Assembly (NCBI GenBank): GCA_918797485.1
Contig: CAKKNE010000001.1
Location: 992,001 to 1,056,000, forward strand
Direction of reading: 5' to 3'
DNA from: Pelagomonas calceolata
Taxonomy: Eukaryota
Length of the DNA: 64,000 nucleotides
Position 1 is the first letter of the stretch; every line of letters begins with the position of its first letter. Position numbers and translations under genes: made by a program. Below are positions 1 to 64,000 of the stretch, one piece after another. The notes under the pieces are model-generated. The model was not told the DNA's origin, did no database searches, and saw nothing but the letters and a program-made list of their open reading frames with translations.

Positions 1-2
1 TA

Positions 3-539
3 GACGAGAAGCAGTTTGGGATGGCGCGCAGGGCACACACCACGTGGCAGAACAAGCTCGCAAAAGGGGCCAAGCCGCCGCGCGCCGCGCCGAAGCGCAA
101 GGCGCCCGCGAAGCCGGCCGCGAAGCGCCGCAAGCCGCGGTACGAGGACGACGACGACGAGGCTTTTACGGCGCCGGCGCCGGCGCGTACCGGTACCGGC
201 GGGCGAAGGTCCGCGCGGGCCACGGCGACGAGGGGGAGCATGCGCGAGGCCTCCGACGACGAGGACTTCGAATTGGTCGATGTTGACGAACCCGCGCCCG
301 CGCCCGCGCCGCCGCCGCCAAAACGGGCGCGGACAGCGCCCCAGCAAGAGTTCAAGAAGGGTGACCGAGTCGACGCCAAGTTCGGGTACCGGTGGTACCG
401 GGCCACGGTCGACGAGGTGATCCGCGACGCCGCGGGAAAGATCACGAAGTACGAGATCCGCTGGCCGTCGAACGACGACTGCAACCGCATCGCGCGCGGG
501 AACGTTCGCGCGCCCGTCGATGGGACCGAGGAGGGGTAA
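3..539 (+). CDS. 5'-partial protein with C-terminal Tudor/Agenet-like domain
   Basis: Frame is open from the window edge; C-terminus FKKGDRVDAKFGYRWYRATVDEV...KYEIRW is Tudor-like. Confidence 0.6.
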   Translation, partial: DEKQFGMARRAHTTWQNKLAKGAKPPRAAPKRKAPAKPAAKRRKPRYEDDDDEAFTAPAPARTGTGGRRSARATATRGSMREASDDEDFELVDVDEPAPAPAPPPPKRARTAPQQEFKKGDRVDAKFGYRWYRATVDEVIRDAAGKITKYEIRWPSNDDCNRIARGNVRAPVDGTEEG

Positions 540-562
540 GACGATTCTTAGGCACGCGTGGA

Positions 563-2638
563 TCACACCCTGACGAGGATGCAGGCGTCGAAGGGGACCC
601 TAAAGTGTGCTTCGATGTTGTACGCGCGATCATCCTCGTCAAGGCCTTCAACTGTAAATTCCTCGCCGGCGAGTTCTTCCATGTCCTCGACCCAATCGAC
701 GAATCTATCCGCCCCCGGTGCCCGCCGCTCGCAGAGCCTTCGGAACTCGTCGACATTGTCGATAATGCGTATCACGGATTGATTCGGAACGAGGTCTCCG
801 CGCCACGCCGTCATGGGCGTACCAGCAGCAGCAACGACGCCGGAGGGACGGTCGACGGTGAGCAGCCGCACGACCTCGTTGCCTAAGCCCCGCTCACCGG
901 CTCGCGCGACGAAGGACTTCACCTGTTCTCGAAGCTTAAACGCCTCTAGGAGCATGTCGCGGTCGGACGATGTCCCCTCCGCGCACTCGCACTCGGGAGA
1001 CGGCGCCGCCGCCGCGAGGTGCTCCTTCGCAGAATCGAGGCCGCCGGGCAGTTCCCCGACGAGCTTGAGGCGCGCCGACGCGAGGTGCCAGGCAGCGGCT
1101 GCGTTGCCGTCTACTAGGCCGTTCTCAATCGCGGAAGCGACTAGATTACGGCCGTCGGTATGGTCCGCCAGACGCGTGCCCATTCGTTGATTCGTGAGCG
1201 GCGACGACTTTTTCTGGCGCAGCCAACGCTCGATGTGTGCCCGCTCGTAGCACTTGCCGTCTTCCGCGATGACCGGCCGCACCACGAGGCTTTGAGAGAT
1301 TGGACAGGTCACCGATGCGAGGACGGCCTCCGCGAACGTGCCGTTCGTGCCGTTCGCCGCGCGGGGGCGCTTCTTGCCTCGCCGCTCGCCCCCCGTCTTA
1401 GCCTCGCGCCGCGGCGCGGGCGCGGGCGCCGGCGGCATCGGTGGCGCGGCAGGCATCGCAGGCACCGGCGGAAGAGCCACCCGCTGGGCGGCCTCGCGTG
1501 CCCATTGAGCAGCTCCACCGAGCCCGTTCTCGAGTCGCAGCTCCACCGTCCGCGCCACATTGAGCAGGTCGTCGTCGTTCCTGTCGCCCCGGGGGTAGAT
1601 ATTCATGTTCAGCGAGACGCGGAGGTCCTCGATCGGCCGCGTGTTGTGCGTCGCATCGACGAGCCTTACCTCGATGCACGTCGCGTCCGTCTCCTCGAGG
1701 CCCACAGCCACGTCGTTCCACGGTAGGAGGCTCAGGAGGTCGACCGTCGCGTTGGCCGGGTCCGAGCCCTTGACCCACCGCCGGACCTCGAGCTGGCAAA
1801 GGTTGAGGTCGTCGTTGGAAGTGTCCGTCGCGCTCGTCGTGAGGCACGCGGCGCAGGCGCAGCGGTGCGCGGTGTTCGCCAGGGAGTCGAAGGCCTCGGC
1901 CTCGTAGCGCACGATGCCGAAATCGCCGCTCCGCAGGTCGCGCGCGGCCTCGAGGAAGGCGTCGCGCGGCGCCGGGTCCCACCGGGAGAGCGGCAGCTCC
2001 CGGGAGAGGTCGCGGGGGCGCATCGCCTGCAGGCGCCGGAGGTCGCCGCCCGCCGCCGCGCGGACCGCGGCCCGCACCTCCGCGTTGCCGTCGCCGCCGA
2101 CGTGCGCCTCGAGCCAGTCGTCGAGGGTGATCTCGTCCGTGCCGGCCTCCCTGAACGTGATGCGCTGCGCCTGGCCCGCGACGCGCTTCAAGGTCAGGGT
2201 CGTGAAAGTCTCGATGCTTCCCGTGACACCGTCGATAACCGCAAAGCGGATGGGGCGCGTCTCGTCGGGCATGAGCCTACAAAACCACGAGGGGTCGACC
2301 TGGGCGAGGCTGTCGATCCTCTTCCAGCCCCTGGGATTGGGGTCGTTCTCGCCCTGGTGCCACCGCAGACCGTCCCGTAAGTTCTGGCGGCGCTCCTCGT
2401 CGCGCGTCACAAGGTGGCCGTCCGCGCAAATGCCGGAGAGCTGGAGCACGTCGAGGACGCTCCGGCCCGTCGGCACACACAGGAGATCGCCCTCCCGCAG
2501 GCGGCCGAGGCCCCGCGCCTCCGGATCCGCGCCCACGGCGGGCAGCTCGCCGCCCTGCGCGCCGATCAGGGCAGCCTCCCGCTTGAAGATCTCGAGGGTC
2601 CGGACCCTGGCCGGTCGTCGTACCAGTGTACGTCGCAT
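563..2638 (-). CDS. U-box domain protein (putative E3 ubiquitin ligase)
   Basis: 691-aa ORF with CPISQSLVVRPVIAEDGKCYERAHIERWLRQKKSSPLTN U-box motif. Confidence 0.8.
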   Translation of the reverse strand: MRRTLVRRPARVRTLEIFKREAALIGAQGGELPAVGADPEARGLGRLREGDLLCVPTGRSVLDVLQLSGICADGHLVTRDEERRQNLRDGLRWHQGENDPNPRGWKRIDSLAQVDPSWFCRLMPDETRPIRFAVIDGVTGSIETFTTLTLKRVAGQAQRITFREAGTDEITLDDWLEAHVGGDGNAEVRAAVRAAAGGDLRRLQAMRPRDLSRELPLSRWDPAPRDAFLEAARDLRSGDFGIVRYEAEAFDSLANTAHRCACAACLTTSATDTSNDDLNLCQLEVRRWVKGSDPANATVDLLSLLPWNDVAVGLEETDATCIEVRLVDATHNTRPIEDLRVSLNMNIYPRGDRNDDDLLNVARTVELRLENGLGGAAQWAREAAQRVALPPVPAMPAAPPMPPAPAPAPRREAKTGGERRGKKRPRAANGTNGTFAEAVLASVTCPISQSLVVRPVIAEDGKCYERAHIERWLRQKKSSPLTNQRMGTRLADHTDGRNLVASAIENGLVDGNAAAAWHLASARLKLVGELPGGLDSAKEHLAAAAPSPECECAEGTSSDRDMLLEAFKLREQVKSFVARAGERGLGNEVVRLLTVDRPSGVVAAAGTPMTAWRGDLVPNQSVIRIIDNVDEFRRLCERRAPGADRFVDWVEDMEELAGEEFTVEGLDEDDRAYNIEAHFRVPFDACILVRV

Positions 2639-2723
2639 TTTATCTGCTTTCCACGGCTGCAGCGACCACGGGACGCCGCGTTGGCTTTTTTTGTCTCGGA
2701 TCTCTCGCTTGGATCTCGGCTCG

Positions 2724-2748
2724 AGCTAGCGTCCTGTAAGGCACTAGC
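2724..2748 (-). promoter_or_regulatory. Upstream double-CTAG motif copy (GCTAGTGCCTTACAGGACGCTAGCT)
   Basis: Matches the recurrent intergenic consensus; lies between divergent starts 2638(-) and 2900(+). Confidence 0.65.
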
Positions 2749-2899
2749 AAGCAAGCCAGTCGCCGCAATCCACGCAATTAACGCTGCATTCAGCCGCTTT
2801 CGCCCATTGCACACTGCTGCAGGAGTGCTTTGGCATCCGTGGAGCACCTGCTGCGGGCTCACGTGCATAACTCATCGATTGCAAGAGATTGAAGTAGCC

Positions 2900-4679
2900 A
2901 TGCGAGCCGCAACACGCGTCCTGCGCCGCAGCACGACACCCAAAGCACTACGACGCCACGCGGCATCAATAAAAACATTCGACGACCAGTTCGACTACCT
3001 GCGGGAGATCCTCAACAGTAGAGTCTACGACGCGGCCGTCGAGACGCCGCTCCAGCACGCCGCGAAGCTCTCGTCCATAACGAACTGCGACGCCTACGTC
3101 AAAAGGGAGGACCTCCAGCCCGTCTTCTCGTTCAAGATCCGCGGCGCCTACAACCGCATCGTCAATCTCGGAGACGTCAAAGGTGTTGTCGCTTGTTCGG
3201 CGGGTAATCATGCTCAAGGTGTGGCCAAGAGCTGTTCAATACTAAATCTTCCTGCCGTTATAGTGATGCCTTTGGCAACACCTAGAATAAAAGTGGATGC
3301 CGTGGGTAGACACGGTGGTTCGAACGTCGAAGTGCGACTCCATGGCAATACCTACGACGAGGCCGCGGCGGAGGCCAAACGGCTCGTAGATGAGGAAGGA
3401 TTGACCTTAGTTCATCCGTTCGACGACCCTCTCGTTATCGCAGGACAAGGGTCCGTCGGTGCTGAAATATTAAGGCAGAGAAATGGCAGAAGGTTGGATG
3501 CGATCTTCTGCTGCTGTGGGGGTGGCGGGTTGCTGGCCGGCGTCGCGGCCTACGTGAAGCAGGTAAGACCGGACGTGAAGGTGTACGGGGTGGAAGCCGA
3601 GGACGCGGCCGGCATGACGGCTTCGCTCGAAGCGGGCAAGCCCGTCGTGTTGGACCATGTTGGTCTATTTGCGGACGGTGCCGCGGTCAAAGCCATCGGC
3701 CAGGAGACCTTTAAACTGTGCGATCGGTACGTGGACGGCATGATCACCGTCGACAACGACGAGATCTGCGCGCACGCGGCGTCCTTGCATCGTCTGGCGT
3801 GGCGCGTCGATGGCGTCTTAGCTCGACGCGTCGCTTCGATGGCACCGCTCGTCGATGGCGTCTTAGCTCGACGCGTCGCGTCGATGGCGTCGAGGGCGCG
3901 CGCGATCGTCCCGACGCCGTCGCCGCGACACCCAGTGACACGCAGGCGCCGCGATCAAGCAGGGCTTCGAGGACACGAGATGTGTGTTAGAACCCGCAGG
4001 AGCACTGGCCTTGGCGGGCCTGAAGAAGCACGCCTCGTCACAGAGTGGAGACGACGTTCCTACCTATGTAGCGGTCGCGTCCGGCGCGAACATGGACTTT
4101 GACCGGTTGCGCTTCGTGAGCGAGCGAGCGGACACGAGCGAGGTGCGACTAGCTGTCAAGGTGCCCGAGGAGCCGGGCGCGTTCCGGGCGTTTTACGAAC
4201 AGATTTATCCGTGCAACGTGACCGAATTTTCGTACAGATTCTACAAGTCGAACCGGCCGGCGGACATTATCATTGCGTTTCAACCTAGGACGTCGACATA
4301 TATGGAGCGGCTCGAGAAGGGCGGGTATGCACCGAGAAACGTCACGGACGACGATTTGGTGTCCTCGCACTTACGACATGTCGCTGGTGGTCGAAGTGCG
4401 GATGTGGGTAGTGAGCGCTTGTTCCGCTTCGAGTTCCCGGAGGCGCCGGGTGCTCTCAGAAAGTTCCTGTCGTACTTCGAGGACTCGTTCTTCAACGTCT
4501 CGCTGTTTCATTATAGAAACTACGGCCACGACTTCGGGCGGGTCTTGGTGGGCTTGCAGGCCTCCCAAAGCAAGGAGGACGATCAGAAATTAGACGCCTT
4601 CCTGGACGCGCTGGGGTACCGGTACGCGGAGGAGACGAGCAACGCGACGTACAAGCAGTTCATGACCGACGAGGGGTAG
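2900..4679 (+). CDS. ilvA: Biosynthetic threonine dehydratase; exons 2900-3767, 3946-4679
   Basis: KREDLQPVFSFKIRGA PLP-lysine motif, SAGNHAQG, C-terminal regulatory FEFPEAPGAL. Removing the GC-AG intron 3768-3945 restores DEIC-AAIKQGFEDTR in frame. Confidence 0.93.
3768..3945 (+). repeat. GC-AG intron built from CGTCGATGGCGT core repeats
   Basis: 30-bp direct repeat at 3805-3834 and 3850-3879; GCGC present at both junctions; frame restored on splicing. Confidence 0.8.
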
Positions 4680-4858
4680 CGTAAGTGTAGTAGCTTTATC
4701 TTGGTCTCCGGCGTCGCGACGTGCGGCGGCGGCGTAGAGCGTCCCGCTGCTACGCCTCGTAGATCCTCTTTTGCGCGTCGCCCCTGTGGGCGTGACTAGT
4801 ATTTGATCGAACTTAGTACGCGCAAGTACCCTGCCCGAAGGGACTCACGGCATGCCAG

Positions 4859-5830
4859 CTAATAGTTGAACTCGTGGTGGACCTCCTTCTCGAAGCCGAG
4901 GAAGCAGTGGCCCCTCGCCGCCTCCGCCTTGAGCATCCTAATGGTCTCATCGAAGGGCCGCGGCGTCCGGTCGGCGAACGGCTTTTTGAGCTCGTCCTCG
5001 TCCCAGAAACAGAGGAGGCGCGCCTGGTACCAGTCCTCGTGCTCCTTGGACACTTCGGACAGCCGCGCGGAACCCTTAATGTTCCTGTTGGCGTAAAGGT
5101 CCGCGTACTGGAGGTTGGAGGGATGGCACAGCTCCCGGATGACCACGTTTGGGCGGCCGTTTGCGTCGAAGGCCGGTCGTAGCCCTCGCCGCGCGTAGTC
5201 CGCGCGGATAACGCTTTTCGGTATAATGTGGTCGTAGCTAAATTTGTGATCGGCGTCGGCCTGTCGGCGCTTGAAGACCTCCTCGAGCGTGAGGCGGCCG
5301 TGGGGCCTCGGCATGGAGGCCAGCATGATTTCGTTAATCTGCTTGGGCGTGTAGTCCGGGCAGATGTCGTCCGTGGCGATGCCAAAGTAAGTCGTCCAGC
5401 CATTTGTAACGCCACGCGCCGGGTCATTGCGGACACTTCCTACGCCCGACGAACGCATCACGCTCATTAAGAGCGCGCCCGCGATGGAGCTTCCGTGCGA
5501 CGGGTCGTTCGGATAGTTCTGGCACGGACACTTATAGACGTCTCGGCCAGTCTTCGGGCAGTAGCGCCTAGAACGAGTAAAGGGTTGGCCGGCTCGCGAC
5601 CGACCAGTGCCCGCCGAGACCACCTCTTGGCCGGCTCGAGACAGACGATCGCCAACCGTCCGTGCTCCGAACTTCTTGTTGGCGCCACCACCACCACGTC
5701 GACCTCGCCGGTAACGCGCTATGAGATCCGCCTCGGCCTTCTCCGCAGCCTTGCGCACGCTAGCGGCCCGCCTCGGCCGCGGCGTCCGTCGAGAGTCCCA
5801 GACGACGTCGCCCAGGTCGTCGCACGGCAT
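4859..5830 (-). CDS. HNH (beta-beta-alpha-Me) endonuclease-like protein, virus/phage-like
   Basis: YDHIIPKS ... ELCHPSNLQYADLYANRNIKG resembles the DHIxP...HxxNLQxL...NxxK HNH pattern; upstream Cys cluster CPKTG...CPC; start uncertain. Confidence 0.6.
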   Translation of the reverse strand: MPCDDLGDVVWDSRRTPRPRRAASVRKAAEKAEADLIARYRRGRRGGGGANKKFGARTVGDRLSRAGQEVVSAGTGRSRAGQPFTRSRRYCPKTGRDVYKCPCQNYPNDPSHGSSIAGALLMSVMRSSGVGSVRNDPARGVTNGWTTYFGIATDDICPDYTPKQINEIMLASMPRPHGRLTLEEVFKRRQADADHKFSYDHIIPKSVIRADYARRGLRPAFDANGRPNVVIRELCHPSNLQYADLYANRNIKGSARLSEVSKEHEDWYQARLLCFWDEDELKKPFADRTPRPFDETIRMLKAEAARGHCFLGFEKEVHHEFNY

Positions 5831-5879
5831 CGCCGACTACCGCTTCGAGAGTTGGTTCGACCAACGCGAGATCGTGCGG

Positions 5880-6134
5880 ATGAAGCTCGCGATCGTCGAC
5901 CTCATCGAAGCGGTCCATCGCGGCCGGACAGACGCGCCCGTAGACGTCTCTGCGCAGGAGCTCGACGCGGCGCGGGCCAAGGCGGCCGCCTTGCATGCAG
6001 CCGCGGCGGCCGCCGCCGCGGACTTGGCGACCAAGAAGCGGCAACGGCGCGATATGCTCGATAGGCAGATCGCGCGGTTGCAAGCAGAACGGGACGCCCT
6101 GGAATCGGACGCCGACACGTGCGTTGTTTCGTGA
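5880..6134 (+). CDS. Small coiled-coil protein or 3' gene fragment
   Basis: Coding-like frame (MKLAIVDLIE...LQAERDALESD); the 5' end overlaps the HNH ORF start region, so the start is unclear. Confidence 0.3.
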   Translation: MKLAIVDLIEAVHRGRTDAPVDVSAQELDAARAKAAALHAAAAAAAADLATKKRQRRDMLDRQIARLQAERDALESDADTCVVS

Positions 6135-6188
6135 GCCGTCGCCCTGGGGTTCGAGGACCTCACCGTGACTAGCAAGTAAAACATGGAA

Positions 6189-8013
6189 TTAACTAGTACT
6201 ATTCGACGCGTTGCGCTGCTCGTCCAGATCCGCGCAGAGCGCAGGACTGATCAGCGGCCGCGCGGGCCGATCCTTCCGTCGAAACGCGAAGGCGGCGGCC
6301 CGCGACTCGTTCCACTTTTGCTGAAACGCGGCCCGCGCGACGGCGACGTCGTGGAACGTCGAGGCACCCGTGCCGCGAGGTAGAAGCGTATCGCACGACG
6401 ACAGGATGAAGTTCTCGGCCAGGGCGTCCAATAAACCAGAACGTGATCCCCGGTCCGCGACGCGCCCCCTTTGACCGACTGAGAGTATATGCGTATCCGG
6501 TCGCTCCTCTAGGTGGTGCATCAGCATCCACTTCGTTTTCTTCGACTCGTGGTCGGCGGCGATGTAAACATTGGGATGTGGGATTCCATTTAGTGCTTGT
6601 TCGAGGTGGACCTTGTACCTATGTGCAAATCGACCAGTGAGTCCCTCGCCGTCGAGCATGCGTCGCGTCGATGGCGTGCAGGGTCATGGTTCCCCAGTGG
6701 ACGCGCCGCCGCCGCAGCAACAATTGATTTATGCACTACCTTGTACTTCAAGTTCTCCGTCTGTTGTTTCCCGTCGCCCGGAAGGTTATCTGCGCGTCTC
6801 AGATGCATTCCCACGTCGCACTTTATGTTTTTGTCGCCGAGTGCCTTGTGCACCCTAGATACGATCGAGGCGCGGGCGTCTCCCAACAACCAGCTCATCA
6901 ATCCACCAAACTCGGCCCACGGGTTGCCCGCTTTCGGGTCGAGGCCCCACGCCCTCCGCAGGTTCTTGTTGCACGTCAACGCCCAGCCCCAATAAAAAAA
7001 GCCGTACGTGCACAGGTAGGGGTCCTCCTTGCCTGTGCGGAGTCAACCAGTGAGACCTCCACGCCATCGAGCAGATGCAGTTACCGGGATAAGCGCCTAA
7101 AAATTTGATTTCCACACAGCTCCTCGCGCCAATCCGGACCTAGTTTGTGGGTACGCAGGTGGTCCGCCGTCTTCCGATCGTCCTCTTCCCCAATAGCCCA
7201 CCGTTTCAGTGGCTTAGCGTGGCGCTTGATGTCGTCTCTACACCGAGTGATCGCGGCATGCGCATGACCTGTGCATAAATCAACCAGTGAGTCGGGCGCG
7301 CCCGATAATTCTTCATCAAGTCCTTTCTCGGCGAGAACGCGGTCGCACAGCCTGAATCGAGCGGCGAGAGACCACACCGCCACGCCGTCGAGCAGGCATC
7401 GCGTCGATGGCGTGGAGGCCATGATTCAGCCGTGACGGACGCGCCGCGACAATTTGATTTATGCACTGGGTATGACTCCCGACGCCCCACTGCGCCCTCG
7501 TTTCGTTCTCCACAAATAGGTCGTTGATCGACGTCGGGTCGCAGTCGCCGTGGTTCGTGTGTCTGCCTGTGTGGAAATCAACCAGTGCGTCGGGTACTGC
7601 ATCGCCACGCCATCGAGCAGGCGTCGCGTCGATGGCGTGGAGGACAACGAACGCGCCGTAAAATTTTGATTTCCACACAGGTATCTACAATCCGTGTGCG
7701 GCCAGAGCACGATGAGCGATCGCCCCGTCGCCATCGCGAGCGCGAGCGTTGACGTGACGATGTTGATGCGGTTGCCCAATCCATAGTCGTCGGCGAAGGC
7801 GATGAGGAACTTACCGTTCTCCTTGCGCTCACGCCGCTGCGCCGTCGACCAATCGCTGAGCGCCGGCCCCCAAACGCCGCCGCTGCGATCCATTCCCGCG
7901 AGGAAACGCTGCTTGAGTAGGGCGAGGTGCGCGTTGTTCACCGCTTCGCCGCCAACCATCGTCTTGGCTGCCCGGGCCGTGCCGGCCAGCAGCAGGGCGA
8001 GGCTTAGCTGCAT
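6189..8013 (-). CDS. Fucosyltransferase-like protein (GT-B), ~423 aa; exons 8013-7689, 7566-7477, 7268-7128, 7032-6747, 6618-6189
   Basis: Signal peptide; GLGNRI, VGMHLRR, VYIAAD and ENFILSSCD...STF fucosyltransferase motifs. Removing four introners gives an uninterrupted 1272-nt frame. Confidence 0.85.
6619..6738 (-). mobile_element. Introner family A copy (intron 6619-6746, GT-AG)
   Basis: Perfect 8-bp TSD CCTTGTAC (6611-6618, 6739-6746); degenerate TIRs CTATGTGCAAATCGA...TTGATTTATGCACTA. Confidence 0.92.
7033..7119 (-). mobile_element. Introner family A copy, short (intron 7033-7127, GC-AG)
   Basis: TSD CTCCTTGC/CTCCTCGC; TIRs CTGTGCGGAGTCAA...TTGATTTCCACACAG; splicing gives DWR-KEDPYLC. 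Confidence 0.9.
7269..7468 (-). mobile_element. Introner family A copy, 200-bp long form (intron 7269-7476, GT-AG)
   Basis: TIRs CTGTGCATAAATCAA...TTGATTTATGCACTG (14/15); TSD CGCATGAC/GGTATGAC; colinear with 43925-44126. Confidence 0.92.
7567..7680 (-). mobile_element. Introner family A copy (intron 7567-7688, GT-AG)
   Basis: Perfect TIR CTGTGTGGAAATCAA...TTGATTTCCACACAG; TSD GTGTCTGC/GTATCTAC; internal 12-bp hairpin 7605-7616/7629-7640. Confidence 0.93.
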
Positions 8014-8239
8014 AGGAGATGCATTGCTAGCATGCCCATAATTGGGCTGCCTCTACGACCTGCCGCTGGCTACCGCACGTAGAGCAGGAGCAATGCTGCT
8101 TAAGGGAAGTACGTTACGGTCCTCAAAGCCACCCAAAGCCACCGATGCGCCTCAGACAGCACGCGCAACCCAAAAAATTGCGGGCGTCAGGGCGGGTTTT
8201 GCCAGGTCGCGTCGAACAACAACAGTACTAACTACACAT

Positions 8240-9637
8240 TTATGTCAAAGAAGAAGCGTGCGCCCGGATCGCCGCGAGCGCCTGCGGCAGGGCCGGGAAG
8301 ACTGCCGCTACGGATGCGCCCTCGCGGAGCAGGCCGCCCGGCGCGCCGCCGTCGATCACGGCCGGCGTCGGCGCTTCTGCGAGCTCCGCTGCGCAGGCGA
8401 CGCCGTGATGCGACGACGTCACGAGCACGGCGAGAATGCCGGCTCGGCACGCGGCGATCATATCAGTCCTTGCATCTCCCACCAGGACGGCGCGGTCGCG
8501 GTCGGCATCTCCCAGGGCGAGATTCAAAAGATCCGGCGCCGGCTTCAGCGCCGGTCCGTCAAGGCCCGTCGCGACAAATATGTCGTCAACAGGGACCTCC
8601 CTCCGGAGCGACGCGTGTAGCTTGTCGAGCGTCTTTGCCGACAATAGGCCTTTTTTCCTCGCGTTCTGATTCGTGACCACCACACACGCGTGCCCGTCCT
8701 CTTTGAGGGCACGAACGGCGTCTGAGACTCCTGGCAGCAATTCGAATTGTTCCGCGCGCACGACTCCCGGGCTGCCCACGTCTTTGTTGAGCACACCGTC
8801 CCGGTCCAATAACACGGTCCATGGCCGCGGCACCGCGTCTGTTTGCTCGAAGCCGCCGTAGGCATCAGTCGCATCGGCGCCGTCAGTGGTCGCATCAAAG
8901 CCACCGTAGTCGTCCTCCGCGTCGCTCGCCGTCACGCCAGTGTATTGCTCCCACTCGGAACGCCGCTCCGCCGCATCAGCAAGCGCCCATCCTCGTTCGC
9001 GCGCATTAAAACTCGACCACCCGCGCACCTCGTCGTCGGCGAGAAAACACCCGATACACACCGTTCCATCCATAAAGGACGGATTGCGCCGGCAGATGCG
9101 GTTGCAGGGAGACCTCTGCGCGGGTGCCGCCGCTGACACGCCGACGAGCAGCAGCACGCGGCGAGCAGCGTCGAGCAGCAGCGCCGCGCCGGCGAGCGCG
9201 GCGAGCAGCGCGACGACGGGATGCAGTGGCTGTCGTCGCGTCGGCGACGGGCTTCGTGCGGGCGCGGGCGGCGCCCTGCGCTTCTTGGCGGGCGTCCGCG
9301 AGGGCCGCTTCCTCTTCGCCTCGCGCGCCGCGGCCGGGAGCAGGTGCCAGGGCGTGTACCCGCTATTCTTGCGCGCCGAGCGGCGCGAGTCCGCGCGGCG
9401 GTGGGCCGGGCCCATTTACTCGTCCGGTCGCGGCTGGTTGTAGTACGCGAGCGTGCTGCTGATCGCAAAGATTACGAAACCGACGTCGAGGCTCCGCAGC
9501 ACGCGAGTCTTGGGTCTCGGCACAGCTGCAAATAACGAGGCATACGCATGGATTGTGGCTGCGCTTGCGCAAGCAACGCCCCAGCTAAGTGGCCTGGAGA
9601 CCTCTGGCGTACTCAAGGCTTTCTCTAGAGCATCCAT
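8240..9637 (-). CDS. DUF1289-like Cys domain plus HAD-IIIA phosphatase (GmhB/histidinol-phosphatase-like); 5' structure uncertain (possible intron 9363-9419)
   Basis: SPCNRICR...CIGCF...EVRGW; LLDRDGVLN, VVTNQ, KPAP and VLVGD HAD motifs. A 57-nt GT-AG intron would join ORF 9416-9637 in frame. Confidence 0.7.
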
Positions 9638-9825
9638 GCGCTCATATGCCAGCTTTTTGGCTTGCTGTCCATGCTAGTGCCCATATGCAGCTAGCCAACA
9701 AAAATTAATCATCCCCAGATCCTGACAAACATTTAACTGCCTGACGCCTGATCGTCCAGAGCCACGCAGGACCACTTCGGGACCCGCAGCCCTCCCAAGA
9801 GACGCCACCGCTGCCCGCGGCACGC

Positions 9826-10833
9826 ATGTGGAACAACTACTTCGAGGAGCAAAGGTCGGGCAGCCCCCGGGCGGAACCGACGAGCCCGCCGCCGCAGCAC
9901 TGCCCCGGCTGCGGCCAGCGCCTCGACGTCTGCGCCTGCGCGCCGTCGCAAGACAGCTACGCCGCGCCCCGCCACGAGGCCGTCAAGACCCCCGACCAGC
10001 ACTACTCGGAGTCGTTGCGGGCGGACCTGCACACGAAGCCGCGGCGCGCGCCGTCGCCGGCGTCGCGTGCGCGCTTCGAGGCGGCTTCTGTCGAACTCAA
10101 CAGTGAATTGAGGGGCGCGGCCGCCGCCATCGACCGCATCCGCACGCCGCCGAAGCGGCCGTCGCCCCAAGGTTCCGTGACGTCGGAGACGTCGCGACAA
10201 AAGAAAACGAGGAAGCCGCCTTTACCAAGGCGTTTGGACGGCCGCATCGTCGGCGCCCGGGCGAGCCCGGTCCGGCGGGCGCCGAGCCCGGCGCCCGTCG
10301 CGCGCGTGCCCGTACCACGGCCCGCGGCGCCCGTGCCGCTGCGACCCGTCCGGACGTGGGACCACAGCGCCTGGGCGGCGGCCGTATTAGTCGTCTTGAT
10401 CACGCTGAGCCTGCACTACGCGCCGGCTTATAGGAATATCGTCGATCAATATATGGGCATTTCGCGCGAGGGCGGCAACGCGTCGGCTTTACTGTACCTC
10501 CTGCCGCTCGCGCTGCTGATTGTCTACGACGCCGCGCACAACCCGCTCCACCGCTTCTTCCCGTTTCCGGACCGATGGGCGAACTACGTGCTGCGCGTCG
10601 CGGGCGGCTACGGCATCGTCCAGGTCCTGGCCCAGGACTTGGGGCTGAAGACGGGCGCCGTCCAGCGCGACCTCGTCCAGGCGGAGGGGGTCCAGTTCCT
10701 GCTCCTGTGGGGCGGCGCCTTCGCCGTGACAGGTCATAGATCAGAGGGCCTCGTGGCGGCGCTGTTGTACTTCGTCCTCAAGCACCACGTGAGCGCCGGC
10801 GAGACGAGTAGCGTGTGCTTCGAGGGCGTCTGA
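9826..10833 (+). CDS. Hypothetical membrane protein
   Basis: 335-aa ORF with low-complexity N-terminus and several hydrophobic C-terminal segments. Confidence 0.65.
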   Translation: MWNNYFEEQRSGSPRAEPTSPPPQHCPGCGQRLDVCACAPSQDSYAAPRHEAVKTPDQHYSESLRADLHTKPRRAPSPASRARFEAASVELNSELRGAAAAIDRIRTPPKRPSPQGSVTSETSRQKKTRKPPLPRRLDGRIVGARASPVRRAPSPAPVARVPVPRPAAPVPLRPVRTWDHSAWAAAVLVVLITLSLHYAPAYRNIVDQYMGISREGGNASALLYLLPLALLIVYDAAHNPLHRFFPFPDRWANYVLRVAGGYGIVQVLAQDLGLKTGAVQRDLVQAEGVQFLLLWGGAFAVTGHRSEGLVAALLYFVLKHHVSAGETSSVCFEGV

Positions 10834-11190
10834 CGCGTACTAAGGAGCTCTTGTTGGTCCTTGGTCCTTGCGCGTCCGGGGCGTCTCCGCGGTGTTGGAA
10901 CGAGGAACTTGCGACTTGGTACTTGCCGGTGCGGGACTGCTCGATTCGCAAGCGTGGTCCCGGCCAGGATAACGGTGCCGGGAGAAGCGTGCGCTCCGAC
11001 CCACGCTAGTAGGTAATAAGCGAAACCGCCGCTAGTGGCCATCGTCCCAGCGCCATCGACGCGAGCGCCGAGCGGGGCAGCCCCTCAGCCGTGCGGCCCG
11101 TCCCCACGCGTAACGCGGACCGCTCGACGCCGGCGCCGCGCCGCAGAACGCGCCGCCGCGCGCCAGCCAGACCAGAGACAGGCAGCAGCC

Positions 11191-12777
11191 ATGGACATGG
11201 AGGAGGAGCGCAACCCCTTCACGCTGCCCTCCGATGAGGAGGTCTTCAAGATGCGCGACGAGGAGAAGCGGCGGAAGAAGGAGTACCGGGAGACGCAGTC
11301 GAAGCTGAAAGTCTGGGAAAAAACGACGCGCGGGAAGTTGCCGACCGGCGCTGAAAGGCTGCGGCAGCTCATCGGGGAGGAGGCCGCGGCGAAGCCCAAG
11401 ACGCGGAAGGCCAAGGTCAAGGGCGAAGGTCAACTCGCGAAACAACCGGACGCGCTGGAACGGCGCGGGGAGCGCGAGTGCATGGCCGAGTTTCTCGCGA
11501 AGAAGAAAGAAATGTTTTATACACAACTCTCACTAGATGTGAAGCGCGAGGAGATCCAGAAGCTCCAGGACAAGGCGACGCAGAAGGAGGAAGCACTTAG
11601 GCGTAGTGAGCAGAAGCTCGAGGAGGATGCCATAAGGTTCGACACGTTCCTCAAGGAAAACGACAAGCGCGCCCACGACGCCGTCAAGGAGGCCGAGGCG
11701 GCGACCAAGAAGAAGAATGATAAAGTGCAGGAGATTAAACGACTGAACCAGCAACTACAAGCCGTTTCCAGCGAGATGTCCAAACAAAGAGAAGCTTTAG
11801 ATGACTGTCTTAAATACAGAGAGTTCCTCGACGGATTGACGCCGGAGGTCCACTTCGAGGAGAACAAGAAGCTGAAACGAGAAAGGCAGGAAGCGCGGCG
11901 GCAACGTAGAATCGCGAAGCGCGTCGAGGCCGAGGAGGCGCGGCGGCGAGACGACTACGAGCATGAATTAGCGGCGGCCCAAGCGGCGGCATCGTCACCT
12001 AAAAGGAAAGGCAAGAAGAATAAGGTGGCTCCGGAATCTCCCAAAGTGAAGCCTCCTGAGGATGTCGATCCATCAATGTTCGACGACGAGCCCCTTACCA
12101 GCAGTGACGAGGAGTGCCCCATGTACTTCAAACAACCAAGGCAACTACTGGACATCTTCGAGGAGCTCGAGGAGCAGAATTTGTTTCTCATCCAGAACTG
12201 CCAGGAAACCGAACGCCAGGCCGAGGAGCTCAAGCAACAATTCGCGGATACTCAGACGGAGACCGATGCGAAGGCTGCCTCACAACGGAAGCAAATTCGC
12301 GAGCTCAACAAGGCCATCGACGAGGAGGAGGCGAAGACGGAGAAACTCGAGTTGAGGATGGCGTCGGCCGGGACGGATTCACAACAAGCGGAGCTGCTGC
12401 GGAAATTGAATGATACGACTGCAAGAGTCTATGAGCAGTGCGGCTTCGGCGACGGCGGCGGTCAGACTCTGACCATGCTCGCTGATTTGGAAGCGAGACT
12501 GGAGCAATTATTGGATCATGTGGAAACGTTACCTCCAGATTATGTCGCGAAGGCAGAAAAGTACAAGGAAAAGAAGCGGCGCGAGCGGAATCGCATCGAG
12601 GCCCAGAAGGTCGCCGACGCGGAGCGCGAAGAGAAGAATCGGAAGTCGGTGGAGAGGAGTATGCAGCCCCCGAAGAAGCGGACGGGCCGCATGGTCATGC
12701 ACCGCTCTAGGCCTCCTAGAAAAAAGGTCGACGTCGAGGTCGACGAGGTCAACGACGACGACAAGTACCTGACGTGA
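11191..12777 (+). CDS. CFAP100: Cilia- and flagella-associated protein 100-like (CCDC37/DUF4200)
   Basis: NPFTLPSDEEVF, KKKEMFYTQLSLDVKREEI, LEEDAIRFDTFLKEND, MYFKQPRQLLDIFEELEEQNLFLIQNCQ. Confidence 0.85.
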   Translation: MDMEEERNPFTLPSDEEVFKMRDEEKRRKKEYRETQSKLKVWEKTTRGKLPTGAERLRQLIGEEAAAKPKTRKAKVKGEGQLAKQPDALERRGERECMAEFLAKKKEMFYTQLSLDVKREEIQKLQDKATQKEEALRRSEQKLEEDAIRFDTFLKENDKRAHDAVKEAEAATKKKNDKVQEIKRLNQQLQAVSSEMSKQREALDDCLKYREFLDGLTPEVHFEENKKLKRERQEARRQRRIAKRVEAEEARRRDDYEHELAAAQAAASSPKRKGKKNKVAPESPKVKPPEDVDPSMFDDEPLTSSDEECPMYFKQPRQLLDIFEELEEQNLFLIQNCQETERQAEELKQQFADTQTETDAKAASQRKQIRELNKAIDEEEAKTEKLELRMASAGTDSQQAELLRKLNDTTARVYEQCGFGDGGGQTLTMLADLEARLEQLLDHVETLPPDYVAKAEKYKEKKRRERNRIEAQKVADAEREEKNRKSVERSMQPPKKRTGRMVMHRSRPPRKKVDVEVDEVNDDDKYLT

Positions 12778-12959
12778 GTAACTTGGCCTTAGTCTTCTCG
12801 TCGACGGCGTCTGGGAGCCGCGCGGAGTATCTGCCGCGTGGAGTATCTGCCGCATGGTGTGCGTATTGGCCGCGCCTGGAGGCCAGCAATATGTCTTTTA
12901 CGGTGCTAGGACTAGTGGGCGGGGCCCCTGCCCAGGGCTGGGGGCAAGCCAAAATTTGC

Positions 12960-12982
12960 GCTAGTGTCTTACGCCCGCTAGC
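12960..12982 (+). promoter_or_regulatory. Upstream double-CTAG motif copy (GCTAGTGTCTTACGCCCGCTAGC)
   Basis: Consensus match about 90 bp upstream of ATG 13074. Confidence 0.6.
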
Positions 12983-13073
12983 GTGCATTTGTGCGCATGG
13001 CAATTTTCGTGTCGTACGTGGCCGTACAGACACCTTCGGGCCCGATTCATCGCACATCAGCTGCCTGGGCTAC

Positions 13074-14399
13074 ATGCGACGAGCCGTGGCTGTGCTTGCC
13101 TTCAGTTGCTCCACTGCTCTCCACATCAGACCTCTGCGCCAGCGCAGCAGTGCACCAAAAAACGACAGCGGCGCGCCGGCGTTGCGAAGAACTCGCAGCA
13201 CCATTGCGCTCGCGCTGCGCCGCGTTTCTGCGCCGATCAAGTCTGCAATCAGCGCCGCTGCAGTTGCTGTGCTATCCGTGCTCACGGTCGGGGCGTTAAC
13301 CCTAACACCGCCGGACACCCTCGAGAAGGCATCGATGGCGCCGTTCGCCTGGCATTTGTTCTGGCGCCGCGTGACGCGGCCCGAAGCCGCTCAAGCCGAG
13401 GCGCGATTGTTAGACCTCGGCCTCGGCGCGGGACGGTGGCGCCGCAGCGACACCGCCGCGAGCTCGGCACCGGACGACTACGTTCATTCGGTCTCCATCG
13501 ACGGTACCGGCGATGCGACGCTCGTCATGGTCCACGGTTTGGCAAATGGTGGTGGCATCTTCACGCGCAACCTGAGGCCGCTCTCCGCCGCGTTCGCCAG
13601 AATACACGCCGTCGACTGGCGCGGCGCGGGCCTCTCGGGCCGGCCGACGTACGAGCCGGACGACCACGACTCCGCGCGCGACTTTTTGGTTGATGGACTC
13701 GAGGCCTGGCGGGCCAAGGAGGGAGTCGATCGTATGGTACTCCTGGGCCACTCAATGGGTGGCTTGATCTCCGCCCATTACGCGTCGCGTTACCCCGAGC
13801 GCGTGGACCACCTAGTGTTAGTAGGGCCGGCGGCCGTCCAAGCGAGGCCGCGCCGCGTCCAGCCCGGGGAATCAAGAATGTATGATTTAGCTGAGCAGCT
13901 GTGGAAGGACGGGTACACGCCGTCGGGCTTCCTGAACTTTTTAGGGCCCTGGGGCAAGCGGTTGGTTGAAAGATATGCGGTCCGGCGGTACGGTCTGGCG
14001 GACGAGGAATATAATGAGGCGTTAGCTGATTACATTTATGCGATCCAAAGCCTGGGTATTGGCTCGGCGGCCTCGATGAACCAGCTGCTCGCGCCGATCG
14101 CCCAGCCCAAGGTTCCCATCGCGCCTATTGTGGAGAAGCTGCCGATGCCCGTGACGTATATTTACGGTGAGCACGATTGGATGGATCCGCGAAGCGGCGT
14201 GGCCTCTGCGGCCCGATGCCGCGTCGACGGCGTTGCACGGGTGCTCCCGGGCGGCGGCCACTACATCTTCATCGACCAGCCCGAGTTGTTCGAAAACGCG
14301 TTGCTCGACCGAGTCGCGCCCGGCGCGCCTCATCGCGTGGCCGTCCGGCATCCGACCCCTGCAGGAGCGACGCCGGCCGGCGCGGCCTATTCTAAGTGA
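13074..14399 (+). CDS. Alpha/beta hydrolase, ABHD4/5 (CGI-58/CLD1)-like
   Basis: MVHG, VDWRGAGLSGRP, GHSMGG nucleophile motif, YGEHDWMD, GHYIFID (HX4D). Confidence 0.85.
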   Translation: MRRAVAVLAFSCSTALHIRPLRQRSSAPKNDSGAPALRRTRSTIALALRRVSAPIKSAISAAAVAVLSVLTVGALTLTPPDTLEKASMAPFAWHLFWRRVTRPEAAQAEARLLDLGLGAGRWRRSDTAASSAPDDYVHSVSIDGTGDATLVMVHGLANGGGIFTRNLRPLSAAFARIHAVDWRGAGLSGRPTYEPDDHDSARDFLVDGLEAWRAKEGVDRMVLLGHSMGGLISAHYASRYPERVDHLVLVGPAAVQARPRRVQPGESRMYDLAEQLWKDGYTPSGFLNFLGPWGKRLVERYAVRRYGLADEEYNEALADYIYAIQSLGIGSAASMNQLLAPIAQPKVPIAPIVEKLPMPVTYIYGEHDWMDPRSGVASAARCRVDGVARVLPGGGHYIFIDQPELFENALLDRVAPGAPHRVAVRHPTPAGATPAGAAYSK

Positions 14400-14427
14400 T
14401 TGTTGTACACAACTTACCACAGATCTA

Positions 14428-15624
14428 TCACACACACCGCCGCTGGAAGTCGTCCACGCCGCGCGCGAGCAGCTCCCGCGCGACCAGGCCCTGAGGCATG
14501 TTCAGGTTCAACCGCGGCTGGCGCGACAGCAGCTGCTCGAACGACGTCGAGCAGTTCTCGCCGCGCGCGAAGCGCTGGTGCGCGACGAGCGACGTCCACG
14601 TGCTATCGGCCGTCCCCACGAAGGCGGCGGCCCGCTCGCACATTTCTTGTTCGACGAGCGACGTCATATAGTTGTCCTGATCGCCGACCGACGCGGATTC
14701 CGAATTCAACGAGCCGTTCCGCAAGAACCCGAGTAACGCGGCGCCCTCGCTCCGGAAGGGTCCCTGCCGCAGGGCCACGCGCGACACATAAATGTCGGCG
14801 ACGCCCACCGCCTTTGATGCCTCTCGCAGCGTCTCGGCGAGGCGCCGCGTGGCCACGTAGCCGGCCTTCACGGGCGGGCACGAGACCTGGGGCGCCCGGA
14901 CGCTGCCCCCGTCGCGACACCGCTGCGCGTTCTCGACTCTCCTGATATGCGCGCAGAGGTAGGGCCGGTCGCCAAACAGCTTTGTCCTCAGTTGAGCAGC
15001 CTTTTCGCGTATCGCCGGCGCCCGCCTTAACGCGCGGACGGCTTGGAGCGTCCGGGGCTTCCTCAGGGCGCGCTGTCCGTAGAGCCCGTTCATGGACGCC
15101 CAGAGCGCAGCGCCGAGGACCCGATCGTTGTAGTTCTCGCTCAAACATCGCGCGAAGGAGCCCCACGTTTTCTCCCGCGCTCGACAGCGCTGGCGCGCCG
15201 CCGGCGTCAGCAGCGGCGTCGACGTCGCTTGCGTGGCGCACCAGCCGCCCCGTATCCCGGCCATGCCGCAGATGACGCGGAGCTCGTGTTTTGGTTTTTT
15301 TGCGCCGCCGGCCGCCACGATCGTCGTACCTGCCTCGCCCATGTCTTTCGTAGAAACGACGTCGACGAATCTCTTGACCGCATCAACGTCAAAGGTCGCT
15401 CTGAACGCGTGGACGCGCTGGCGGTCGCCGCCGCCGGGCCAGGACAGAAAGGGCGCGAGGACTATTTTCCTTCTCAAAGCTTTTGCGAGCACCATGCTCT
15501 CGAGGAACTGTTGATATTGATTGTTCGGGCCGCCCTGGATCATGATTGGGTACAAGAGCTTCTTTTCAGCGACCGGTGGCGCCGCCGCGGCGACGGCGGC
15601 GACGACGTGCGGCCAGCAGCGCAT
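14428..15624 (-). CDS. O-fucosyltransferase family protein
   Basis: GGPNNQ, YLCAHIRR and VEQEMCERAAAFVGTADSTWT motifs; N-terminal signal. Confidence 0.8.
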   Translation of the reverse strand: MRCWPHVVAAVAAAAPPVAEKKLLYPIMIQGGPNNQYQQFLESMVLAKALRRKIVLAPFLSWPGGGDRQRVHAFRATFDVDAVKRFVDVVSTKDMGEAGTTIVAAGGAKKPKHELRVICGMAGIRGGWCATQATSTPLLTPAARQRCRAREKTWGSFARCLSENYNDRVLGAALWASMNGLYGQRALRKPRTLQAVRALRRAPAIREKAAQLRTKLFGDRPYLCAHIRRVENAQRCRDGGSVRAPQVSCPPVKAGYVATRRLAETLREASKAVGVADIYVSRVALRQGPFRSEGAALLGFLRNGSLNSESASVGDQDNYMTSLVEQEMCERAAAFVGTADSTWTSLVAHQRFARGENCSTSFEQLLSRQPRLNLNMPQGLVARELLARGVDDFQRRCV

Positions 15625-15763
15625 GGCTCACACAGCCGCACGGATGGAAACCGCGGCTGCTGCTGGCGCGGGCTCACACGGACGATCGTTTGCACTTGTT
15701 AGGCCGTGCTGGCTTCATTGCTTTGAGGTGTTTTGCTAACTTTGCTTTGCCTGCCTGCTTGCT

Positions 15764-15788
15764 CTAGAGTGTCTTACAGGACGCTAGC
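15764..15788 (+). promoter_or_regulatory. Upstream double-CTAG motif copy
   Basis: CTAGAGTGTCTTACAGGACGCTAGC, 140 bp upstream of start 15624(-). Confidence 0.6.
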
Positions 15789-15857
15789 GCGATTTTGAAT
15801 CAGCCGTCACACCTCGAATAAACATTCGTATTAAAAATATCCGTCCGGCGCGGCGCG

Positions 15858-16302
15858 TCACCGTCGGTTCGTCTGGACCTGGCGGATCTGCTCGTCGCGG
15901 TAGCCGCCGCCCTTGCCCCGGCCGCACTCGTACTTGCAGATCTGACTGCCCTTGTACTGCATGACCGCCGAGTCTCGCGTTGAGGACTATGGCCGCGTCG
16001 TACTTCCTGAGCGCGGCGCGTTCCACGTCCGTATCGAGGGCGGCGTACATGTCCCGCTTGGACTTGAACGGGCCGCGCTTGACGAGCTTGGTCCCGACGG
16101 TGGGGAAGAGGCCGGGGTACGCGGAAAACTCGCGGGCCATGGCATTGTTCACGTCGATCTTGGCGTTCGCCGGCAGCGCGACGAATGCGCCCGCGACCGC
16201 CGCGGCACCGAACGCGCGCCGCGACTTCTCCACGAGCGGCAGCGGCGCGTTGGACGGCCTCAGAGCTGCGGCTGAGGTTATTAGGCTTAACAAGAGACGC
16301 AT
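15858..16302 (-). CDS. psbU: PsbU-like photosystem II extrinsic protein, apparent frameshift near 15975
   Basis: Signal plus RR lumen peptide, then KIDVNNA..REF..YPGLFPTVG..LVKRGPF. A coding-like C-terminus continues in another frame to TGA 15858. Confidence 0.7.
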
Positions 16303-16505
16303 TGAAGCGGCTGTCAGCTGTTCTCAGTGCACGCAAATTGCACCTAGGCCTCAGAACGCAGCCGAGGGGCTGCACGCAAATTGTCGCGCCTGCTGATAAG
16401 TGACAAGGCGCGGAGACCTTTCAATCGTCCACCTGGGTCGTGCGGCGTGAGACAGGGCAGCAATCAGGCAGCAATCTGCCGTCAAATGATCGGCCGTAAA
16501 AGTGG

Positions 16506-16530
16506 AGCTAGCGGCATGTAAGGCACTAGC
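16506..16530 (-). promoter_or_regulatory. Upstream double-CTAG motif copy (GCTAGTGCCTTACATGCCGCTAGCT)
   Basis: Between divergent starts 16302(-) and 16666(+). Confidence 0.65.
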
Positions 16531-16665
16531 AAGCAGCCGGCAGTCGACTGCATCTCTTGCGTACTGCTGTTATAGATGCCACCAGGGCATTCCTGACTCT
16601 ATTTCCAGCGTTTTTGACCTAACGCCAGCCTGCGCGTGGAGCGAAAGGCGGAGTGACGCGCAAAA

Positions 16666-17322
16666 ATGGGCAGGCAGCCAGACGCCGCCGAGGCGCTGCG
16701 AAAACTCGACGCCGCATTCGCAAAGGAATCCCCGCGCCTCTGCAAGGAACTCAACGCGCGGGACCCGACGACCGTCCTGGGCCTCGCGACGAATCTCTGG
16801 CCCGGGGCGCGCCAAGCGAAGGTCACGGGCGTCATGCGCGAGCGGTTGCTGATCGGCGCGACGGGGTTTTCGCCCATCCGCGAGGAACTGGCGTACCCCT
16901 TCGAGCCGCCACTCGAGTCCGTCGAGGAGGTCCCCAAACGCTTCGCGGCGTTGCGCGGCGAGGCGCTGCGGCCGGCCTTCGACGTTATCGCGATACCTCT
17001 CGTTTTCATGGCGACGAGTCTGCTGGGCGCCCACTTCACGACGTGGCATATCTTCGCTTGGGTGCGGGCGCTGGCCCGCTACTTGTTTCGAGGGTATGCC
17101 TCGGCCGTCATGGAGCTCTGCGTCAACTTTATGTTTGCGGCGCATGCGGCCGAAGCCGCGTACGCCGGAGCGCTCGCCCACTCGCTCGGCCTGGACGCGC
17201 GGTCCGTGATGGGCTGGACGCTGCGGACGTTCCTCGCCGGCGTCGGCGCGCTCGGGCGGCTGACGCGGCTCGCTAATACAACAACGCTGCCGGGCTATGA
17301 GAAATGTGGAGTAAAATACTAA
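16666..17322 (+). CDS. Membrane protein with TMEM254-like C-terminus
   Basis: AHAAEAAYA...LGL...W..RTFLAGVGAL pattern; hydrophobic helices. Confidence 0.55.
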   Translation: MGRQPDAAEALRKLDAAFAKESPRLCKELNARDPTTVLGLATNLWPGARQAKVTGVMRERLLIGATGFSPIREELAYPFEPPLESVEEVPKRFAALRGEALRPAFDVIAIPLVFMATSLLGAHFTTWHIFAWVRALARYLFRGYASAVMELCVNFMFAAHAAEAAYAGALAHSLGLDARSVMGWTLRTFLAGVGALGRLTRLANTTTLPGYEKCGVKY

Positions 17323-17723
17323 CTGTTACCACCATCCCATATAGAAGGGCAGTCCCGGTCCTCCTTGAGGGTGAACTTCGCCTGCCCCAGGCCCTCCTTC
17401 CGCTTGTTGCGCTGGCGCGTGGTCTCGTCGGCCGACCGCTTCTTCGACTTCACAAATTTGACGGGCGCGGGCTTCGTGGGGTCTTCCACGACGGCGGGCT
17501 TGGCCGCCGCGGCGCGCTGCCGCTCGGCCTCCTCACGACGTGCGGCGGCGGCGCGCTCGGCGTCCTCCGCCTCGGCTTTCGCTCGCGCGGCGGCCTCGCG
17601 TTTTGCTACCGACGATTCCAACGAGTGGTCTGACGTCGCTATGCCATCTATTCTGGCTTTCTTGGTCGGCTGCGGCGCGTCGCAGAGCGGTATTTCGCTT
17701 AGGTCTGAATCGGAGTCGCTCAT
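17319..17723 (-). CDS. Small hypothetical charged protein
   Basis: MSDSDSDL...KRKEGLGQAKFTLKEDRDCP; coding-like codon usage. Confidence 0.65.
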   Translation of the reverse strand: MSDSDSDLSEIPLCDAPQPTKKARIDGIATSDHSLESSVAKREAAARAKAEAEDAERAAAARREEAERQRAAAAKPAVVEDPTKPAPVKFVKSKKRSADETTRQRNKRKEGLGQAKFTLKEDRDCPSIWDGGNS

Positions 17724-18141
17724 GGCTCCCACGTCTGCTCTTAGCGTCAGCACGGCTTGCCAGCGGCCCAAGGAGGATCAATGATTAAACGTACGAACGC
17801 CAGCGCCGCGTGCAGCCTACTAAAGGACTGCTGCCATATTCCTAGTATGTCAATACACGCTAGCTGCCTTTTACGAGGCAAATTGCGCGTAGGTCGAATA
17901 CGTACGCGTTAAGCGCGTCGCGGGACTTCTACGGTCACCACCAATCGCGCTGTGGCCACTGCGCCCCACGCTTAACTCCGTACGGCGACTGCACACATTG
18001 CTCTCCGTGCTCTGCTCTCAGGCGCAGCTCGCTCGTCACACCGCTGCACACTGACATCCATTGTGCACACTAACATGGACGTCTCTGCACAAGCGTTCCG
18101 AGACAGATGGTCATTAAGCGACTGTTGACTTGACGGGACTA

Positions 18142-18786
18142 ATGGCCGCGACGGTGCCCCATCGATCATCCAGATTCACCATCGGTCCCTTGGAGCTGGA
18201 AACGACCGCCGGCGAATTGCAGGACGACAGTGAGGACACCTCCGGTCGCGCGGCCTGGACCGCCGGCTGCAAGCTGGCCGAGTTACTGCTGCTGGAGGAC
18301 AAGTCGTCCGTGCGTGAGTGGGTCGCACCGGGCGCGCGCGTGCTTGAGTTAGGATGCGGCTGTGGGGTAGCAGGTTGCGCCGTCGCGGCGCGCGACCCGG
18401 CCGCGCACGTCCTCTTCACCGACAGCAATACGGCGTGCCTAGACACGGCGGCGCGTAACGCCTCCCGCTTCGGAACGCGGTGTTCGACGTCGGTGCTCCG
18501 CTGGGGCGACGTCGACGCGGCCTCGAAGATTGCCACGACGTTCCGACCAATGCTCGTCATCGGTACGGACGTCGGCTACGACCCGTCGTCGCACGGGGCC
18601 CTCGTCAGAACGCTCGCCGCCCTGCGCGCCGAGGTGGTGCTCGTCGAGCAGGTGCGGTACCGCGACGTGTTTGGGTGGTTCCTCGACGAGCTCGAACGGG
18701 CGGGCTTCGCGCTGGCCGGGCGCGTCGACGACGTCGGGGAGAGGGTGTGCTGTATGCGTTTTTGTATCAACACGAATGATTCTTAA
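18142..18786 (+). CDS. Methyltransf_16 (METTL21-like) SAM-dependent methyltransferase
   Basis: SGRAAW, VLELGCGCG, LFTD, LRWGD, IGTDVGY motifs. Confidence 0.85.
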   Translation: MAATVPHRSSRFTIGPLELETTAGELQDDSEDTSGRAAWTAGCKLAELLLLEDKSSVREWVAPGARVLELGCGCGVAGCAVAARDPAAHVLFTDSNTACLDTAARNASRFGTRCSTSVLRWGDVDAASKIATTFRPMLVIGTDVGYDPSSHGALVRTLAALRAEVVLVEQVRYRDVFGWFLDELERAGFALAGRVDDVGERVCCMRFCINTNDS

Positions 18787-18875
18787 ACGACGCCTAGGGC
18801 TCGCTCAGAGGGGGGAATGTAGTCAAAGGGTAGGGGAGAGAGGGGGAATGTAGCTTGTGGAGATCTCGAGAGAAT

Positions 18876-19166
18876 CTACCACTCGCCGCCGATGAGGTCG
18901 GAGGCGTATTCGAAGCCCGCGGTGCCGATGCCCGCACAGAGCGCTTCCCCGGCGGCGACGGCGCCCGTGAAGTGCATGCCTCCATCCAAACGCGACGCGC
19001 CGCAGGCCGCCGCGAGCGCGTCGACCGTGGCGTACGTGAGCGTGACATCTTGAGCCGGCGTCGTGCCGGGCTCGACCTTCGACGAGCCCGCGGGCGCGAC
19101 GTACTGGAGCGGCGGCAGCGTGACGCCCGTGGCCGCGAGGAAGGCGGTCGCATAGTCCTTGATGCC
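18876..19166 (-). pseudogene. 3' fragment of a vanadium-dependent haloperoxidase (PAP2 superfamily)
   Basis: Start-less 96-aa frame AGSSKVEPGTTPAQDVTLTY...CGASRLDGGMHF..AVAAG..L..GIG, preceded by TAA; not in the ORF track. Confidence 0.75.
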
Positions 19167-19521
19167 TTAGGATGGTTAGCTTCATCTTTTGATAGTGTTG
19201 TTGATTGTGGTGTTGATAGTGGTCTAGCGGTTTGTTTTTGGGCTTACTTCAAGAGCAGTTTCAGTCGTTGTATCGGTTGGTCCTCTCTGACGACTTGACA
19301 CGTCTAGCGCGTCGATTCGTAGCGAATTAAGGCGTCGAGAGCATCGGGCCTGCAGAGGCCATAAAGCCGAGGCGAAAATCACGAAGGCCAAGATAGTGCT
19401 CTCAGCACGCATAGTAATCATCCGCATGCCCACCAACGAGGTGGGAGCGAAGCCGGGCCGTATATTTTGCGTTTGGGTTGCGTCCGTCGGTGCATGATTA
19501 TCCACAAAGTACATGATTAAT

Positions 19522-20415
19522 CTACAACGCCTCCCCCTTGGCCAGGATCTGCGAATACTGCGCAGAGCGAGCAAACCTGTCCAACTCCGCGACGCGCCGG
19601 ATGGGCAGCGGGTGCGTCGCGTCCGCGAGCATGCGGCCCTGCATCGTGCGCACGAAGCGACTGGACTTCTCCAAGGCCTCGTCGTACTCGCGGGCCTGCT
19701 GCAGGTAAGCCTCAACGTCGACGGGCCTTGTCGAACCGCTCGCGAGCTTGATGAGCGCCTCGCTGACCACCGCGGCGTCCTGCGTCACGAGCAGGGCGGC
19801 GCGGTCGCACGAAAACTCCGCCGCGCGGCGCCACTCCTGCTGGAGGCGCTCGGCCGCCGCGCCGACGCCCGGCAGCGGCGGCAGCAAGGTCGAGCCGATG
19901 CTCCCGAGGGAGAACCACAGCGAGTGCTCGCACACGAGGTGGCCGAGCTCGTGGCCCAACACGGCCTGAGTCTCGGCTGCCGAGAACCCATCCACGAGCG
20001 CCGACGTCACCACGACAAAGGGCGCGCCACCGCGCAGGGCCAGCGTGTACGCGTTCGGGCGAGGATCGCTCTTGACAAATAATTCGGGCTCCGGCTTGAG
20101 CCCGCCGAGGCACGCGATGGCCTCCTGGAAGCTCGCGTGGAGCTCGGGATACTGTTTTTCGCTGACCTTGACGCCCGTCGCGAGGTTGTCCAGGCGCGTC
20201 ATCTGTTCGAGGGGCGGAGCAAGACCCGTCCGCACCGCAGTCTCGAGAAACCGCAGCGGCGAGCGCTGCACGGACGCCGTCAGGTCTTTGTCTAAGGGGT
20301 GACGGAAGGCCTCAGCCTTGAGGTGCGGGAGCTTGACGCGCGTCGATGGCGTCTGAGTGGTCGCAGAGAGCGCGCTGGCTGCTGCCAGGCACGCGGCGGA
20401 GAGTATCAGCTGCAT
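19522..20415 (-). CDS. M48 (HtpX/Ste24-like) zinc metallopeptidase
   Basis: PNAY, LGHELGH, AEFSCDR and THP motifs; targeting peptide. Confidence 0.9.
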   Translation of the reverse strand: MQLILSAACLAAASALSATTQTPSTRVKLPHLKAEAFRHPLDKDLTASVQRSPLRFLETAVRTGLAPPLEQMTRLDNLATGVKVSEKQYPELHASFQEAIACLGGLKPEPELFVKSDPRPNAYTLALRGGAPFVVVTSALVDGFSAAETQAVLGHELGHLVCEHSLWFSLGSIGSTLLPPLPGVGAAAERLQQEWRRAAEFSCDRAALLVTQDAAVVSEALIKLASGSTRPVDVEAYLQQAREYDEALEKSSRFVRTMQGRMLADATHPLPIRRVAELDRFARSAQYSQILAKGEAL

Positions 20416-20546
20416 TATTCGAGCGATAACTGATCGATAACCCCGCCGCGTTTTCCCGTGCCAGCTCTGCAGCGCAAGCTAGCGTGAGTATAGCTACTAG
20501 AAAAAAAAACCAGGAGCTAAGATTCGGAATATACAACAAAAATATC

Positions 20547-23500
20547 TTACGTCTCCTCCTCCAGGAATAACCTACCGCTATCCGTACGGACGAACTTGTG
20601 CCGCGGCTTCGCGTCGCGCGGCGGCGAGTCGAACGAGGCCCTCCGTTCAAACTCCGTGTCCAGCACGTACAACCTTCCACTTTCGTCGCCGACGGCGATG
20701 CGCTTCCCCGCGACGGCGCCCTGGCCGCCGACGCCGTCCGGCGAACCGAAGCGCGCCGCGCCGGGAAACAACGCGTCCACACCCAGCGTCTCGAGACTAT
20801 CGCCCTGCCTCCGCCACGCATGGACCAGCTTCGCCTCGCAGGCCGTGACCAACCGATCTCCTACACTTCCAACCCAGGCCATGGCGCACTCCAACGATGT
20901 GGACATGGAGATGACCTCACATTTCCCAGGTTCGAGAACACACACCCTACCAAGAGATGTACAAGCGGCTAATCCATGGGCATAAAAACAGATGGACACG
21001 ACCCAGCCCTCTATTTTGGTAAAGCGGTACTGCTCGAACTCGCGCCGTTCAGAGGTATCTTCTCTTTCCTTTTCCGTCCACACATTTATTCGGCCGTCGT
21101 TGTCCCCTGTCGCGATCGTGGCCTCGTCGCCCGTGATGCGGCAGGCCATGGCCAGAACACTGTCGGTCTTCTTCGCTTCCGAATGCGTTATTGTTATCGT
21201 ATTACCTCGATCCCACACATTTACTGAAGCAGCATCTCCCGCAAACGCGACCGCGCCACCCCCGACAAAGGCGCAGCAGTTGACCCAGTCGTCAAATACT
21301 AGTGGTGGTGCGGCTTCCGCTCCTCCCGCGATCTCCCTTAGGTGCACCCGCTTGTACATGGCCACCGCGACCCGAGCCCCGCCCTCGGCCACGGCGAGGG
21401 CCGTAATCGCGCGATGCTCCGCTTCTAAAGGTTCGGTACGCCACACTTCTCCTTTGCCGTCGGGGTCGAACAACCTTAGTACCCCAGCACCATCCGCGAC
21501 GATCAGCCCCGCGGGCTCTTCCACAAAAACGCAAGCAGCAATACCCTTGTCACTGCCTGGGGCTTTATCTTGACCGAAGGCCCGCGCGTAGTCCCAGATG
21601 CGGCAAGACCCGTCTTCTGATGTTGTTAAGCAAGAAGATCCACCGGGTAAGTGCGCGACGTGCGCCACCGCTGCACTATGTCCTCTTAAAACGGCCTGGT
21701 CCGGGCTCAATCTACCGCCGCTCAACCTGCCTCCACTTAATCTAAATAAGCGTGCTGATCGGTCCTCGCCCCCCGACACGAGGTGGATGCCCGCCCCCGG
21801 GCTCTTCGTCAGGCGCACGCTCTTACAAATGTCCTCGTGCGCCTCGATGTACGCGAGCCGCGCGCCCGACTTCTCGTCGAATAATACCACTGAACCATCA
21901 TCACAAGCGGTAGCCACGAAGCCGCAGGCCCAGTGCACGTCGTTCACTTTTTCGGGATGCTGGCCTTCAAAGGTCGGAGGCGTATACTTTCCTGTTAATG
22001 ATTTGGCCTGGATGTGCGTGTTCACGGCGCAGACCACGAACTGGTTGTCTCCATTATGATTTGTTGGACTGAAACAGCACGCTGCGGCGTCGCCGTCAAG
22101 TTTCAACGTTTTTTGTAGTGTAGCTTTATTTGAATAGATCTCACATCTGCCAGAACACGCGACGGCGACGTACAACCCATCTGAAGACCATCTTGCATCC
22201 GAAGCCGATCCGGCTCCTTGGGCGGCGGCGAGCTTCGTGGCGGCGTGGGCGTCCCAGACGAAAAGGTCGAACGCGGCTTTTTCGTGGCGCGAGACTCGAG
22301 CTAGAGATACTAGCGTCGCCTCGTCCGTCGGCGAGAATGAGACAGAAACGATGTCGTCTTGATGTCCAGTCAACAGAGCTTTTTCGTACTGGTCCTGGGC
22401 GTCGATGATATGTATCAACTTGTCACTACCGCCTAGCGCTAATGATTTGCCTGACTTGCTCGAGGCCGCGGCCCAGTAATGCGTCGCCGGCGACGACATG
22501 ATGCCCAAACAAGCGGGTCGTTTCTGGTCCTTGTTGACCCAGCGGAAGGGAGCCCGCAATTCCTTCGTGTCTATAGTAGAATCGTCTCTAGAATTAGCTA
22601 ACTGTTGCGCAAACAGCCCGGGCACATAACGACCGACAGCGAGGACGTGGGCGTTCGCCCGGACGCACTCCGCGAAGTCCTCGTAGCCCGCGTCCGCGAA
22701 GTCGTGGACTAAGTCGCCCACCAGACCGGCCGCGCACTTCCTCTCGCCGAACGCCGGATCTTTTAACCGCTCCGCATCATTACTACCAATCAAGTGCCGC
22801 GGCAGGCGCGTCAGGATCTGGCACTCCAGTGCCTTATCCGCCTCTCGGTCGTGGTCCGAGAACTTGTATAAGGTACTGAAGTGGGCCGCTAACATCCCAT
22901 GCGCCTTCTGGACGTCCTCCGGCGTCTTCAGCCACTTCCGTTGCACGGCGTCTCGCGCTTGCTGGTGCACGAAGGCGACACGGCCGTCCGGGCCGCACCT
23001 TACTAGAGGCCCGAGCCAGCCTTCTAGTGTACTATGTCTCGCGAGCTCTCTCAATTGAGACGCCCACACCCCACCACCAGACACATAGATCGCCGTCAGG
23101 ATCTTCTTCGCCGCGTCGGCCGGTAATCCTACTAACAGATCATCAAAGACCGCTTGGATCGTATCTGGTGCTGAACTTACAGGATCCGTGCCTCGCGTAC
23201 TCTTGGCGGGGCTCCTCGTTCTATTTGCTGCTATCACACCCGAAGCCGCACGTCTGAGCTTGCCGCCGCCCCTCCTTTTATTTTCCCTGGATGCGGGCGG
23301 CGTCAGATTCAATGATTTGCCACCGAGCAGCGGGTGTAACGCGCTTCCGTCGGGCGACCCCCGCGCTAGTTTTGGAGCGAGCAGTTTGATGTAGAGCGGC
23401 GAGGCGGCGTCCTTCTTCGTCTTGAGGGCCTCCTGCTCTTGGGAAGTAGGTGCTCTACCCGCGAGTTGCGTCAACAAGGAGATCTGGTCATCAGAAGATA

Positions 23501-24152
23501 AAGGAGGCACGACCAAGGGTTCCGTGATCTCGAAGCGCTTTTTGAGAGCAGCTAAGACAGTTTTCACGTTCGGGTCCTTCGAATTGGCCCCACCGCGAAT
23601 CGTCGTCACCACAATACCACTGCGTCTGGGAAGCCATCCCAAGGAAAGAGCGGCGGCGCCCTCCAATTCGTTGACCGCATCCACAACGATGAGGACCTTC
23701 TTCTTCTCCTCCTGTAGTACTTGCAGTCTTTTCTCGAGCAACCCAGACAGGCCAAGTACATCATCAGCCAACTCCTCGACGGAGTTCTCCGAGGTACACA
23801 AGTCGGATAGACTCTCACGGGACTTCCGTGCGGGCACCAACGAAGCGCACAACTCGCTCAACACTCTCACCAGGTTCGTCGAGCCGCCCGCGCTGCCGAC
23901 GAAAACCGCCCTTACTATATCGTACTCCTCCCGCAACCGTGTCACACAATTCGCCATGAACGTCGACTTGCCACTGCCGGACGGTGCCACGACGGCGACG
24001 GGCCGGTCCGCTCCATTCAATTTTGCCTTGAGCGCCTCGTAGAGGTCGTCTCTTGGTAATAAAACGCCGCCGGCTCTTTCCAGGATGGCGGCCTCGCCGT
24101 CGATGATGGCCGGGGCCGCCTGGCCCTGTTCTGTGGACGCGCCGCTGCCCAT
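20547..24152 (-). CDS. P-loop NTPase (NACHT/STAND-like) plus WD40-repeat protein
   Basis: MGSGAS N-terminus, APSGSGKST Walker A, LIVVDAVN Walker B, multiple GH...WD repeats. Confidence 0.85.
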   Translation of the reverse strand: MGSGASTEQGQAAPAIIDGEAAILERAGGVLLPRDDLYEALKAKLNGADRPVAVVAPSGSGKSTFMANCVTRLREEYDIVRAVFVGSAGGSTNLVRVLSELCASLVPARKSRESLSDLCTSENSVEELADDVLGLSGLLEKRLQVLQEEKKKVLIVVDAVNELEGAAALSLGWLPRRSGIVVTTIRGGANSKDPNVKTVLAALKKRFEITEPLVVPPLSSDDQISLLTQLAGRAPTSQEQEALKTKKDAASPLYIKLLAPKLARGSPDGSALHPLLGGKSLNLTPPASRENKRRGGGKLRRAASGVIAANRTRSPAKSTRGTDPVSSAPDTIQAVFDDLLVGLPADAAKKILTAIYVSGGGVWASQLRELARHSTLEGWLGPLVRCGPDGRVAFVHQQARDAVQRKWLKTPEDVQKAHGMLAAHFSTLYKFSDHDREADKALECQILTRLPRHLIGSNDAERLKDPAFGERKCAAGLVGDLVHDFADAGYEDFAECVRANAHVLAVGRYVPGLFAQQLANSRDDSTIDTKELRAPFRWVNKDQKRPACLGIMSSPATHYWAAASSKSGKSLALGGSDKLIHIIDAQDQYEKALLTGHQDDIVSVSFSPTDEATLVSLARVSRHEKAAFDLFVWDAHAATKLAAAQGAGSASDARWSSDGLYVAVACSGRCEIYSNKATLQKTLKLDGDAAACCFSPTNHNGDNQFVVCAVNTHIQAKSLTGKYTPPTFEGQHPEKVNDVHWACGFVATACDDGSVVLFDEKSGARLAYIEAHEDICKSVRLTKSPGAGIHLVSGGEDRSARLFRLSGGRLSGGRLSPDQAVLRGHSAAVAHVAHLPGGSSCLTTSEDGSCRIWDYARAFGQDKAPGSDKGIAACVFVEEPAGLIVADGAGVLRLFDPDGKGEVWRTEPLEAEHRAITALAVAEGGARVAVAMYKRVHLREIAGGAEAAPPLVFDDWVNCCAFVGGGAVAFAGDAASVNVWDRGNTITITHSEAKKTDSVLAMACRITGDEATIATGDNDGRINVWTEKEREDTSERREFEQYRFTKIEGWVVSICFYAHGLAACTSLGRVCVLEPGKCEVISMSTSLECAMAWVGSVGDRLVTACEAKLVHAWRRQGDSLETLGVDALFPGAARFGSPDGVGGQGAVAGKRIAVGDESGRLYVLDTEFERRASFDSPPRDAKPRHKFVRTDSGRLFLEEET

Positions 24153-24710
24153 GGCGTTTGGATGGGCTCTGCTCAACCCTGGGAGAGGCTGCCCTGTACT
24201 CTCTTGGTGCTGCCCTGGGCACAGTCTACGTGGGGGAGGCCGTGGGGTGCGGGGTCAGCAGTCAATCCGGGCAACCGCGGCCGCCTCTGCGACCGGCGAC
24301 CGGCGAGACCAGCGCTGCTAAGAAACCAGCGCGACCGGCAACCAAGGCATGCGCACTAGCGTGAGAGATAGGAGGAGCCCTCGGTTTGACGGGTCGGCGA
24401 GGGGGTGGCGTGGGCGTGCGATTGATCTTCAGGGTGCTTTGGAATTAATTTTTTACCTGCCAAAATGCCCCTGCTCCTAAACAGAGGAGGGGGTGCGCCT
24501 ACCAAGGGCTAAAAGTCGAGCCCAAATCGGAAGCGAAGATCCGGCCATCCCGACGGACTCGCCCAACAGTCCGCTGCGTTTTAGCTCGCGAAGTCCAGCC
24601 GCCGCGCCGCCGCCGTGCGACAGCAGCCGAAAGGAGAGCGCCGGAGAAGCTCTTAGCACCAATCTCCAATACGCCGCCGCCGCGACCCTGCGAACGCCTC
24701 CAGCAACACT

Positions 24711-26207
24711 ATGGACTCGCCCTACGCCTACGCCGCGCCCGTCCAGGCGTCGCTAGGCGCACCACTCTTAGCTCCACCGTTAGTACCCGCGGCGGTCGCC
24801 ACCATGCCAGCGCCACAGAAAAAAACAGTAGCCAGACCGGGCACCGGACCGAAAAAACCCAAAAGACCGAAGACGGCCTACCACTTCTTCTTCGACGCGG
24901 AGCGCAAGGCGGCGCTCGATGCCGCGCCGGACCGAGAAAAGGTCGACAACAACATGCTGTCGAGGCAGTTAGGCACGATCGCGGCGTCCCGTCGTGTGGA
25001 GGTGCCTTCACTTCTTCAATACGACTCGTCTCCAGGAATGATGGAAGTGGGTGGTTTTTTGAGAGATTTTGAGCCGGTTCGGACCGCGTCGAGACCGCGA
25101 TTCGCGCAGGCCAGCGCTGGAAGGCCATGGACGCCAACGCGCGTAGAAGGTGGGACGAGCTCGCCAAGGGCGCGAAGGAAGATTATGATGAGGCCGTCCG
25201 GTTGTTCGAGGCGCAAGGGGGACGGATGCACGACGTCACGCCCACGAAACCGTCCGATCTCCGCGTTTTGAGGTGCTGCGGTGCCTTCACTTCACTGATA
25301 CGACTCGTATCTAACACACGATCCCGTGGGTGGTTTTGTTTCCGATTTTGATGCTCCGCGCAGGTTATCGGCCTACATGCTCTACTTCCGGGCCAAGCAC
25401 CAAGCGCAAAAACCCGACGAGAAGGTCACGGACTTTGCCAAGGTCACCGGTGCGGAATGGAAGGCCCTGTCGGATCAGGACAAACAACCTTTTCATGAAA
25501 GCGCAAAGAAGCAGCGGGATCTCTACGATAACCAAGTTGCTTTTTGTGCCAAGTCTTGTGACCAGTTGATCGGGGAGAAGTTCCTGGATGGGCGGCCGAG
25601 CGTGATGGCCTTCGCTAGAGTAGCTTTATTTGATGCTGGAACTGCTCAAGAAAACGCGGACGAGGCGCGAGCCGCCTACCACGTCGTCTATGACGACCAA
25701 TCGCGGGGCCAAGAGACTTTGAGCTTGGGAGAACTGAAAGCAAGGGTGTGTGGTGATGAAAGGGCGGCCAAGCGAGCGGCAGCTAGGGTCGACGCCGCGC
25801 AGAAGAAGCGGAAGGCCATGCCACCGCCGCCCATGTATCAGGTACCAGTAGACAAGAAGCCCAAGATTACAAAAAAGCCGCCGCCGCCGCCGGACGACGA
25901 GCCGGAGCCGTTTACGGACAACGAGATACTTAACGTGTTGCGGCTGACGCGGCGCGTGGCCGCCGGCGCCAATGTCGGCAATCTCAAGAAGCTGTGTGCG
26001 GCGGCGGGCCTGGCCAACGTCGGTAGCAAAGCTCAATTAGCTTCTAGATTGGAGCGGTTCCTGCGCGAGAAGAACTTCGAGGCGCACCCCTTCATCCCGT
26101 CGCACGCCGACAACTTGCTGCCCTTCGCGGAGTTCGACGCGAAGTACCAGGCCATGACCGTGCTCGAGATCTCGGCCGTCGAGAAGGTCGTCGCGGGGCT
26201 CCTCTGA
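24711..26207 (+). CDS. Tandem HMG-box protein with SAP-like domain; exons 24711-24972, 25110-25251, 25364-26207
   Basis: PKRPKTAYHFF...LGQRWKAM, then KPLSAYMLYF...GAEWKALSDQDKQPF; LKKLCAAAGL..VGSKAQLASRL. Splicing gives a 1248-nt frame. Confidence 0.88.
24973..25109 (+). mobile_element. Introner family B copy (GC-AG intron)
   Basis: GCACGATCGCGGCGTCCCG...GGTGCCTTCAC...ACGACTCGT...GGGTGGTTT...ACCGCGATTCGCGCAG; homologous to 25252-25363 and 28834-28975. Confidence 0.85.
25252..25363 (+). mobile_element. Introner family B copy (GT-AG intron)
   Basis: Shares CTGCGGTGCCTTCAC, ACGACTCGT, GTGGGTGGTTT and GATGCTCCGCGCAG with 28834-28975. Confidence 0.85.
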
Positions 26208-26233
26208 TAGGCGTAAGCACACTTGAACATTAC

Positions 26234-27766
26234 TCAATTCACGGGCCCCGTCCTTCCAAGCGGCCACACGCGGTACAACGGCTTCCCGACGACAAACCTC
26301 GCGTCGACGTCTCCAAAAACCCGCGAGTCGACGGATTTCCCGTCACAATCGCCTCGTACAAATACGGCGCCGGGCGCGACGGGGCGGTCGCCGCGGTCCC
26401 TGGCACCTTCCGTGATGGCGCGCGCGAGTGAGTCCGACGGCGAGTTACATACAGCCGGCACCCGCCGTGCGTCGAACGACGGCGCGTCGCCGCCGACGCC
26501 AGCGACGCGTTTGACGAACTGGTCGCCCGCTTTGACCTCTTTTCCGACTAAAGCCCGAAGCGCTGGAGGTTGATTGAACACGATCAGGTCACCGACGGCC
26601 GGCGGCGCGCCGCGGCGTAGCCCTGACTTCGCTACGAGCAAGACGTCGCCCTTCTGTAACGTTGGGACCATACTCTCCGACGGTATCACGTAGAGCGACG
26701 CGAACGTCCGCGCGAGCAGCACGAGGGGTATCGGCGCCACCGCCGACAGAAGCCACGCAATTAATATTGCGCCACCCCGCGCCGCGTCGCCGCCAGAGGC
26801 CGCGGACAGGGACAGCTCCCGCGTGACTCGGGCCGGAAACGAACGCGCGTCGAAGCGCGTCAGCCACTCGACGCCGTCGAGCGCGAGCGGGACCGTGACC
26901 GGCCACATGGGATCCATGGCCCCCATCGCCGGTCGTAGCTTCGCCGTGAGGTTGTGGTCGGTCGCGTCGGCATAGAAGACGTCCTCGTCATCGCGTAGCA
27001 GACGCATGACGCGGTACTCGCCGCCCGTCGCGAGCCCCATTTTTTCGAGCGCGGCGGCGCCAGCATCGCTCCTAGCTACTGGAACGAGCACCTCTCCGCC
27101 CTTGAAGCGTTCGCGGGTACGCGGCGCCGCCGCGCGCGCCGCTGCGCCGAGCGCGCCGCGGAAACTGCTCGAAGTCTCGCCCGAGCGCCGGCTCCACGTC
27201 GCGATCTCGACGACGGCCGACGGCTCGTCGCCGGTTTTGCACCCCGGCCAGGCGTGCGCGCCCCAGTCCGCCGCGCGGCCGCAGCTTTCCACAGCTTCAG
27301 CAGCACCGCAGAAGGTCATGGCGCCGCGCCACACGGGCGCGCCGCCCTTCTCCGCGCCGCCGCATCCAGATAAGGTCGGCACGGTGGTTCCGTTCACGCG
27401 CAGCGCCAGCGAGAACGTGGCGTCGACGTCGTCGCCGTTCCCGCGACTCAGGTAGCGGAGATACACCGCGGCAGCCCGTTTTCCCGAGTTTCCTCGCGGA
27501 TACACGTCCACTCTGAATCTTTCGCCTGCCTCGGTCTCGATCGGAGCGGAGGACAGCATCGGTATTTGCTGTGTGACTGCATCATTCAGACTCAGCGGCG
27601 AGTCCCACAGCGGCTGCTGCTGCGACGGCGTCGACGGACGCAGATTCACCTCCACGCGTGTGACTGATGGCTGCAAGGCTGTGCTGGTGCAGAGTATGAC
27701 AGCGCAGCTCACGAGTCTTGCAAAGTCTTTGCACGCCAGCCGCGCATCAATGCGCTTGAGAGGCAT
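26234..27766 (-). CDS. Signal peptidase I (S26, thylakoid-processing-like) with N-terminal MATH-like domain
   Basis: IPSESMVPTL (Ser), FVKRV (Lys), VRGD...SVDSRVFG; N-terminal GERFRVDVYPRGN...AVYL is MATH-like. Confidence 0.85.
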   Translation of the reverse strand: MPLKRIDARLACKDFARLVSCAVILCTSTALQPSVTRVEVNLRPSTPSQQQPLWDSPLSLNDAVTQQIPMLSSAPIETEAGERFRVDVYPRGNSGKRAAAVYLRYLSRGNGDDVDATFSLALRVNGTTVPTLSGCGGAEKGGAPVWRGAMTFCGAAEAVESCGRAADWGAHAWPGCKTGDEPSAVVEIATWSRRSGETSSSFRGALGAAARAAAPRTRERFKGGEVLVPVARSDAGAAALEKMGLATGGEYRVMRLLRDDEDVFYADATDHNLTAKLRPAMGAMDPMWPVTVPLALDGVEWLTRFDARSFPARVTRELSLSAASGGDAARGGAILIAWLLSAVAPIPLVLLARTFASLYVIPSESMVPTLQKGDVLLVAKSGLRRGAPPAVGDLIVFNQPPALRALVGKEVKAGDQFVKRVAGVGGDAPSFDARRVPAVCNSPSDSLARAITEGARDRGDRPVAPGAVFVRGDCDGKSVDSRVFGDVDARFVVGKPLYRVWPLGRTGPVN

Positions 27767-27854
27767 GTCGAAAATGCAGTGATTGCCTCGGGCAAGGCTG
27801 CACGAGACCCTGCCAGCGCACTCACAATGGCCCAGGGGTATCCCAGGGGTGCTT

Positions 27855-27877
27855 GCTAGTATCTTAGACCGCTAGCT
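27855..27877 (+). promoter_or_regulatory. Upstream double-CTAG motif copy (GCTAGTATCTTAGACCGCTAGCT)
   Basis: Between divergent starts 27766(-) and 28175(+). Confidence 0.6.
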
Positions 27878-28174
27878 ATTCTGTTGCACGAGTCCTCCAG
27901 GCACGTCATGCGGGCACCCGGACCACGCCCGAGATCGCTCCGCGACAAAGCACGCCGCACGAACCCGAACCTCTGCCTGATTTCGAAGGAGCTCCTGGCC
28001 TGCCGGCAGCCTGGGACGCGAACACAGGTGCCTATACCTCGAAGAGCATAGCGCCTCGACGTCACGACATCGCTCGGCCAACGTCTCCACTAAGGAGGCA
28101 GCCCCAGCACGGCAGCCACCCCGTACACCTATACAACACCCAGACGCCATCGCGCAGACGCGGGAGCTTCAGCA

Positions 28175-29435
28175 ATGGAGGCCAAAGGATCAGAGGAAGA
28201 GGCCAAGGACGCCAAAGAAGAAGAACCCCCGTCGAAGGTCGTCATCGACCTGCTGAATTTTGCCATGAAAGTCGTCCACGAAGAAATGAGTGGATTTTTT
28301 GAGACACACTGCGTGCTCTGGGACTACAAGGAGGAGGACCTCAAAAAGATCACGGCCGGGGAAGGAGAAACCTTGGAGCAGCATGCGGTTTTTACCCAAT
28401 ACCTGGAACAGATCAACGAGCGGTTGGACGGGTTCGCGCGGACTGCCGGTTATGCGGACGCGCAAGGTGTTCTCACGGACGTGCAAAAAGCGGTAGACCA
28501 CGACAAGAAGCTCCGGGACCAGATGATGAAGGAGATGAACGCGCTCTTTGCGCAGATGCGGCTCGGGTTGGAGCAGCGCGACAAGGCGGCGGCCGGCGCC
28601 AAGGGGACCGAGGACGACGCCAAAGGTGATGATGATAGTACCGCCTCGGCCAAAACAGTAGAAGTCGATGAATCGGAAGCGAAGGAGTCCAAAGCAGTAC
28701 CAAAGAAGAAGAAACCTACAGGCAATGGCTTGATGCTCTTCAGTCAGCCGATCGGGCTCGAGTACTTGCTGGAGTCCGTGATGAATTTGGCGGAGTACGA
28801 GACGTTCCGGATGATGATGATCATGAAGGCTAGGTGCGATCTCGGCGTCCCGCAGCGCTGCGGTGCCTTCACGCCATCGACGCGACTCGTGTCCATCAGA
28901 CGAGGTCGTGGGTGGTTTCTTTTTCGAGTTTGAGGCCATTCGGACCGAGTCGAGCGACCGCGATGCTCCGCGCAGGGAAAGGAGGATGTACCGGCAGCTG
29001 GAGGAGCGCGGGAATAAAAGGCGACGTTTGCGAGACACGAGGAAAGCGGAGTTGACTGATGGCTGTTCTGGGGATGTTGTTCGCGAACAGTACTCGTTAC
29101 TGAAAGTTAGACTAGGCGAGATGACGCCGCAGCGGAAAGATTTACGGGACGAACTCGACAAGGGCATGGATGTGGATAGGTTCGACTTTGACAGTAGGAT
29201 AGCTGATCCGGAGAGTTATAAATATCCCATGGACTTCCTCTGCAAGGTGTCCTCACCTTCCGCCCAGGAGGAGCTCAAAGGTAGGAGGGAGGATTTGACG
29301 CAACAAAACGCGCCGCACTGCGACTGGCTCGAAGCGCTCCACGCGCACGTCGACGCGATCCACGACAACATCGAGGAGGTCATGCTGGCCGCGCGGAGAG
29401 GGGCTAATGCGGAGGCCAAGGGGGCGAAGGCATAA
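28175..29435 (+). CDS. BART (ARL2-binding)-like domain protein; exons 28175-28833, 28976-29435
   Basis: FFETHC...ETLEQHAVFTQY...LDGF and AEYETFRMMM BART-like motifs; splicing gives KAR-ERRM in frame. Confidence 0.75.
28834..28975 (+). mobile_element. Introner family B copy (GT-AG intron)
   Basis: GTGCGATCTCGGCGTCCCG...ACCGCGATGCTCCGCGCAG; contains the core ACGCCATCGACGCGAC. Confidence 0.87.
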
Positions 29436-29573
29436 GCTTTTCCCGAGGTCTAGTCGCACTCGTCGTCGCGGCGATGGCGTACCCGGGTGCCCCCGTGGAC
29501 GCCGTCGCGGACTTCGTCGCGGCGACGCGTCGCTAAGTGCGCCGCTCCATGGACGTGCGACGAAACAAATTAA

Positions 29574-30809
29574 CTAGGATACCGTACACCTATTGGAAGG
29601 AAGGGGCTCGCAGCCCGCCGGCGCGATGCGCATCACCCTATCGCACTTGAGCGGCATGCAGTAGAGCGCGCCGTCGTTCCCCTCGACGCCGCCCTCCCAG
29701 AGATTCAAACCCTCGAAGGGCCCTCCAATCAATGACGCGCAGTCTTCTTTGGAAGGGTCAATCCGCAGCACGCGCTCACATTTCAGGGGAATCGCGTAGA
29801 TGCAGCCGTCCTGACCAGCGAAACCGTTCTGCCACTTGTTCTGACCCCTAGATTGCCCCTTGGCTATATCCGACAGGTCGCGGCCGACGTAGGAACAGGA
29901 AGCCGTGGACGGGTCGACCCTCAGTATTCTATCCGCATCACTCGGAATGCAGTACATGCAGCCGTCGATAGGGGAGACCACCCCTCCCAAGTATTTATAT
30001 TTGTCGTCGTCCCTGTGTTGCCCTCCTACTAATGGCTTGTTATCCGGTCCGGGAATCGTAGAAACGACATCACCGTCCGGGTGGGGAGAGATGCGCAGGA
30101 CACTAAGCGAATTCGAGGGAATGCCCCAGACCTGGCCGTCTTGTGTGGTACAGCCGCCGTGCCACTTCCAGCCGCCCTCCGGGAGGTCGCCGATGACCTC
30201 TATTTTTTCGTCGGGCAGGCCTATCCTTAATACACCAGGGGCGCAGGCCGGGATGCCATAAATTGCTTTGGCTGTATGTGAGTATAACCCTCCATAAAAC
30301 TTCCACCGTCCTGGGAGGTCCGGTCCAATGAGATCTACTTGTGGTTCCGCGTTGTTTCGTAGACATCCCGCCGGTGCTAATCGCAAAACCTTCATCGCCG
30401 TCTGCGGGATCGCGTAAATTAAACCCGTTTTTGGATCTTCCACGGCGCCGTGCCACTTCCAGAGCCCTGGCAATTTGGGCCCGACCAGGTCCACGCGCGG
30501 CTCCGTTTCGTTTGGCAGAGGGGGTCGGATCCGCAGCACCTGCTCCGCGTGGCAAGGAATAGCATAACACGCGCCGTCCCTCCCTAAAATGCCTCTTAAC
30601 CATTTAAACTTGCCGGGCAGCTCGGGCCCGACCAACCGCGTCTCTCCTCTCGTATTGATCTCCATGACTCGAAGCGCGTGGCCCGGCACAGCGTATATAG
30701 TTCCATCTGGGCCTCTCGCGCCGCCCAGGTACTTCTCGGCGCCGGCGTAGCGCTGGCCGATGTAGGCGCAGTCCGGTTTTGTTTCTGTGGCGCCGCAGAT
30801 GGCATCCAT
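29574..30809 (-). CDS. Repeat protein, probable beta-propeller
   Basis: About 7 repeats of G.WKW.GG....DG.IYAIP..A..VLRI. Confidence 0.8.
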   Translation of the reverse strand: MDAICGATETKPDCAYIGQRYAGAEKYLGGARGPDGTIYAVPGHALRVMEINTRGETRLVGPELPGKFKWLRGILGRDGACYAIPCHAEQVLRIRPPLPNETEPRVDLVGPKLPGLWKWHGAVEDPKTGLIYAIPQTAMKVLRLAPAGCLRNNAEPQVDLIGPDLPGRWKFYGGLYSHTAKAIYGIPACAPGVLRIGLPDEKIEVIGDLPEGGWKWHGGCTTQDGQVWGIPSNSLSVLRISPHPDGDVVSTIPGPDNKPLVGGQHRDDDKYKYLGGVVSPIDGCMYCIPSDADRILRVDPSTASCSYVGRDLSDIAKGQSRGQNKWQNGFAGQDGCIYAIPLKCERVLRIDPSKEDCASLIGGPFEGLNLWEGGVEGNDGALYCMPLKCDRVMRIAPAGCEPLPSNRCTVS

Positions 30810-30989
30810 GTTGCGCGTGCAGCCTCGGAGTGCAAGCCTCTCTTTGCCTTACTTGCTCCGGCTTCGCACGGTTGCGTGCAGCCGACCCGCAGCGATGGCG
30901 TACAGCCAAGCCGCAGCAACCAACTATCGAACGCGTATCGCGGAGCTACTCCCTCAGCGAGAGCTGTCGCGTTTTTTCAGAGAGGCTCG

Positions 30990-31014
30990 AGCTAGCGGCA
31001 TCTAAGACACTAGG
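30990..31014 (-). promoter_or_regulatory. Upstream double-CTAG motif copy (CCTAGTGTCTTAGATGCCGCTAGCT)
   Basis: 180 bp upstream of start 30809(-). Confidence 0.65.
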
Positions 31015-31070
31015 AAGCGACGAATCCGCTGCGGTATGCCTCAGGAACATCTTTATGAAATAAAACATTA

Positions 31071-31850
31071 TCAACTACCTCGCACAACTCCCCGCCACCC
31101 AAACGACAACGGCGGCAGCGACCGCGGGTAGAGCGGCCTCGCCTCCCCGACGGACACGGAGGGAGGCCTCCCGAGGATGAGGCCGTTCTTGGGCGTGATC
31201 TCCCGCGAGCACAACACATCGCGCTCGACGGCCCACCCCGCCGCCGCGAGACGCCGCGCGCGCGCCGCATCGATCGCCTCGTCGAGGCCCACTTTCGCCG
31301 CCGCTGCAGCGTCGTGCGAGATTTTCGTAGAGTGGCAACAAGGCACGAGCGCGAGCGCCGACGATCCCTCGAGGGCGACGTCAATCACAATATCAGACAG
31401 GCCGCCGCAGGCGTGCAGGCCCGCCACGAGCGTATCACTCGTGGCTTCGACATCGCGCGCGTCGCCGACGATGTAGCGGTGCTGCGCCCGTAGCCGCGGG
31501 AAGGCCTCGCCAAAGGAGTCTCGGATCTTCCCCGCCGACGACGGCATGCGCTCGTCGACGGCGTAGACGACCGGAAGAGGCGCGCGAGCTTGGTAGCAGA
31601 GCGCCAGAAGAAACCACCCCAGGAGACCATGGCCCGCGGCCACGTCAACGACGCGCCGCGGCGGCTCTGATCGCCAGAACTCGTCGTGGATCCGTTCGGC
31701 CATGGCCCAGCATTCGGGCAGCTCTTTTCGCGCGATCGCTGCGTCCGCGGTGCAGACGGCCCGCGCCACTTGGTGAAACGTGCTGTCGCCCGCGAAGTGG
31801 CGCACGTCGGTTGCGCGCAGGCGACTGGCCACGACTGGGGGCATGCGCAT
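31071..31850 (-). CDS. Methyltransf_32-like SAM methyltransferase
   Basis: VVDVAAGHGLLG, AGLHACGGLSD, VPCCH, TPKN; start uncertain. Confidence 0.82.
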   Translation of the reverse strand: MRMPPVVASRLRATDVRHFAGDSTFHQVARAVCTADAAIARKELPECWAMAERIHDEFWRSEPPRRVVDVAAGHGLLGWFLLALCYQARAPLPVVYAVDERMPSSAGKIRDSFGEAFPRLRAQHRYIVGDARDVEATSDTLVAGLHACGGLSDIVIDVALEGSSALALVPCCHSTKISHDAAAAAKVGLDEAIDAARARRLAAAGWAVERDVLCSREITPKNGLILGRPPSVSVGEARPLYPRSLPPLSFGWRGVVRGS

Positions 31851-32009
31851 TGTCAGCTGGCAGCCTTGCAGCTTGTGTCCCTCGCTTGTTTCAGCGCCAC
31901 ACGCAGCAGCTCTCAAAGAAACTGGCCGTAGGCTTACTGGTGGAGGGTTTTCATCATTGCTAAGTCCGCTTGCGCCGCGGTATTCACTTGCACTCGATTG
32001 CATGATAAT

Positions 32010-32034
32010 GCTAGTGTGTTACATACCGCTAGCT
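32010..32034 (+). promoter_or_regulatory. Upstream double-CTAG motif copy (GCTAGTGTGTTACATACCGCTAGCT)
   Basis: Between divergent genes 31850(-) and 32189(+). Confidence 0.65.
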
Positions 32035-32188
32035 AACTCGAGCTCCGCCACCAGCTTTTGTAGGGATTGCTCGCGTACCCAGGGCTGGCCACGCTCGTTG
32101 CACACGCCCCCCGGCCACTTGCAAACGCACCTGCGTCGCGACGCCCCACCGTTGCTTGCCTGCACACTGGGAGGACAAGAGCACTACA

Positions 32189-33568
32189 ATGGAGCTGGAC
32201 CGGACGCCGCCGCCGCAGCAGCCGAAACCAAAACGAAGGAGCCACCACTCCGCACGGCTACCCGACGACTGCTTGAAAAAGCTCTTCGAGTTCGCGCCTC
32301 TCAGTAGTCTGCTGCACACGCTCCTCGTCTCGACGCCCTGGCGCGAGAACGCTTTAGATGATCCGCGCTGGGACCCGATCCTGCCGCCGCCGGCCTTGCG
32401 GGCGCCGAGCCAGTGGCTGCGGCCGTCGACGCGGGCCGAACGATGTATATATGCGCGCTACTACGCGCGCTACCTCCTCGTCCTCGATAACTGGCGAAGG
32501 GCGGTCCTCGACGACGAGGGCGCCGTCACGACGGCGCGCGGCCGCACGACGGCATTAGATGGCTGGTTCGCGCTCGCGCCGTGGGCGAAGACGGGCATGC
32601 GCGGCGGCCGGCCCCTGGCCTGGCTGCGCCACGCCGTCTGGCTGCCCGAGGCGGCCCGCGCGACGGATAGATTAAGGCGAAGCGCGCGCCTGCCGCCGCG
32701 GTCGCGCGACCAGGAGCGGTGCGCCTTCTTCAATGAAAACCACGAGGATGAGCAGCAGGAGGAGGGCCCGCTGCCGCTGCCCGTGTTACCTGCCGCAGCG
32801 CTCAGGAGGTTAGAAACGGAGGGCCTGACCAGCGCATTTTCGGCCGGCGCCGCGGCCGTCGCGGACCGGTTGGAACGGGAGCGCCAGCCGCCGCTCTCCC
32901 AAACAAGCGTCACGGTGGCCTACGCGCACGGCAACGCGAGCGAGGACCCGCAGCTCTGGGGCAACGTCGACCAGATCTTGTGGGGCTGCGCGACGATCGG
33001 GGCCCAGTTTTTGAGTGCGTACTTCGGACCGGGGTCGTCGATCACGCTGGCGCGGCGGCACATCCCGGGCCTCGCGGTGGGCGAGGCGCAGAACGTCGCG
33101 AGCTTTCGGGTCGAGGAGCCGCCCGGCGACTCCGTGAGGGTCGTGGTTACGGGGGGGCGTATTGTAGATGAGGGGAACCGCGGGCGCATCGTCACGTCGC
33201 TGACGCCGCGCACGCGCGTGCTGTCTTTTCTGGACCTTGGGCCGGGCTTCGAGCTGGCGGCGCGAGGGGCGTGTGCTATCATCCTGCACGCGGCACTGCG
33301 GGCCGTGGGATTGCCGCTCTGCGCGCACACGAGGTGCGCCTTGAACCCGATCGAGACGGCGGGCGACCTCGCGAGCGCGTCGTTACTCTGCTGCCCCGTG
33401 TGCTATCGACGATTAGAATTGCGGGGCGTGCCAGTGCACAACACGATCCAGGCCGTCGCGCGCGTCTCGAAGCGCTGGCGCGACTCGTCGGCATGGGACC
33501 TCGGCGTGCTGGCGCGCTGGGGATACGTCGATATGAATGAGGCGGCGGTGGACCTGACGAACGCATAA
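32189..33568 (+). CDS. F-box protein with degenerate archaemetzincin (M54)-like C-terminus
   Basis: LPDDCLKKLFEF...VSTPW F-box; HAALRAVGLPLC...CALN...LCCPVCYRRL. Confidence 0.7.
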   Translation: MELDRTPPPQQPKPKRRSHHSARLPDDCLKKLFEFAPLSSLLHTLLVSTPWRENALDDPRWDPILPPPALRAPSQWLRPSTRAERCIYARYYARYLLVLDNWRRAVLDDEGAVTTARGRTTALDGWFALAPWAKTGMRGGRPLAWLRHAVWLPEAARATDRLRRSARLPPRSRDQERCAFFNENHEDEQQEEGPLPLPVLPAAALRRLETEGLTSAFSAGAAAVADRLERERQPPLSQTSVTVAYAHGNASEDPQLWGNVDQILWGCATIGAQFLSAYFGPGSSITLARRHIPGLAVGEAQNVASFRVEEPPGDSVRVVVTGGRIVDEGNRGRIVTSLTPRTRVLSFLDLGPGFELAARGACAIILHAALRAVGLPLCAHTRCALNPIETAGDLASASLLCCPVCYRRLELRGVPVHNTIQAVARVSKRWRDSSAWDLGVLARWGYVDMNEAAVDLTNA

Positions 33569-33670
33569 CTGATTTTTAGTCTCGTCAGGCACCACGCCAT
33601 CGAGCAGTCACAGTCACAGGGACAACGTCGCGTCGATGGCGTGGGGATGGAGCAGTTGTAGTCTCAAAAC
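33569..33670. repeat. Intergenic introner-core remnant between convergent stops
   Basis: 12-bp inverted repeat CCACGCCATCGA (33592-33603) / TCGATGGCGTGG (33633-33644), identical to the family A hairpin. Confidence 0.6.
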
Positions 33671-34537
33671 TTATTCCGCGCACGCGGCCGGCAGGCACGA
33701 CCCCGAGAGCTTCTCGGCGCACGGCCGCGGCACGAGGTGCGCCGCGTAGCCCCGCGTCGAAGCGTGTGCGACGTACAGCTCCCACGCCGCGGCCCAGGGC
33801 CTCGCCAGGCACGTCGGCTCTAGGGCGACCGCCCGGGCCAGCATATCATTTTCATTCTCGCGGTGGAAGCTCGAGGTCACGTAGAGGATGCCGCTCCCGC
33901 CGTAGCGCTCGCGGAACGCCATGACGGCGTTCTTGTAGAAATCTTCGCCGGGTAGGCAGAAGCGGTAGGGGTTCTTCCTCTCGGTACTGCTGTAGGCGTC
34001 GCCGCGGCGGTGGTAGAGGGCCACGTATTTTATATCGCCTCCGGCGAGCTCCTTGCCGATGGGTTGGATGGAGGTCTCCCAGAGCGCCGACGCCTTCTCC
34101 ATAATAGTCTCGGTGAAGCGCCCGAGCTCGCCCCTGATTTTTGAGGAGACGGACGGCACGTTCGCGAAGTACGACGCGCTCTGCCGATACCCCGAGCATT
34201 GGAATAGGCTGTTGGTGTTCACACTTCGACGAACGGTCTGGACCTCGCTCTCATGTCGACGGCCGTCCCACCAGCTCCGCGAGCCCTTCAGAGGCACCGT
34301 CCGGTAGGTGGCGGGCTTTGGGAGCCCGCATCCGTCAATATGGTCGTGCGTCAGGCAGACGCCGGCGTATTTGCCTTGCGTGTCGGCGCGAAAGGCCGCG
34401 CCGGCTCTCAATGCAAGCGCGCGGCACGACGCGAACTCAAACAATTGATTGCCGTAGCCGCCTTTCGCGTCGACCTCGACGACGGCGCGTCCCGAGACGT
34501 GCGCGACCGCGAGGCCGGCGAGGATGAGGGCAAACAT
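33671..34537 (-). CDS. GT11-like alpha-1,2-fucosyltransferase
   Basis: GGYGNQLFEFA, GYRQSASYF, VALYHRRGD; signal peptide. Confidence 0.78.
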   Translation of the reverse strand: MFALILAGLAVAHVSGRAVVEVDAKGGYGNQLFEFASCRALALRAGAAFRADTQGKYAGVCLTHDHIDGCGLPKPATYRTVPLKGSRSWWDGRRHESEVQTVRRSVNTNSLFQCSGYRQSASYFANVPSVSSKIRGELGRFTETIMEKASALWETSIQPIGKELAGGDIKYVALYHRRGDAYSSTERKNPYRFCLPGEDFYKNAVMAFRERYGGSGILYVTSSFHRENENDMLARAVALEPTCLARPWAAAWELYVAHASTRGYAAHLVPRPCAEKLSGSCLPAACAE

Positions 34538-34708
34538 CAGGCTCAAATTGACTCGACAGTGAGTCAGTGACCGAGCAGTTACGCCTCACTGCGGCCCCGA
34601 TTCTGGCTTGCGAGCATTTGTTGACAGTCGTCGGCTTATAATCTTGTGCTCACGACGCCTATTTATTCAGGACTGCACGCGTGAGCATTAAAAAACAAGC
34701 CAAAAGCC

Positions 34709-34732
34709 GCTAGTGTCTTACATTACGCTAGC
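34709..34732 (+). promoter_or_regulatory. Upstream double-CTAG motif copy (GCTAGTGTCTTACATTACGCTAGC)
   Basis: Between divergent starts 34537(-) and 34959(+). Confidence 0.65.
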
Positions 34733-34958
34733 AAACTAAGTGCCGCCGCGCAAAAGCGCCGCGCGCGACGCCAGACGAAGCGCTAGTACATCACAGCGAG
34801 CGCTGCGCGCCGCCAGCCAACGCCGTCGACGACTGGCAGGCGACGAGCCGCTACGAAACGCCACGTGCGAAGCTCGGTGCAGTAACGTCTTCTCCGCACG
34901 CATCTCATCGACTACGCGACGCGACGCCCGCAGCGCTCGAAAGCATCAGCAAACAAAA

Positions 34959-36428
34959 ATGACGAGCTACGCCGCCGCGATAGACACGCCCGAGCGGCAA
35001 CGCGCCGTCGACCAGGACTACGACGCCGCCCGCGCCGAGCGCGACGCGGCGCTGCAGAAGCTGCGGGCCCTCGCGCCGGCGAACACGTCGCCGCCGCCGC
35101 TTCCACAAAGGAAGCCGCCCAGAACGCCGCCGCGGACGCCGCGCGGCGTCCGCTTCGAGCCCACGCCCCTCGGCACGATCAAGGAGGGAAGTTCCGAGCG
35201 CGGCTCCGAGGACGTCAAGAAGCCCGAAGAACCAAAGAAGAAGAAGAAGGGTCTATTAGCGAGAATTAGGAGAGGCGTCGCGAAGCGCGTCGGAACGTCA
35301 TCAAGTAAGCCGCGGGCCTGGGAACCTACACAGAAGCGCAAGCCCGCTCCGAAAAAGAAGGGCCGCCTCAGCGAGCAGCCTTTTGCTCCTACGGATTTCG
35401 AGCGGAGGCGCGTGCTAGGTCGAGGCGGCTTCGGCGTCGTCTACCTCGTCGAAAAGAAGCTCGCCCCGGACCAAGGGCGGAACTACGCGATGAAGGTCCT
35501 CGACAAGCACAAGCTCCTGAAGGGCGGCCAGCGGTCCCAGGCGAGGTTGGAGCGAGACGTTTTGAGGGTGGTCCGGCACCCCTTCGTCGCGCGGCTGCGG
35601 CTGTCCTTCCAGACGGAGACGAGGCTGTATCTTCTCTCAGATTTCTACTGCGGTGGTTGTTTGACGGAGTTCCGGAGGGACCACGACGTAAGCAAGGAAG
35701 GAGCGCGCTTCTACGTCGTCGAATTGGCGCTGGCGCTGGCCTACCTCCACGCGCAGGGCGTCGTCCACCGCGACCTCAAGCCGGCGAACGTGCTCGTCGA
35801 TAGACAAGGACATGTGGCGTTATGTGATTTCGGCATCGCCGCGGCCTGTTCCGAGACGATGAAGACGCCCCACAAGAAGAAAGGTGCCAAGACGCCGGCG
35901 ACGCCGCGGCGACGGTCCTTCTGCGGGACGATCGACTACATGGCTCCGGAGTTACTCAGAGGCGAACCGTATGATGATGGCGTCGACTGGTGGGCTCTTG
36001 GGTGCGTGTTCCACGAGCTCTTGAGCGGCAAGCCGCCCTTCTCGCGGGACCGACCGCGGGACATGTTCTGCGCTATTCTCAGAGAGGAGCCGCCTTCCCT
36101 TATAATGAAGTGCGGCGTCGAATGCAACGATGCGGTCCAGGGCTTGCTGAAGAAGTCTTCCGGAGAGAGGTTCGGGAGCGACGCCTTGCGGTCTCATGCC
36201 TTCTTCGCTGACGTCGATTGGTCAAAAATGGAGCGCAAGGAGGTGGCGCCGCCGCACGCGCCTGTCCTGAAACCTTATCTGGTGGAGACGCCCGCCGGCG
36301 TCAAGTGCGTCTCTTCGGGAAAGCTGCCTCCATTAAATGACGACGGCGAGTCGGACGAGGACGACTCGTCCTCCAGGCGAGTCGTCCAGGACGCGTTCCG
36401 CGGCTTCGCCTACGCCGGCGACGACTAG
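34959..36428 (+). CDS. AGC-family Ser/Thr kinase (S6K/PKB-like)
   Basis: GRGGFG, YAMK, HRDLKPAN, DFG, SFCGTIDYMAPE, C-terminal FRGFAY hydrophobic motif. Confidence 0.93.
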   Translation: MTSYAAAIDTPERQRAVDQDYDAARAERDAALQKLRALAPANTSPPPLPQRKPPRTPPRTPRGVRFEPTPLGTIKEGSSERGSEDVKKPEEPKKKKKGLLARIRRGVAKRVGTSSSKPRAWEPTQKRKPAPKKKGRLSEQPFAPTDFERRRVLGRGGFGVVYLVEKKLAPDQGRNYAMKVLDKHKLLKGGQRSQARLERDVLRVVRHPFVARLRLSFQTETRLYLLSDFYCGGCLTEFRRDHDVSKEGARFYVVELALALAYLHAQGVVHRDLKPANVLVDRQGHVALCDFGIAAACSETMKTPHKKKGAKTPATPRRRSFCGTIDYMAPELLRGEPYDDGVDWWALGCVFHELLSGKPPFSRDRPRDMFCAILREEPPSLIMKCGVECNDAVQGLLKKSSGERFGSDALRSHAFFADVDWSKMERKEVAPPHAPVLKPYLVETPAGVKCVSSGKLPPLNDDGESDEDDSSSRRVVQDAFRGFAYAGDD

Positions 36429-36435
36429 TGTGCAC

Positions 36436-36708
36436 TTAAGGAATTGCTTTATCGAGCTCCGCGCAGCGCCCCTTGAGCGCCCGGACGGCCTTGAGCCACT
36501 CGACGAGGCGCTCCCGCTCGCCCGCTTGGAACTCGACCTCGGCCAGGGACTCGGCGTCGAGGTCGAGCAACAGCTGGAGGTCGACCTCGTCGGCCTCGAA
36601 CATCTTGAGCGTCTTTTCGCTCAGGTCGATGCGCTTCAATTGGTTTCTCAAAGTCTCGTTGCGGCCGGCCGGCGCGGTCGCGGCGTCGTCCTCCCAGTTG
36701 TCAGCCAT
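36436..36708 (-). CDS. Small SAM-domain-like protein
   Basis: LKRIDLSE...FEADEVDLQLLLDLDAESLAEV...GERERL. Confidence 0.65.
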   Translation of the reverse strand: MADNWEDDAATAPAGRNETLRNQLKRIDLSEKTLKMFEADEVDLQLLLDLDAESLAEVEFQAGERERLVEWLKAVRALKGRCAELDKAIP

Positions 36709-36953
36709 AGTTGCGGATTAGAGGTCCGATGCGTTGTCCGTTTTCGCCACGGAGTTCTTCGCCACCAATGCTTGCGTGAGCGGACGCGGTCGCGGTACGC
36801 AAGTGCTGGCGAGGTGCCGCAACAAAGGGCTTCAGCGTCACCTACTGGGCGCAGCGCTGTGAGCGAGGGAAGAGCGCTTGAGAGTGATGCTCTGCGCGAG
36901 TTTGCAGTGCTCGGCGATGGCGTACAGGCAAAGACGCGCTTTGGTCAATCTCG

Positions 36954-36978
36954 AGCTAGCGGTCTGTAACACACTAGG
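36954..36978 (-). promoter_or_regulatory. Upstream double-CTAG motif copy (CCTAGTGTGTTACAGACCGCTAGCT)
   Basis: Between divergent starts 36708(-) and 37093(+). Confidence 0.65.
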
Positions 36979-37092
36979 AAGCTACAAGCTCGACTGCCGT
37001 GTTCCGCGTACACCACGCCTACGCACAATCTGACGCGCTGTAGTGCTCATTTGGACCTTCCAAGAGTCGCAGCGCAACTGGCCCGGTCCAAA

Positions 37093-38385
37093 ATGATGCG
37101 TACTGCGCTTAGAAGAGGCTTGCTCAGCGGCGCTCCCAGGACGCTGACGCCGCGGCGAGCGCCGCTCGTCCGCGCCTACCGACCACCCTCAACAAGCTTC
37201 ACGAGAGCACCACCGGCGCGAAGAAGCCTCTCGCTCGCGCTCCCCAAAGCGGCCGCGCCACCCGCGGCCGTCGCCGGCGACAGGGCCGTCGCGTACTGGT
37301 TGTTCGGCTGCGGCGGGCTCGTGGCGGGCATGGTGTCCGTTGGTGGATTAACGAGACTAACCAGATCCGGCCTGAGCATGACGGACTGGAAGCTGCAAGG
37401 AGGTTTGCCACCTATGAACAGGGCTGACTGGGAGAGGGAATTTGCCCGCTACAAGCTCTACCCGGAGTGGCAACAAAGACAATCAATGACTCTTGAGGAA
37501 TTCAAGTACATTTATGCGTGGGAGTACGGTCATCGCATGCTCGGGAGGGTTGTGGGACTGGCTTTTGGCTTGCCCTTGGCCTACTTTTGGTCAAGAGGTC
37601 GGTTGACGCCGTGGCTGAAACCTCGCGCGATGGCGTTATTAGGATTGGGCGGCGCCCAAGGTTTAATCGGCTGGTGGATGGTGAGGTCGGGACTTAACAA
37701 AGATCTCCTCCCAGAGCGCCAAAAACAAGACGTCAGGGTGTCGCCGTACAGACTGGCGACGCACCTGACCATGGCCTTCATTACTTATTCGGGATTGGTC
37801 TGGTGCGGTTTGGAGCAGCTGGGAGGTCAAAGAGCGGTTTCAGAAGGTGTAAAACATGCGGCCAAACTCACACCAATCGCGCGAGGCGCCGCCTGTTTGA
37901 CCTTGGTCACAGCAATCTCCGGAGCCTTCGTCGCCGGCAACGACGCGGGCATGGCGTTTAATGTGTGGCCGTACATGGTCGACGATCGGGACGTCGGTGG
38001 AGAGGCGACCTTCGTGCCGCCCGACTTGTTGGAATTGCAACCGCTGTGGCGCAACATGTTCGAGAACACGGCTTGCGTCCAGTTCGACCATAGGATGTTG
38101 GCTTATGGTACCGCGCTGAGCGGCACGGGCCTCTTCGCTCTGGCTCGGTCCGGGGCTTGGCATGCTCTACCAATTGTCACGCGGCGCTTCGTCGCGGCGG
38201 GGGCTTTGGCTGTGGTCGGCCAGGCTTCGTTGGGTGTCGCTACCTTGCTGTATGTGGTCCCGATCGAGCTCGCCGCGGCGCACCAGCTTGGTGCTATTGG
38301 TTTACTGACCTGCGCGCTCGGCTCGGCGCATAGTCTCGCGCGGGCGGCGGCGGTTCCTGCTGTCGTCGTGGCGGCGGCTTTGTAA
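37093..38385 (+). CDS. COX15: Heme A synthase
   Basis: GGLTRLTRSGLSMTDW, WEYGHRMLGR, GWWMVRSGL, VSPYRLATHL, QFDHR, HQ. Confidence 0.95.
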   Translation: MMRTALRRGLLSGAPRTLTPRRAPLVRAYRPPSTSFTRAPPARRSLSLALPKAAAPPAAVAGDRAVAYWLFGCGGLVAGMVSVGGLTRLTRSGLSMTDWKLQGGLPPMNRADWEREFARYKLYPEWQQRQSMTLEEFKYIYAWEYGHRMLGRVVGLAFGLPLAYFWSRGRLTPWLKPRAMALLGLGGAQGLIGWWMVRSGLNKDLLPERQKQDVRVSPYRLATHLTMAFITYSGLVWCGLEQLGGQRAVSEGVKHAAKLTPIARGAACLTLVTAISGAFVAGNDAGMAFNVWPYMVDDRDVGGEATFVPPDLLELQPLWRNMFENTACVQFDHRMLAYGTALSGTGLFALARSGAWHALPIVTRRFVAAGALAVVGQASLGVATLLYVVPIELAAAHQLGAIGLLTCALGSAHSLARAAAVPAVVVAAAL

Positions 38386-38734
38386 TCTTGATTCTTGTTT
38401 TATCTTTCCTCGCGCGGCGCGGCTTTGGTTCGGGTGGGACGCGTTCTTCTTTTCCAGGGTGCGAGGCGGTCTCGTTGAGGTTGCTCGCGAGCCGTGTGGA
38501 GTGCTTTTGCGGGGTTAGTCTTGTTTTGGAGCCATCAGCCGAAAAACCCGCACCAAACGGAAAGCGAGGTGTTTCCGCGCTGCTACGGACAGGACAAGGC
38601 TCGAGGAGAGCTCTAGGACGCCTTCGGACATCGAAACAAGCGCGGACGTACACCTTCAATCGACGCAGAGCAGCAAGGGCGAGGCCTAAAGCACCGCTAC
38701 AGCCGCTGGCACGCAAGGCGTGTCGGTAGACAAG

Positions 38735-39472
38735 ATGATGAGGCGAGCGGCCGTTGCGCTGCTTTGCACGGGCGCCGCCGCGTTGATGGCGCCCCCGGCG
38801 AGGCCTGCGAGGGCAACAGCGCTAGCTGCAAGCGCGACGGCCGACGTACCCGTCAAGACCTTCGATGGAGGCGACGCGGGGACAGCTACGTTGAACCTGA
38901 AGGTGACCAAGGGCGAGAAGGACATGTACGTCGTCCACCGCAAGTACGTGCTGGAGCGGCGCAACGCGCGAGCCGGCACGGCGTCCACCAAAACGAGAAG
39001 CGAAGTACGCGGCGGCGGCCGCAAGCCCTTCAAGCAAAAGGGCACGGGCCGGGCCCGCCAGGGCTCGATCCGGTCTCCCTTAAAAGTCGGCGGCGGCGTC
39101 TCCTTCGGCCCGAAGCCCAAGGACTGGGCGAACAAGAAGATGAACCGCAAGGAGGCGGAGCTCGCCATCGGCATCGCGATCCAGAACAAAGCTTCTAGAG
39201 TGACCGTCGTCGACTCGATCGCGGGGAAGTTCTCGGAGCCCAAAACGAAGAACGTCGTGTCCATGCTCAGCGGTCTGGGCTTAGATGCGGACGCCAAAAC
39301 GGTGCTCGTCTACGACACGGAGGACGCGACCTTCGAGAAGAGCGCCGCGAACCTGCCGAACTGCGAGCTCCGCCTCCAGGACGAGATCACGGTCTCGGAC
39401 ATGCTCTGGGCGGACCAGGTCCTCATGACGCAGCCGGCCTTCGACTGGGTCAACGAGCGCTACGGGGAGTAG
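38735..39472 (+). CDS. rpl4: Plastid 50S ribosomal protein L4, nucleus-encoded
   Basis: GTASTKTRSEVRGGGRKPFKQKGTGRARQGSIRSPL..GGGVSFGPKP; bipartite signal/transit peptide. Confidence 0.93.
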   Translation: MMRRAAVALLCTGAAALMAPPARPARATALAASATADVPVKTFDGGDAGTATLNLKVTKGEKDMYVVHRKYVLERRNARAGTASTKTRSEVRGGGRKPFKQKGTGRARQGSIRSPLKVGGGVSFGPKPKDWANKKMNRKEAELAIGIAIQNKASRVTVVDSIAGKFSEPKTKNVVSMLSGLGLDADAKTVLVYDTEDATFEKSAANLPNCELRLQDEITVSDMLWADQVLMTQPAFDWVNERYGE

Positions 39473-39551
39473 ATTCGGAGTCGTTCCCCGCTGTATTAAT
39501 ACGTTACCTCTCTTACACACTAGTCGCGTCGGCGGCGCCGCGCGGGAGCCG

Positions 39552-40587
39552 TCATTGGCCGCGCGCGAACTCGTCCTTCTTCCGCGTGTCCTTGCCCTGG
39601 CGGCGCTTCCCCTTCTTCTTTCGCTGCGCGGTCCGCGCCTGCGTGGAACTCAAATGTCAGGCACCCAACGTCTGCTCGATGGCGTGTAGGTTCACGAAGG
39701 ACACAGGTCCGCGCGTCGAGGCCCCGCCGCCGCCGCCGCCGGTAGTCGTCGTCGGCCTTTGTCAGAGCCCGGAGGCGCTTCGACGTCGCCGCGACCGCCG
39801 CCGCGCCGGCGTCGGGCAGCGCGCCGATGACCGCCGCGACCGCGCGCGCCGCCGCGGCCTCCCCTAGTAAACTGTTGAACGGCCGCGCCGCCGGCGCCTT
39901 CTTGCGGGCGGGCCGCGGTAGGCTCCGAGCCGGCCGGGAGAACGCGCGGAAGACGTCGGGCTGCTCCGCATCGTAGGCGAGCGCGCGGCGGCCGTCTACG
40001 GTCGCGCCGGCGAACCGGACGCTTCTCGCCATTCGTAGGACGCGCCGCCGCCGCGCCGCGAGCAAGCGGGGCCGCGCGGCGTCCTTCTGGGCGCGGACAC
40101 CAACGGACAAGGATACTGCGCGCCGCAGCGCCCTGCACGTCGCCGCCGCGGCGCCCGCCCGATAGGCCGAGCACCAGTCGAGCACGCGCGCGACGACGCC
40201 CTCCGGGACCGGTGCGAGAACCGAGTCGCTGTTGTATTCCGCCTTCGGCACGACGCCGTCGAGCCGCGCGGCGACCGTCGGCACTTGCTCGAGCGGCGGC
40301 TCCGTCGTCGCGTCGGTGGCGGACGGGCTCCAGGGCGCGAGGGTCTCGGCGTGGCTCCACTTGCAGCGGCGGTTCGGGCAGTCGCCATTTCGAAAGTACG
40401 CCGCGCAGAGCTTATTGCCTTGCCCTGCGACCCAGACGCTCGCGTCGGGGTCCTTGAGGAAGATGGCGTTCAGGATGTCCAGGGGGTCGACGAGCTGGCC
40501 CTTGGCTTTTGCTGCCGCGGCGTCCCGTTTCGCCGCTTTTTGTTTTGCTGCTCGTTCTACTCGGCGCTCCCAGTTGCCTTTGACCAT
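39552..40587 (-). CDS. CCCH zinc-finger protein; exons 40587-39715, 39638-39552
   Basis: CAAYFRNGDCPNRRCKWSH; introner removal gives ...GLD-ARTAQRKKKGKRR...FARGQ*. Confidence 0.8.
39639..39706 (-). mobile_element. Introner family A copy, minimal 68 bp (intron 39639-39714, GC-AG)
   Basis: Perfect TSD GTCCGCGC (39631-39638, 39707-39714); ends CTGCGTGGAACTCAA...ACACAG; core CTGCTCGATGGCGTG. Confidence 0.88.
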
Positions 40588-41256
40588 CGCGTGCTCCTGT
40601 TTTTAAAGTTTTTCCGAGGCGTTTCGCAAGCGCTCGCACCGCTGCGCCGTCTCAAAGCAATGCTCTCTGTTAATGCTCTCAGTACTCCAGCGCGCGAGCA
40701 ACGCAGCGAGCGATGACAGCGTTCACGCCGCGGCTCAATTGGCGCTGTTACAGATCGCCGGTGATGCCTGTAGCGCTTGCCCGCCCACGCACGGCGCTCC
40801 AGCCCAGAGCAGCTGCTGAGGCTGCAGCAGGACGGGTTTTTCACGAACCTCGGGCTCCATTCGTCTTGAAACGACCGGGCCAGTCGTGCAGGCGCAGTAG
40901 AAAGGAGAAGGACGGCTCTTGGCGTCATAACTGAGGTCAATTGCGGCTCCGCAGACCGAGAGCGCTTATTGCCCTTCGGCGCGGCGCTATAAAACACAGA
41001 GCAGCGCCGGTGCCCTTGGCCGAACACCATTCGCTGTCGGTTCGCGCTGTGCGCGAGAAACAAGGCTGAACCGAGGCGAAACCACAGACTGCAAAGTTCT
41101 TCAGCAGCCGGCCACAGCCGAACGACACCCGCGCGCGACCCAGCAACGCGCGGCGCGGAGACGTGGGTCGCGCCAGCAGGCCCACAGCCGAAAAGCAACA
41201 CCCGCGGCGCCCGGTAACGCGCGCCGCGGAGACGCCCACGAAGCGGCGCGGCCTCC

Positions 41257-42748
41257 ATGGACATCCGCCCCGGCCAGAGCCCCGGCTCCATCTTCGGCAA
41301 CGCCGAGAACAATCCCTTAGTCCAGTCGTTCGACGAGGAGTCCCCGGACAGCGTCCTGAACCCCGACGGCTCCGTCGGCTACCTAGCAGCAAGGCTGTCG
41401 AAGGAGCGCGGCGCGACTGCCGAGCGTTTAAAGACACTCACAGCCATGGAGCAGCGCGGAGATATCGATAGCAAGGAAAAAGGAGATCTCAAGGACGCTT
41501 TGTTAGCACAAAAGTCCGACCTCGAGACGGCGCTCGACCGAGTAGCTAATAGAGAAGCGCCCTTCCCGACGGCGCGGTCGCCGCCCGCGGCTCGTTCGTT
41601 AGAACATGAGCTCCAACATATGATGTCATTGGACGACGTCGCCTCGACGTCCTTCGGCGGGCGGAACCAGACGCTCGCCTCGCCTCGAGGGGCCTCACTC
41701 TTGGATAATATGCGCCAGCCCGTCTCCGGCTACTCGTTCCACGACGAAAGCGTCGCGCAAGCCGCGGCCATCGCCGCGGCGGAGATGCGATCGTCGGGCG
41801 GCAACCTCATGGGCTCCTACGACGGCGCGTCGTCCTTTTTGGGCGCGCGCAACAGCTTCCAGGGGCGACACTCGCCGCCGTTCGGCGGTGGAGGCGTACC
41901 GAGGCGCCTCTCCGCGCCGGGCGCACGGGCGCACCGCCCGTCGCCGCCGGCCGAGTTCGCGCCGTTCGCGGCTCTAATAGACCAGGCTGATGATATGCCT
42001 GGGTTCGAGTTCGAGATGGAGAATAGCCTGGGCACGACGCCGACGCCGAACGTGGGCTCGCCGATCCGGCCGCGCGCCGAGGTGCAGCGCTTGAGAAGGC
42101 AGGGGTCCATCGCCGACCGAGCGCGGGCCGCGGCGCCTAGGCCTGCGCCTGCTCCTCGACCGCCACCGGCGCCGCCGGTCACGTCTCCTGGGAAGCATAG
42201 AGGCTGCTCGACGACGATCGACCTGAAGGACTTGCCGCCTTTAGATAGCTTTCCTACCCAAGAAGCGCCGTCCTACGACTCCGTGAGCAACGGTGTGGAA
42301 ATCAACCCGTGTGTCGGGTGCACTCGGCGATGACGTGGCCGCGCTGGCGTCGCGTCGATGGCGTGGAGGTCGACGCGACGAACGCGCCGTAAATTTGATT
42401 TCCGCACAGGTGATCAACTTCAACCGCACGAAGGGCCGCGGCGCGCCGCACAGCTGTGTGATGTGCGGGAAGCGCGGCCGGCCTCCCACGAAAGGCAAGG
42501 ACCCGCCGGCCGACGACGACCGCGTCGTCATCCCGACGCAGAACAAGGACGTCTGCAAGGTCTGCGACACGGTGACCTGGAAGCACAACCCCACGGGCGC
42601 CTACTTCAAGTGGTGCAAGGGCTGCAAGCGCTTCCACGAGATCCACGCCTTCGCGGGCAAGCTCAAGGCCTCGAAGTGCGACGACTCGCGCGCCCGCGGC
42701 CGCGCGGGCTACATGCGCCGCAAGGAGGACGGCGAGAACGCGTCCTAG
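41257..42748 (+). CDS. Protein with C-terminal SBP-like Cys/His zinc-binding domain; exons 41257-42282, 42410-42748
   Basis: CVMCG...VCKVC...KWCKGCKRFHEIHAF...KASKC...RRK; splicing gives YDS-VINFNR. Confidence 0.78.
42291..42409 (+). mobile_element. Introner family A copy (intron 42283-42409, GT-AG)
   Basis: TSD GTGAGCAA/GTGATCAA; TIRs CGGTGTGGAAATCAA...TTGATTTCCGCACAG. Confidence 0.92.
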
Positions 42749-42910
42749 TCCTCTGGCCTCCCCCCTGACATTTAGAAGAATAATGCTGCTTATTATTGGT
42801 ATCCTTTTCTTTTTGGCGCGTCGGCGGCGGCGGCGTCTGGACGTCTGGGAACTTGTCTGGGAAGTCGTCTAAGTCGTCTGGGATTACGAAACGAAACACA
42901 GACAACGTAT

Positions 42911-44695
42911 TTACGCGTAGCAAAGAGGTTTGATTGCTTCGTGCCAGTCCCAGAGCATCGGGCGCTCCATCAAACCCTCGTCGTTTGCACGTGAGTTGTA
43001 ATTGTGCTTCAGGACCTCTAGATCTTCGCGCCCCGCCAGCCGCGCGCACTCTCTGAGGTCGTCGCCGATGGCATGCGCATACAGGGCGTTTTCCGGATAA
43101 GTACCATACGGCGCGATCCGCAGGTTCCGAGGCAGCGCTGACATGATGCGTTTGAGGTCCCAAGTTTCCGTCGGTTCATCCGCCTGGTCCCCCCATTCAG
43201 TCAGCTCGAGCGTCTCGAGGTGCGTCGCGGCCGCGGCCGCCTCGAGATGGCATATACCCTCCTCCGCCTGAGGGGTAGTGTGCGTGCAGCTATAGTGTCG
43301 GAGATTTGGAGCGGCGTCTATCCACGCCGAAAATGTGGCGGCAGTACAGTCGCTGTCAAAGATCAAGCCGGTGTGGATGTGTGTGAGCGCGTACGTGCGC
43401 CCCGGCGTTGGCATAGGCATGAAGTCAGCGCAGCCGAACGCCCAAAATATGCGCAGTTCCGCGCAGCGCTCGAGTACACGAGCGAAGGGTTCTCGTTCCT
43501 CCGCGCTACCGTCCCCGATACTGGATCCGTCGACCCGCAGCGCCCGCAGATCCCGGCAGTGCTCGCTCACGAGCCCCAGCAGTTCGAGAACGACCGCTTT
43601 CGAATATAGGGGAGACTTTTCCCCATTGTCACCCTGCCACTCAATGCGTAGGACACGGAGCCGCGAGACGCCGACGGCGCTGACACCGGCCACGTATGTT
43701 CGTGTCAACGCGTATCCCCCCTCGTCTTTTTCGGGTGGTGTTCGATCGACATACGCGAGCGCGACGACGCCGCGCCGGGCGTCCGGGCGCAGACGGACCG
43801 GTGCTTCGTTCCAGAAATCAATACAGAAATAGAAGTCCTGCAGGTCGAGGTAGGAGACCGGGGCCAACGCGTACGCAGCAATGCGCCGCAATACAATATG
43901 GTTGCCGGCGATCCACTTAATCACCTGTGTGGAAATCAAATTTTACGGCGCGTTCGTGCTGAATCATCGCGTCGTCCTCCACAGTATCGACACGACGCCT
44001 GCTCGATGGCGTGGCGATGCCGGTTCCTCGCCGCTCGACCGAGCCATGACGGCCGCCTCATTGCCGAGAAATGACTTAGTGAAGAATTGTCGGGTGCACC
44101 CGACGCACTGGTTGATTTCCACACAGTTAATCACGCTGCCTTTCCCGAGGCGGCGCTGGCGGCCCATGAGCAGCGCGTACAGCTCCGCGCGCGACTCGAA
44201 CCATCGATCGTTGTACGTCACCGCCGCGTCCCAGAGATGCCGCAGCGGTCGCGGAAGTGGGAAGAGATCTCCTCTGCGCACGTTTCGGGTCTTACTCTCG
44301 CCGTCGCACCGCACCCTCCACCAGCCATGATCTGGATGGTTCGCCGGGAGTGTGACGACGCCGGTGGTGTGTGCGCCCCCGCCTATTGCGATCCGGACTT
44401 TGTCTCCCTCGACCCATTCGTGCTTTCGGGTCCCGCCTACGACCGACGAAATCTTCCAACTGTCTCCTGAGGCCGACTCCTTCTTCGATTCGGGGAGCCG
44501 CTGGACGCTTCGCTCCGCCGCCAACACGCTCCCGCAGGGCTCGAACACGCTAGGTCGCGGCGAGCGGAGCGCGCAGTAGTCCATGACATTCTCGCGCTCG
44601 GCTGGGCCGAGATGACGGATGATCCTGAGATCCCAGTGCTTTGGTCGCTCCCATGGCGTCGTCGACGACTCCGACGGCGTCGCTTTGGTCCGCAT
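42911..44695 (-). CDS. Hypothetical protein with LRR/RNI-like C-terminal half; exons 44695-44135, 43924-42911
   Basis: Splicing joins GKGS-VIKWIAG in frame; CRDLRALRV, CAELRIF, APNLRHY and HLETLEL are LRR-like. Confidence 0.7.
43925..44126 (-). mobile_element. Introner family A copy, 202-bp long form (intron 43925-44134, GT-AG)
   Basis: Perfect 15-bp TIR CTGTGTGGAAATCAA and perfect TSD TTAATCAC (43917-43924, 44127-44134). Confidence 0.95.
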
Positions 44696-44867
44696 CCTGT
44701 TACGATGCGTACCCAGGTAGGTAGGGCAGCCTTCCTGTGAGGCGCTTGGGCAGCCTGCACTGCAGCTGCAGCTGTTCGTTGCGATGAGTGGGGCTGCCTG
44801 CTTCTCCTGTCGAGCGCTTGGGCTGCCTGCACTGCGCTCTGAGGCTCCGAGAGCGCCCTGCCATTTT

Positions 44868-44892
44868 GCTAGTGTCTTACATGCCGCTAGCT
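44868..44892 (+). promoter_or_regulatory. Upstream double-CTAG motif copy (GCTAGTGTCTTACATGCCGCTAGCT)
   Basis: Between divergent starts 44695(-) and 44983(+). Confidence 0.65.
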
Positions 44893-44982
44893 CCGGCTGG
44901 AGCCCGGATTCGCCTGCGTGTCTCCGCGCCTCGCAGCATAGGTGTCAATCCTGCCAGTACGACGTCGCCTGTTACTCACAGG

Positions 44983-45504
44983 ATGGCTCTCATGAGGTGT
45001 TCTTTGCTGTGCACGCTGGCCGCGGCCCTCATTCCCCAACACAGGGTTATGCAGCAGCGGCACCGCGTCATGCGCATGGCCGTGGAGAGCGCCGAGTTCA
45101 CCCTCAAAGGAGAGACCGTGGCCACCGCGTTCTTCGCGAACCAGTGCCGGCGGGAGATGACACAATTTCGTGGCTTGGCTGGATCGATTGTGCCAGGAAA
45201 GGAAGCGAAGACGGTTGTTGTCGTCGCCGAGGGCGAGCGCAAGAAGCTCGAGTCCTTCGTCGGGTGGTGCCAGCGGGGCCCGCCGGATCTCGCCTTGGAG
45301 GGCGGCAAGCCCCAAATTGTGGGCGATGTCGCGTACGGCGCGGCGCGCAACATGCAGGGCTTCGCCTGCGACGACAGCCTGTGCGACGTCGACATGGTCG
45401 AGGCGGCGGCCGCCGAGGGGCCGGCGCGCGCGCTCTTGGAGAGAGACGACGATGAGATCACCGAGGAGGACCTCATCGCGGGGCTCATCGACGAGCTCTC
45501 CTAG
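44983..45504 (+). CDS. Acylphosphatase-like protein, probably plastid-targeted
   Basis: VVVVAEGERKKLESFVGWCQRGPP; bipartite-like leader; catalytic loop degenerate. Confidence 0.65.
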   Translation: MALMRCSLLCTLAAALIPQHRVMQQRHRVMRMAVESAEFTLKGETVATAFFANQCRREMTQFRGLAGSIVPGKEAKTVVVVAEGERKKLESFVGWCQRGPPDLALEGGKPQIVGDVAYGAARNMQGFACDDSLCDVDMVEAAAAEGPARALLERDDDEITEEDLIAGLIDELS

Positions 45505-45541
45505 GCATTTCCGGTAATATCGTTCACAATACATTTACTCT

Positions 45542-48500
45542 CTAGTATAATGGCGGCGCGTCGCCATAGGCCTTCTTCCTCAGTTCTCCAAGCTTCTTCT
45601 CGTGGGCGAGGGCCTCGTCCTTCTTGGCCTTGACGCCGGCGAGGTACTGTTCCAACCAAGCGACCTCATCAAAATCCTCCATGTTCTTCCACGCCAAGTC
45701 TTTGGCCTTTTCCTTGGCCTCGTCTTCCGCCTCCCGTTCCAGATCGGTCAACTTTTTGCGGCGCATGCGCTCCATGCGCTCCTCGCGGCCACTCCGTTGG
45801 AGCCCGCGGCTCCGCTTCGGCTTGGACAGGTGCATGCGCACGCGCTTCACCAGAGCCTCACGAATCTTCTCGGGGTAGCCCAGTTTGTCCGCCCCGGCCA
45901 TCGACCGATCACCCTTCTCTTTGAGGAACTCCTTGAGCCTATCAATATTCCACTCCTCCGGCGGGTCGGACTCCAGCTTTTCTTTTTCCTCGAACTCGTT
46001 CATCAAGGCTAACTCCTCGGCCTCGGCCTCGGCCCGTTCCGCGCGCTGCCGCTCCTTTTCAAGCCGATCCCTCTCGCCCTGCGCCTGGGCCAGCAGCGCG
46101 AAGCCCTCCGCCGTCAGCGCGTCGAGGCGGTCGGAACGGTCGGGCGACGTCGCATCCACATAGACGCGGCGAGAAACCGTCGGAGAGGGAAAGCCGTTCC
46201 GCGGGCACGAGTCCATGCGGTCCTTCCTCAAATCCTTCTCGTCCGCCGTGAGTGGCGGCCTCTGGTCGATGTCGCCGCGCCACGCCGTCCTCAATAAATT
46301 ATTCGCTCGTCTACTATCGGCGTTCTGCCGCCGAATCCGCCGCCGCTGCCGCCGCTCCTCCCGCGCCACGGCCTTGCGACGCGCCACCTCTCGAGGATCG
46401 GACTGCAGTCGAATCCAATCCAGCCGCGCGGCCTTGGCTCTCTTGGCCAGATTGTTCCCCTTGAACGTGCCTCGACTCTTCAGCTCCTCCTTGTCGAAGT
46501 AGTTCTCGAGCCACGTCAGCCACGCGCCCCGTAAACCTTCCCGGATGAAGCTCTCGAAGCGCTTCTTGACGCGATCCTTCGCCCGGTACTGCCTTTCTTC
46601 GATCATCAGCAGCCGCGCCGCCTCCTTCTCTCGGATGCGCCGGTCGCGATCGGCCACAGCTAGGTTGTACCTATTCCGTCGCCGAATGCGCTTCTCCTTC
46701 TTGGCTTGTAAACGAGCCTCCTCCTCAGCCCTTAATTTAGCAGTCTCATTTATGAGATCGTCCCAGTGCTTATTCAAAGCCATTGTCTTTGCCGTGACGT
46801 TTCTATATTCCCCAAAAACCGGTGCGGCTTCGGGATCAGCACCCTTAGCTAACAACACTTTAGCAGCCTTGAGCTTGCCGGCCTGGCAGGCGTTCCAGAG
46901 CGGCGTCGCGCCCGTCGTCCAGTCTTGCGGGTCCACACTATCGCAGGACGGTCTTTCGAGCAACCATTTACACACTCGCTCGTGGCCCCGCAACGCCGCG
47001 ACGTGTAATGCGGTTTCACCTAGATCGTTCCGCTTCCACAACGCGTCTCGCTCCTTCTTGAGCGCGAGGTCCTTGGCCTCGCGCTTCTTCGTCGCCTCTT
47101 CTTCATCATAATCGGGGTCGTCTGCGCGGGGGCGTCGCGTCGATGGCGTCGGGCGCCACACGTACGCCCTCGCGCGTCGCGGCGATGGCGTGGCGGGGCC
47201 CGGCGTTCGCGTCGGATGGCGTACAGGTGCTACGTCGTTGCATCGATGGCGTAAGGTGGTGTAGAGCCAGATCTGGCGTAGTCTATCCCACCACGCCATA
47301 GCCGCGACACGCCATCGATGCGAGAGTCAGGGCGTACGGCGTCGCGTCGATGGCGTCGACACATCGAAGGCAAAAGAAGACGCGGCACCGCACCGGGGTC
47401 GAGCTCCTCCTCGTCGTCGTCCTTCTTCGCCGAAGACACTTTTTTCGCGATCATCGCGAGGTTGCCCGCGGCGGCCGCGTCGAAAATGTCCATATTTGCG
47501 CTTAATTTAGCGACGGCCCGCGCCGCACGAACGGCCCGCATCATCCGGAAGATGCGCATCGCGCGCATGATCCTCCCCGACTTCGCGAAATCACTGATGG
47601 GCTTCATCCAGGGGTACTTTTCCTCGACTCCCGCCAATGCTAGAGTTATGAGTAACACTATGAGATCAATGGCCACCAGAGAAAAGTCCAAAATGCAGAA
47701 CGGGTCCGTGAAGAACTGGAAGTAGCTCCGACAGATCGAGAACTGCCTCAACCGCAGAAAGATCTCGACGCAGAAGATCGCTAGGACCACGTTCCCGAAG
47801 ACCTGCACCGAACAGCCCGGCGTCATGGCCCATTGATCGGTCGCCTGGGGCGCTCCACTATTGCGAGGCGACGCGTCGAGCATCTTCGTGATTGGTAAGT
47901 CTGAAGCGAGGTTGTAGTAGTTACCACTTGTACCGTAGAAAGGTGGGCCACCGGTACAAAACAAGTAGGGCGGGTCGCCGTACTTGTCGTAGCCCTTCCA
48001 TATGGAGATTAATGTAGGCACGGGCGTCGGCGGACTTGTGGAGGACCCCCCGCCGCAGGCGCAGCACTGGACATTCGCCGAAAAATCGTCGTCGTCGAAC
48101 TCGCCGCACCTCGTCGGATTCTTCACGTACCACGCGCAGTCTCCTCTGAAACTATCCAGAGTTGTTAAGTCGTCGTAACAGACGTCTTGCAAGGAACGTG
48201 AGGTGGTCGCGGCGATGGCGTCTTCGTCCGAGAGCCTCCGCACGACCGGTTCCTCAGCCGCACCTTCGTTCTTGTAGGCCGTCTTCCAATCACTAGTCAT
48301 ATTGAAGCACTGGTAACAAAACTTCCCCACATATCCTTTCTCAAAAATTTCCTCTGGTGACGGGTCACGAATAGGCGTATCCAACACTTTACCGTGGCCC
48401 TTGCCGGTCCCACAGGTCCCGGGCTCGAGAAAACCGTCGAACTCGTCGCAACACGCGCCATCCCCGTTGTAGTCCCAGCCTTTTAGGGCATTACCTCCGG

Positions 48501-49638
48501 CATCGACAGGACCGTCTCCTTCGCGCTCGATCATGGGGCAGTTTCCGGCCAATATGGGCGCGCCTTGGGGATAAGTAGCTAAAGCTGTTACCGCTAAATC
48601 GGCAAAGGTCAGGGCTAAAATAACAACAAGAACGACATTCGACTCCTGGATGGCTAGTATTCTGCCATCTCTGTCAAATTCTCGGAGGTCTTCCGGGACC
48701 TCGACCAGCCCACCGAGCAATCTCCAGTCCCGCTCATCCTCCGGCACGACCGCGAGCATGCCAAAGCAACACGTCGCCTCGCCCTCCTCCACAATCTCCT
48801 CGTCGGACGATTCGGAGTCACTTGGCAATATCAGCGGCTCGTCGTCTTCGACGAGTTTCTCGGAAACGCACGCATAGAGCCACAGACCCGCGATGCACAA
48901 AGCTGCTTTCTCCTTGCTGTCCTTCGCTCTTTCTAGGGCCTCCTGGACGGACTCGGCCAAGGATCTCCGAGAGGCTTGTGATTCGTACGTTTCTTCATCA
49001 TCTTCGATCGACGGCGCGGGCGCAGGCGCCGTCGACGCGTTGCTGTACTCGTCCCATAATACGATGTCCGTGCCGGGCGCGGGCGCGGGCGCCGGTCCTG
49101 GTGCAGGCGCCGGGCCGCACGCTTCGACGTCGTACATGCCGGGTACAGGCGCCTCGGCGACGGGCGGCGCGGGCCCAGGGGCGCCCGGGAAGCGCCACGC
49201 GATAGCGCCGCGAAGTCTCCCGAAGCGCGTCGGCGACGGCGACCGGCCCACCGGCGACGGCGCGCCGGAGCTCGGCGGCGACGGGACCGCGTCGAGCGTC
49301 GGTGACGACGACTGGCCCACGGGCGACGGTGAGCTCGGCGGCGCTGGCCCGGGCGCGGCGCCCGGCGCGCGGCGCCGCGCGAACCGGGCCGCGAGGCCCG
49401 CTGGTCTCAAGCTCCCGAAGCGCGTGGGCGACGACCCGCCGGAACTTGGCGGCGACGCCTCGCCGGGCGCCGGCGGCGCCGGCGCCGGATGCACGCGCGC
49501 GGCCGGCGCCGGATGCACGCGCGCGGCCGGCGCCGGCCGCGGCAGGCTCGATGCTATCCGGCCCGCCGCGTCCAGGCTCCGGAGGCCGGCGGACCGCAGG
49601 GGCGACGGGCGCCCCTGGCCGGGGCTGCCCTCAGGCAT
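45542..49638 (-). CDS. Voltage-sensor-domain (S1-S4) plus ankyrin-repeat protein, ~1274 aa; exons 49638-47394, 47121-45542
   Basis: S2 IFCVEIFLRL, S3 PFCILDFSLVAIDL, S4 RIMRAMRIFRMMRAVRAAR; ankyrins GETALHVAALRGH and GATPLWNACQAGK. The GT-AG intron joins ELDP-DDPDY in frame. Confidence 0.8.
47122..47393 (-). repeat. GT-AG intron made of about 6 copies of the (T/G)CGATGGCGT core
   Basis: Core copies near 47140, 47182, 47213, 47244, 47347 and inverted near 47309; GTGCGG donor, CGCGCAG acceptor. Confidence 0.78.
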
Positions 49639-49889
49639 ACTGTTAGCTTCTATGCGAGCGGGGCTGCGTGAGCTGGTCCGGCGGCATCGTCGGTCAGACG
49701 CGTGATGCCTTTTGTGCGTCGACAGTGCGCCATCGCTCTCCCACCACGCGGGAGGCAGCCCACAATTGCCGCTGTCTAGCGCTCTCCCGCCGCTTCGCGA
49801 TCCCGGCGGTTGCAATCTTGGAGCTCGCGGAGGGCTCCATGCGTGTTGCTGATTGAGGAGAGGTATCTCTTGGAAAACGAAGCTTGCTT

Positions 49890-49910
49890 GCTAGTGTCTT
49901 ACCGCTAGCT
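49890..49910 (+). promoter_or_regulatory. Upstream double-CTAG motif copy, shortened (GCTAGTGTCTTACCGCTAGCT)
   Basis: Between divergent starts 49638(-) and 49963(+). Confidence 0.6.
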
Positions 49911-49962
49911 CTGCGTGAGAGCCGAGGAGCTCTCGGCACCTATACGAGCTCGCAACTTAGTT

Positions 49963-50865
49963 ATGATGCGTGTCGTGATCGCTGCATTGCAATGCGCAAC
50001 CGTCTGCACGCTGGAGCTGCCGCTGCAGCGGCGCCGGATGCTGCAGAGCTTGGCCGTCGGCGCCGCCGCGGCAGCAGCGCCGGCACATGCGGGCGCCGTC
50101 GTCTCCGACGAGGTCAGCGTCACATTTAAAGAAGCATCACTCGGCATGCAGCTCGACGGTCTCGCGTACCAGAAGACGACGCTGGGCTCGATGCCGTCGC
50201 TGCGCTGCGTCGTGACTGCGGTCGCGCCGGGCTCCGAAGCGGCCAAGCTCGGTGTGAGCGACGACTGGACCGTCGTCTCCGTGAATGGCGCAAATGTGGA
50301 GAGCCTGGGCGCGCAGGAGGTCGCGTCGAAAATTGCGGAGGCCCCGCGGCCGCTGTCCGTCGTTTTTCGAGACGCGGAACGCTTTACCAACGCTTTAGAA
50401 CCGGGTTCTGGCGCTCGCATGGCGAGAACGACCGTACTACCACCAACCGGGCCGTACACCGAGGCCCAAGTGTTGGAAGTCGAAAGGTTACAGTCACCAC
50501 CCCAGTGTTCGATCGGGGCCGAACGGGGCGACCTGCTGGAGGTGCGCTACGAAGGTAGACTCAGGCAGGACAACAAGCTTTTTGATGGCAGCGCGATCAC
50601 GTTTGCCGATGGACGCGCCGTGCCTGGGAGGGGGGGTGACGCGTCGTTGTACTTCGTGCTCGGGAAACAGCCGGTGGGCCAGTTCCCGCCGGCCTGGGAC
50701 GCGGCCATGGCCGGCTGCTGCGTCGGCGAGGTGCGGCGTTTGGCGGTACCGCCCGTGCTAGGGTTCGGGGAGAAAGGGGCGCCCAAAAGAGGCGTCCCGC
50801 CCTACGCGCCGCTGGACTACACGATCCAGCTCCTCGGCATCAACGGGAACAACCAGCCGCGATAA
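49963..50865 (+). CDS. PDZ plus FKBP-type PPIase, probably thylakoid lumen
   Basis: Signal plus RR...AHA peptide; VAPGSEAA..GV...VVSVNG PDZ; GDLLEVRYEGRL...FD, GEVRRLAVPP.LGFG FKBP. Confidence 0.85.
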   Translation: MMRVVIAALQCATVCTLELPLQRRRMLQSLAVGAAAAAAPAHAGAVVSDEVSVTFKEASLGMQLDGLAYQKTTLGSMPSLRCVVTAVAPGSEAAKLGVSDDWTVVSVNGANVESLGAQEVASKIAEAPRPLSVVFRDAERFTNALEPGSGARMARTTVLPPTGPYTEAQVLEVERLQSPPQCSIGAERGDLLEVRYEGRLRQDNKLFDGSAITFADGRAVPGRGGDASLYFVLGKQPVGQFPPAWDAAMAGCCVGEVRRLAVPPVLGFGEKGAPKRGVPPYAPLDYTIQLLGINGNNQPR

Positions 50866-50871
50866 CATTAA

Positions 50872-52392
50872 TTAAACATCACTAGTGAGGAGGGGCTCCG
50901 CGAGCGCGCCCGTGCCTTCGGCGAGGCGGCCTGAGGCTTCCTGAACTTGCTTCTCCCAATCTAAAGACCGCAAGGCGAGCAACTGGAGGACGAACGACGT
51001 CGCGAGGCCGAGCGCACAACAGCACAACAGGACCGGAGCCGCACTTTGATCTAAATCTAAACCAAAGAGCAAGCCAAGCGCCACCGGGGCTGCGACGCCG
51101 TACCACCCGATGAGGTTCGACATAGCTATCCGCTGGGGCGCGCCGGCGCCCGACAGCGTGCCCTGTATACAGACGTTCTGCGCGTCGAAGAAGACAAGCA
51201 ATGCGAGGGCCGGCACGCATCGACTCGTCAAGTCCACGACGTCCGAATCGTGCGAGTAGAGGCGCGCGATCAAAGGTCGCGCCACGATCAAGCCGGCGGC
51301 AGTGATCGCGGCGGCGCAGAACGCGGCCAAAACGCCGAGTCGAGCGGCGCGCTTGGCGCCCTTGGGATCGCCCGCGCCGACCTGGGCGCCCACGGCGACT
51401 GATGTTGCGACCATCGCACCCAACCAACACATCTCCAGCACCGTCTGAATATTGAGCGCACAAGTAACAGCAGCAAGCACGGCCGGCGACCGCCGCGTCC
51501 CGGCCAGCGCAATCACAAATTCCATGGACCACCACTCCAGAAGACTCGCGACCAACCCCGGCAGCGACAGCCCGAGGAACTCGCGGACACCTCTACGATC
51601 AAAAACCTCGCCGATCGACCGCGGCCGGAAGACGTGGCCCAATCCGACATAGAGGCAGTACGGTATTTGTAGAAGGAGGTATTGATTGTTCGTGATGGAG
51701 GAGGCCCACGCCGCGCCCACGAAGCCCAGACCGTGGCGGTAGACGAGGAAATTCTGCCACGCGGGGGCGGTCGCGAAGACCGTAGCGCAGATCGCCAGAT
51801 TCGCGAAAACGTGGCCCTCCGCGGTCATGACGCGCTGCACGATGGTCATGCACGGGATGCCGAAGAGGGCAGGTAATAAAGCGAGGCCGTAGCGTTGCGC
51901 GCGCTTCGCTAGCTGTTTTGGTTGGCCGAGGACATGTATTAAAACTGCATCGGCGAAGTAGATGCCGATGATACCTATAATGGCGGCGAGGGCGACGATG
52001 GCCAATGCCCGCTGCGCGTAGAGGCCGTGCAGTTCTTTCCCTTTCCTCGCGCCGGCGGCCTGGGGGCAGAGCGTCCTTAATGCTGATATCAGACCATAGC
52101 TCGTGGAGAAGCAGCTGATGTTGAAATAGGACCGGCCGAGGCCTACCGCGTCCAGGTCGTCGGCGTCGCCGCGGCGGCCGATGAAGTACAACGCCACGGA
52201 GACCGGCAGGTACTCGGCGAGGTTCGCGAGGGCCGTCGGGATGGCGATGCGGAGGAGCGCGCGGAGGCCGCCTTTCGCATCACTGCTTGCTGCTGCAGCA
52301 GTGTCAGTCTCTGGTGGCGGCCTTGCTGCTGCAGCAGTGTCAGGTGGCGGCTCAGCATCGCTGCAATTGGCTTCGCTGGCGGTCGTAGCCAT
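50872..52392 (-). CDS. MATE efflux transporter
   Basis: LRTLCPQAAGA, LEWWSME, VGAQVGAG...AK; about 12 hydrophobic segments. Confidence 0.9.
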   Translation of the reverse strand: MATTASEANCSDAEPPPDTAAAARPPPETDTAAAASSDAKGGLRALLRIAIPTALANLAEYLPVSVALYFIGRRGDADDLDAVGLGRSYFNISCFSTSYGLISALRTLCPQAAGARKGKELHGLYAQRALAIVALAAIIGIIGIYFADAVLIHVLGQPKQLAKRAQRYGLALLPALFGIPCMTIVQRVMTAEGHVFANLAICATVFATAPAWQNFLVYRHGLGFVGAAWASSITNNQYLLLQIPYCLYVGLGHVFRPRSIGEVFDRRGVREFLGLSLPGLVASLLEWWSMEFVIALAGTRRSPAVLAAVTCALNIQTVLEMCWLGAMVATSVAVGAQVGAGDPKGAKRAARLGVLAAFCAAAITAAGLIVARPLIARLYSHDSDVVDLTSRCVPALALLVFFDAQNVCIQGTLSGAGAPQRIAMSNLIGWYGVAAPVALGLLFGLDLDQSAAPVLLCCCALGLATSFVLQLLALRSLDWEKQVQEASGRLAEGTGALAEPLLTSDV

Positions 52393-52781
52393 TATTGAGC
52401 TGTTGTTTCCAGTCGTGCGATGATCCTTACTGCAATCGTGTGACTTACACAGCGTGGCTAAAGCGAGCTTGCATTTTCCTAGTGTAAGGACGCTAGATAA
52501 TCCGCGGAGCTGGCATCCCAGGCTTCGTCCCCGCTCACGCGCCAACCACAACAGAAAAAAGTTCCGGACTGGTTGGAGAATCTCACAGAGCTGCCAACAC
52601 GGCGTCAACGAACTTTGCATCAGCAGGCGTGCGCCTCGGACACGACGTAACCCATACCACCTGCTTCGAAGGTGGCCACAACGCTGTTCGTCGCTGGAAG
52701 AACGGCTCTAGATCCACACTGGTCACGAAGGTGGCCACGCCAGCGACGAACCGCTCTAGATCCACACTAAACTAAGCAACA

Positions 52782-53555
52782 ATGACGCCGACGCGCCACC
52801 AAGCGCTCCTCGCCGTCCTAGCGGCCGCCACCGCCCTGTCACCAACACGCCGCGCCGCGCTTAAAGCAAAAAAAGAAGTTCCTGTCTTCGACGCGAACGC
52901 CTACAAGAGGAAGTACTACGCGAATTTTGCCGAGGCCAAATGGCGCCAGCGAAACGAGCTAGCAACAGCGACGACGCGCCAGGCCGTCATTCCGGAGCCG
53001 GTGGAGCGGCCGCAGCTCGGCGACCTCTTCGCGATGGACCCGAACGTCGAGGAGCCCGTCGGCTGGCGCGACCTCTTCGTCACGAAAACGGTGCCCATCA
53101 AGTACCGCAAGCGCCAGGAGCTGAAGCGCGCCTTCTACAAGGCGGCGGAGCGCGAGCACGGCCGCGCGGCGTTATTGGGCGCCGCGTTCATCTCGAGCGT
53201 GGCGTGGGACGCGCGCCTCGGTCCGCTCGTGCTGTTTGCGCGCTGCGGCTGCCCGCAAGCTTTAAATCAGTTCGCGGAGGGCGCGCCGAATGTGTTAATA
53301 GAGGGCCCGCTCGCGGCGATGAGCCTCGCGTATCTCGTGAGGGAGCTGCACCGGTCCTTCAACCCCGTCGGTGTCGAAATGCGGGACCTCGACGCCTCGC
53401 AGCAGAAGGCGCGCGGTTTATCTCTTAGGGCGGAGCTCTTCCAGGGCCGCGTCGCGATGCTGGGCACGGCGGCGGTCGTGCTCCTCGCGGGGCCGCAGCA
53501 CACTGTGAGCGAGGCCGTCGGCGACGTCGTGGACGCCGTCGTGGGCACGCTCTGA
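52782..53555 (+). CDS. Light-harvesting-complex-like protein (divergent)
   Basis: AEREHGRAALLG and AELFQGRVAMLG resemble the ExxHGRxAM chlorophyll-binding helices. Confidence 0.72.
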   Translation: MTPTRHQALLAVLAAATALSPTRRAALKAKKEVPVFDANAYKRKYYANFAEAKWRQRNELATATTRQAVIPEPVERPQLGDLFAMDPNVEEPVGWRDLFVTKTVPIKYRKRQELKRAFYKAAEREHGRAALLGAAFISSVAWDARLGPLVLFARCGCPQALNQFAEGAPNVLIEGPLAAMSLAYLVRELHRSFNPVGVEMRDLDASQQKARGLSLRAELFQGRVAMLGTAAVVLLAGPQHTVSEAVGDVVDAVVGTL

Positions 53556-53639
53556 TCATTTTCGTTCATACTCCAATTCGTGACGGATATAAGCTCCCTT
53601 TTGTGTTAGACAGTCTTCTTACACAGACACGACGGGGGC

Positions 53640-54503
53640 TCACGCGTAGGGCCAGAGCGGGCGGCTCGCGCTGGACCCGGTGTAGGCGCGCTCTGCGGCC
53701 GGTAGTTGTTGGAGCGCCTCGCGCGGCGACACGCCGACGACGTCGGGCATCTGCTTGGTCGCGAGGTACGCCTCGACGTTCGCGGGGCTCTCGGACCATC
53801 TAGCGGACTCGCGCGCGAAGGGCGGCGCAAGCCGCTCGTAGACGCTCACGAAGTGCCCGATGAACCGCACGTAGTAGTCCATGAAGGCCGGATGCTCCGC
53901 AAATAAGCCAGTCTCGCGCGCCGCCCAGAAATGCAGGCGCATCCACACTCTGCAGTCGTCCAGCCTGCGCGGAGGCCCAATATTTGAGCGATCGAACAAT
54001 AGTTGATTTGGACGCCGCATTCACTTAAAATGCTCACCCCATACCTGGGGATCACGCTTCGGACTGTGCCAGGCGGCGAAGTGAGCCGAGGAGCGGTCGT
54101 GCGCGGACATGAAATCCTGGCCGTGGGCCGAGAACGGGCACATCTTTCTCGTCCGACGCTCGGCCGTCCACACGTTGCCGCCGCCGAGCTTCTCGAAGAT
54201 CCAAGCGGCGAAGCGTTTCGCGTGCGGTTCCCCATGATCTCGGATAAACGCGTCGAGCTTGGGATCCTCGAAGGCCTTCTCGTAGAAGCGCGTCGTGAAG
54301 GCCTCGAGCTTGGCGAGCCCGACAATCTCGACGAGGCGGCGCGTCGCCGCGTTGGCCGCGTGCGCTTGACGGACGACGTTCAGCGGCACGCGTTGCATCG
54401 GCGGCGCCGCTGCGACGGGCGTGGCCGCGACGCGGCGCTCCGCGACAATGTCCGGGTCGAGGCGCATGCGCTGCAGGGCGGCGGCGGTCTTGGCGGATGC
54501 CAT
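53640..54503 (-). CDS. Truncated (2/2) globin-like protein; exons 54503-54025, 53964-53640
   Basis: FTTRFYEKAF.D..L..F, EKLGGG..W; 60-nt GT-AG intron joins GEHFK-LDDCRVWM. Confidence 0.78.
53965..54024 (-). other. 60-nt intron with family-B-like ends
   Basis: GTGAATGCGGCGTCC...CTCCGCGCAG; contains an in-frame stop, so it must be spliced. Confidence 0.7.
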
Positions 54504-54849
54504 GCTTGCTGTAAATAAAATTGCTTCGCGGGGTGCGCCGAGCACAGCTGATTTGCGCAGCGCTTGTATTTTTTGACAGCTCCAAAGACGCCGCAGACGT
54601 GTCAGTTTGCTCTGTTATCTCTCGGAGTGAGTGAGCACTATATGCGCGTGCCTTCGCACAACTTAAGCCTTGGCTATTTATGCGGTTCTTCGAGCTACGA
54701 GCTACAACTCGAAGACCGATGCCAAGGCCGAGCTCGGCTCTGGCGCGAGATCCGCGGGTTCCGAGACGTCCCGGGAAGCACCCAGTCCCCAAGACAAGAT
54801 TCTTCTGAGCGGCAACGGCCTCGATTGTTTCACGAAACCCCGCACCAAT

Positions 54850-54893
54850 TATCGCAACGCGCCTCCCCGCGACGCGGGAGCTGGGCACAACTA
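54850..54893 (+). repeat. 44-bp direct repeat, copy 1
   Basis: TATCGCAACGCGCCTCCCCGCGACGCGGGAGCTGGGCACAACTA; 42/44 identical to 56156-56199. Confidence 0.85.
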
Positions 54894-54902
54894 CAAGTTA
54901 AA

Positions 54903-55862
54903 TTATGTCACACCCCGCTCACGCAGCAAGCTCCCAATCCCAGCCCTCTCAAAAATCCCGACAGCATCGAACCTCTTGGCGAAGGCCTCGCGTCTGCTCA
55001 AACCGAGTCGTAACCGCTCGGAAGGAGCCATGCGCACGTATTGTTCAAACATGATAGGAATGTCGGCCCGCTCCACAAAGTCGATCAAACCCTTAAACTC
55101 AATTTCATCCTTCCCGTAGCACCTCTCAGAAATGACGAGCCCGCCCGAAGAAAGGAGCTTGGGATTGCGCCAAGTAACAGGATTAGGCACGGATACATTG
55201 CCGCAGTCCTTGTGGAGGTTCAGGAAGATGCCAATGTAATCATTTCCCAAAAAGTCTTCATAATCTCGATCGTTCCAGACATTGTACCGGCTCATCACAT
55301 CAGCACCCATCAGATTTTGGATTTCAGACCAACACGGCCGCCACTTCGCATTACCGAAGAACACCAGTTTCGGGACATCTCCGAACCGTTTTATCAGAGG
55401 TGCTTCCCTTAAAAATGCGATCGGGACGTACCTTAAAATAGGCGCATCACTGCCTCTGCAGTGATCGATGTTGTGCCACGAGAAGTCCCAGACCTCGTCC
55501 ACCTCGTCCTTGGTATATACCAGGGAAGTGACCGGTTCGCTCTGGTAGTATATTCGGTATATACCTCTAGCACCGAGTCCCTTCCAGGGCACCCGCCGGT
55601 TCCTTCCATACCTCCCCTTGCGGCCCCAGCCGAGCCATATCAATATAGAACCTGGCGGGATGGCGTCCCAGTCAAAGTCTCCATCAAATTTGATGTTTAT
55701 TCTCGTCGCGCCGATGCCACGGAGGCCGTTCAATACCGTCGCCCGCAGGGGTGCGTACAAATAGTCGTGGTGCGGCGCGTGCCACACATAAATTTGTTTT
55801 TCTGTGGTGTCCTGTGCCGCGGCGACGACGAGCACCGCGGCGGCGGCAAGTCTTAGCTGCAT
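54903..55862 (-). CDS. Putative glycosyltransferase (GT-B, CgeB/Glyco_trans_1_2-like C-terminus)
   Basis: Signal peptide; EVWDFS, VFFG, IFLNLH...R.PKLLSSGGLVISE; visibly more AT-rich than neighbours. Confidence 0.65.
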   Translation of the reverse strand: MQLRLAAAAVLVVAAAQDTTEKQIYVWHAPHHDYLYAPLRATVLNGLRGIGATRINIKFDGDFDWDAIPPGSILIWLGWGRKGRYGRNRRVPWKGLGARGIYRIYYQSEPVTSLVYTKDEVDEVWDFSWHNIDHCRGSDAPILRYVPIAFLREAPLIKRFGDVPKLVFFGNAKWRPCWSEIQNLMGADVMSRYNVWNDRDYEDFLGNDYIGIFLNLHKDCGNVSVPNPVTWRNPKLLSSGGLVISERCYGKDEIEFKGLIDFVERADIPIMFEQYVRMAPSERLRLGLSRREAFAKRFDAVGIFERAGIGSLLRERGVT

Positions 55863-56155
55863 GGGAGCTGCATGCTCATCAGTGGGCAGCCCCTTCATGC
55901 CGCCATGGGCAGCTCATTTCTTGGCAAGTGCTTCGCTTCAATTGATGCGAATCAATGCGATGCCGTAGCCAACTGCTCTTGTTTCGCTCTTTACAGGCCA
56001 GGCTGCAGTGCAGCACAGCTGCACAAAATCACATGCCTACGGGTTTTGTGCTATGTGTCCAAGAACAGCCCTCACTCCTCACGCCAGGCGTCTCCGGAGC
56101 GGCCACAGCCCCAAGCGTGGTAACGAAGTACAAAACCTAGAGGGACAACCTAGAG

Positions 56156-56199
56156 TATCGCAACGCGCCTCCTCGCGACGCGGGAGCTGGCCACAACTA
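56156..56199 (+). repeat. 44-bp direct repeat, copy 2
   Basis: TATCGCAACGCGCCTCCTCGCGACGCGGGAGCTGGCCACAACTA. Confidence 0.85.
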
Positions 56200-56279
56200 G
56201 CCAAAGGTTGCAAGGCAAGGCGAGCGGCAGCCCCACAGCCGTCCCTCGCGCCCGCGGCAGGCCGTCGGGCAGCGCAGCC

Positions 56280-59200
56280 ATGTCCTTCAGGGTCACCTGC
56301 GAGATCGTCCAACCTACCGTAGCCGAGGACGCCCCGCCGCCCCCGCCGATCTCATTGAGATACGACTGGCAGGGCGAGGCCGTGGTTTCAAGCGACTGGA
56401 CGGCGGCCGGCCAGGGTGGCGACCCCGGGTCCCAGGCTGCCAGTCGCGCGAGCAGCCGCCCCGCTACAAATGAAGGCAGCCGGCCCGCGACGGCCGATGA
56501 TGAAGAGGAGGAGGACGCGCCCCCCGCTGTACTACCAAGTGGACCGCTCGACCCGCCACCCGATCAGCCATGCTTGGTTTGTGAAAAAACACATTCGATA
56601 GCGACCTCGGACGACGCCCTCGACGCGTTAAACGAAAATCCGGTAGTGTGCTTCATCCTCGGGACGGAAGACGCGCCGTACGCGCAAGTGTTACATGTGG
56701 ACCTGTCCCATTTCTTCGTCGCGGATACTCCTCTCATTGCTGTTCGGTCCACCTCGAACGGTGAAGCCTTCGAGTACGTCGACTCGAGTGACGACGAAGA
56801 CGAGCAGGCGCCGTCCTCGAAACCGGCCGGACCGGCGACGCATCTGTTGCGCTACGTTAGAATCACCGTTTCGCTGGAGAACGCTCCCTTCCTCAACGAC
56901 GAAGCGCGGAAGAAGCACAACCCCCTATCTTTGACGGTAGATAGGGCATTACGATTACCTGGTGTGAGAAGTGACGCTAAACCCCTACAGAAGTACGTGC
57001 AACCGGACCCCCACCAGCTACTCCGAGACGAGTGCAAGGGCGCCTTTTGTGTGGTCAAGCCTCCACTACCCTGTCCACCAATGGCAGGAGAAGACCTCTC
57101 CCGTTCAGAGAGAGCTATTCGCGCGTTAGGACGGGCGTCCGCGTCCGACGCGCGGGGCGCGACGTCGTCCATCACCTGGAACCACACGACAGCGTGGCTG
57201 ACCGGTCAGATCGATCGGGAGACGCTCGAGGAGCTCATGGCCTCTTCACCATTAGGGGTCGAGGTCCACGACCGAGTTTTGAAACCGCCGCCGCCCGACG
57301 AAGATGATGTGACCGAGGAGGACCAGCGGCTCGCGCTGCTCGCGGCGGAGCCGGACTTGAGACTAGATGATTGGTCTGCGTTAGTAGGTGCGCCTCGTCG
57401 TCATTTCGAAGTCGTGGAGAGGGCTGTTAGATCGATAAGTTGGGTCGCGTGCAAACCACCAACACTAGAAAAGAGTGACGGCGACGTCACGCTGGAGGAA
57501 GTCGATCAATTATTCAGACTAGCACTCACAGCATCATGGTGCAAGTGCGGCGACGACCACGCGCACGGCCAGGCCGATATCCGGGTGGATGCGTTACTCG
57601 AGAACTCCGCGGCGTTAGCTAGAGCCTTCGCTCGGAACAATAAGACGAAGCCCGACGCCGTACGACCCCTCGTCGAGAGTTCGGCAGACGTGACCGGCAG
57701 AAAGCGGAGAATAACGCCGAAGGGCGGCGTCGACGATTGGAGGTTAAACGAGGCCCAACGCTTATGTGTCAAGACGGGGATGTACTCCGATGCGAATTCC
57801 GTCGTCGGTGTGTCCGTCGGTCTCCAACGGCCTCTTCGCTCCTTACAGGAGGGCTGCTTTGTGGATGGGTGCTTCTGGGAGGGCACTTTAGGGGACCAGC
57901 CCTTCGCTACACAAAACAGCAAGGGTAAGATCTTCCGAGGGGCCTCCTCAGAAGCTCCATTTGGACGCTTAGCTATCATGTTCCCCTACAAGGACGGCGA
58001 GTTACTTGGCAAACTGTTAGAAGCGATGGATGCCATCAATCATCGTACCTTAAGTAGTACGATGCCCGGCAGTCTCGTCAGTCACCAGTTGTCACCGGAA
58101 GAAGTCGAAGCAGCGGAGTCTGGCGAGCTCGATATCGTCAGTGGTTGGCACGTCATCGACCCGGCCTGCCGAACCATCGTGCTGGAAGGTCTGGCCGATT
58201 CCATAGCAGAGATAGCTGATGCAGTACCTAGAGACGCCATCAATGACGATAGTTACAGATTACTAGCGGACCCGACCGTAAGGTTCACGCAACGAGTCTA
58301 CACGCAGTTCAACGTCGACCTGAAGAAGATTCGGCTGCGAGAACCGTTACCGCTACTGGCGGAGTCGCCAGACATCTATAACCCAGTGAAAGTTGCTACC
58401 GGGGCCTTTACGGCCTTGGATAGATTGGTCCAGTTACGTAGAAGTCCTTCTTTGAGGCAGTTGGCTTTAGATTCAAATGGTGGCTTGCCCCTACCAGAGC
58501 AATTAAGTCAAGTCGAGAGCAAGTTCGGCAAAGCCATTTCCCTGGAGGACATGGACGGCGTCGATCGTAAGGCGCTGACGGTGGATGACACCTTATCGTT
58601 GGAGGAACAATCGCATCATACTGCTAAGAAGATAACACATGAGCGACGGAAGGCGCCGACCGATAGCACAACTCCTTTGCACTTCCTCGAAAGTACGAGG
58701 AACCGGAAGGAGACGGACTGGTTGGAGACGCGTCGACTCGAGAATGCGGAAGCTGCTCAGGTCTATGAAGTGCAAAAAGCTGCGAGATTGAAGAGAATCG
58801 CCGAGGACCCTATTCCCGCGACTTATGTCTATTCGGGCCAGAAACTGCAGTACACGGAGCTCGCCAAAGCGGCACAACGGGAGGAGCTCAGCAAGGTCAA
58901 GAACTGCACCTTCGTGCGCTCGACCAATGACAACTTTTTATCGTTAGTAGTACCCATGGTGGATGAAGGTAAATTGGAAAGGGACCAGAAGCTAGCTTCG
59001 AAACAAAAGTGGATGACGTCCCGAGGCTTCGTCTATCCCGCTCCCAGAGAACCGGGGACCTGGAACCGCCACCCGAAGAACGTGTCTGCGTCGCGAGCGG
59101 AAGAACTCAGGGAGGAGTGGGTCGAGGGCGAATTGTTCCCCGATCCGGAAGGTCGCGAGGACCACCCGGACAAGTGGACGGGCGGGAAGAACTTCGATTC

Positions 59201-59900
59201 GATTCCTGCGTTCGCTCGCGAATTTGGCGGGTATCAATACCCGAAATATGAGAGGGAGTACAACTCCCACGAACTGGGCAACTGGAACCGGTTGCCCAGA
59301 GGTAGGATGGTCGACGGGCACGTGCCTCCCGACGTGTCTATTTATCGACGAGGCACGGACGTGCCGCCGGCTTACGATTCTCGAACGTATTACAAGAGTG
59401 TGCACTTGGAGCCAGATAAAGCCGCAAATGATAAAGCGAGGAAAGATAAATTACACGAGGAGTGGGCTTCCAGAGTTATCGTCGACGACCCGGTCTTTAA
59501 AGTAGGAGGCTTCCTCCAGAAAGATAGACCGGATGCTTGTGATAGAACCAGTGATATATTGAAGGACCCGCCGAAGAAGTACGCTCTCAAACTAGTACGG
59601 AACGCGAAGCTCCCGTCGGGTCGCCGCGTGAAGATGACGCCGGCGCCCTTTTCCATATTTGCCACTGGTGAATTTAAGGAGGAAGAACGCTTCGATCGCA
59701 CTCTACGTAATTATGGAGGGCCCGAGGACTTCCCGAAAGATGCACAGGGCGAGCCGATCGACTTCCAGACTCGAATTCATCGGGACATTATGAGGAGAGC
59801 TTCCGAGAAGATCCTGTGCGGCAAGACGATCACTCCTGTAGAAGCGCATGAGGTGTACGGGGACCCGCGGTGGCATTCCGGGGGGCTGGACCTGGGGTAA
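56280..59900 (+). CDS. Large protein, CFAP92/KIAA1257-like
   Basis: NPLSLTV, LGVEVHDR, DIVSGWHVID, YVYSGQKLQYTELAK and WMTSRGFVYP recall the CFAP92 family; about 1206 aa. Confidence 0.65.
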   Translation: MSFRVTCEIVQPTVAEDAPPPPPISLRYDWQGEAVVSSDWTAAGQGGDPGSQAASRASSRPATNEGSRPATADDEEEEDAPPAVLPSGPLDPPPDQPCLVCEKTHSIATSDDALDALNENPVVCFILGTEDAPYAQVLHVDLSHFFVADTPLIAVRSTSNGEAFEYVDSSDDEDEQAPSSKPAGPATHLLRYVRITVSLENAPFLNDEARKKHNPLSLTVDRALRLPGVRSDAKPLQKYVQPDPHQLLRDECKGAFCVVKPPLPCPPMAGEDLSRSERAIRALGRASASDARGATSSITWNHTTAWLTGQIDRETLEELMASSPLGVEVHDRVLKPPPPDEDDVTEEDQRLALLAAEPDLRLDDWSALVGAPRRHFEVVERAVRSISWVACKPPTLEKSDGDVTLEEVDQLFRLALTASWCKCGDDHAHGQADIRVDALLENSAALARAFARNNKTKPDAVRPLVESSADVTGRKRRITPKGGVDDWRLNEAQRLCVKTGMYSDANSVVGVSVGLQRPLRSLQEGCFVDGCFWEGTLGDQPFATQNSKGKIFRGASSEAPFGRLAIMFPYKDGELLGKLLEAMDAINHRTLSSTMPGSLVSHQLSPEEVEAAESGELDIVSGWHVIDPACRTIVLEGLADSIAEIADAVPRDAINDDSYRLLADPTVRFTQRVYTQFNVDLKKIRLREPLPLLAESPDIYNPVKVATGAFTALDRLVQLRRSPSLRQLALDSNGGLPLPEQLSQVESKFGKAISLEDMDGVDRKALTVDDTLSLEEQSHHTAKKITHERRKAPTDSTTPLHFLESTRNRKETDWLETRRLENAEAAQVYEVQKAARLKRIAEDPIPATYVYSGQKLQYTELAKAAQREELSKVKNCTFVRSTNDNFLSLVVPMVDEGKLERDQKLASKQKWMTSRGFVYPAPREPGTWNRHPKNVSASRAEELREEWVEGELFPDPEGREDHPDKWTGGKNFDSIPAFAREFGGYQYPKYEREYNSHELGNWNRLPRGRMVDGHVPPDVSIYRRGTDVPPAYDSRTYYKSVHLEPDKAANDKARKDKLHEEWASRVIVDDPVFKVGGFLQKDRPDACDRTSDILKDPPKKYALKLVRNAKLPSGRRVKMTPAPFSIFATGEFKEEERFDRTLRNYGGPEDFPKDAQGEPIDFQTRIHRDIMRRASEKILCGKTITPVEAHEVYGDPRWHSGGLDLG

Positions 59901-59915
59901 GGCTCTAGCTTACTT

Positions 59916-60326
59916 GTCGCGTCGATGGCGTGTGTACTAGGATTTAGGCACTCCCCGGCGGCGTCTCGCGGGCGCGGAGCGCGGCTCGCGCATCTCGCAG
60001 GTTTTTCTCAAGCCCAATTGTGTCCGGGTGCGCGCCGCCAAGCACGCGCCGCGCGGTTCGTTCCGACTCCTCGAGCGTCGTCACGGCCTCATTGAGATCG
60101 TCGAGCGTGGCGGCGTCGTCCCTGTAGAGCGCCACCGCGTAAGCCCAGCTCAACACGAGCATGAGACCATGATTCTCTCCGAGAACGCGTCGCGCCACGG
60201 GCATCGTTTTGCGCATCAGTGCCTTTGCGGATGACCTGCGAGACGCGCGAGCCGCGCTCCGCGCCAGCGAGACGCCGTCGGGGAGTGCTAATCTTAGCAA
60301 GAGAGTACATAGGGCATCGACGCGAC
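59916..60326. pseudogene. Head-to-head pair of 3' fragments of a kinesin-light-chain/TPR-like family forming a ~90-bp inverted repeat
   Basis: Minus strand: ...ARRVLGENH...LDDLNEAVTTLEE..RTARRVLGGAHP...LRDARAALRARETPPGSA*. Plus strand from ~60232: DLRDARAALRASETPSGSA. Arms 59916-60002 and 60234-60326. Confidence 0.7.
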
Positions 60327-60370
60327 GCCGCCATCGTAGTTAGTTTGTAAGACATACCAAACACAATTAC

Positions 60371-61723
60371 TCAGAAACGCTGCTCGAAGTCGAGGTCCTC
60401 CCTCCGGACCGAGGGATTGTACTGGAGGTTGATGCCGCGCAGCGTGACGTCGTATTCGAGCGTCGCGCCGCCCGGCACCCCGAACGCGCGCGAGCCTCTA
60501 TCGCCGAAACCAAGCGCAGGCGGCACGCGCAGCACGCGTCGCTCGCCGATGCACATGTCATACAGCCCCAGCTCGAGACCTTTCAGCACCTCCCCGCTCC
60601 CAAGCATCGCCGCGAAGCGGCTCCGTCGATCGAACACGCCGCCGTCGACGACGCTGCCGACGTAGTCAATTTCGACCACGTCCGCGTCTCTGGAACGCAT
60701 GCAACCGGTCGCGGCCGCGGGCCCCGGCTCGACCTTGAGCACGTTTATACGCGACGTCCGGAAGCCCTGATCTTGCGCCTCTTTTTCAACATAATCCGCG
60801 CGCGCCTTGATGTCGGTGCGTGGATCGTCAGCAGCGTGCGCGCGCGGCGCGAAAGCGAGCGCCGTCGCGCCGAGGACGCTTCGGCGGTCCACGCCCGTCG
60901 TCGTGTCATCAATCACACGAGATGCAGTATGCAACACGACGTCGTACACACCGCTCGCCGTCGTGATCGACGACCGCGCCGTCGCCACGCGCAGCCCTAC
61001 GGCCCGCAAGGCGTCTTCCAGGTCGCTGGGCGCCGCGCGCGCATACTTCGCGTCGGACCAGTCCCGCTCGGCCGAAAACGCGTACAGGACGCCGTCCTCT
61101 GCTAAATGATGAGCGATACAGTTCGCCAACGGTTCTATAGCTTCCGGCGCGTAGACGCAGTCCGCGCAAACCACGACGTCGACCGGTTCGAGCCAACTCT
61201 CGGAGTCCGCCCAGTCGACCCGTTTCGAGTCGACCTGATCGAAGCCGTTCGCGATGCACGTCCGCCGCTGCGCGTCTAGTAATCCGGACGGCGCGTCGAA
61301 GTCCCTATCATTAACAGCGTCGAGGTCCGTCAACGTGACATGAGCGGCGTCCGTGACGGCCGCGACCGCGCAGCCGAACAGCCCCACGCCGCTCCCCAAC
61401 TCCAGCACGCGCTTGCCCTCGAATAAGGCCTTGTTTTGACAAGCCCAGGCGGCGCCGGCCAAAGCTGCCGGCCAGACTTGATACCCAAGTTTGCCCTCGA
61501 AAAAGCTGCACTCGTAGAGCGTCAGCATTTTCGAGCCATCCAGCACAAAGGTCCGGCCCTCGGCCTTGGTCGTGACCTCGAGCAGGTCCGTTTTGTCTTT
61601 ACCGTCGGTCAGCGTGTAGGTGCGCTGGGCGCGTAATGCGACGGTTCTGGCGTGCGATTTGTGTGGGGGCTGGTAGGCTGTTGTCGTGCAGAGCAGCAGC
61701 AGGGCTGTCATTTGTGGCGGCAT
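60371..61723 (-). CDS. Methyltransf_16 plus FKBP-type PPIase fusion
   Basis: GYQVWPAA, VLELGSGVG, CADCVY; then VEIDYVG...FD, LKGLELGL..MCIGERRVLRVPPALGFG in one ORF. Confidence 0.8.
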   Translation of the reverse strand: MPPQMTALLLLCTTTAYQPPHKSHARTVALRAQRTYTLTDGKDKTDLLEVTTKAEGRTFVLDGSKMLTLYECSFFEGKLGYQVWPAALAGAAWACQNKALFEGKRVLELGSGVGLFGCAVAAVTDAAHVTLTDLDAVNDRDFDAPSGLLDAQRRTCIANGFDQVDSKRVDWADSESWLEPVDVVVCADCVYAPEAIEPLANCIAHHLAEDGVLYAFSAERDWSDAKYARAAPSDLEDALRAVGLRVATARSSITTASGVYDVVLHTASRVIDDTTTGVDRRSVLGATALAFAPRAHAADDPRTDIKARADYVEKEAQDQGFRTSRINVLKVEPGPAAATGCMRSRDADVVEIDYVGSVVDGGVFDRRSRFAAMLGSGEVLKGLELGLYDMCIGERRVLRVPPALGFGDRGSRAFGVPGGATLEYDVTLRGINLQYNPSVRREDLDFEQRF

Positions 61724-61866
61724 GACTTGTGAAAACGCAGGGCGCGGTCGCGTTGTTGGCGAGGGCACGGGTGCGCAGACGTCTCGGGAGTCTTAAAACG
61801 AGCGATGCCGCTCTGGCTTGCTTGTACGGCGTCAAAAACAAGCTTTTGCTTGCTTGCTTGCTGGAG

Positions 61867-61891
61867 CCTAGTGTGTTACAAGTCGCTAGCT
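61867..61891 (+). promoter_or_regulatory. Upstream double-CTAG motif copy (CCTAGTGTGTTACAAGTCGCTAGCT)
   Basis: Between divergent starts 61723(-) and 62053(+). Confidence 0.65.
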
Positions 61892-62052
61892 ACTCGGCCG
61901 CGGCGCGGGCTCGTTAGACGCCTTAATTGCGACGCTGCCACTCAATTGAGCTCGATACAGTCTCAATCTCAAAGGACTGCGACCGCTGCGCTGCGAGACA
62001 TTGCGGCATTTGGCGCCACAGGGGCTGCACAAGCCTGCATGCTGCACGACGC

Positions 62053-63297
62053 ATGATGCGTCGCGCGAAGAAACGAGCCGAGCCGCGCGGCCCGTCGCCG
62101 CGGAGGATAGGACTCCTCGTCGCGTTCTGCCTGCTCGCCGTCGGCGTGCCGTACTGGTTCAAGGGACGCACGAGCCCGCCCGCACCACCTACAACCTCGC
62201 TGCACGACCTCCGCCGGTCCGCTCCTGTCATAGGCGACGGCCTCGTGAGCCAGTGGACGGAGATCGCGAGCCTTAGCTGGTACCACACGGACAAGCTCGA
62301 CAAAGATGAGCTGGCGAGCGAAGCGTCGAAGGCGGAGGAGCGTGCAAGACTCGTAGCAGAATGTTTCCGCCGCGACCCGGGTAATGGCGCGCGCCTCTGG
62401 GGTACCGACCAGATGAAGAAGCGCCTCATTTTTGTGCACGTGCCCAAGTGCGGCGGCTCGGCGCTGACGGCGACGTTAAGACGTTTAGCGTGTGTCGCCA
62501 ACGGGAACCCGACGAACCCCTGCTGCAGCAACCCCGGCTTCTGTCAAAGAAATAGGCAGAAGATGCGCCTGTGTCCTGATGTCTTAAATTGCCACTCGCA
62601 CCAGCCGCAATTATCGTTATTCTTCGGGGCTCGAAGCCTGAACCGCCACCTCAAGGCCGTGACCATGGTCCGCGAGCCACTCGGAAGGGTCGTCTCTGCG
62701 TGGCACTACCGCTGCCACAACCCGAACTGGGACTGCTTTCATATCGACGGGAGCGTGCAGTGGGCCGAGAGAAAGCGATTGCATGATGACTGGTACGTGC
62801 GGCCGCCGAACGCGTCGGACTCGCTGCCCTGGGTCTCCTTCGGTCAATTTTTGGGGATGGAGCACTACCAGAACGTCCAGACGCGGATGCTTGGGAGTGA
62901 TCGGTTCCCCTACTCCCCAACAAGAGTGGAGGCCCTGGACGTGCGGCGCGCTTTATCTCGCATCGACGCCCACTTTGCGGTCGTGGGGGTGTTTGAGCTA
63001 TTCGAGCACTCGGCGGCATTAATAGCGGTCCTGGCGGGCGTGCCCGTCGACCCCGCGGATTTGCTAAGGGTGCGCGCGCAGCATACGCCCAAATATTCCG
63101 AGTTTACCGCGGCGCTGACGGGCGACGCGGCGCTGGCCGCGAAGGTTCTGGAGAAGAATGTTCATGATCAAACGCTGCACCGGGAGGCGTCCATGCGATT
63201 GTGTCGGCAGCTGCGCGAGAATGATTTGCTGGAGCTGCCGGGGTGCGCGGATCCTGTTGCCGCGAAGGCGCGGGCGTTTTGTGCTAAAGTTTTGTAG
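62053..63297 (+). CDS. Golgi-type sulfotransferase
   Basis: Type II transmembrane anchor; FVHVPKCGGS (5'-PSB) and TMVREPLGRVVSAWHY (3'-PB). Confidence 0.85.
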   Translation: MMRRAKKRAEPRGPSPRRIGLLVAFCLLAVGVPYWFKGRTSPPAPPTTSLHDLRRSAPVIGDGLVSQWTEIASLSWYHTDKLDKDELASEASKAEERARLVAECFRRDPGNGARLWGTDQMKKRLIFVHVPKCGGSALTATLRRLACVANGNPTNPCCSNPGFCQRNRQKMRLCPDVLNCHSHQPQLSLFFGARSLNRHLKAVTMVREPLGRVVSAWHYRCHNPNWDCFHIDGSVQWAERKRLHDDWYVRPPNASDSLPWVSFGQFLGMEHYQNVQTRMLGSDRFPYSPTRVEALDVRRALSRIDAHFAVVGVFELFEHSAALIAVLAGVPVDPADLLRVRAQHTPKYSEFTAALTGDAALAAKVLEKNVHDQTLHREASMRLCRQLRENDLLELPGCADPVAAKARAFCAKVL

Positions 63298-63331
63298 TAG
63301 TCTTACTTTTCACATACAATAGGAAGCGTGG

Positions 63332-63400
63332 GGCCGCGTGTCTCGGCGGATGGGGTTGGAATAGTTCCGTCCTCCACCCACGTCATGTCAGTGCGCGGTC
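63332..63400 (-). promoter_or_regulatory. SECIS element
   Basis: CCGCG helix I, ATGAC/CGAG quartet, GTGGGTGGAGG/CCCCATCCGC helix II, apical AC-GGAA-CTA-TTCC mini-stem; about 20 nt past the SelO stop. Confidence 0.82.
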
Positions 63401-63420
63401 GTGCTTCCTCGCTCGACGCT

Positions 63421-64000
63421 TCACGACGATCACGACATGTAGCCGACGCCGCCCTGCGTGTGAGCGCCGTCGGGCGCGCGGCGGGCGTATTTGGCCACAA
63501 GCGCAGGGTCGTGGTCGTCGCTGTACGGCCTACTAAACAGCCGCTGCAGCGTCTCGATGACCGAGTTGTCGCCGCGCTCGGCGGCTTCGTAGGCCTCCAC
63601 GAGCATCCACTCGCGCGGCACGAACAACGGGTTCACTTGATTCATTCCCTTCACGTCGGGTTCCGCGCGGCGCCAGCGCGCGAGCCAATCGCGCCACTTT
63701 TTCGCCTTTGCCGGCGACGGCGGGACATAGAACGCCGGTGCGAGCGCCTCCAACGCGTCGGCGTCCGTCCGAGCGGTGGCCGCCAGACGGCGCCAGAATA
63801 ACGTATAGTCGACGTCCGCGTCGAGGAGAGCGGCGGAGTCGGCCCATAGCTTCGTAGCCGAGGCTTGATCATGGACGAGGCCTAGCTTGGCCGCCCACAT
63901 CGCCATCTCGGCCCGTTCCGCTTCGTCGGCGAAGGCTTGGCGCGCGGCGGTCGCGGCGGCCGCGTCGTCGAGGAGTGGTTCCAGGCTTCTCACCAACGTC
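63421..64000 (-). CDS. SELENOO: Selenoprotein O (SelO AMPylase), 5'-partial, Sec at TGA 63430-63432
   Basis: DYTLFWRRL, MNQVNPLFVPREW...A, LFSRPY; ends ATG TCG TGA TCG TCG TGA = M-S-U-S-S-stop. Confidence 0.9.

What the first reader, a model, noticed from the sequence alone, without database searches (positions are those of the whole stretch)
6611..44134. Introner family A: seven TIR/8-bp-TSD mini-transposons that are cleanly spliceable introns
Seen: seven 68-202 bp elements (6619, 7033, 7269, 7567, 39639, 42291, 43925) end in CTGTGTGGAAATCAA-type TIRs and are flanked by 8-bp TSDs. Each TSD starts GT or GC on the host sense strand. Splicing from the upstream TSD copy to the terminal CAG/TAG removes the element plus one TSD and restores the host frame in all seven cases. 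Known: this TSD-co-option mechanism is described for introner elements in the pelagophyte Aureococcus, and 8-bp TSDs are typical of hAT elements. Inference: this is a recent, possibly ongoing intron-generating family; no transposase is in the window.
Basis: partly seen in the sequence, partly recalled or inferred. Interest (0 to 1): 0.85.

Follow-up and report, generated by a model that had tools for sequence, protein, structure and literature searches.

The report
Jumping-DNA introns in a marine alga
Seven short repeats in genes of the marine alga Pelagomonas calceolata are cut out of the RNA as introns, and wild relatives lack several of them, so they are likely small jumping elements that created new introns, a kind already catalogued for this species.

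Summary
All seven elements lie where stated. Removing each one with its upstream 8-bp target copy gives a GT/GC...AG intron.

Splicing: contigs of a putative RNA run skip E5, E6 and E7 exactly, while DNA contigs hold them. Transcriptome-derived proteins equal the predicted spliced products of gene A (E1-E4) and gene B (E5).

Insertion: wild metagenome DNA has empty sites for E1-E4. One contig carries a family copy with a perfect 8-bp duplication where the window has a single target.

Corrections: four of seven duplications have 1-2 mismatches, and E1, E2 and E5 have decayed ends. E3 and probably E5 are shared with diverged lineages. One transcript retains E1. 'Ongoing' is not shown and no transposase was found.

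The species is Pelagomonas calceolata. A 202-bp, 340-copy, hAT-labelled 'co-opt 5', carry 3'' introner family is already catalogued there (PMC12130899, Dataset S2). E7 is 202 bp, but I could not match sequences. Verdict: real, already known; the empty sites and age layering add modest value.

The parts
6619..6738 (-). E1, 120 bp; intron 6619-6746 (128 nt, GT...TAG); TSD copies 6611-6618 (stays in exon) and 6739-6746 (in intron), exact; ends partly decayed; retained in one transcript
   Evidence: empty in L054; spliced product equals P0097; retained product equals P0098
7033..7119 (-). E2, 87 bp; intron 7033-7127 (95 nt, GC...CAG); TSD 7025-7032 / 7120-7127, 1 mismatch
   Evidence: empty in 3 of 3 wild contigs, whose target starts GG rather than GT/GC
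7269..7468 (-). E3, 200 bp, near full length; intron 7269-7476 (208 nt, GT...CAG); TSD 7261-7268 / 7469-7476, 2 mismatches; older insertion shared with some wild lineages
   Evidence: empty in L054 and L055, 68-bp copy at the same site in L056; 7 of 55 homologous proteins run into E3-derived sequence at this site
7567..7680 (-). E4, 114 bp, perfect 15-bp TIRs; intron 7567-7688 (122 nt, GT...CAG); TSD 7559-7566 / 7681-7688, 2 mismatches
   Evidence: empty in 3 of 3 wild contigs
39639..39706 (-). E5, 68 bp, one TIR decayed; intron 39639-39714 (76 nt, GC...CAG); TSD 39631-39638 / 39707-39714, exact
   Evidence: skipped exactly by an X4 contig and present in an X3 DNA contig; spliced product equals P0116
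42291..42409 (+). E6, 119 bp; intron 42283-42409 (127 nt, GT...CAG); TSD 42283-42290 (in intron) / 42410-42417 (in exon), 1 mismatch
   Evidence: skipped exactly by an X4 contig; homologs align without a gap at the junction
43925..44126 (-). E7, 202 bp, full length, perfect TIRs; intron 43925-44134 (210 nt, GT...CAG); TSD 43917-43924 / 44127-44134, exact
   Evidence: skipped exactly by an X4 contig; both junctions present in X3 DNA contigs
6189..8013 (-). Host gene A, five exons, 423 aa; labelled by UniRef as GDP-fucose protein O-fucosyltransferase (label untested; no Pfam hit for close homolog P0002)
39552..40587 (-). Host gene B, 319 aa, no Pfam family
   Evidence: strand from X21 reads
41257..42748 (+). 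Host gene C, 454 aa, weak SBP-domain match in exon 2 (E 8e-4, below the curated cut-off)
42911..44695 (-). Host gene D, no Pfam family; start codon not verified
3275..3282 (+). Empty target site in the threonine dehydratase gene: one 8-bp copy here; duplicated around a 165-bp family element (GC...CAG geometry) in wild contig L054 35-199
   Evidence: gene identity

Best explanation
The seven elements are spliced out as GT/GC-AG introns that take their 5' splice site from the upstream 8-bp flanking repeat and their 3' AG from their own end, and they are most likely non-autonomous cut-and-paste transposons (introners) moved by a transposase encoded elsewhere. Shown: the anatomy; exact removal in RNA-derived sequence; empty sites in related wild DNA; a reciprocal filled site with a perfect 8-bp duplication; use of both element orientations (left end as acceptor in 6 of 9 copies, right end in E6 and E7, E5 unclear). 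Inferred: a staggered 8-bp cut duplicates the target; an end beginning CTG reads CAG on the other strand and supplies the acceptor; insertions into coding sequence survive only where the target begins GT or GC on the sense strand, because splicing then removes the element plus one copy and leaves the mRNA unchanged. After insertion the interior, the donor-side TIR and both TSD copies drift, so copies of different ages coexist. The transposase is probably hAT-type; none was found.
For:: X4 record 18 skips 39630-39705 and 42283-42409, and record 20 skips 43917-44126, with 0 other letters in the laid pieces; these cuts equal the predicted introns. X3 DNA contigs hold E5 whole, the right junction of E6 and both junctions of E7; spliced gene A is identical to P0097 (423 of 423 aa; NCBI, UniRef and MMETSP sources); spliced gene B is identical to P0116 (MMETSP complete transcript ORF). 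P0098 equals the product with E2-E4 removed and E1 kept, a partly spliced form. E4 empty in 3 of 3 wild contigs, E2 in 3 of 3, E3 in 2 of 3, E1 in 1 of 1 that reach it; L054 35-199 is a family copy with an exact 8-bp duplication where the window has one copy; the empty E3 target in L054 equals the intronic TSD copy of L056; summed X3 depth is about 500-2,400 in bins outside the elements and 1.1 million over E7; 76 X3 and 61 X11 contigs run on from the element end into unlike flanks whose consensus starts GT. The acceptor-side end begins CT in 9 of 9 copies, the donor-side end in only 5 of 9.
Against: No transposase: 0 of 140 window ORFs, and no hAT Pfam accession in the readable, cut part of the species' annotation table. 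X4 is only guessed to be RNA by the tool. The raw-read splice junctions of X21 were not among the 15 joints shown (225 hidden), so splicing efficiency is unmeasured. E1-E4 have no read-level test. E1 is retained in one transcript-derived protein. The MMETSP proteins and the X4 contigs may not be independent data. Only three wild DNA contigs were recovered.
Confidence: 0.92

Rival explanations
1. The elements spread through RNA, by reverse splicing of excised introns, and the flanking repeats and TIRs are by-products rather than marks of a DNA transposase.
For: No transposase was found. An RNA route has been proposed for fungal introners (10.1101/2022.06.06.494994, passage).
Against: The 8-bp duplication is site-specific and arises with the insertion (L054 against window 3275-3282). 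The conserved unit is the TIR-bounded element, not the intron, whose first 8 nt differ at every site. Both orientations occur. [quoted passage not shown]
Confidence: 0.03
2. The elements are not spliced; the element-free sequences come from strains or alleles that never had the insertions.
For: Wild lineages do have empty sites, X4 is only guessed to be RNA and is a different sample from X3, and E5 retention leaves an open frame.
Against: X4 pieces show 0 other letters over about 4.5 kb, while empty-site lineages differ at 13-17% of coding bases. P0098 is identical to the window product with E1 kept and E2-E4 removed. Retaining any of the six other elements breaks a long ORF.
Confidence: 0.02
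3. The introns are old and ancestral, and the empty sites in relatives are precise intron losses.
For: E3 and probably E5 are shared with diverged lineages. No rooted tree was built.
Against: Homologous repeats sit at unrelated sites, each with its own 8-bp duplication. A reciprocal filled site exists. Homologous proteins down to 63-70% identity, some on contigs of 17-70 kb, read across E4 and E3. The E2 target in relatives lacks a GT/GC start.
Confidence: 0.03

Closest known systems
Pelagomonas calceolata introner fam2 (PMC12130899, Dataset S2 row)
   Same: Same species; element length 202 bp (E7 is 202 bp); TIR DNA element labelled hAT; mechanism 'co-opt 5' carry 3''; GT and GC donors (281 and 42 of 340), AG acceptors.
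   Different: That row gives no TSD length. Shorter or older copies here may fall in other listed families (fam3, 5, 24, 39) or in none.
Putative introner elements of P. calceolata (PMC9481584 Supplementary Note 3; preprint 10.1101/2021.10.25.465678)
   Same: 956 putative IEs, intron-length peak near 210 bp (E7 210 nt, E3 208 nt), GT/GC donors, AG acceptor, conserved TIRs.
   Different: The passages I read report no TSD, empty sites or insertion ages. The logo figure is a picture and could not be read.
Aureococcus anophagefferens introners (Huff, Zilberman and Roy 2016; not held; known through citing passages)
   Same: [quoted passage not shown] Aureococcus fam1 is also listed as 'co-opt 5' carry 3''.
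   Different: Different genus; sequence relationship not tested. An 8-bp TSD in A. anophagefferens is recalled; one search shows 8 bp only for a different family, in Aureococcus sp.
hAT-superfamily non-autonomous elements (MITEs)
   Same: 8-bp TSD and short TIRs; 3 of 18 ends fit the YARNG terminal motif given in PMC3014272.
   Different: 14 of 18 ends begin CT, not YA. No cognate transposase was found.

Membership tests
Introner (TIR/TSD DNA-transposon-derived intron) | Repeated, homologous sequence at unrelated intron positions | tested here: met
   Alignment and pairwise BLAST; very high summed depth and many unlike flanks
Introner (TIR/TSD DNA-transposon-derived intron) | Removed from RNA with spliceosomal ends, mRNA unchanged | tested here: met
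   E5-E7 by contigs of a putative RNA run; E1-E5 by transcript-derived proteins; E1 retained in one
Introner (TIR/TSD DNA-transposon-derived intron) | Site-specific target duplication and empty orthologous sites | tested here: met
Introner (TIR/TSD DNA-transposon-derived intron) | Current mobility (new insertions within a culture or population) | not testable with these tools
   No genome held; only three wild contigs, 83-87% identical
P. calceolata introner fam2 (PMC12130899) | Same species, 202-bp TIR element, 5' site co-opted and 3' site carried | tested here: met
P. calceolata introner fam2 (PMC12130899) | Sequence identity to the published family consensus | not testable with these tools
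   TIR words absent from the 14 supplementary files and from the library full text
hAT superfamily | 8-bp TSD | tested here: met
hAT superfamily | Terminal motif YARNG | tested here: inconclusive
   3 of 18 ends fit, all donor-side; 14 begin CT, one begins CG
hAT superfamily | Cognate autonomous element with a hAT transposase | tested here: inconclusive
   None in the window; no hAT Pfam accession in the cut annotation table; genome not searchable

The most novel reading that the evidence does not exclude
The family caught in the act of becoming an introner. An ordinary hAT end (CAGTG, fitting YARNG) turns into a splice acceptor by one A-to-T change at TIR position 2 (CTGTG, read CAG on the other strand). 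The E1/E3 type keeps one unconverted end and can form introns in only one orientation, while the E4/E7 type has both ends converted and works in both. Wild Pelagomonas lineages differ in which sites are filled, so the order of these steps and the rate of intron gain could be read from ocean metagenomes.
Probability: 0.25. Interest if true: 0.55.

Novelty: already known. Interest (0 to 1): 0.3.

Why it matters
Where new spliceosomal introns come from is an old question, and TSD-co-opting introners are one of the accepted answers. This window is a clear worked example in an abundant ocean alga: filled and empty sites, a reciprocal insertion, and copies of several ages in one gene. The class, the mechanism and very probably this family are already in print. 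The added value is that intron presence differs among wild Pelagomonas lineages, which makes gain rates and selection on new introns measurable from existing metagenomes. My paper searches listed no such population study, but most subscription papers are not in the library.

Tried and rejected
No whole genome was held, so copy number and a search for an autonomous element could not be run. The summed depth is not a copy number.

The joint table was swamped by other copies of the repeat (15 shown, 225 hidden), so raw-read junction counts for E5-E7 were not seen. No read-level result exists for E1-E4.

Viral contigs: 53 single exact TIR matches. Four had a loose partner or core motif. L047 has no TSD (6 of 8 mismatches), and L002 and L031 lack the element interior; L037 was checked only for GC content. 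Rejected as chance.

Prokaryote genome contigs: one partial copy at a contig end, GC 0.64 (L057), read as algal contamination of a bin; not tested further.

A generic TSD+TIR+splice scan gave 13 candidates: E3, E4, E6, E7 and 9 others without the family TIR, which were not followed.

The idea that mismatches in the intronic TSD copy are all splice-improving changes was rejected as a rule. At E3 the empty site shows one change in each copy, and at E4 the GT is also in the empty sites. Only E6 (GTGAG) would fit, and that is untested.

Huff et al. 2016 is not held. PMC12130899 main text does not mention pelagophytes; the data are in its Dataset S2. A search for the Repbase name hATv gave nothing that I read. 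Four look-ups in earlier scan notes gave nothing on this genome or sequence.
Full report
Observation. The seven elements are in the sequence at the stated starts: E1 6619-6738, E2 7033-7119, E3 7269-7468, E4 7567-7680, E5 39639-39706, E6 42291-42409, E7 43925-44126. Each has an 8-bp flanking repeat, exact in 3 of 7 and with 1-2 mismatches in 4 of 7. The TIR pair is good in E3, E4, E6 and E7, degraded in E1 and E2, and one-sided in E5. The TIR words occur 9 times at one mismatch or fewer, against 0 in each of 30 simulated windows. The elements also share interior sequence. E3 and E7 are the long form and are 75% identical over 199 nt; the others look like internal deletions.

Splicing geometry. 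On the host sense strand the upstream repeat starts GT (5) or GC (2), and the element ends CAG (6) or TAG (1). Removing that repeat plus the element gives introns of 128, 95, 208, 122, 76, 127 and 210 nt and restores one long ORF in each of four genes. The E7 intron is a multiple of three and matters through its stop codons. Retaining E5 leaves an open 355-aa frame, so frame alone does not decide E5.

Splicing evidence. Contigs of run X4, which the tool guesses to be RNA, skip exactly the E5, E6 and E7 introns, with 0 other letters in the laid pieces. Contigs of the DNA-labelled run X3 hold E5 whole, the right junction of E6 and both junctions of E7. Stranded reads of X21 put gene B on the minus strand and gene C on the plus strand, as predicted. 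The predicted product of gene A, with E1-E4 removed, is identical to P0097, 423 of 423 residues, held by NCBI, UniRef and a transcriptome collection. The product of gene B is identical to the transcript-derived P0116. Homologs of gene C align without a gap at the E6 junction. Against 'cleanly': P0098, also transcript-derived, is identical to the product with E2-E4 removed and E1 kept. That shows partial retention of E1, and it also argues that the removals are splicing and not absent alleles. Splicing efficiency was not measured, because the raw-read junctions were hidden behind repeat-derived joints, and E1-E4 have no read-level test. These transcript sources may not be independent of each other.

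Insertion evidence. A metagenome scan with gene A returned 3 contigs, 83-87% identical to the window in coding DNA and with matching neighbouring genes. E4 and E2 are empty in 3 of 3, E1 in the 1 of 1 that reaches it, and E3 in 2 of 3; each empty site has one copy of the target. L056 holds a 68-bp copy of E3 at the same site. L054 holds a 165-bp family copy with an exact 8-bp duplication in the threonine dehydratase gene, where the window (3275-3282) has one copy. At E2 the relatives' target starts GG, so it could not have hosted this intron. That fits selection for GT/GC targets, though it is one site. In X3 the summed depth over E7 is about a thousandfold that of bins outside the elements, and 76 contigs leave the element end into unlike flanks whose consensus starts GT. 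This indicates many copies but is not a count.

Age. The copies are of mixed age. Of 55 gene A homologs, 7 run into E3-derived sequence at the E3 site, and those that reach E4, E2 or E1 with a recognisable junction read across them. Of the 13 gene B homologs (of 24) that reach the E5 site, 8 read across, 3 clearly and 1 possibly run into E5-like sequence, and 1 into other sequence. For these proteins I could not see the DNA, so 'across' may mean spliced or empty. Even E7 differs from most laid reads of other copies at 7 of the listed positions (50 rows hidden). Its closest match among the nine copies is the L054 element, 93% over 134 nt. Gain since the split of Pelagomonas lineages is supported; activity today is not shown.

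Mechanism. Most likely a non-autonomous cut-and-paste element is moved by a transposase from elsewhere and makes an 8-bp duplication (inferred). An end beginning CTG reads CAG on the other strand and is the acceptor: 9 of 9 acceptor-side ends begin CT, against 5 of 9 donor-side ends. The donor is whatever GT or GC starts the target. Both orientations occur. No transposase family was hit by 140 window ORFs of 150 aa or more, which cover 94% of the window. The readable part of the species' annotation table has no hAT Pfam accession and one Tc1-like gene (file cut). The hAT label is therefore plausible, not proven. The 8-bp TSD fits. The terminal motif YARNG (PMC3014272, passage) fits only 3 of 18 ends, all on the donor side of E1, E3 and the L056 copy. 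The CT ends depart from it at the base that creates the acceptor, which suggests a one-step route from hAT end to splice site. With nine copies this is a hypothesis; decay after insertion is the alternative.

Comparison with what is known. The window's proteins are identical or nearly so to proteins labelled Pelagomonas calceolata. PMC9481584 and its preprint (passages, and part 1 of 2 of the supplementary PDF with Note 3; figures unreadable) report 956 putative introner elements with GT/GC donors, AG acceptors, TIRs and an intron-length peak near 210 bp. PMC12130899 (passages and Dataset S2 rows) lists 11 families for the species. Its fam2 has 340 copies, a 202-bp element, a hAT label (with a RepBase blastn hit to hATv-2N1_EHux), and 'co-opt 5' carry 3''. 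E7 is 202 bp with that geometry. The consensus is not in the text I could search, so the match is by species, length and mechanism; I put it at about 85%. The Aureococcus precedent is cited through 10.1101/2020.10.14.339549, PMC7789003 and PMC11282704 (passages) and 10.1101/2022.06.06.494994 (passages); the original paper is not held. Supplements of the bioRxiv preprints were not seen and may list TIR or TSD details.

Verdict. Real, and correctly read in its core. Already known as a kind and very probably as a family. The empty sites, the reciprocal insertion and the age layering are useful confirmation and point to a population test. Interest 0.3.

Noticed in passing
window 4745-8200 against L054-L056: Gene A is inverted relative to its neighbours compared with three wild contigs, with breakpoints near 4745 and 8200; window 4750-6180 has no counterpart in L054.
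   Followed up: no
window 3770-3926: A probable GC-AG intron in the threonine dehydratase gene carries repeats of the motif found inside the elements; L054 and L055 have shorter GT versions at the same site, so it may be an older introner relic.
   Followed up: partly
window 47122-47360 (-): A candidate 239-nt GT-AG intron rich in the same interior motif, without the family TIR or an 8-bp repeat, would join the ion-channel ORF to the ankyrin ORF; possibly another introner family.
   Followed up: partly
window 59916-60326: A long inverted repeat (64-nt arms, 89% complementary) flanked by inverted copies of the interior motif; possibly another small element.
   Followed up: no
window 28866-28886, 33592-33652, 20339, 11051: Further isolated copies of the interior motif outside the seven elements, without TIRs.
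   Followed up: no
window 44126 (run X21): 5,232 poly(A) reads carry the element end followed by unlike flanks, so many family copies elsewhere are present unspliced in RNA (retained introns, pre-mRNA or UTR copies).
   Followed up: no
P0110, P0114 (gene A homologs): These carry E3-derived in-frame inserts of about 40 residues at the E3 site, so shortened E3 copies that are stop-free multiples of three exist in some lineages; they may be gene-calling read-through.
   Followed up: no
window 42537-42680 (run X21): About a quarter to a third of reads over exon 2 of gene C carry a linked set of other letters, suggesting an expressed paralog.
   Followed up: no
L057 2627-2675: A partial family copy at the end of a 64% GC contig in a bacterial metagenome bin, likely algal contamination.
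   Followed up: partly
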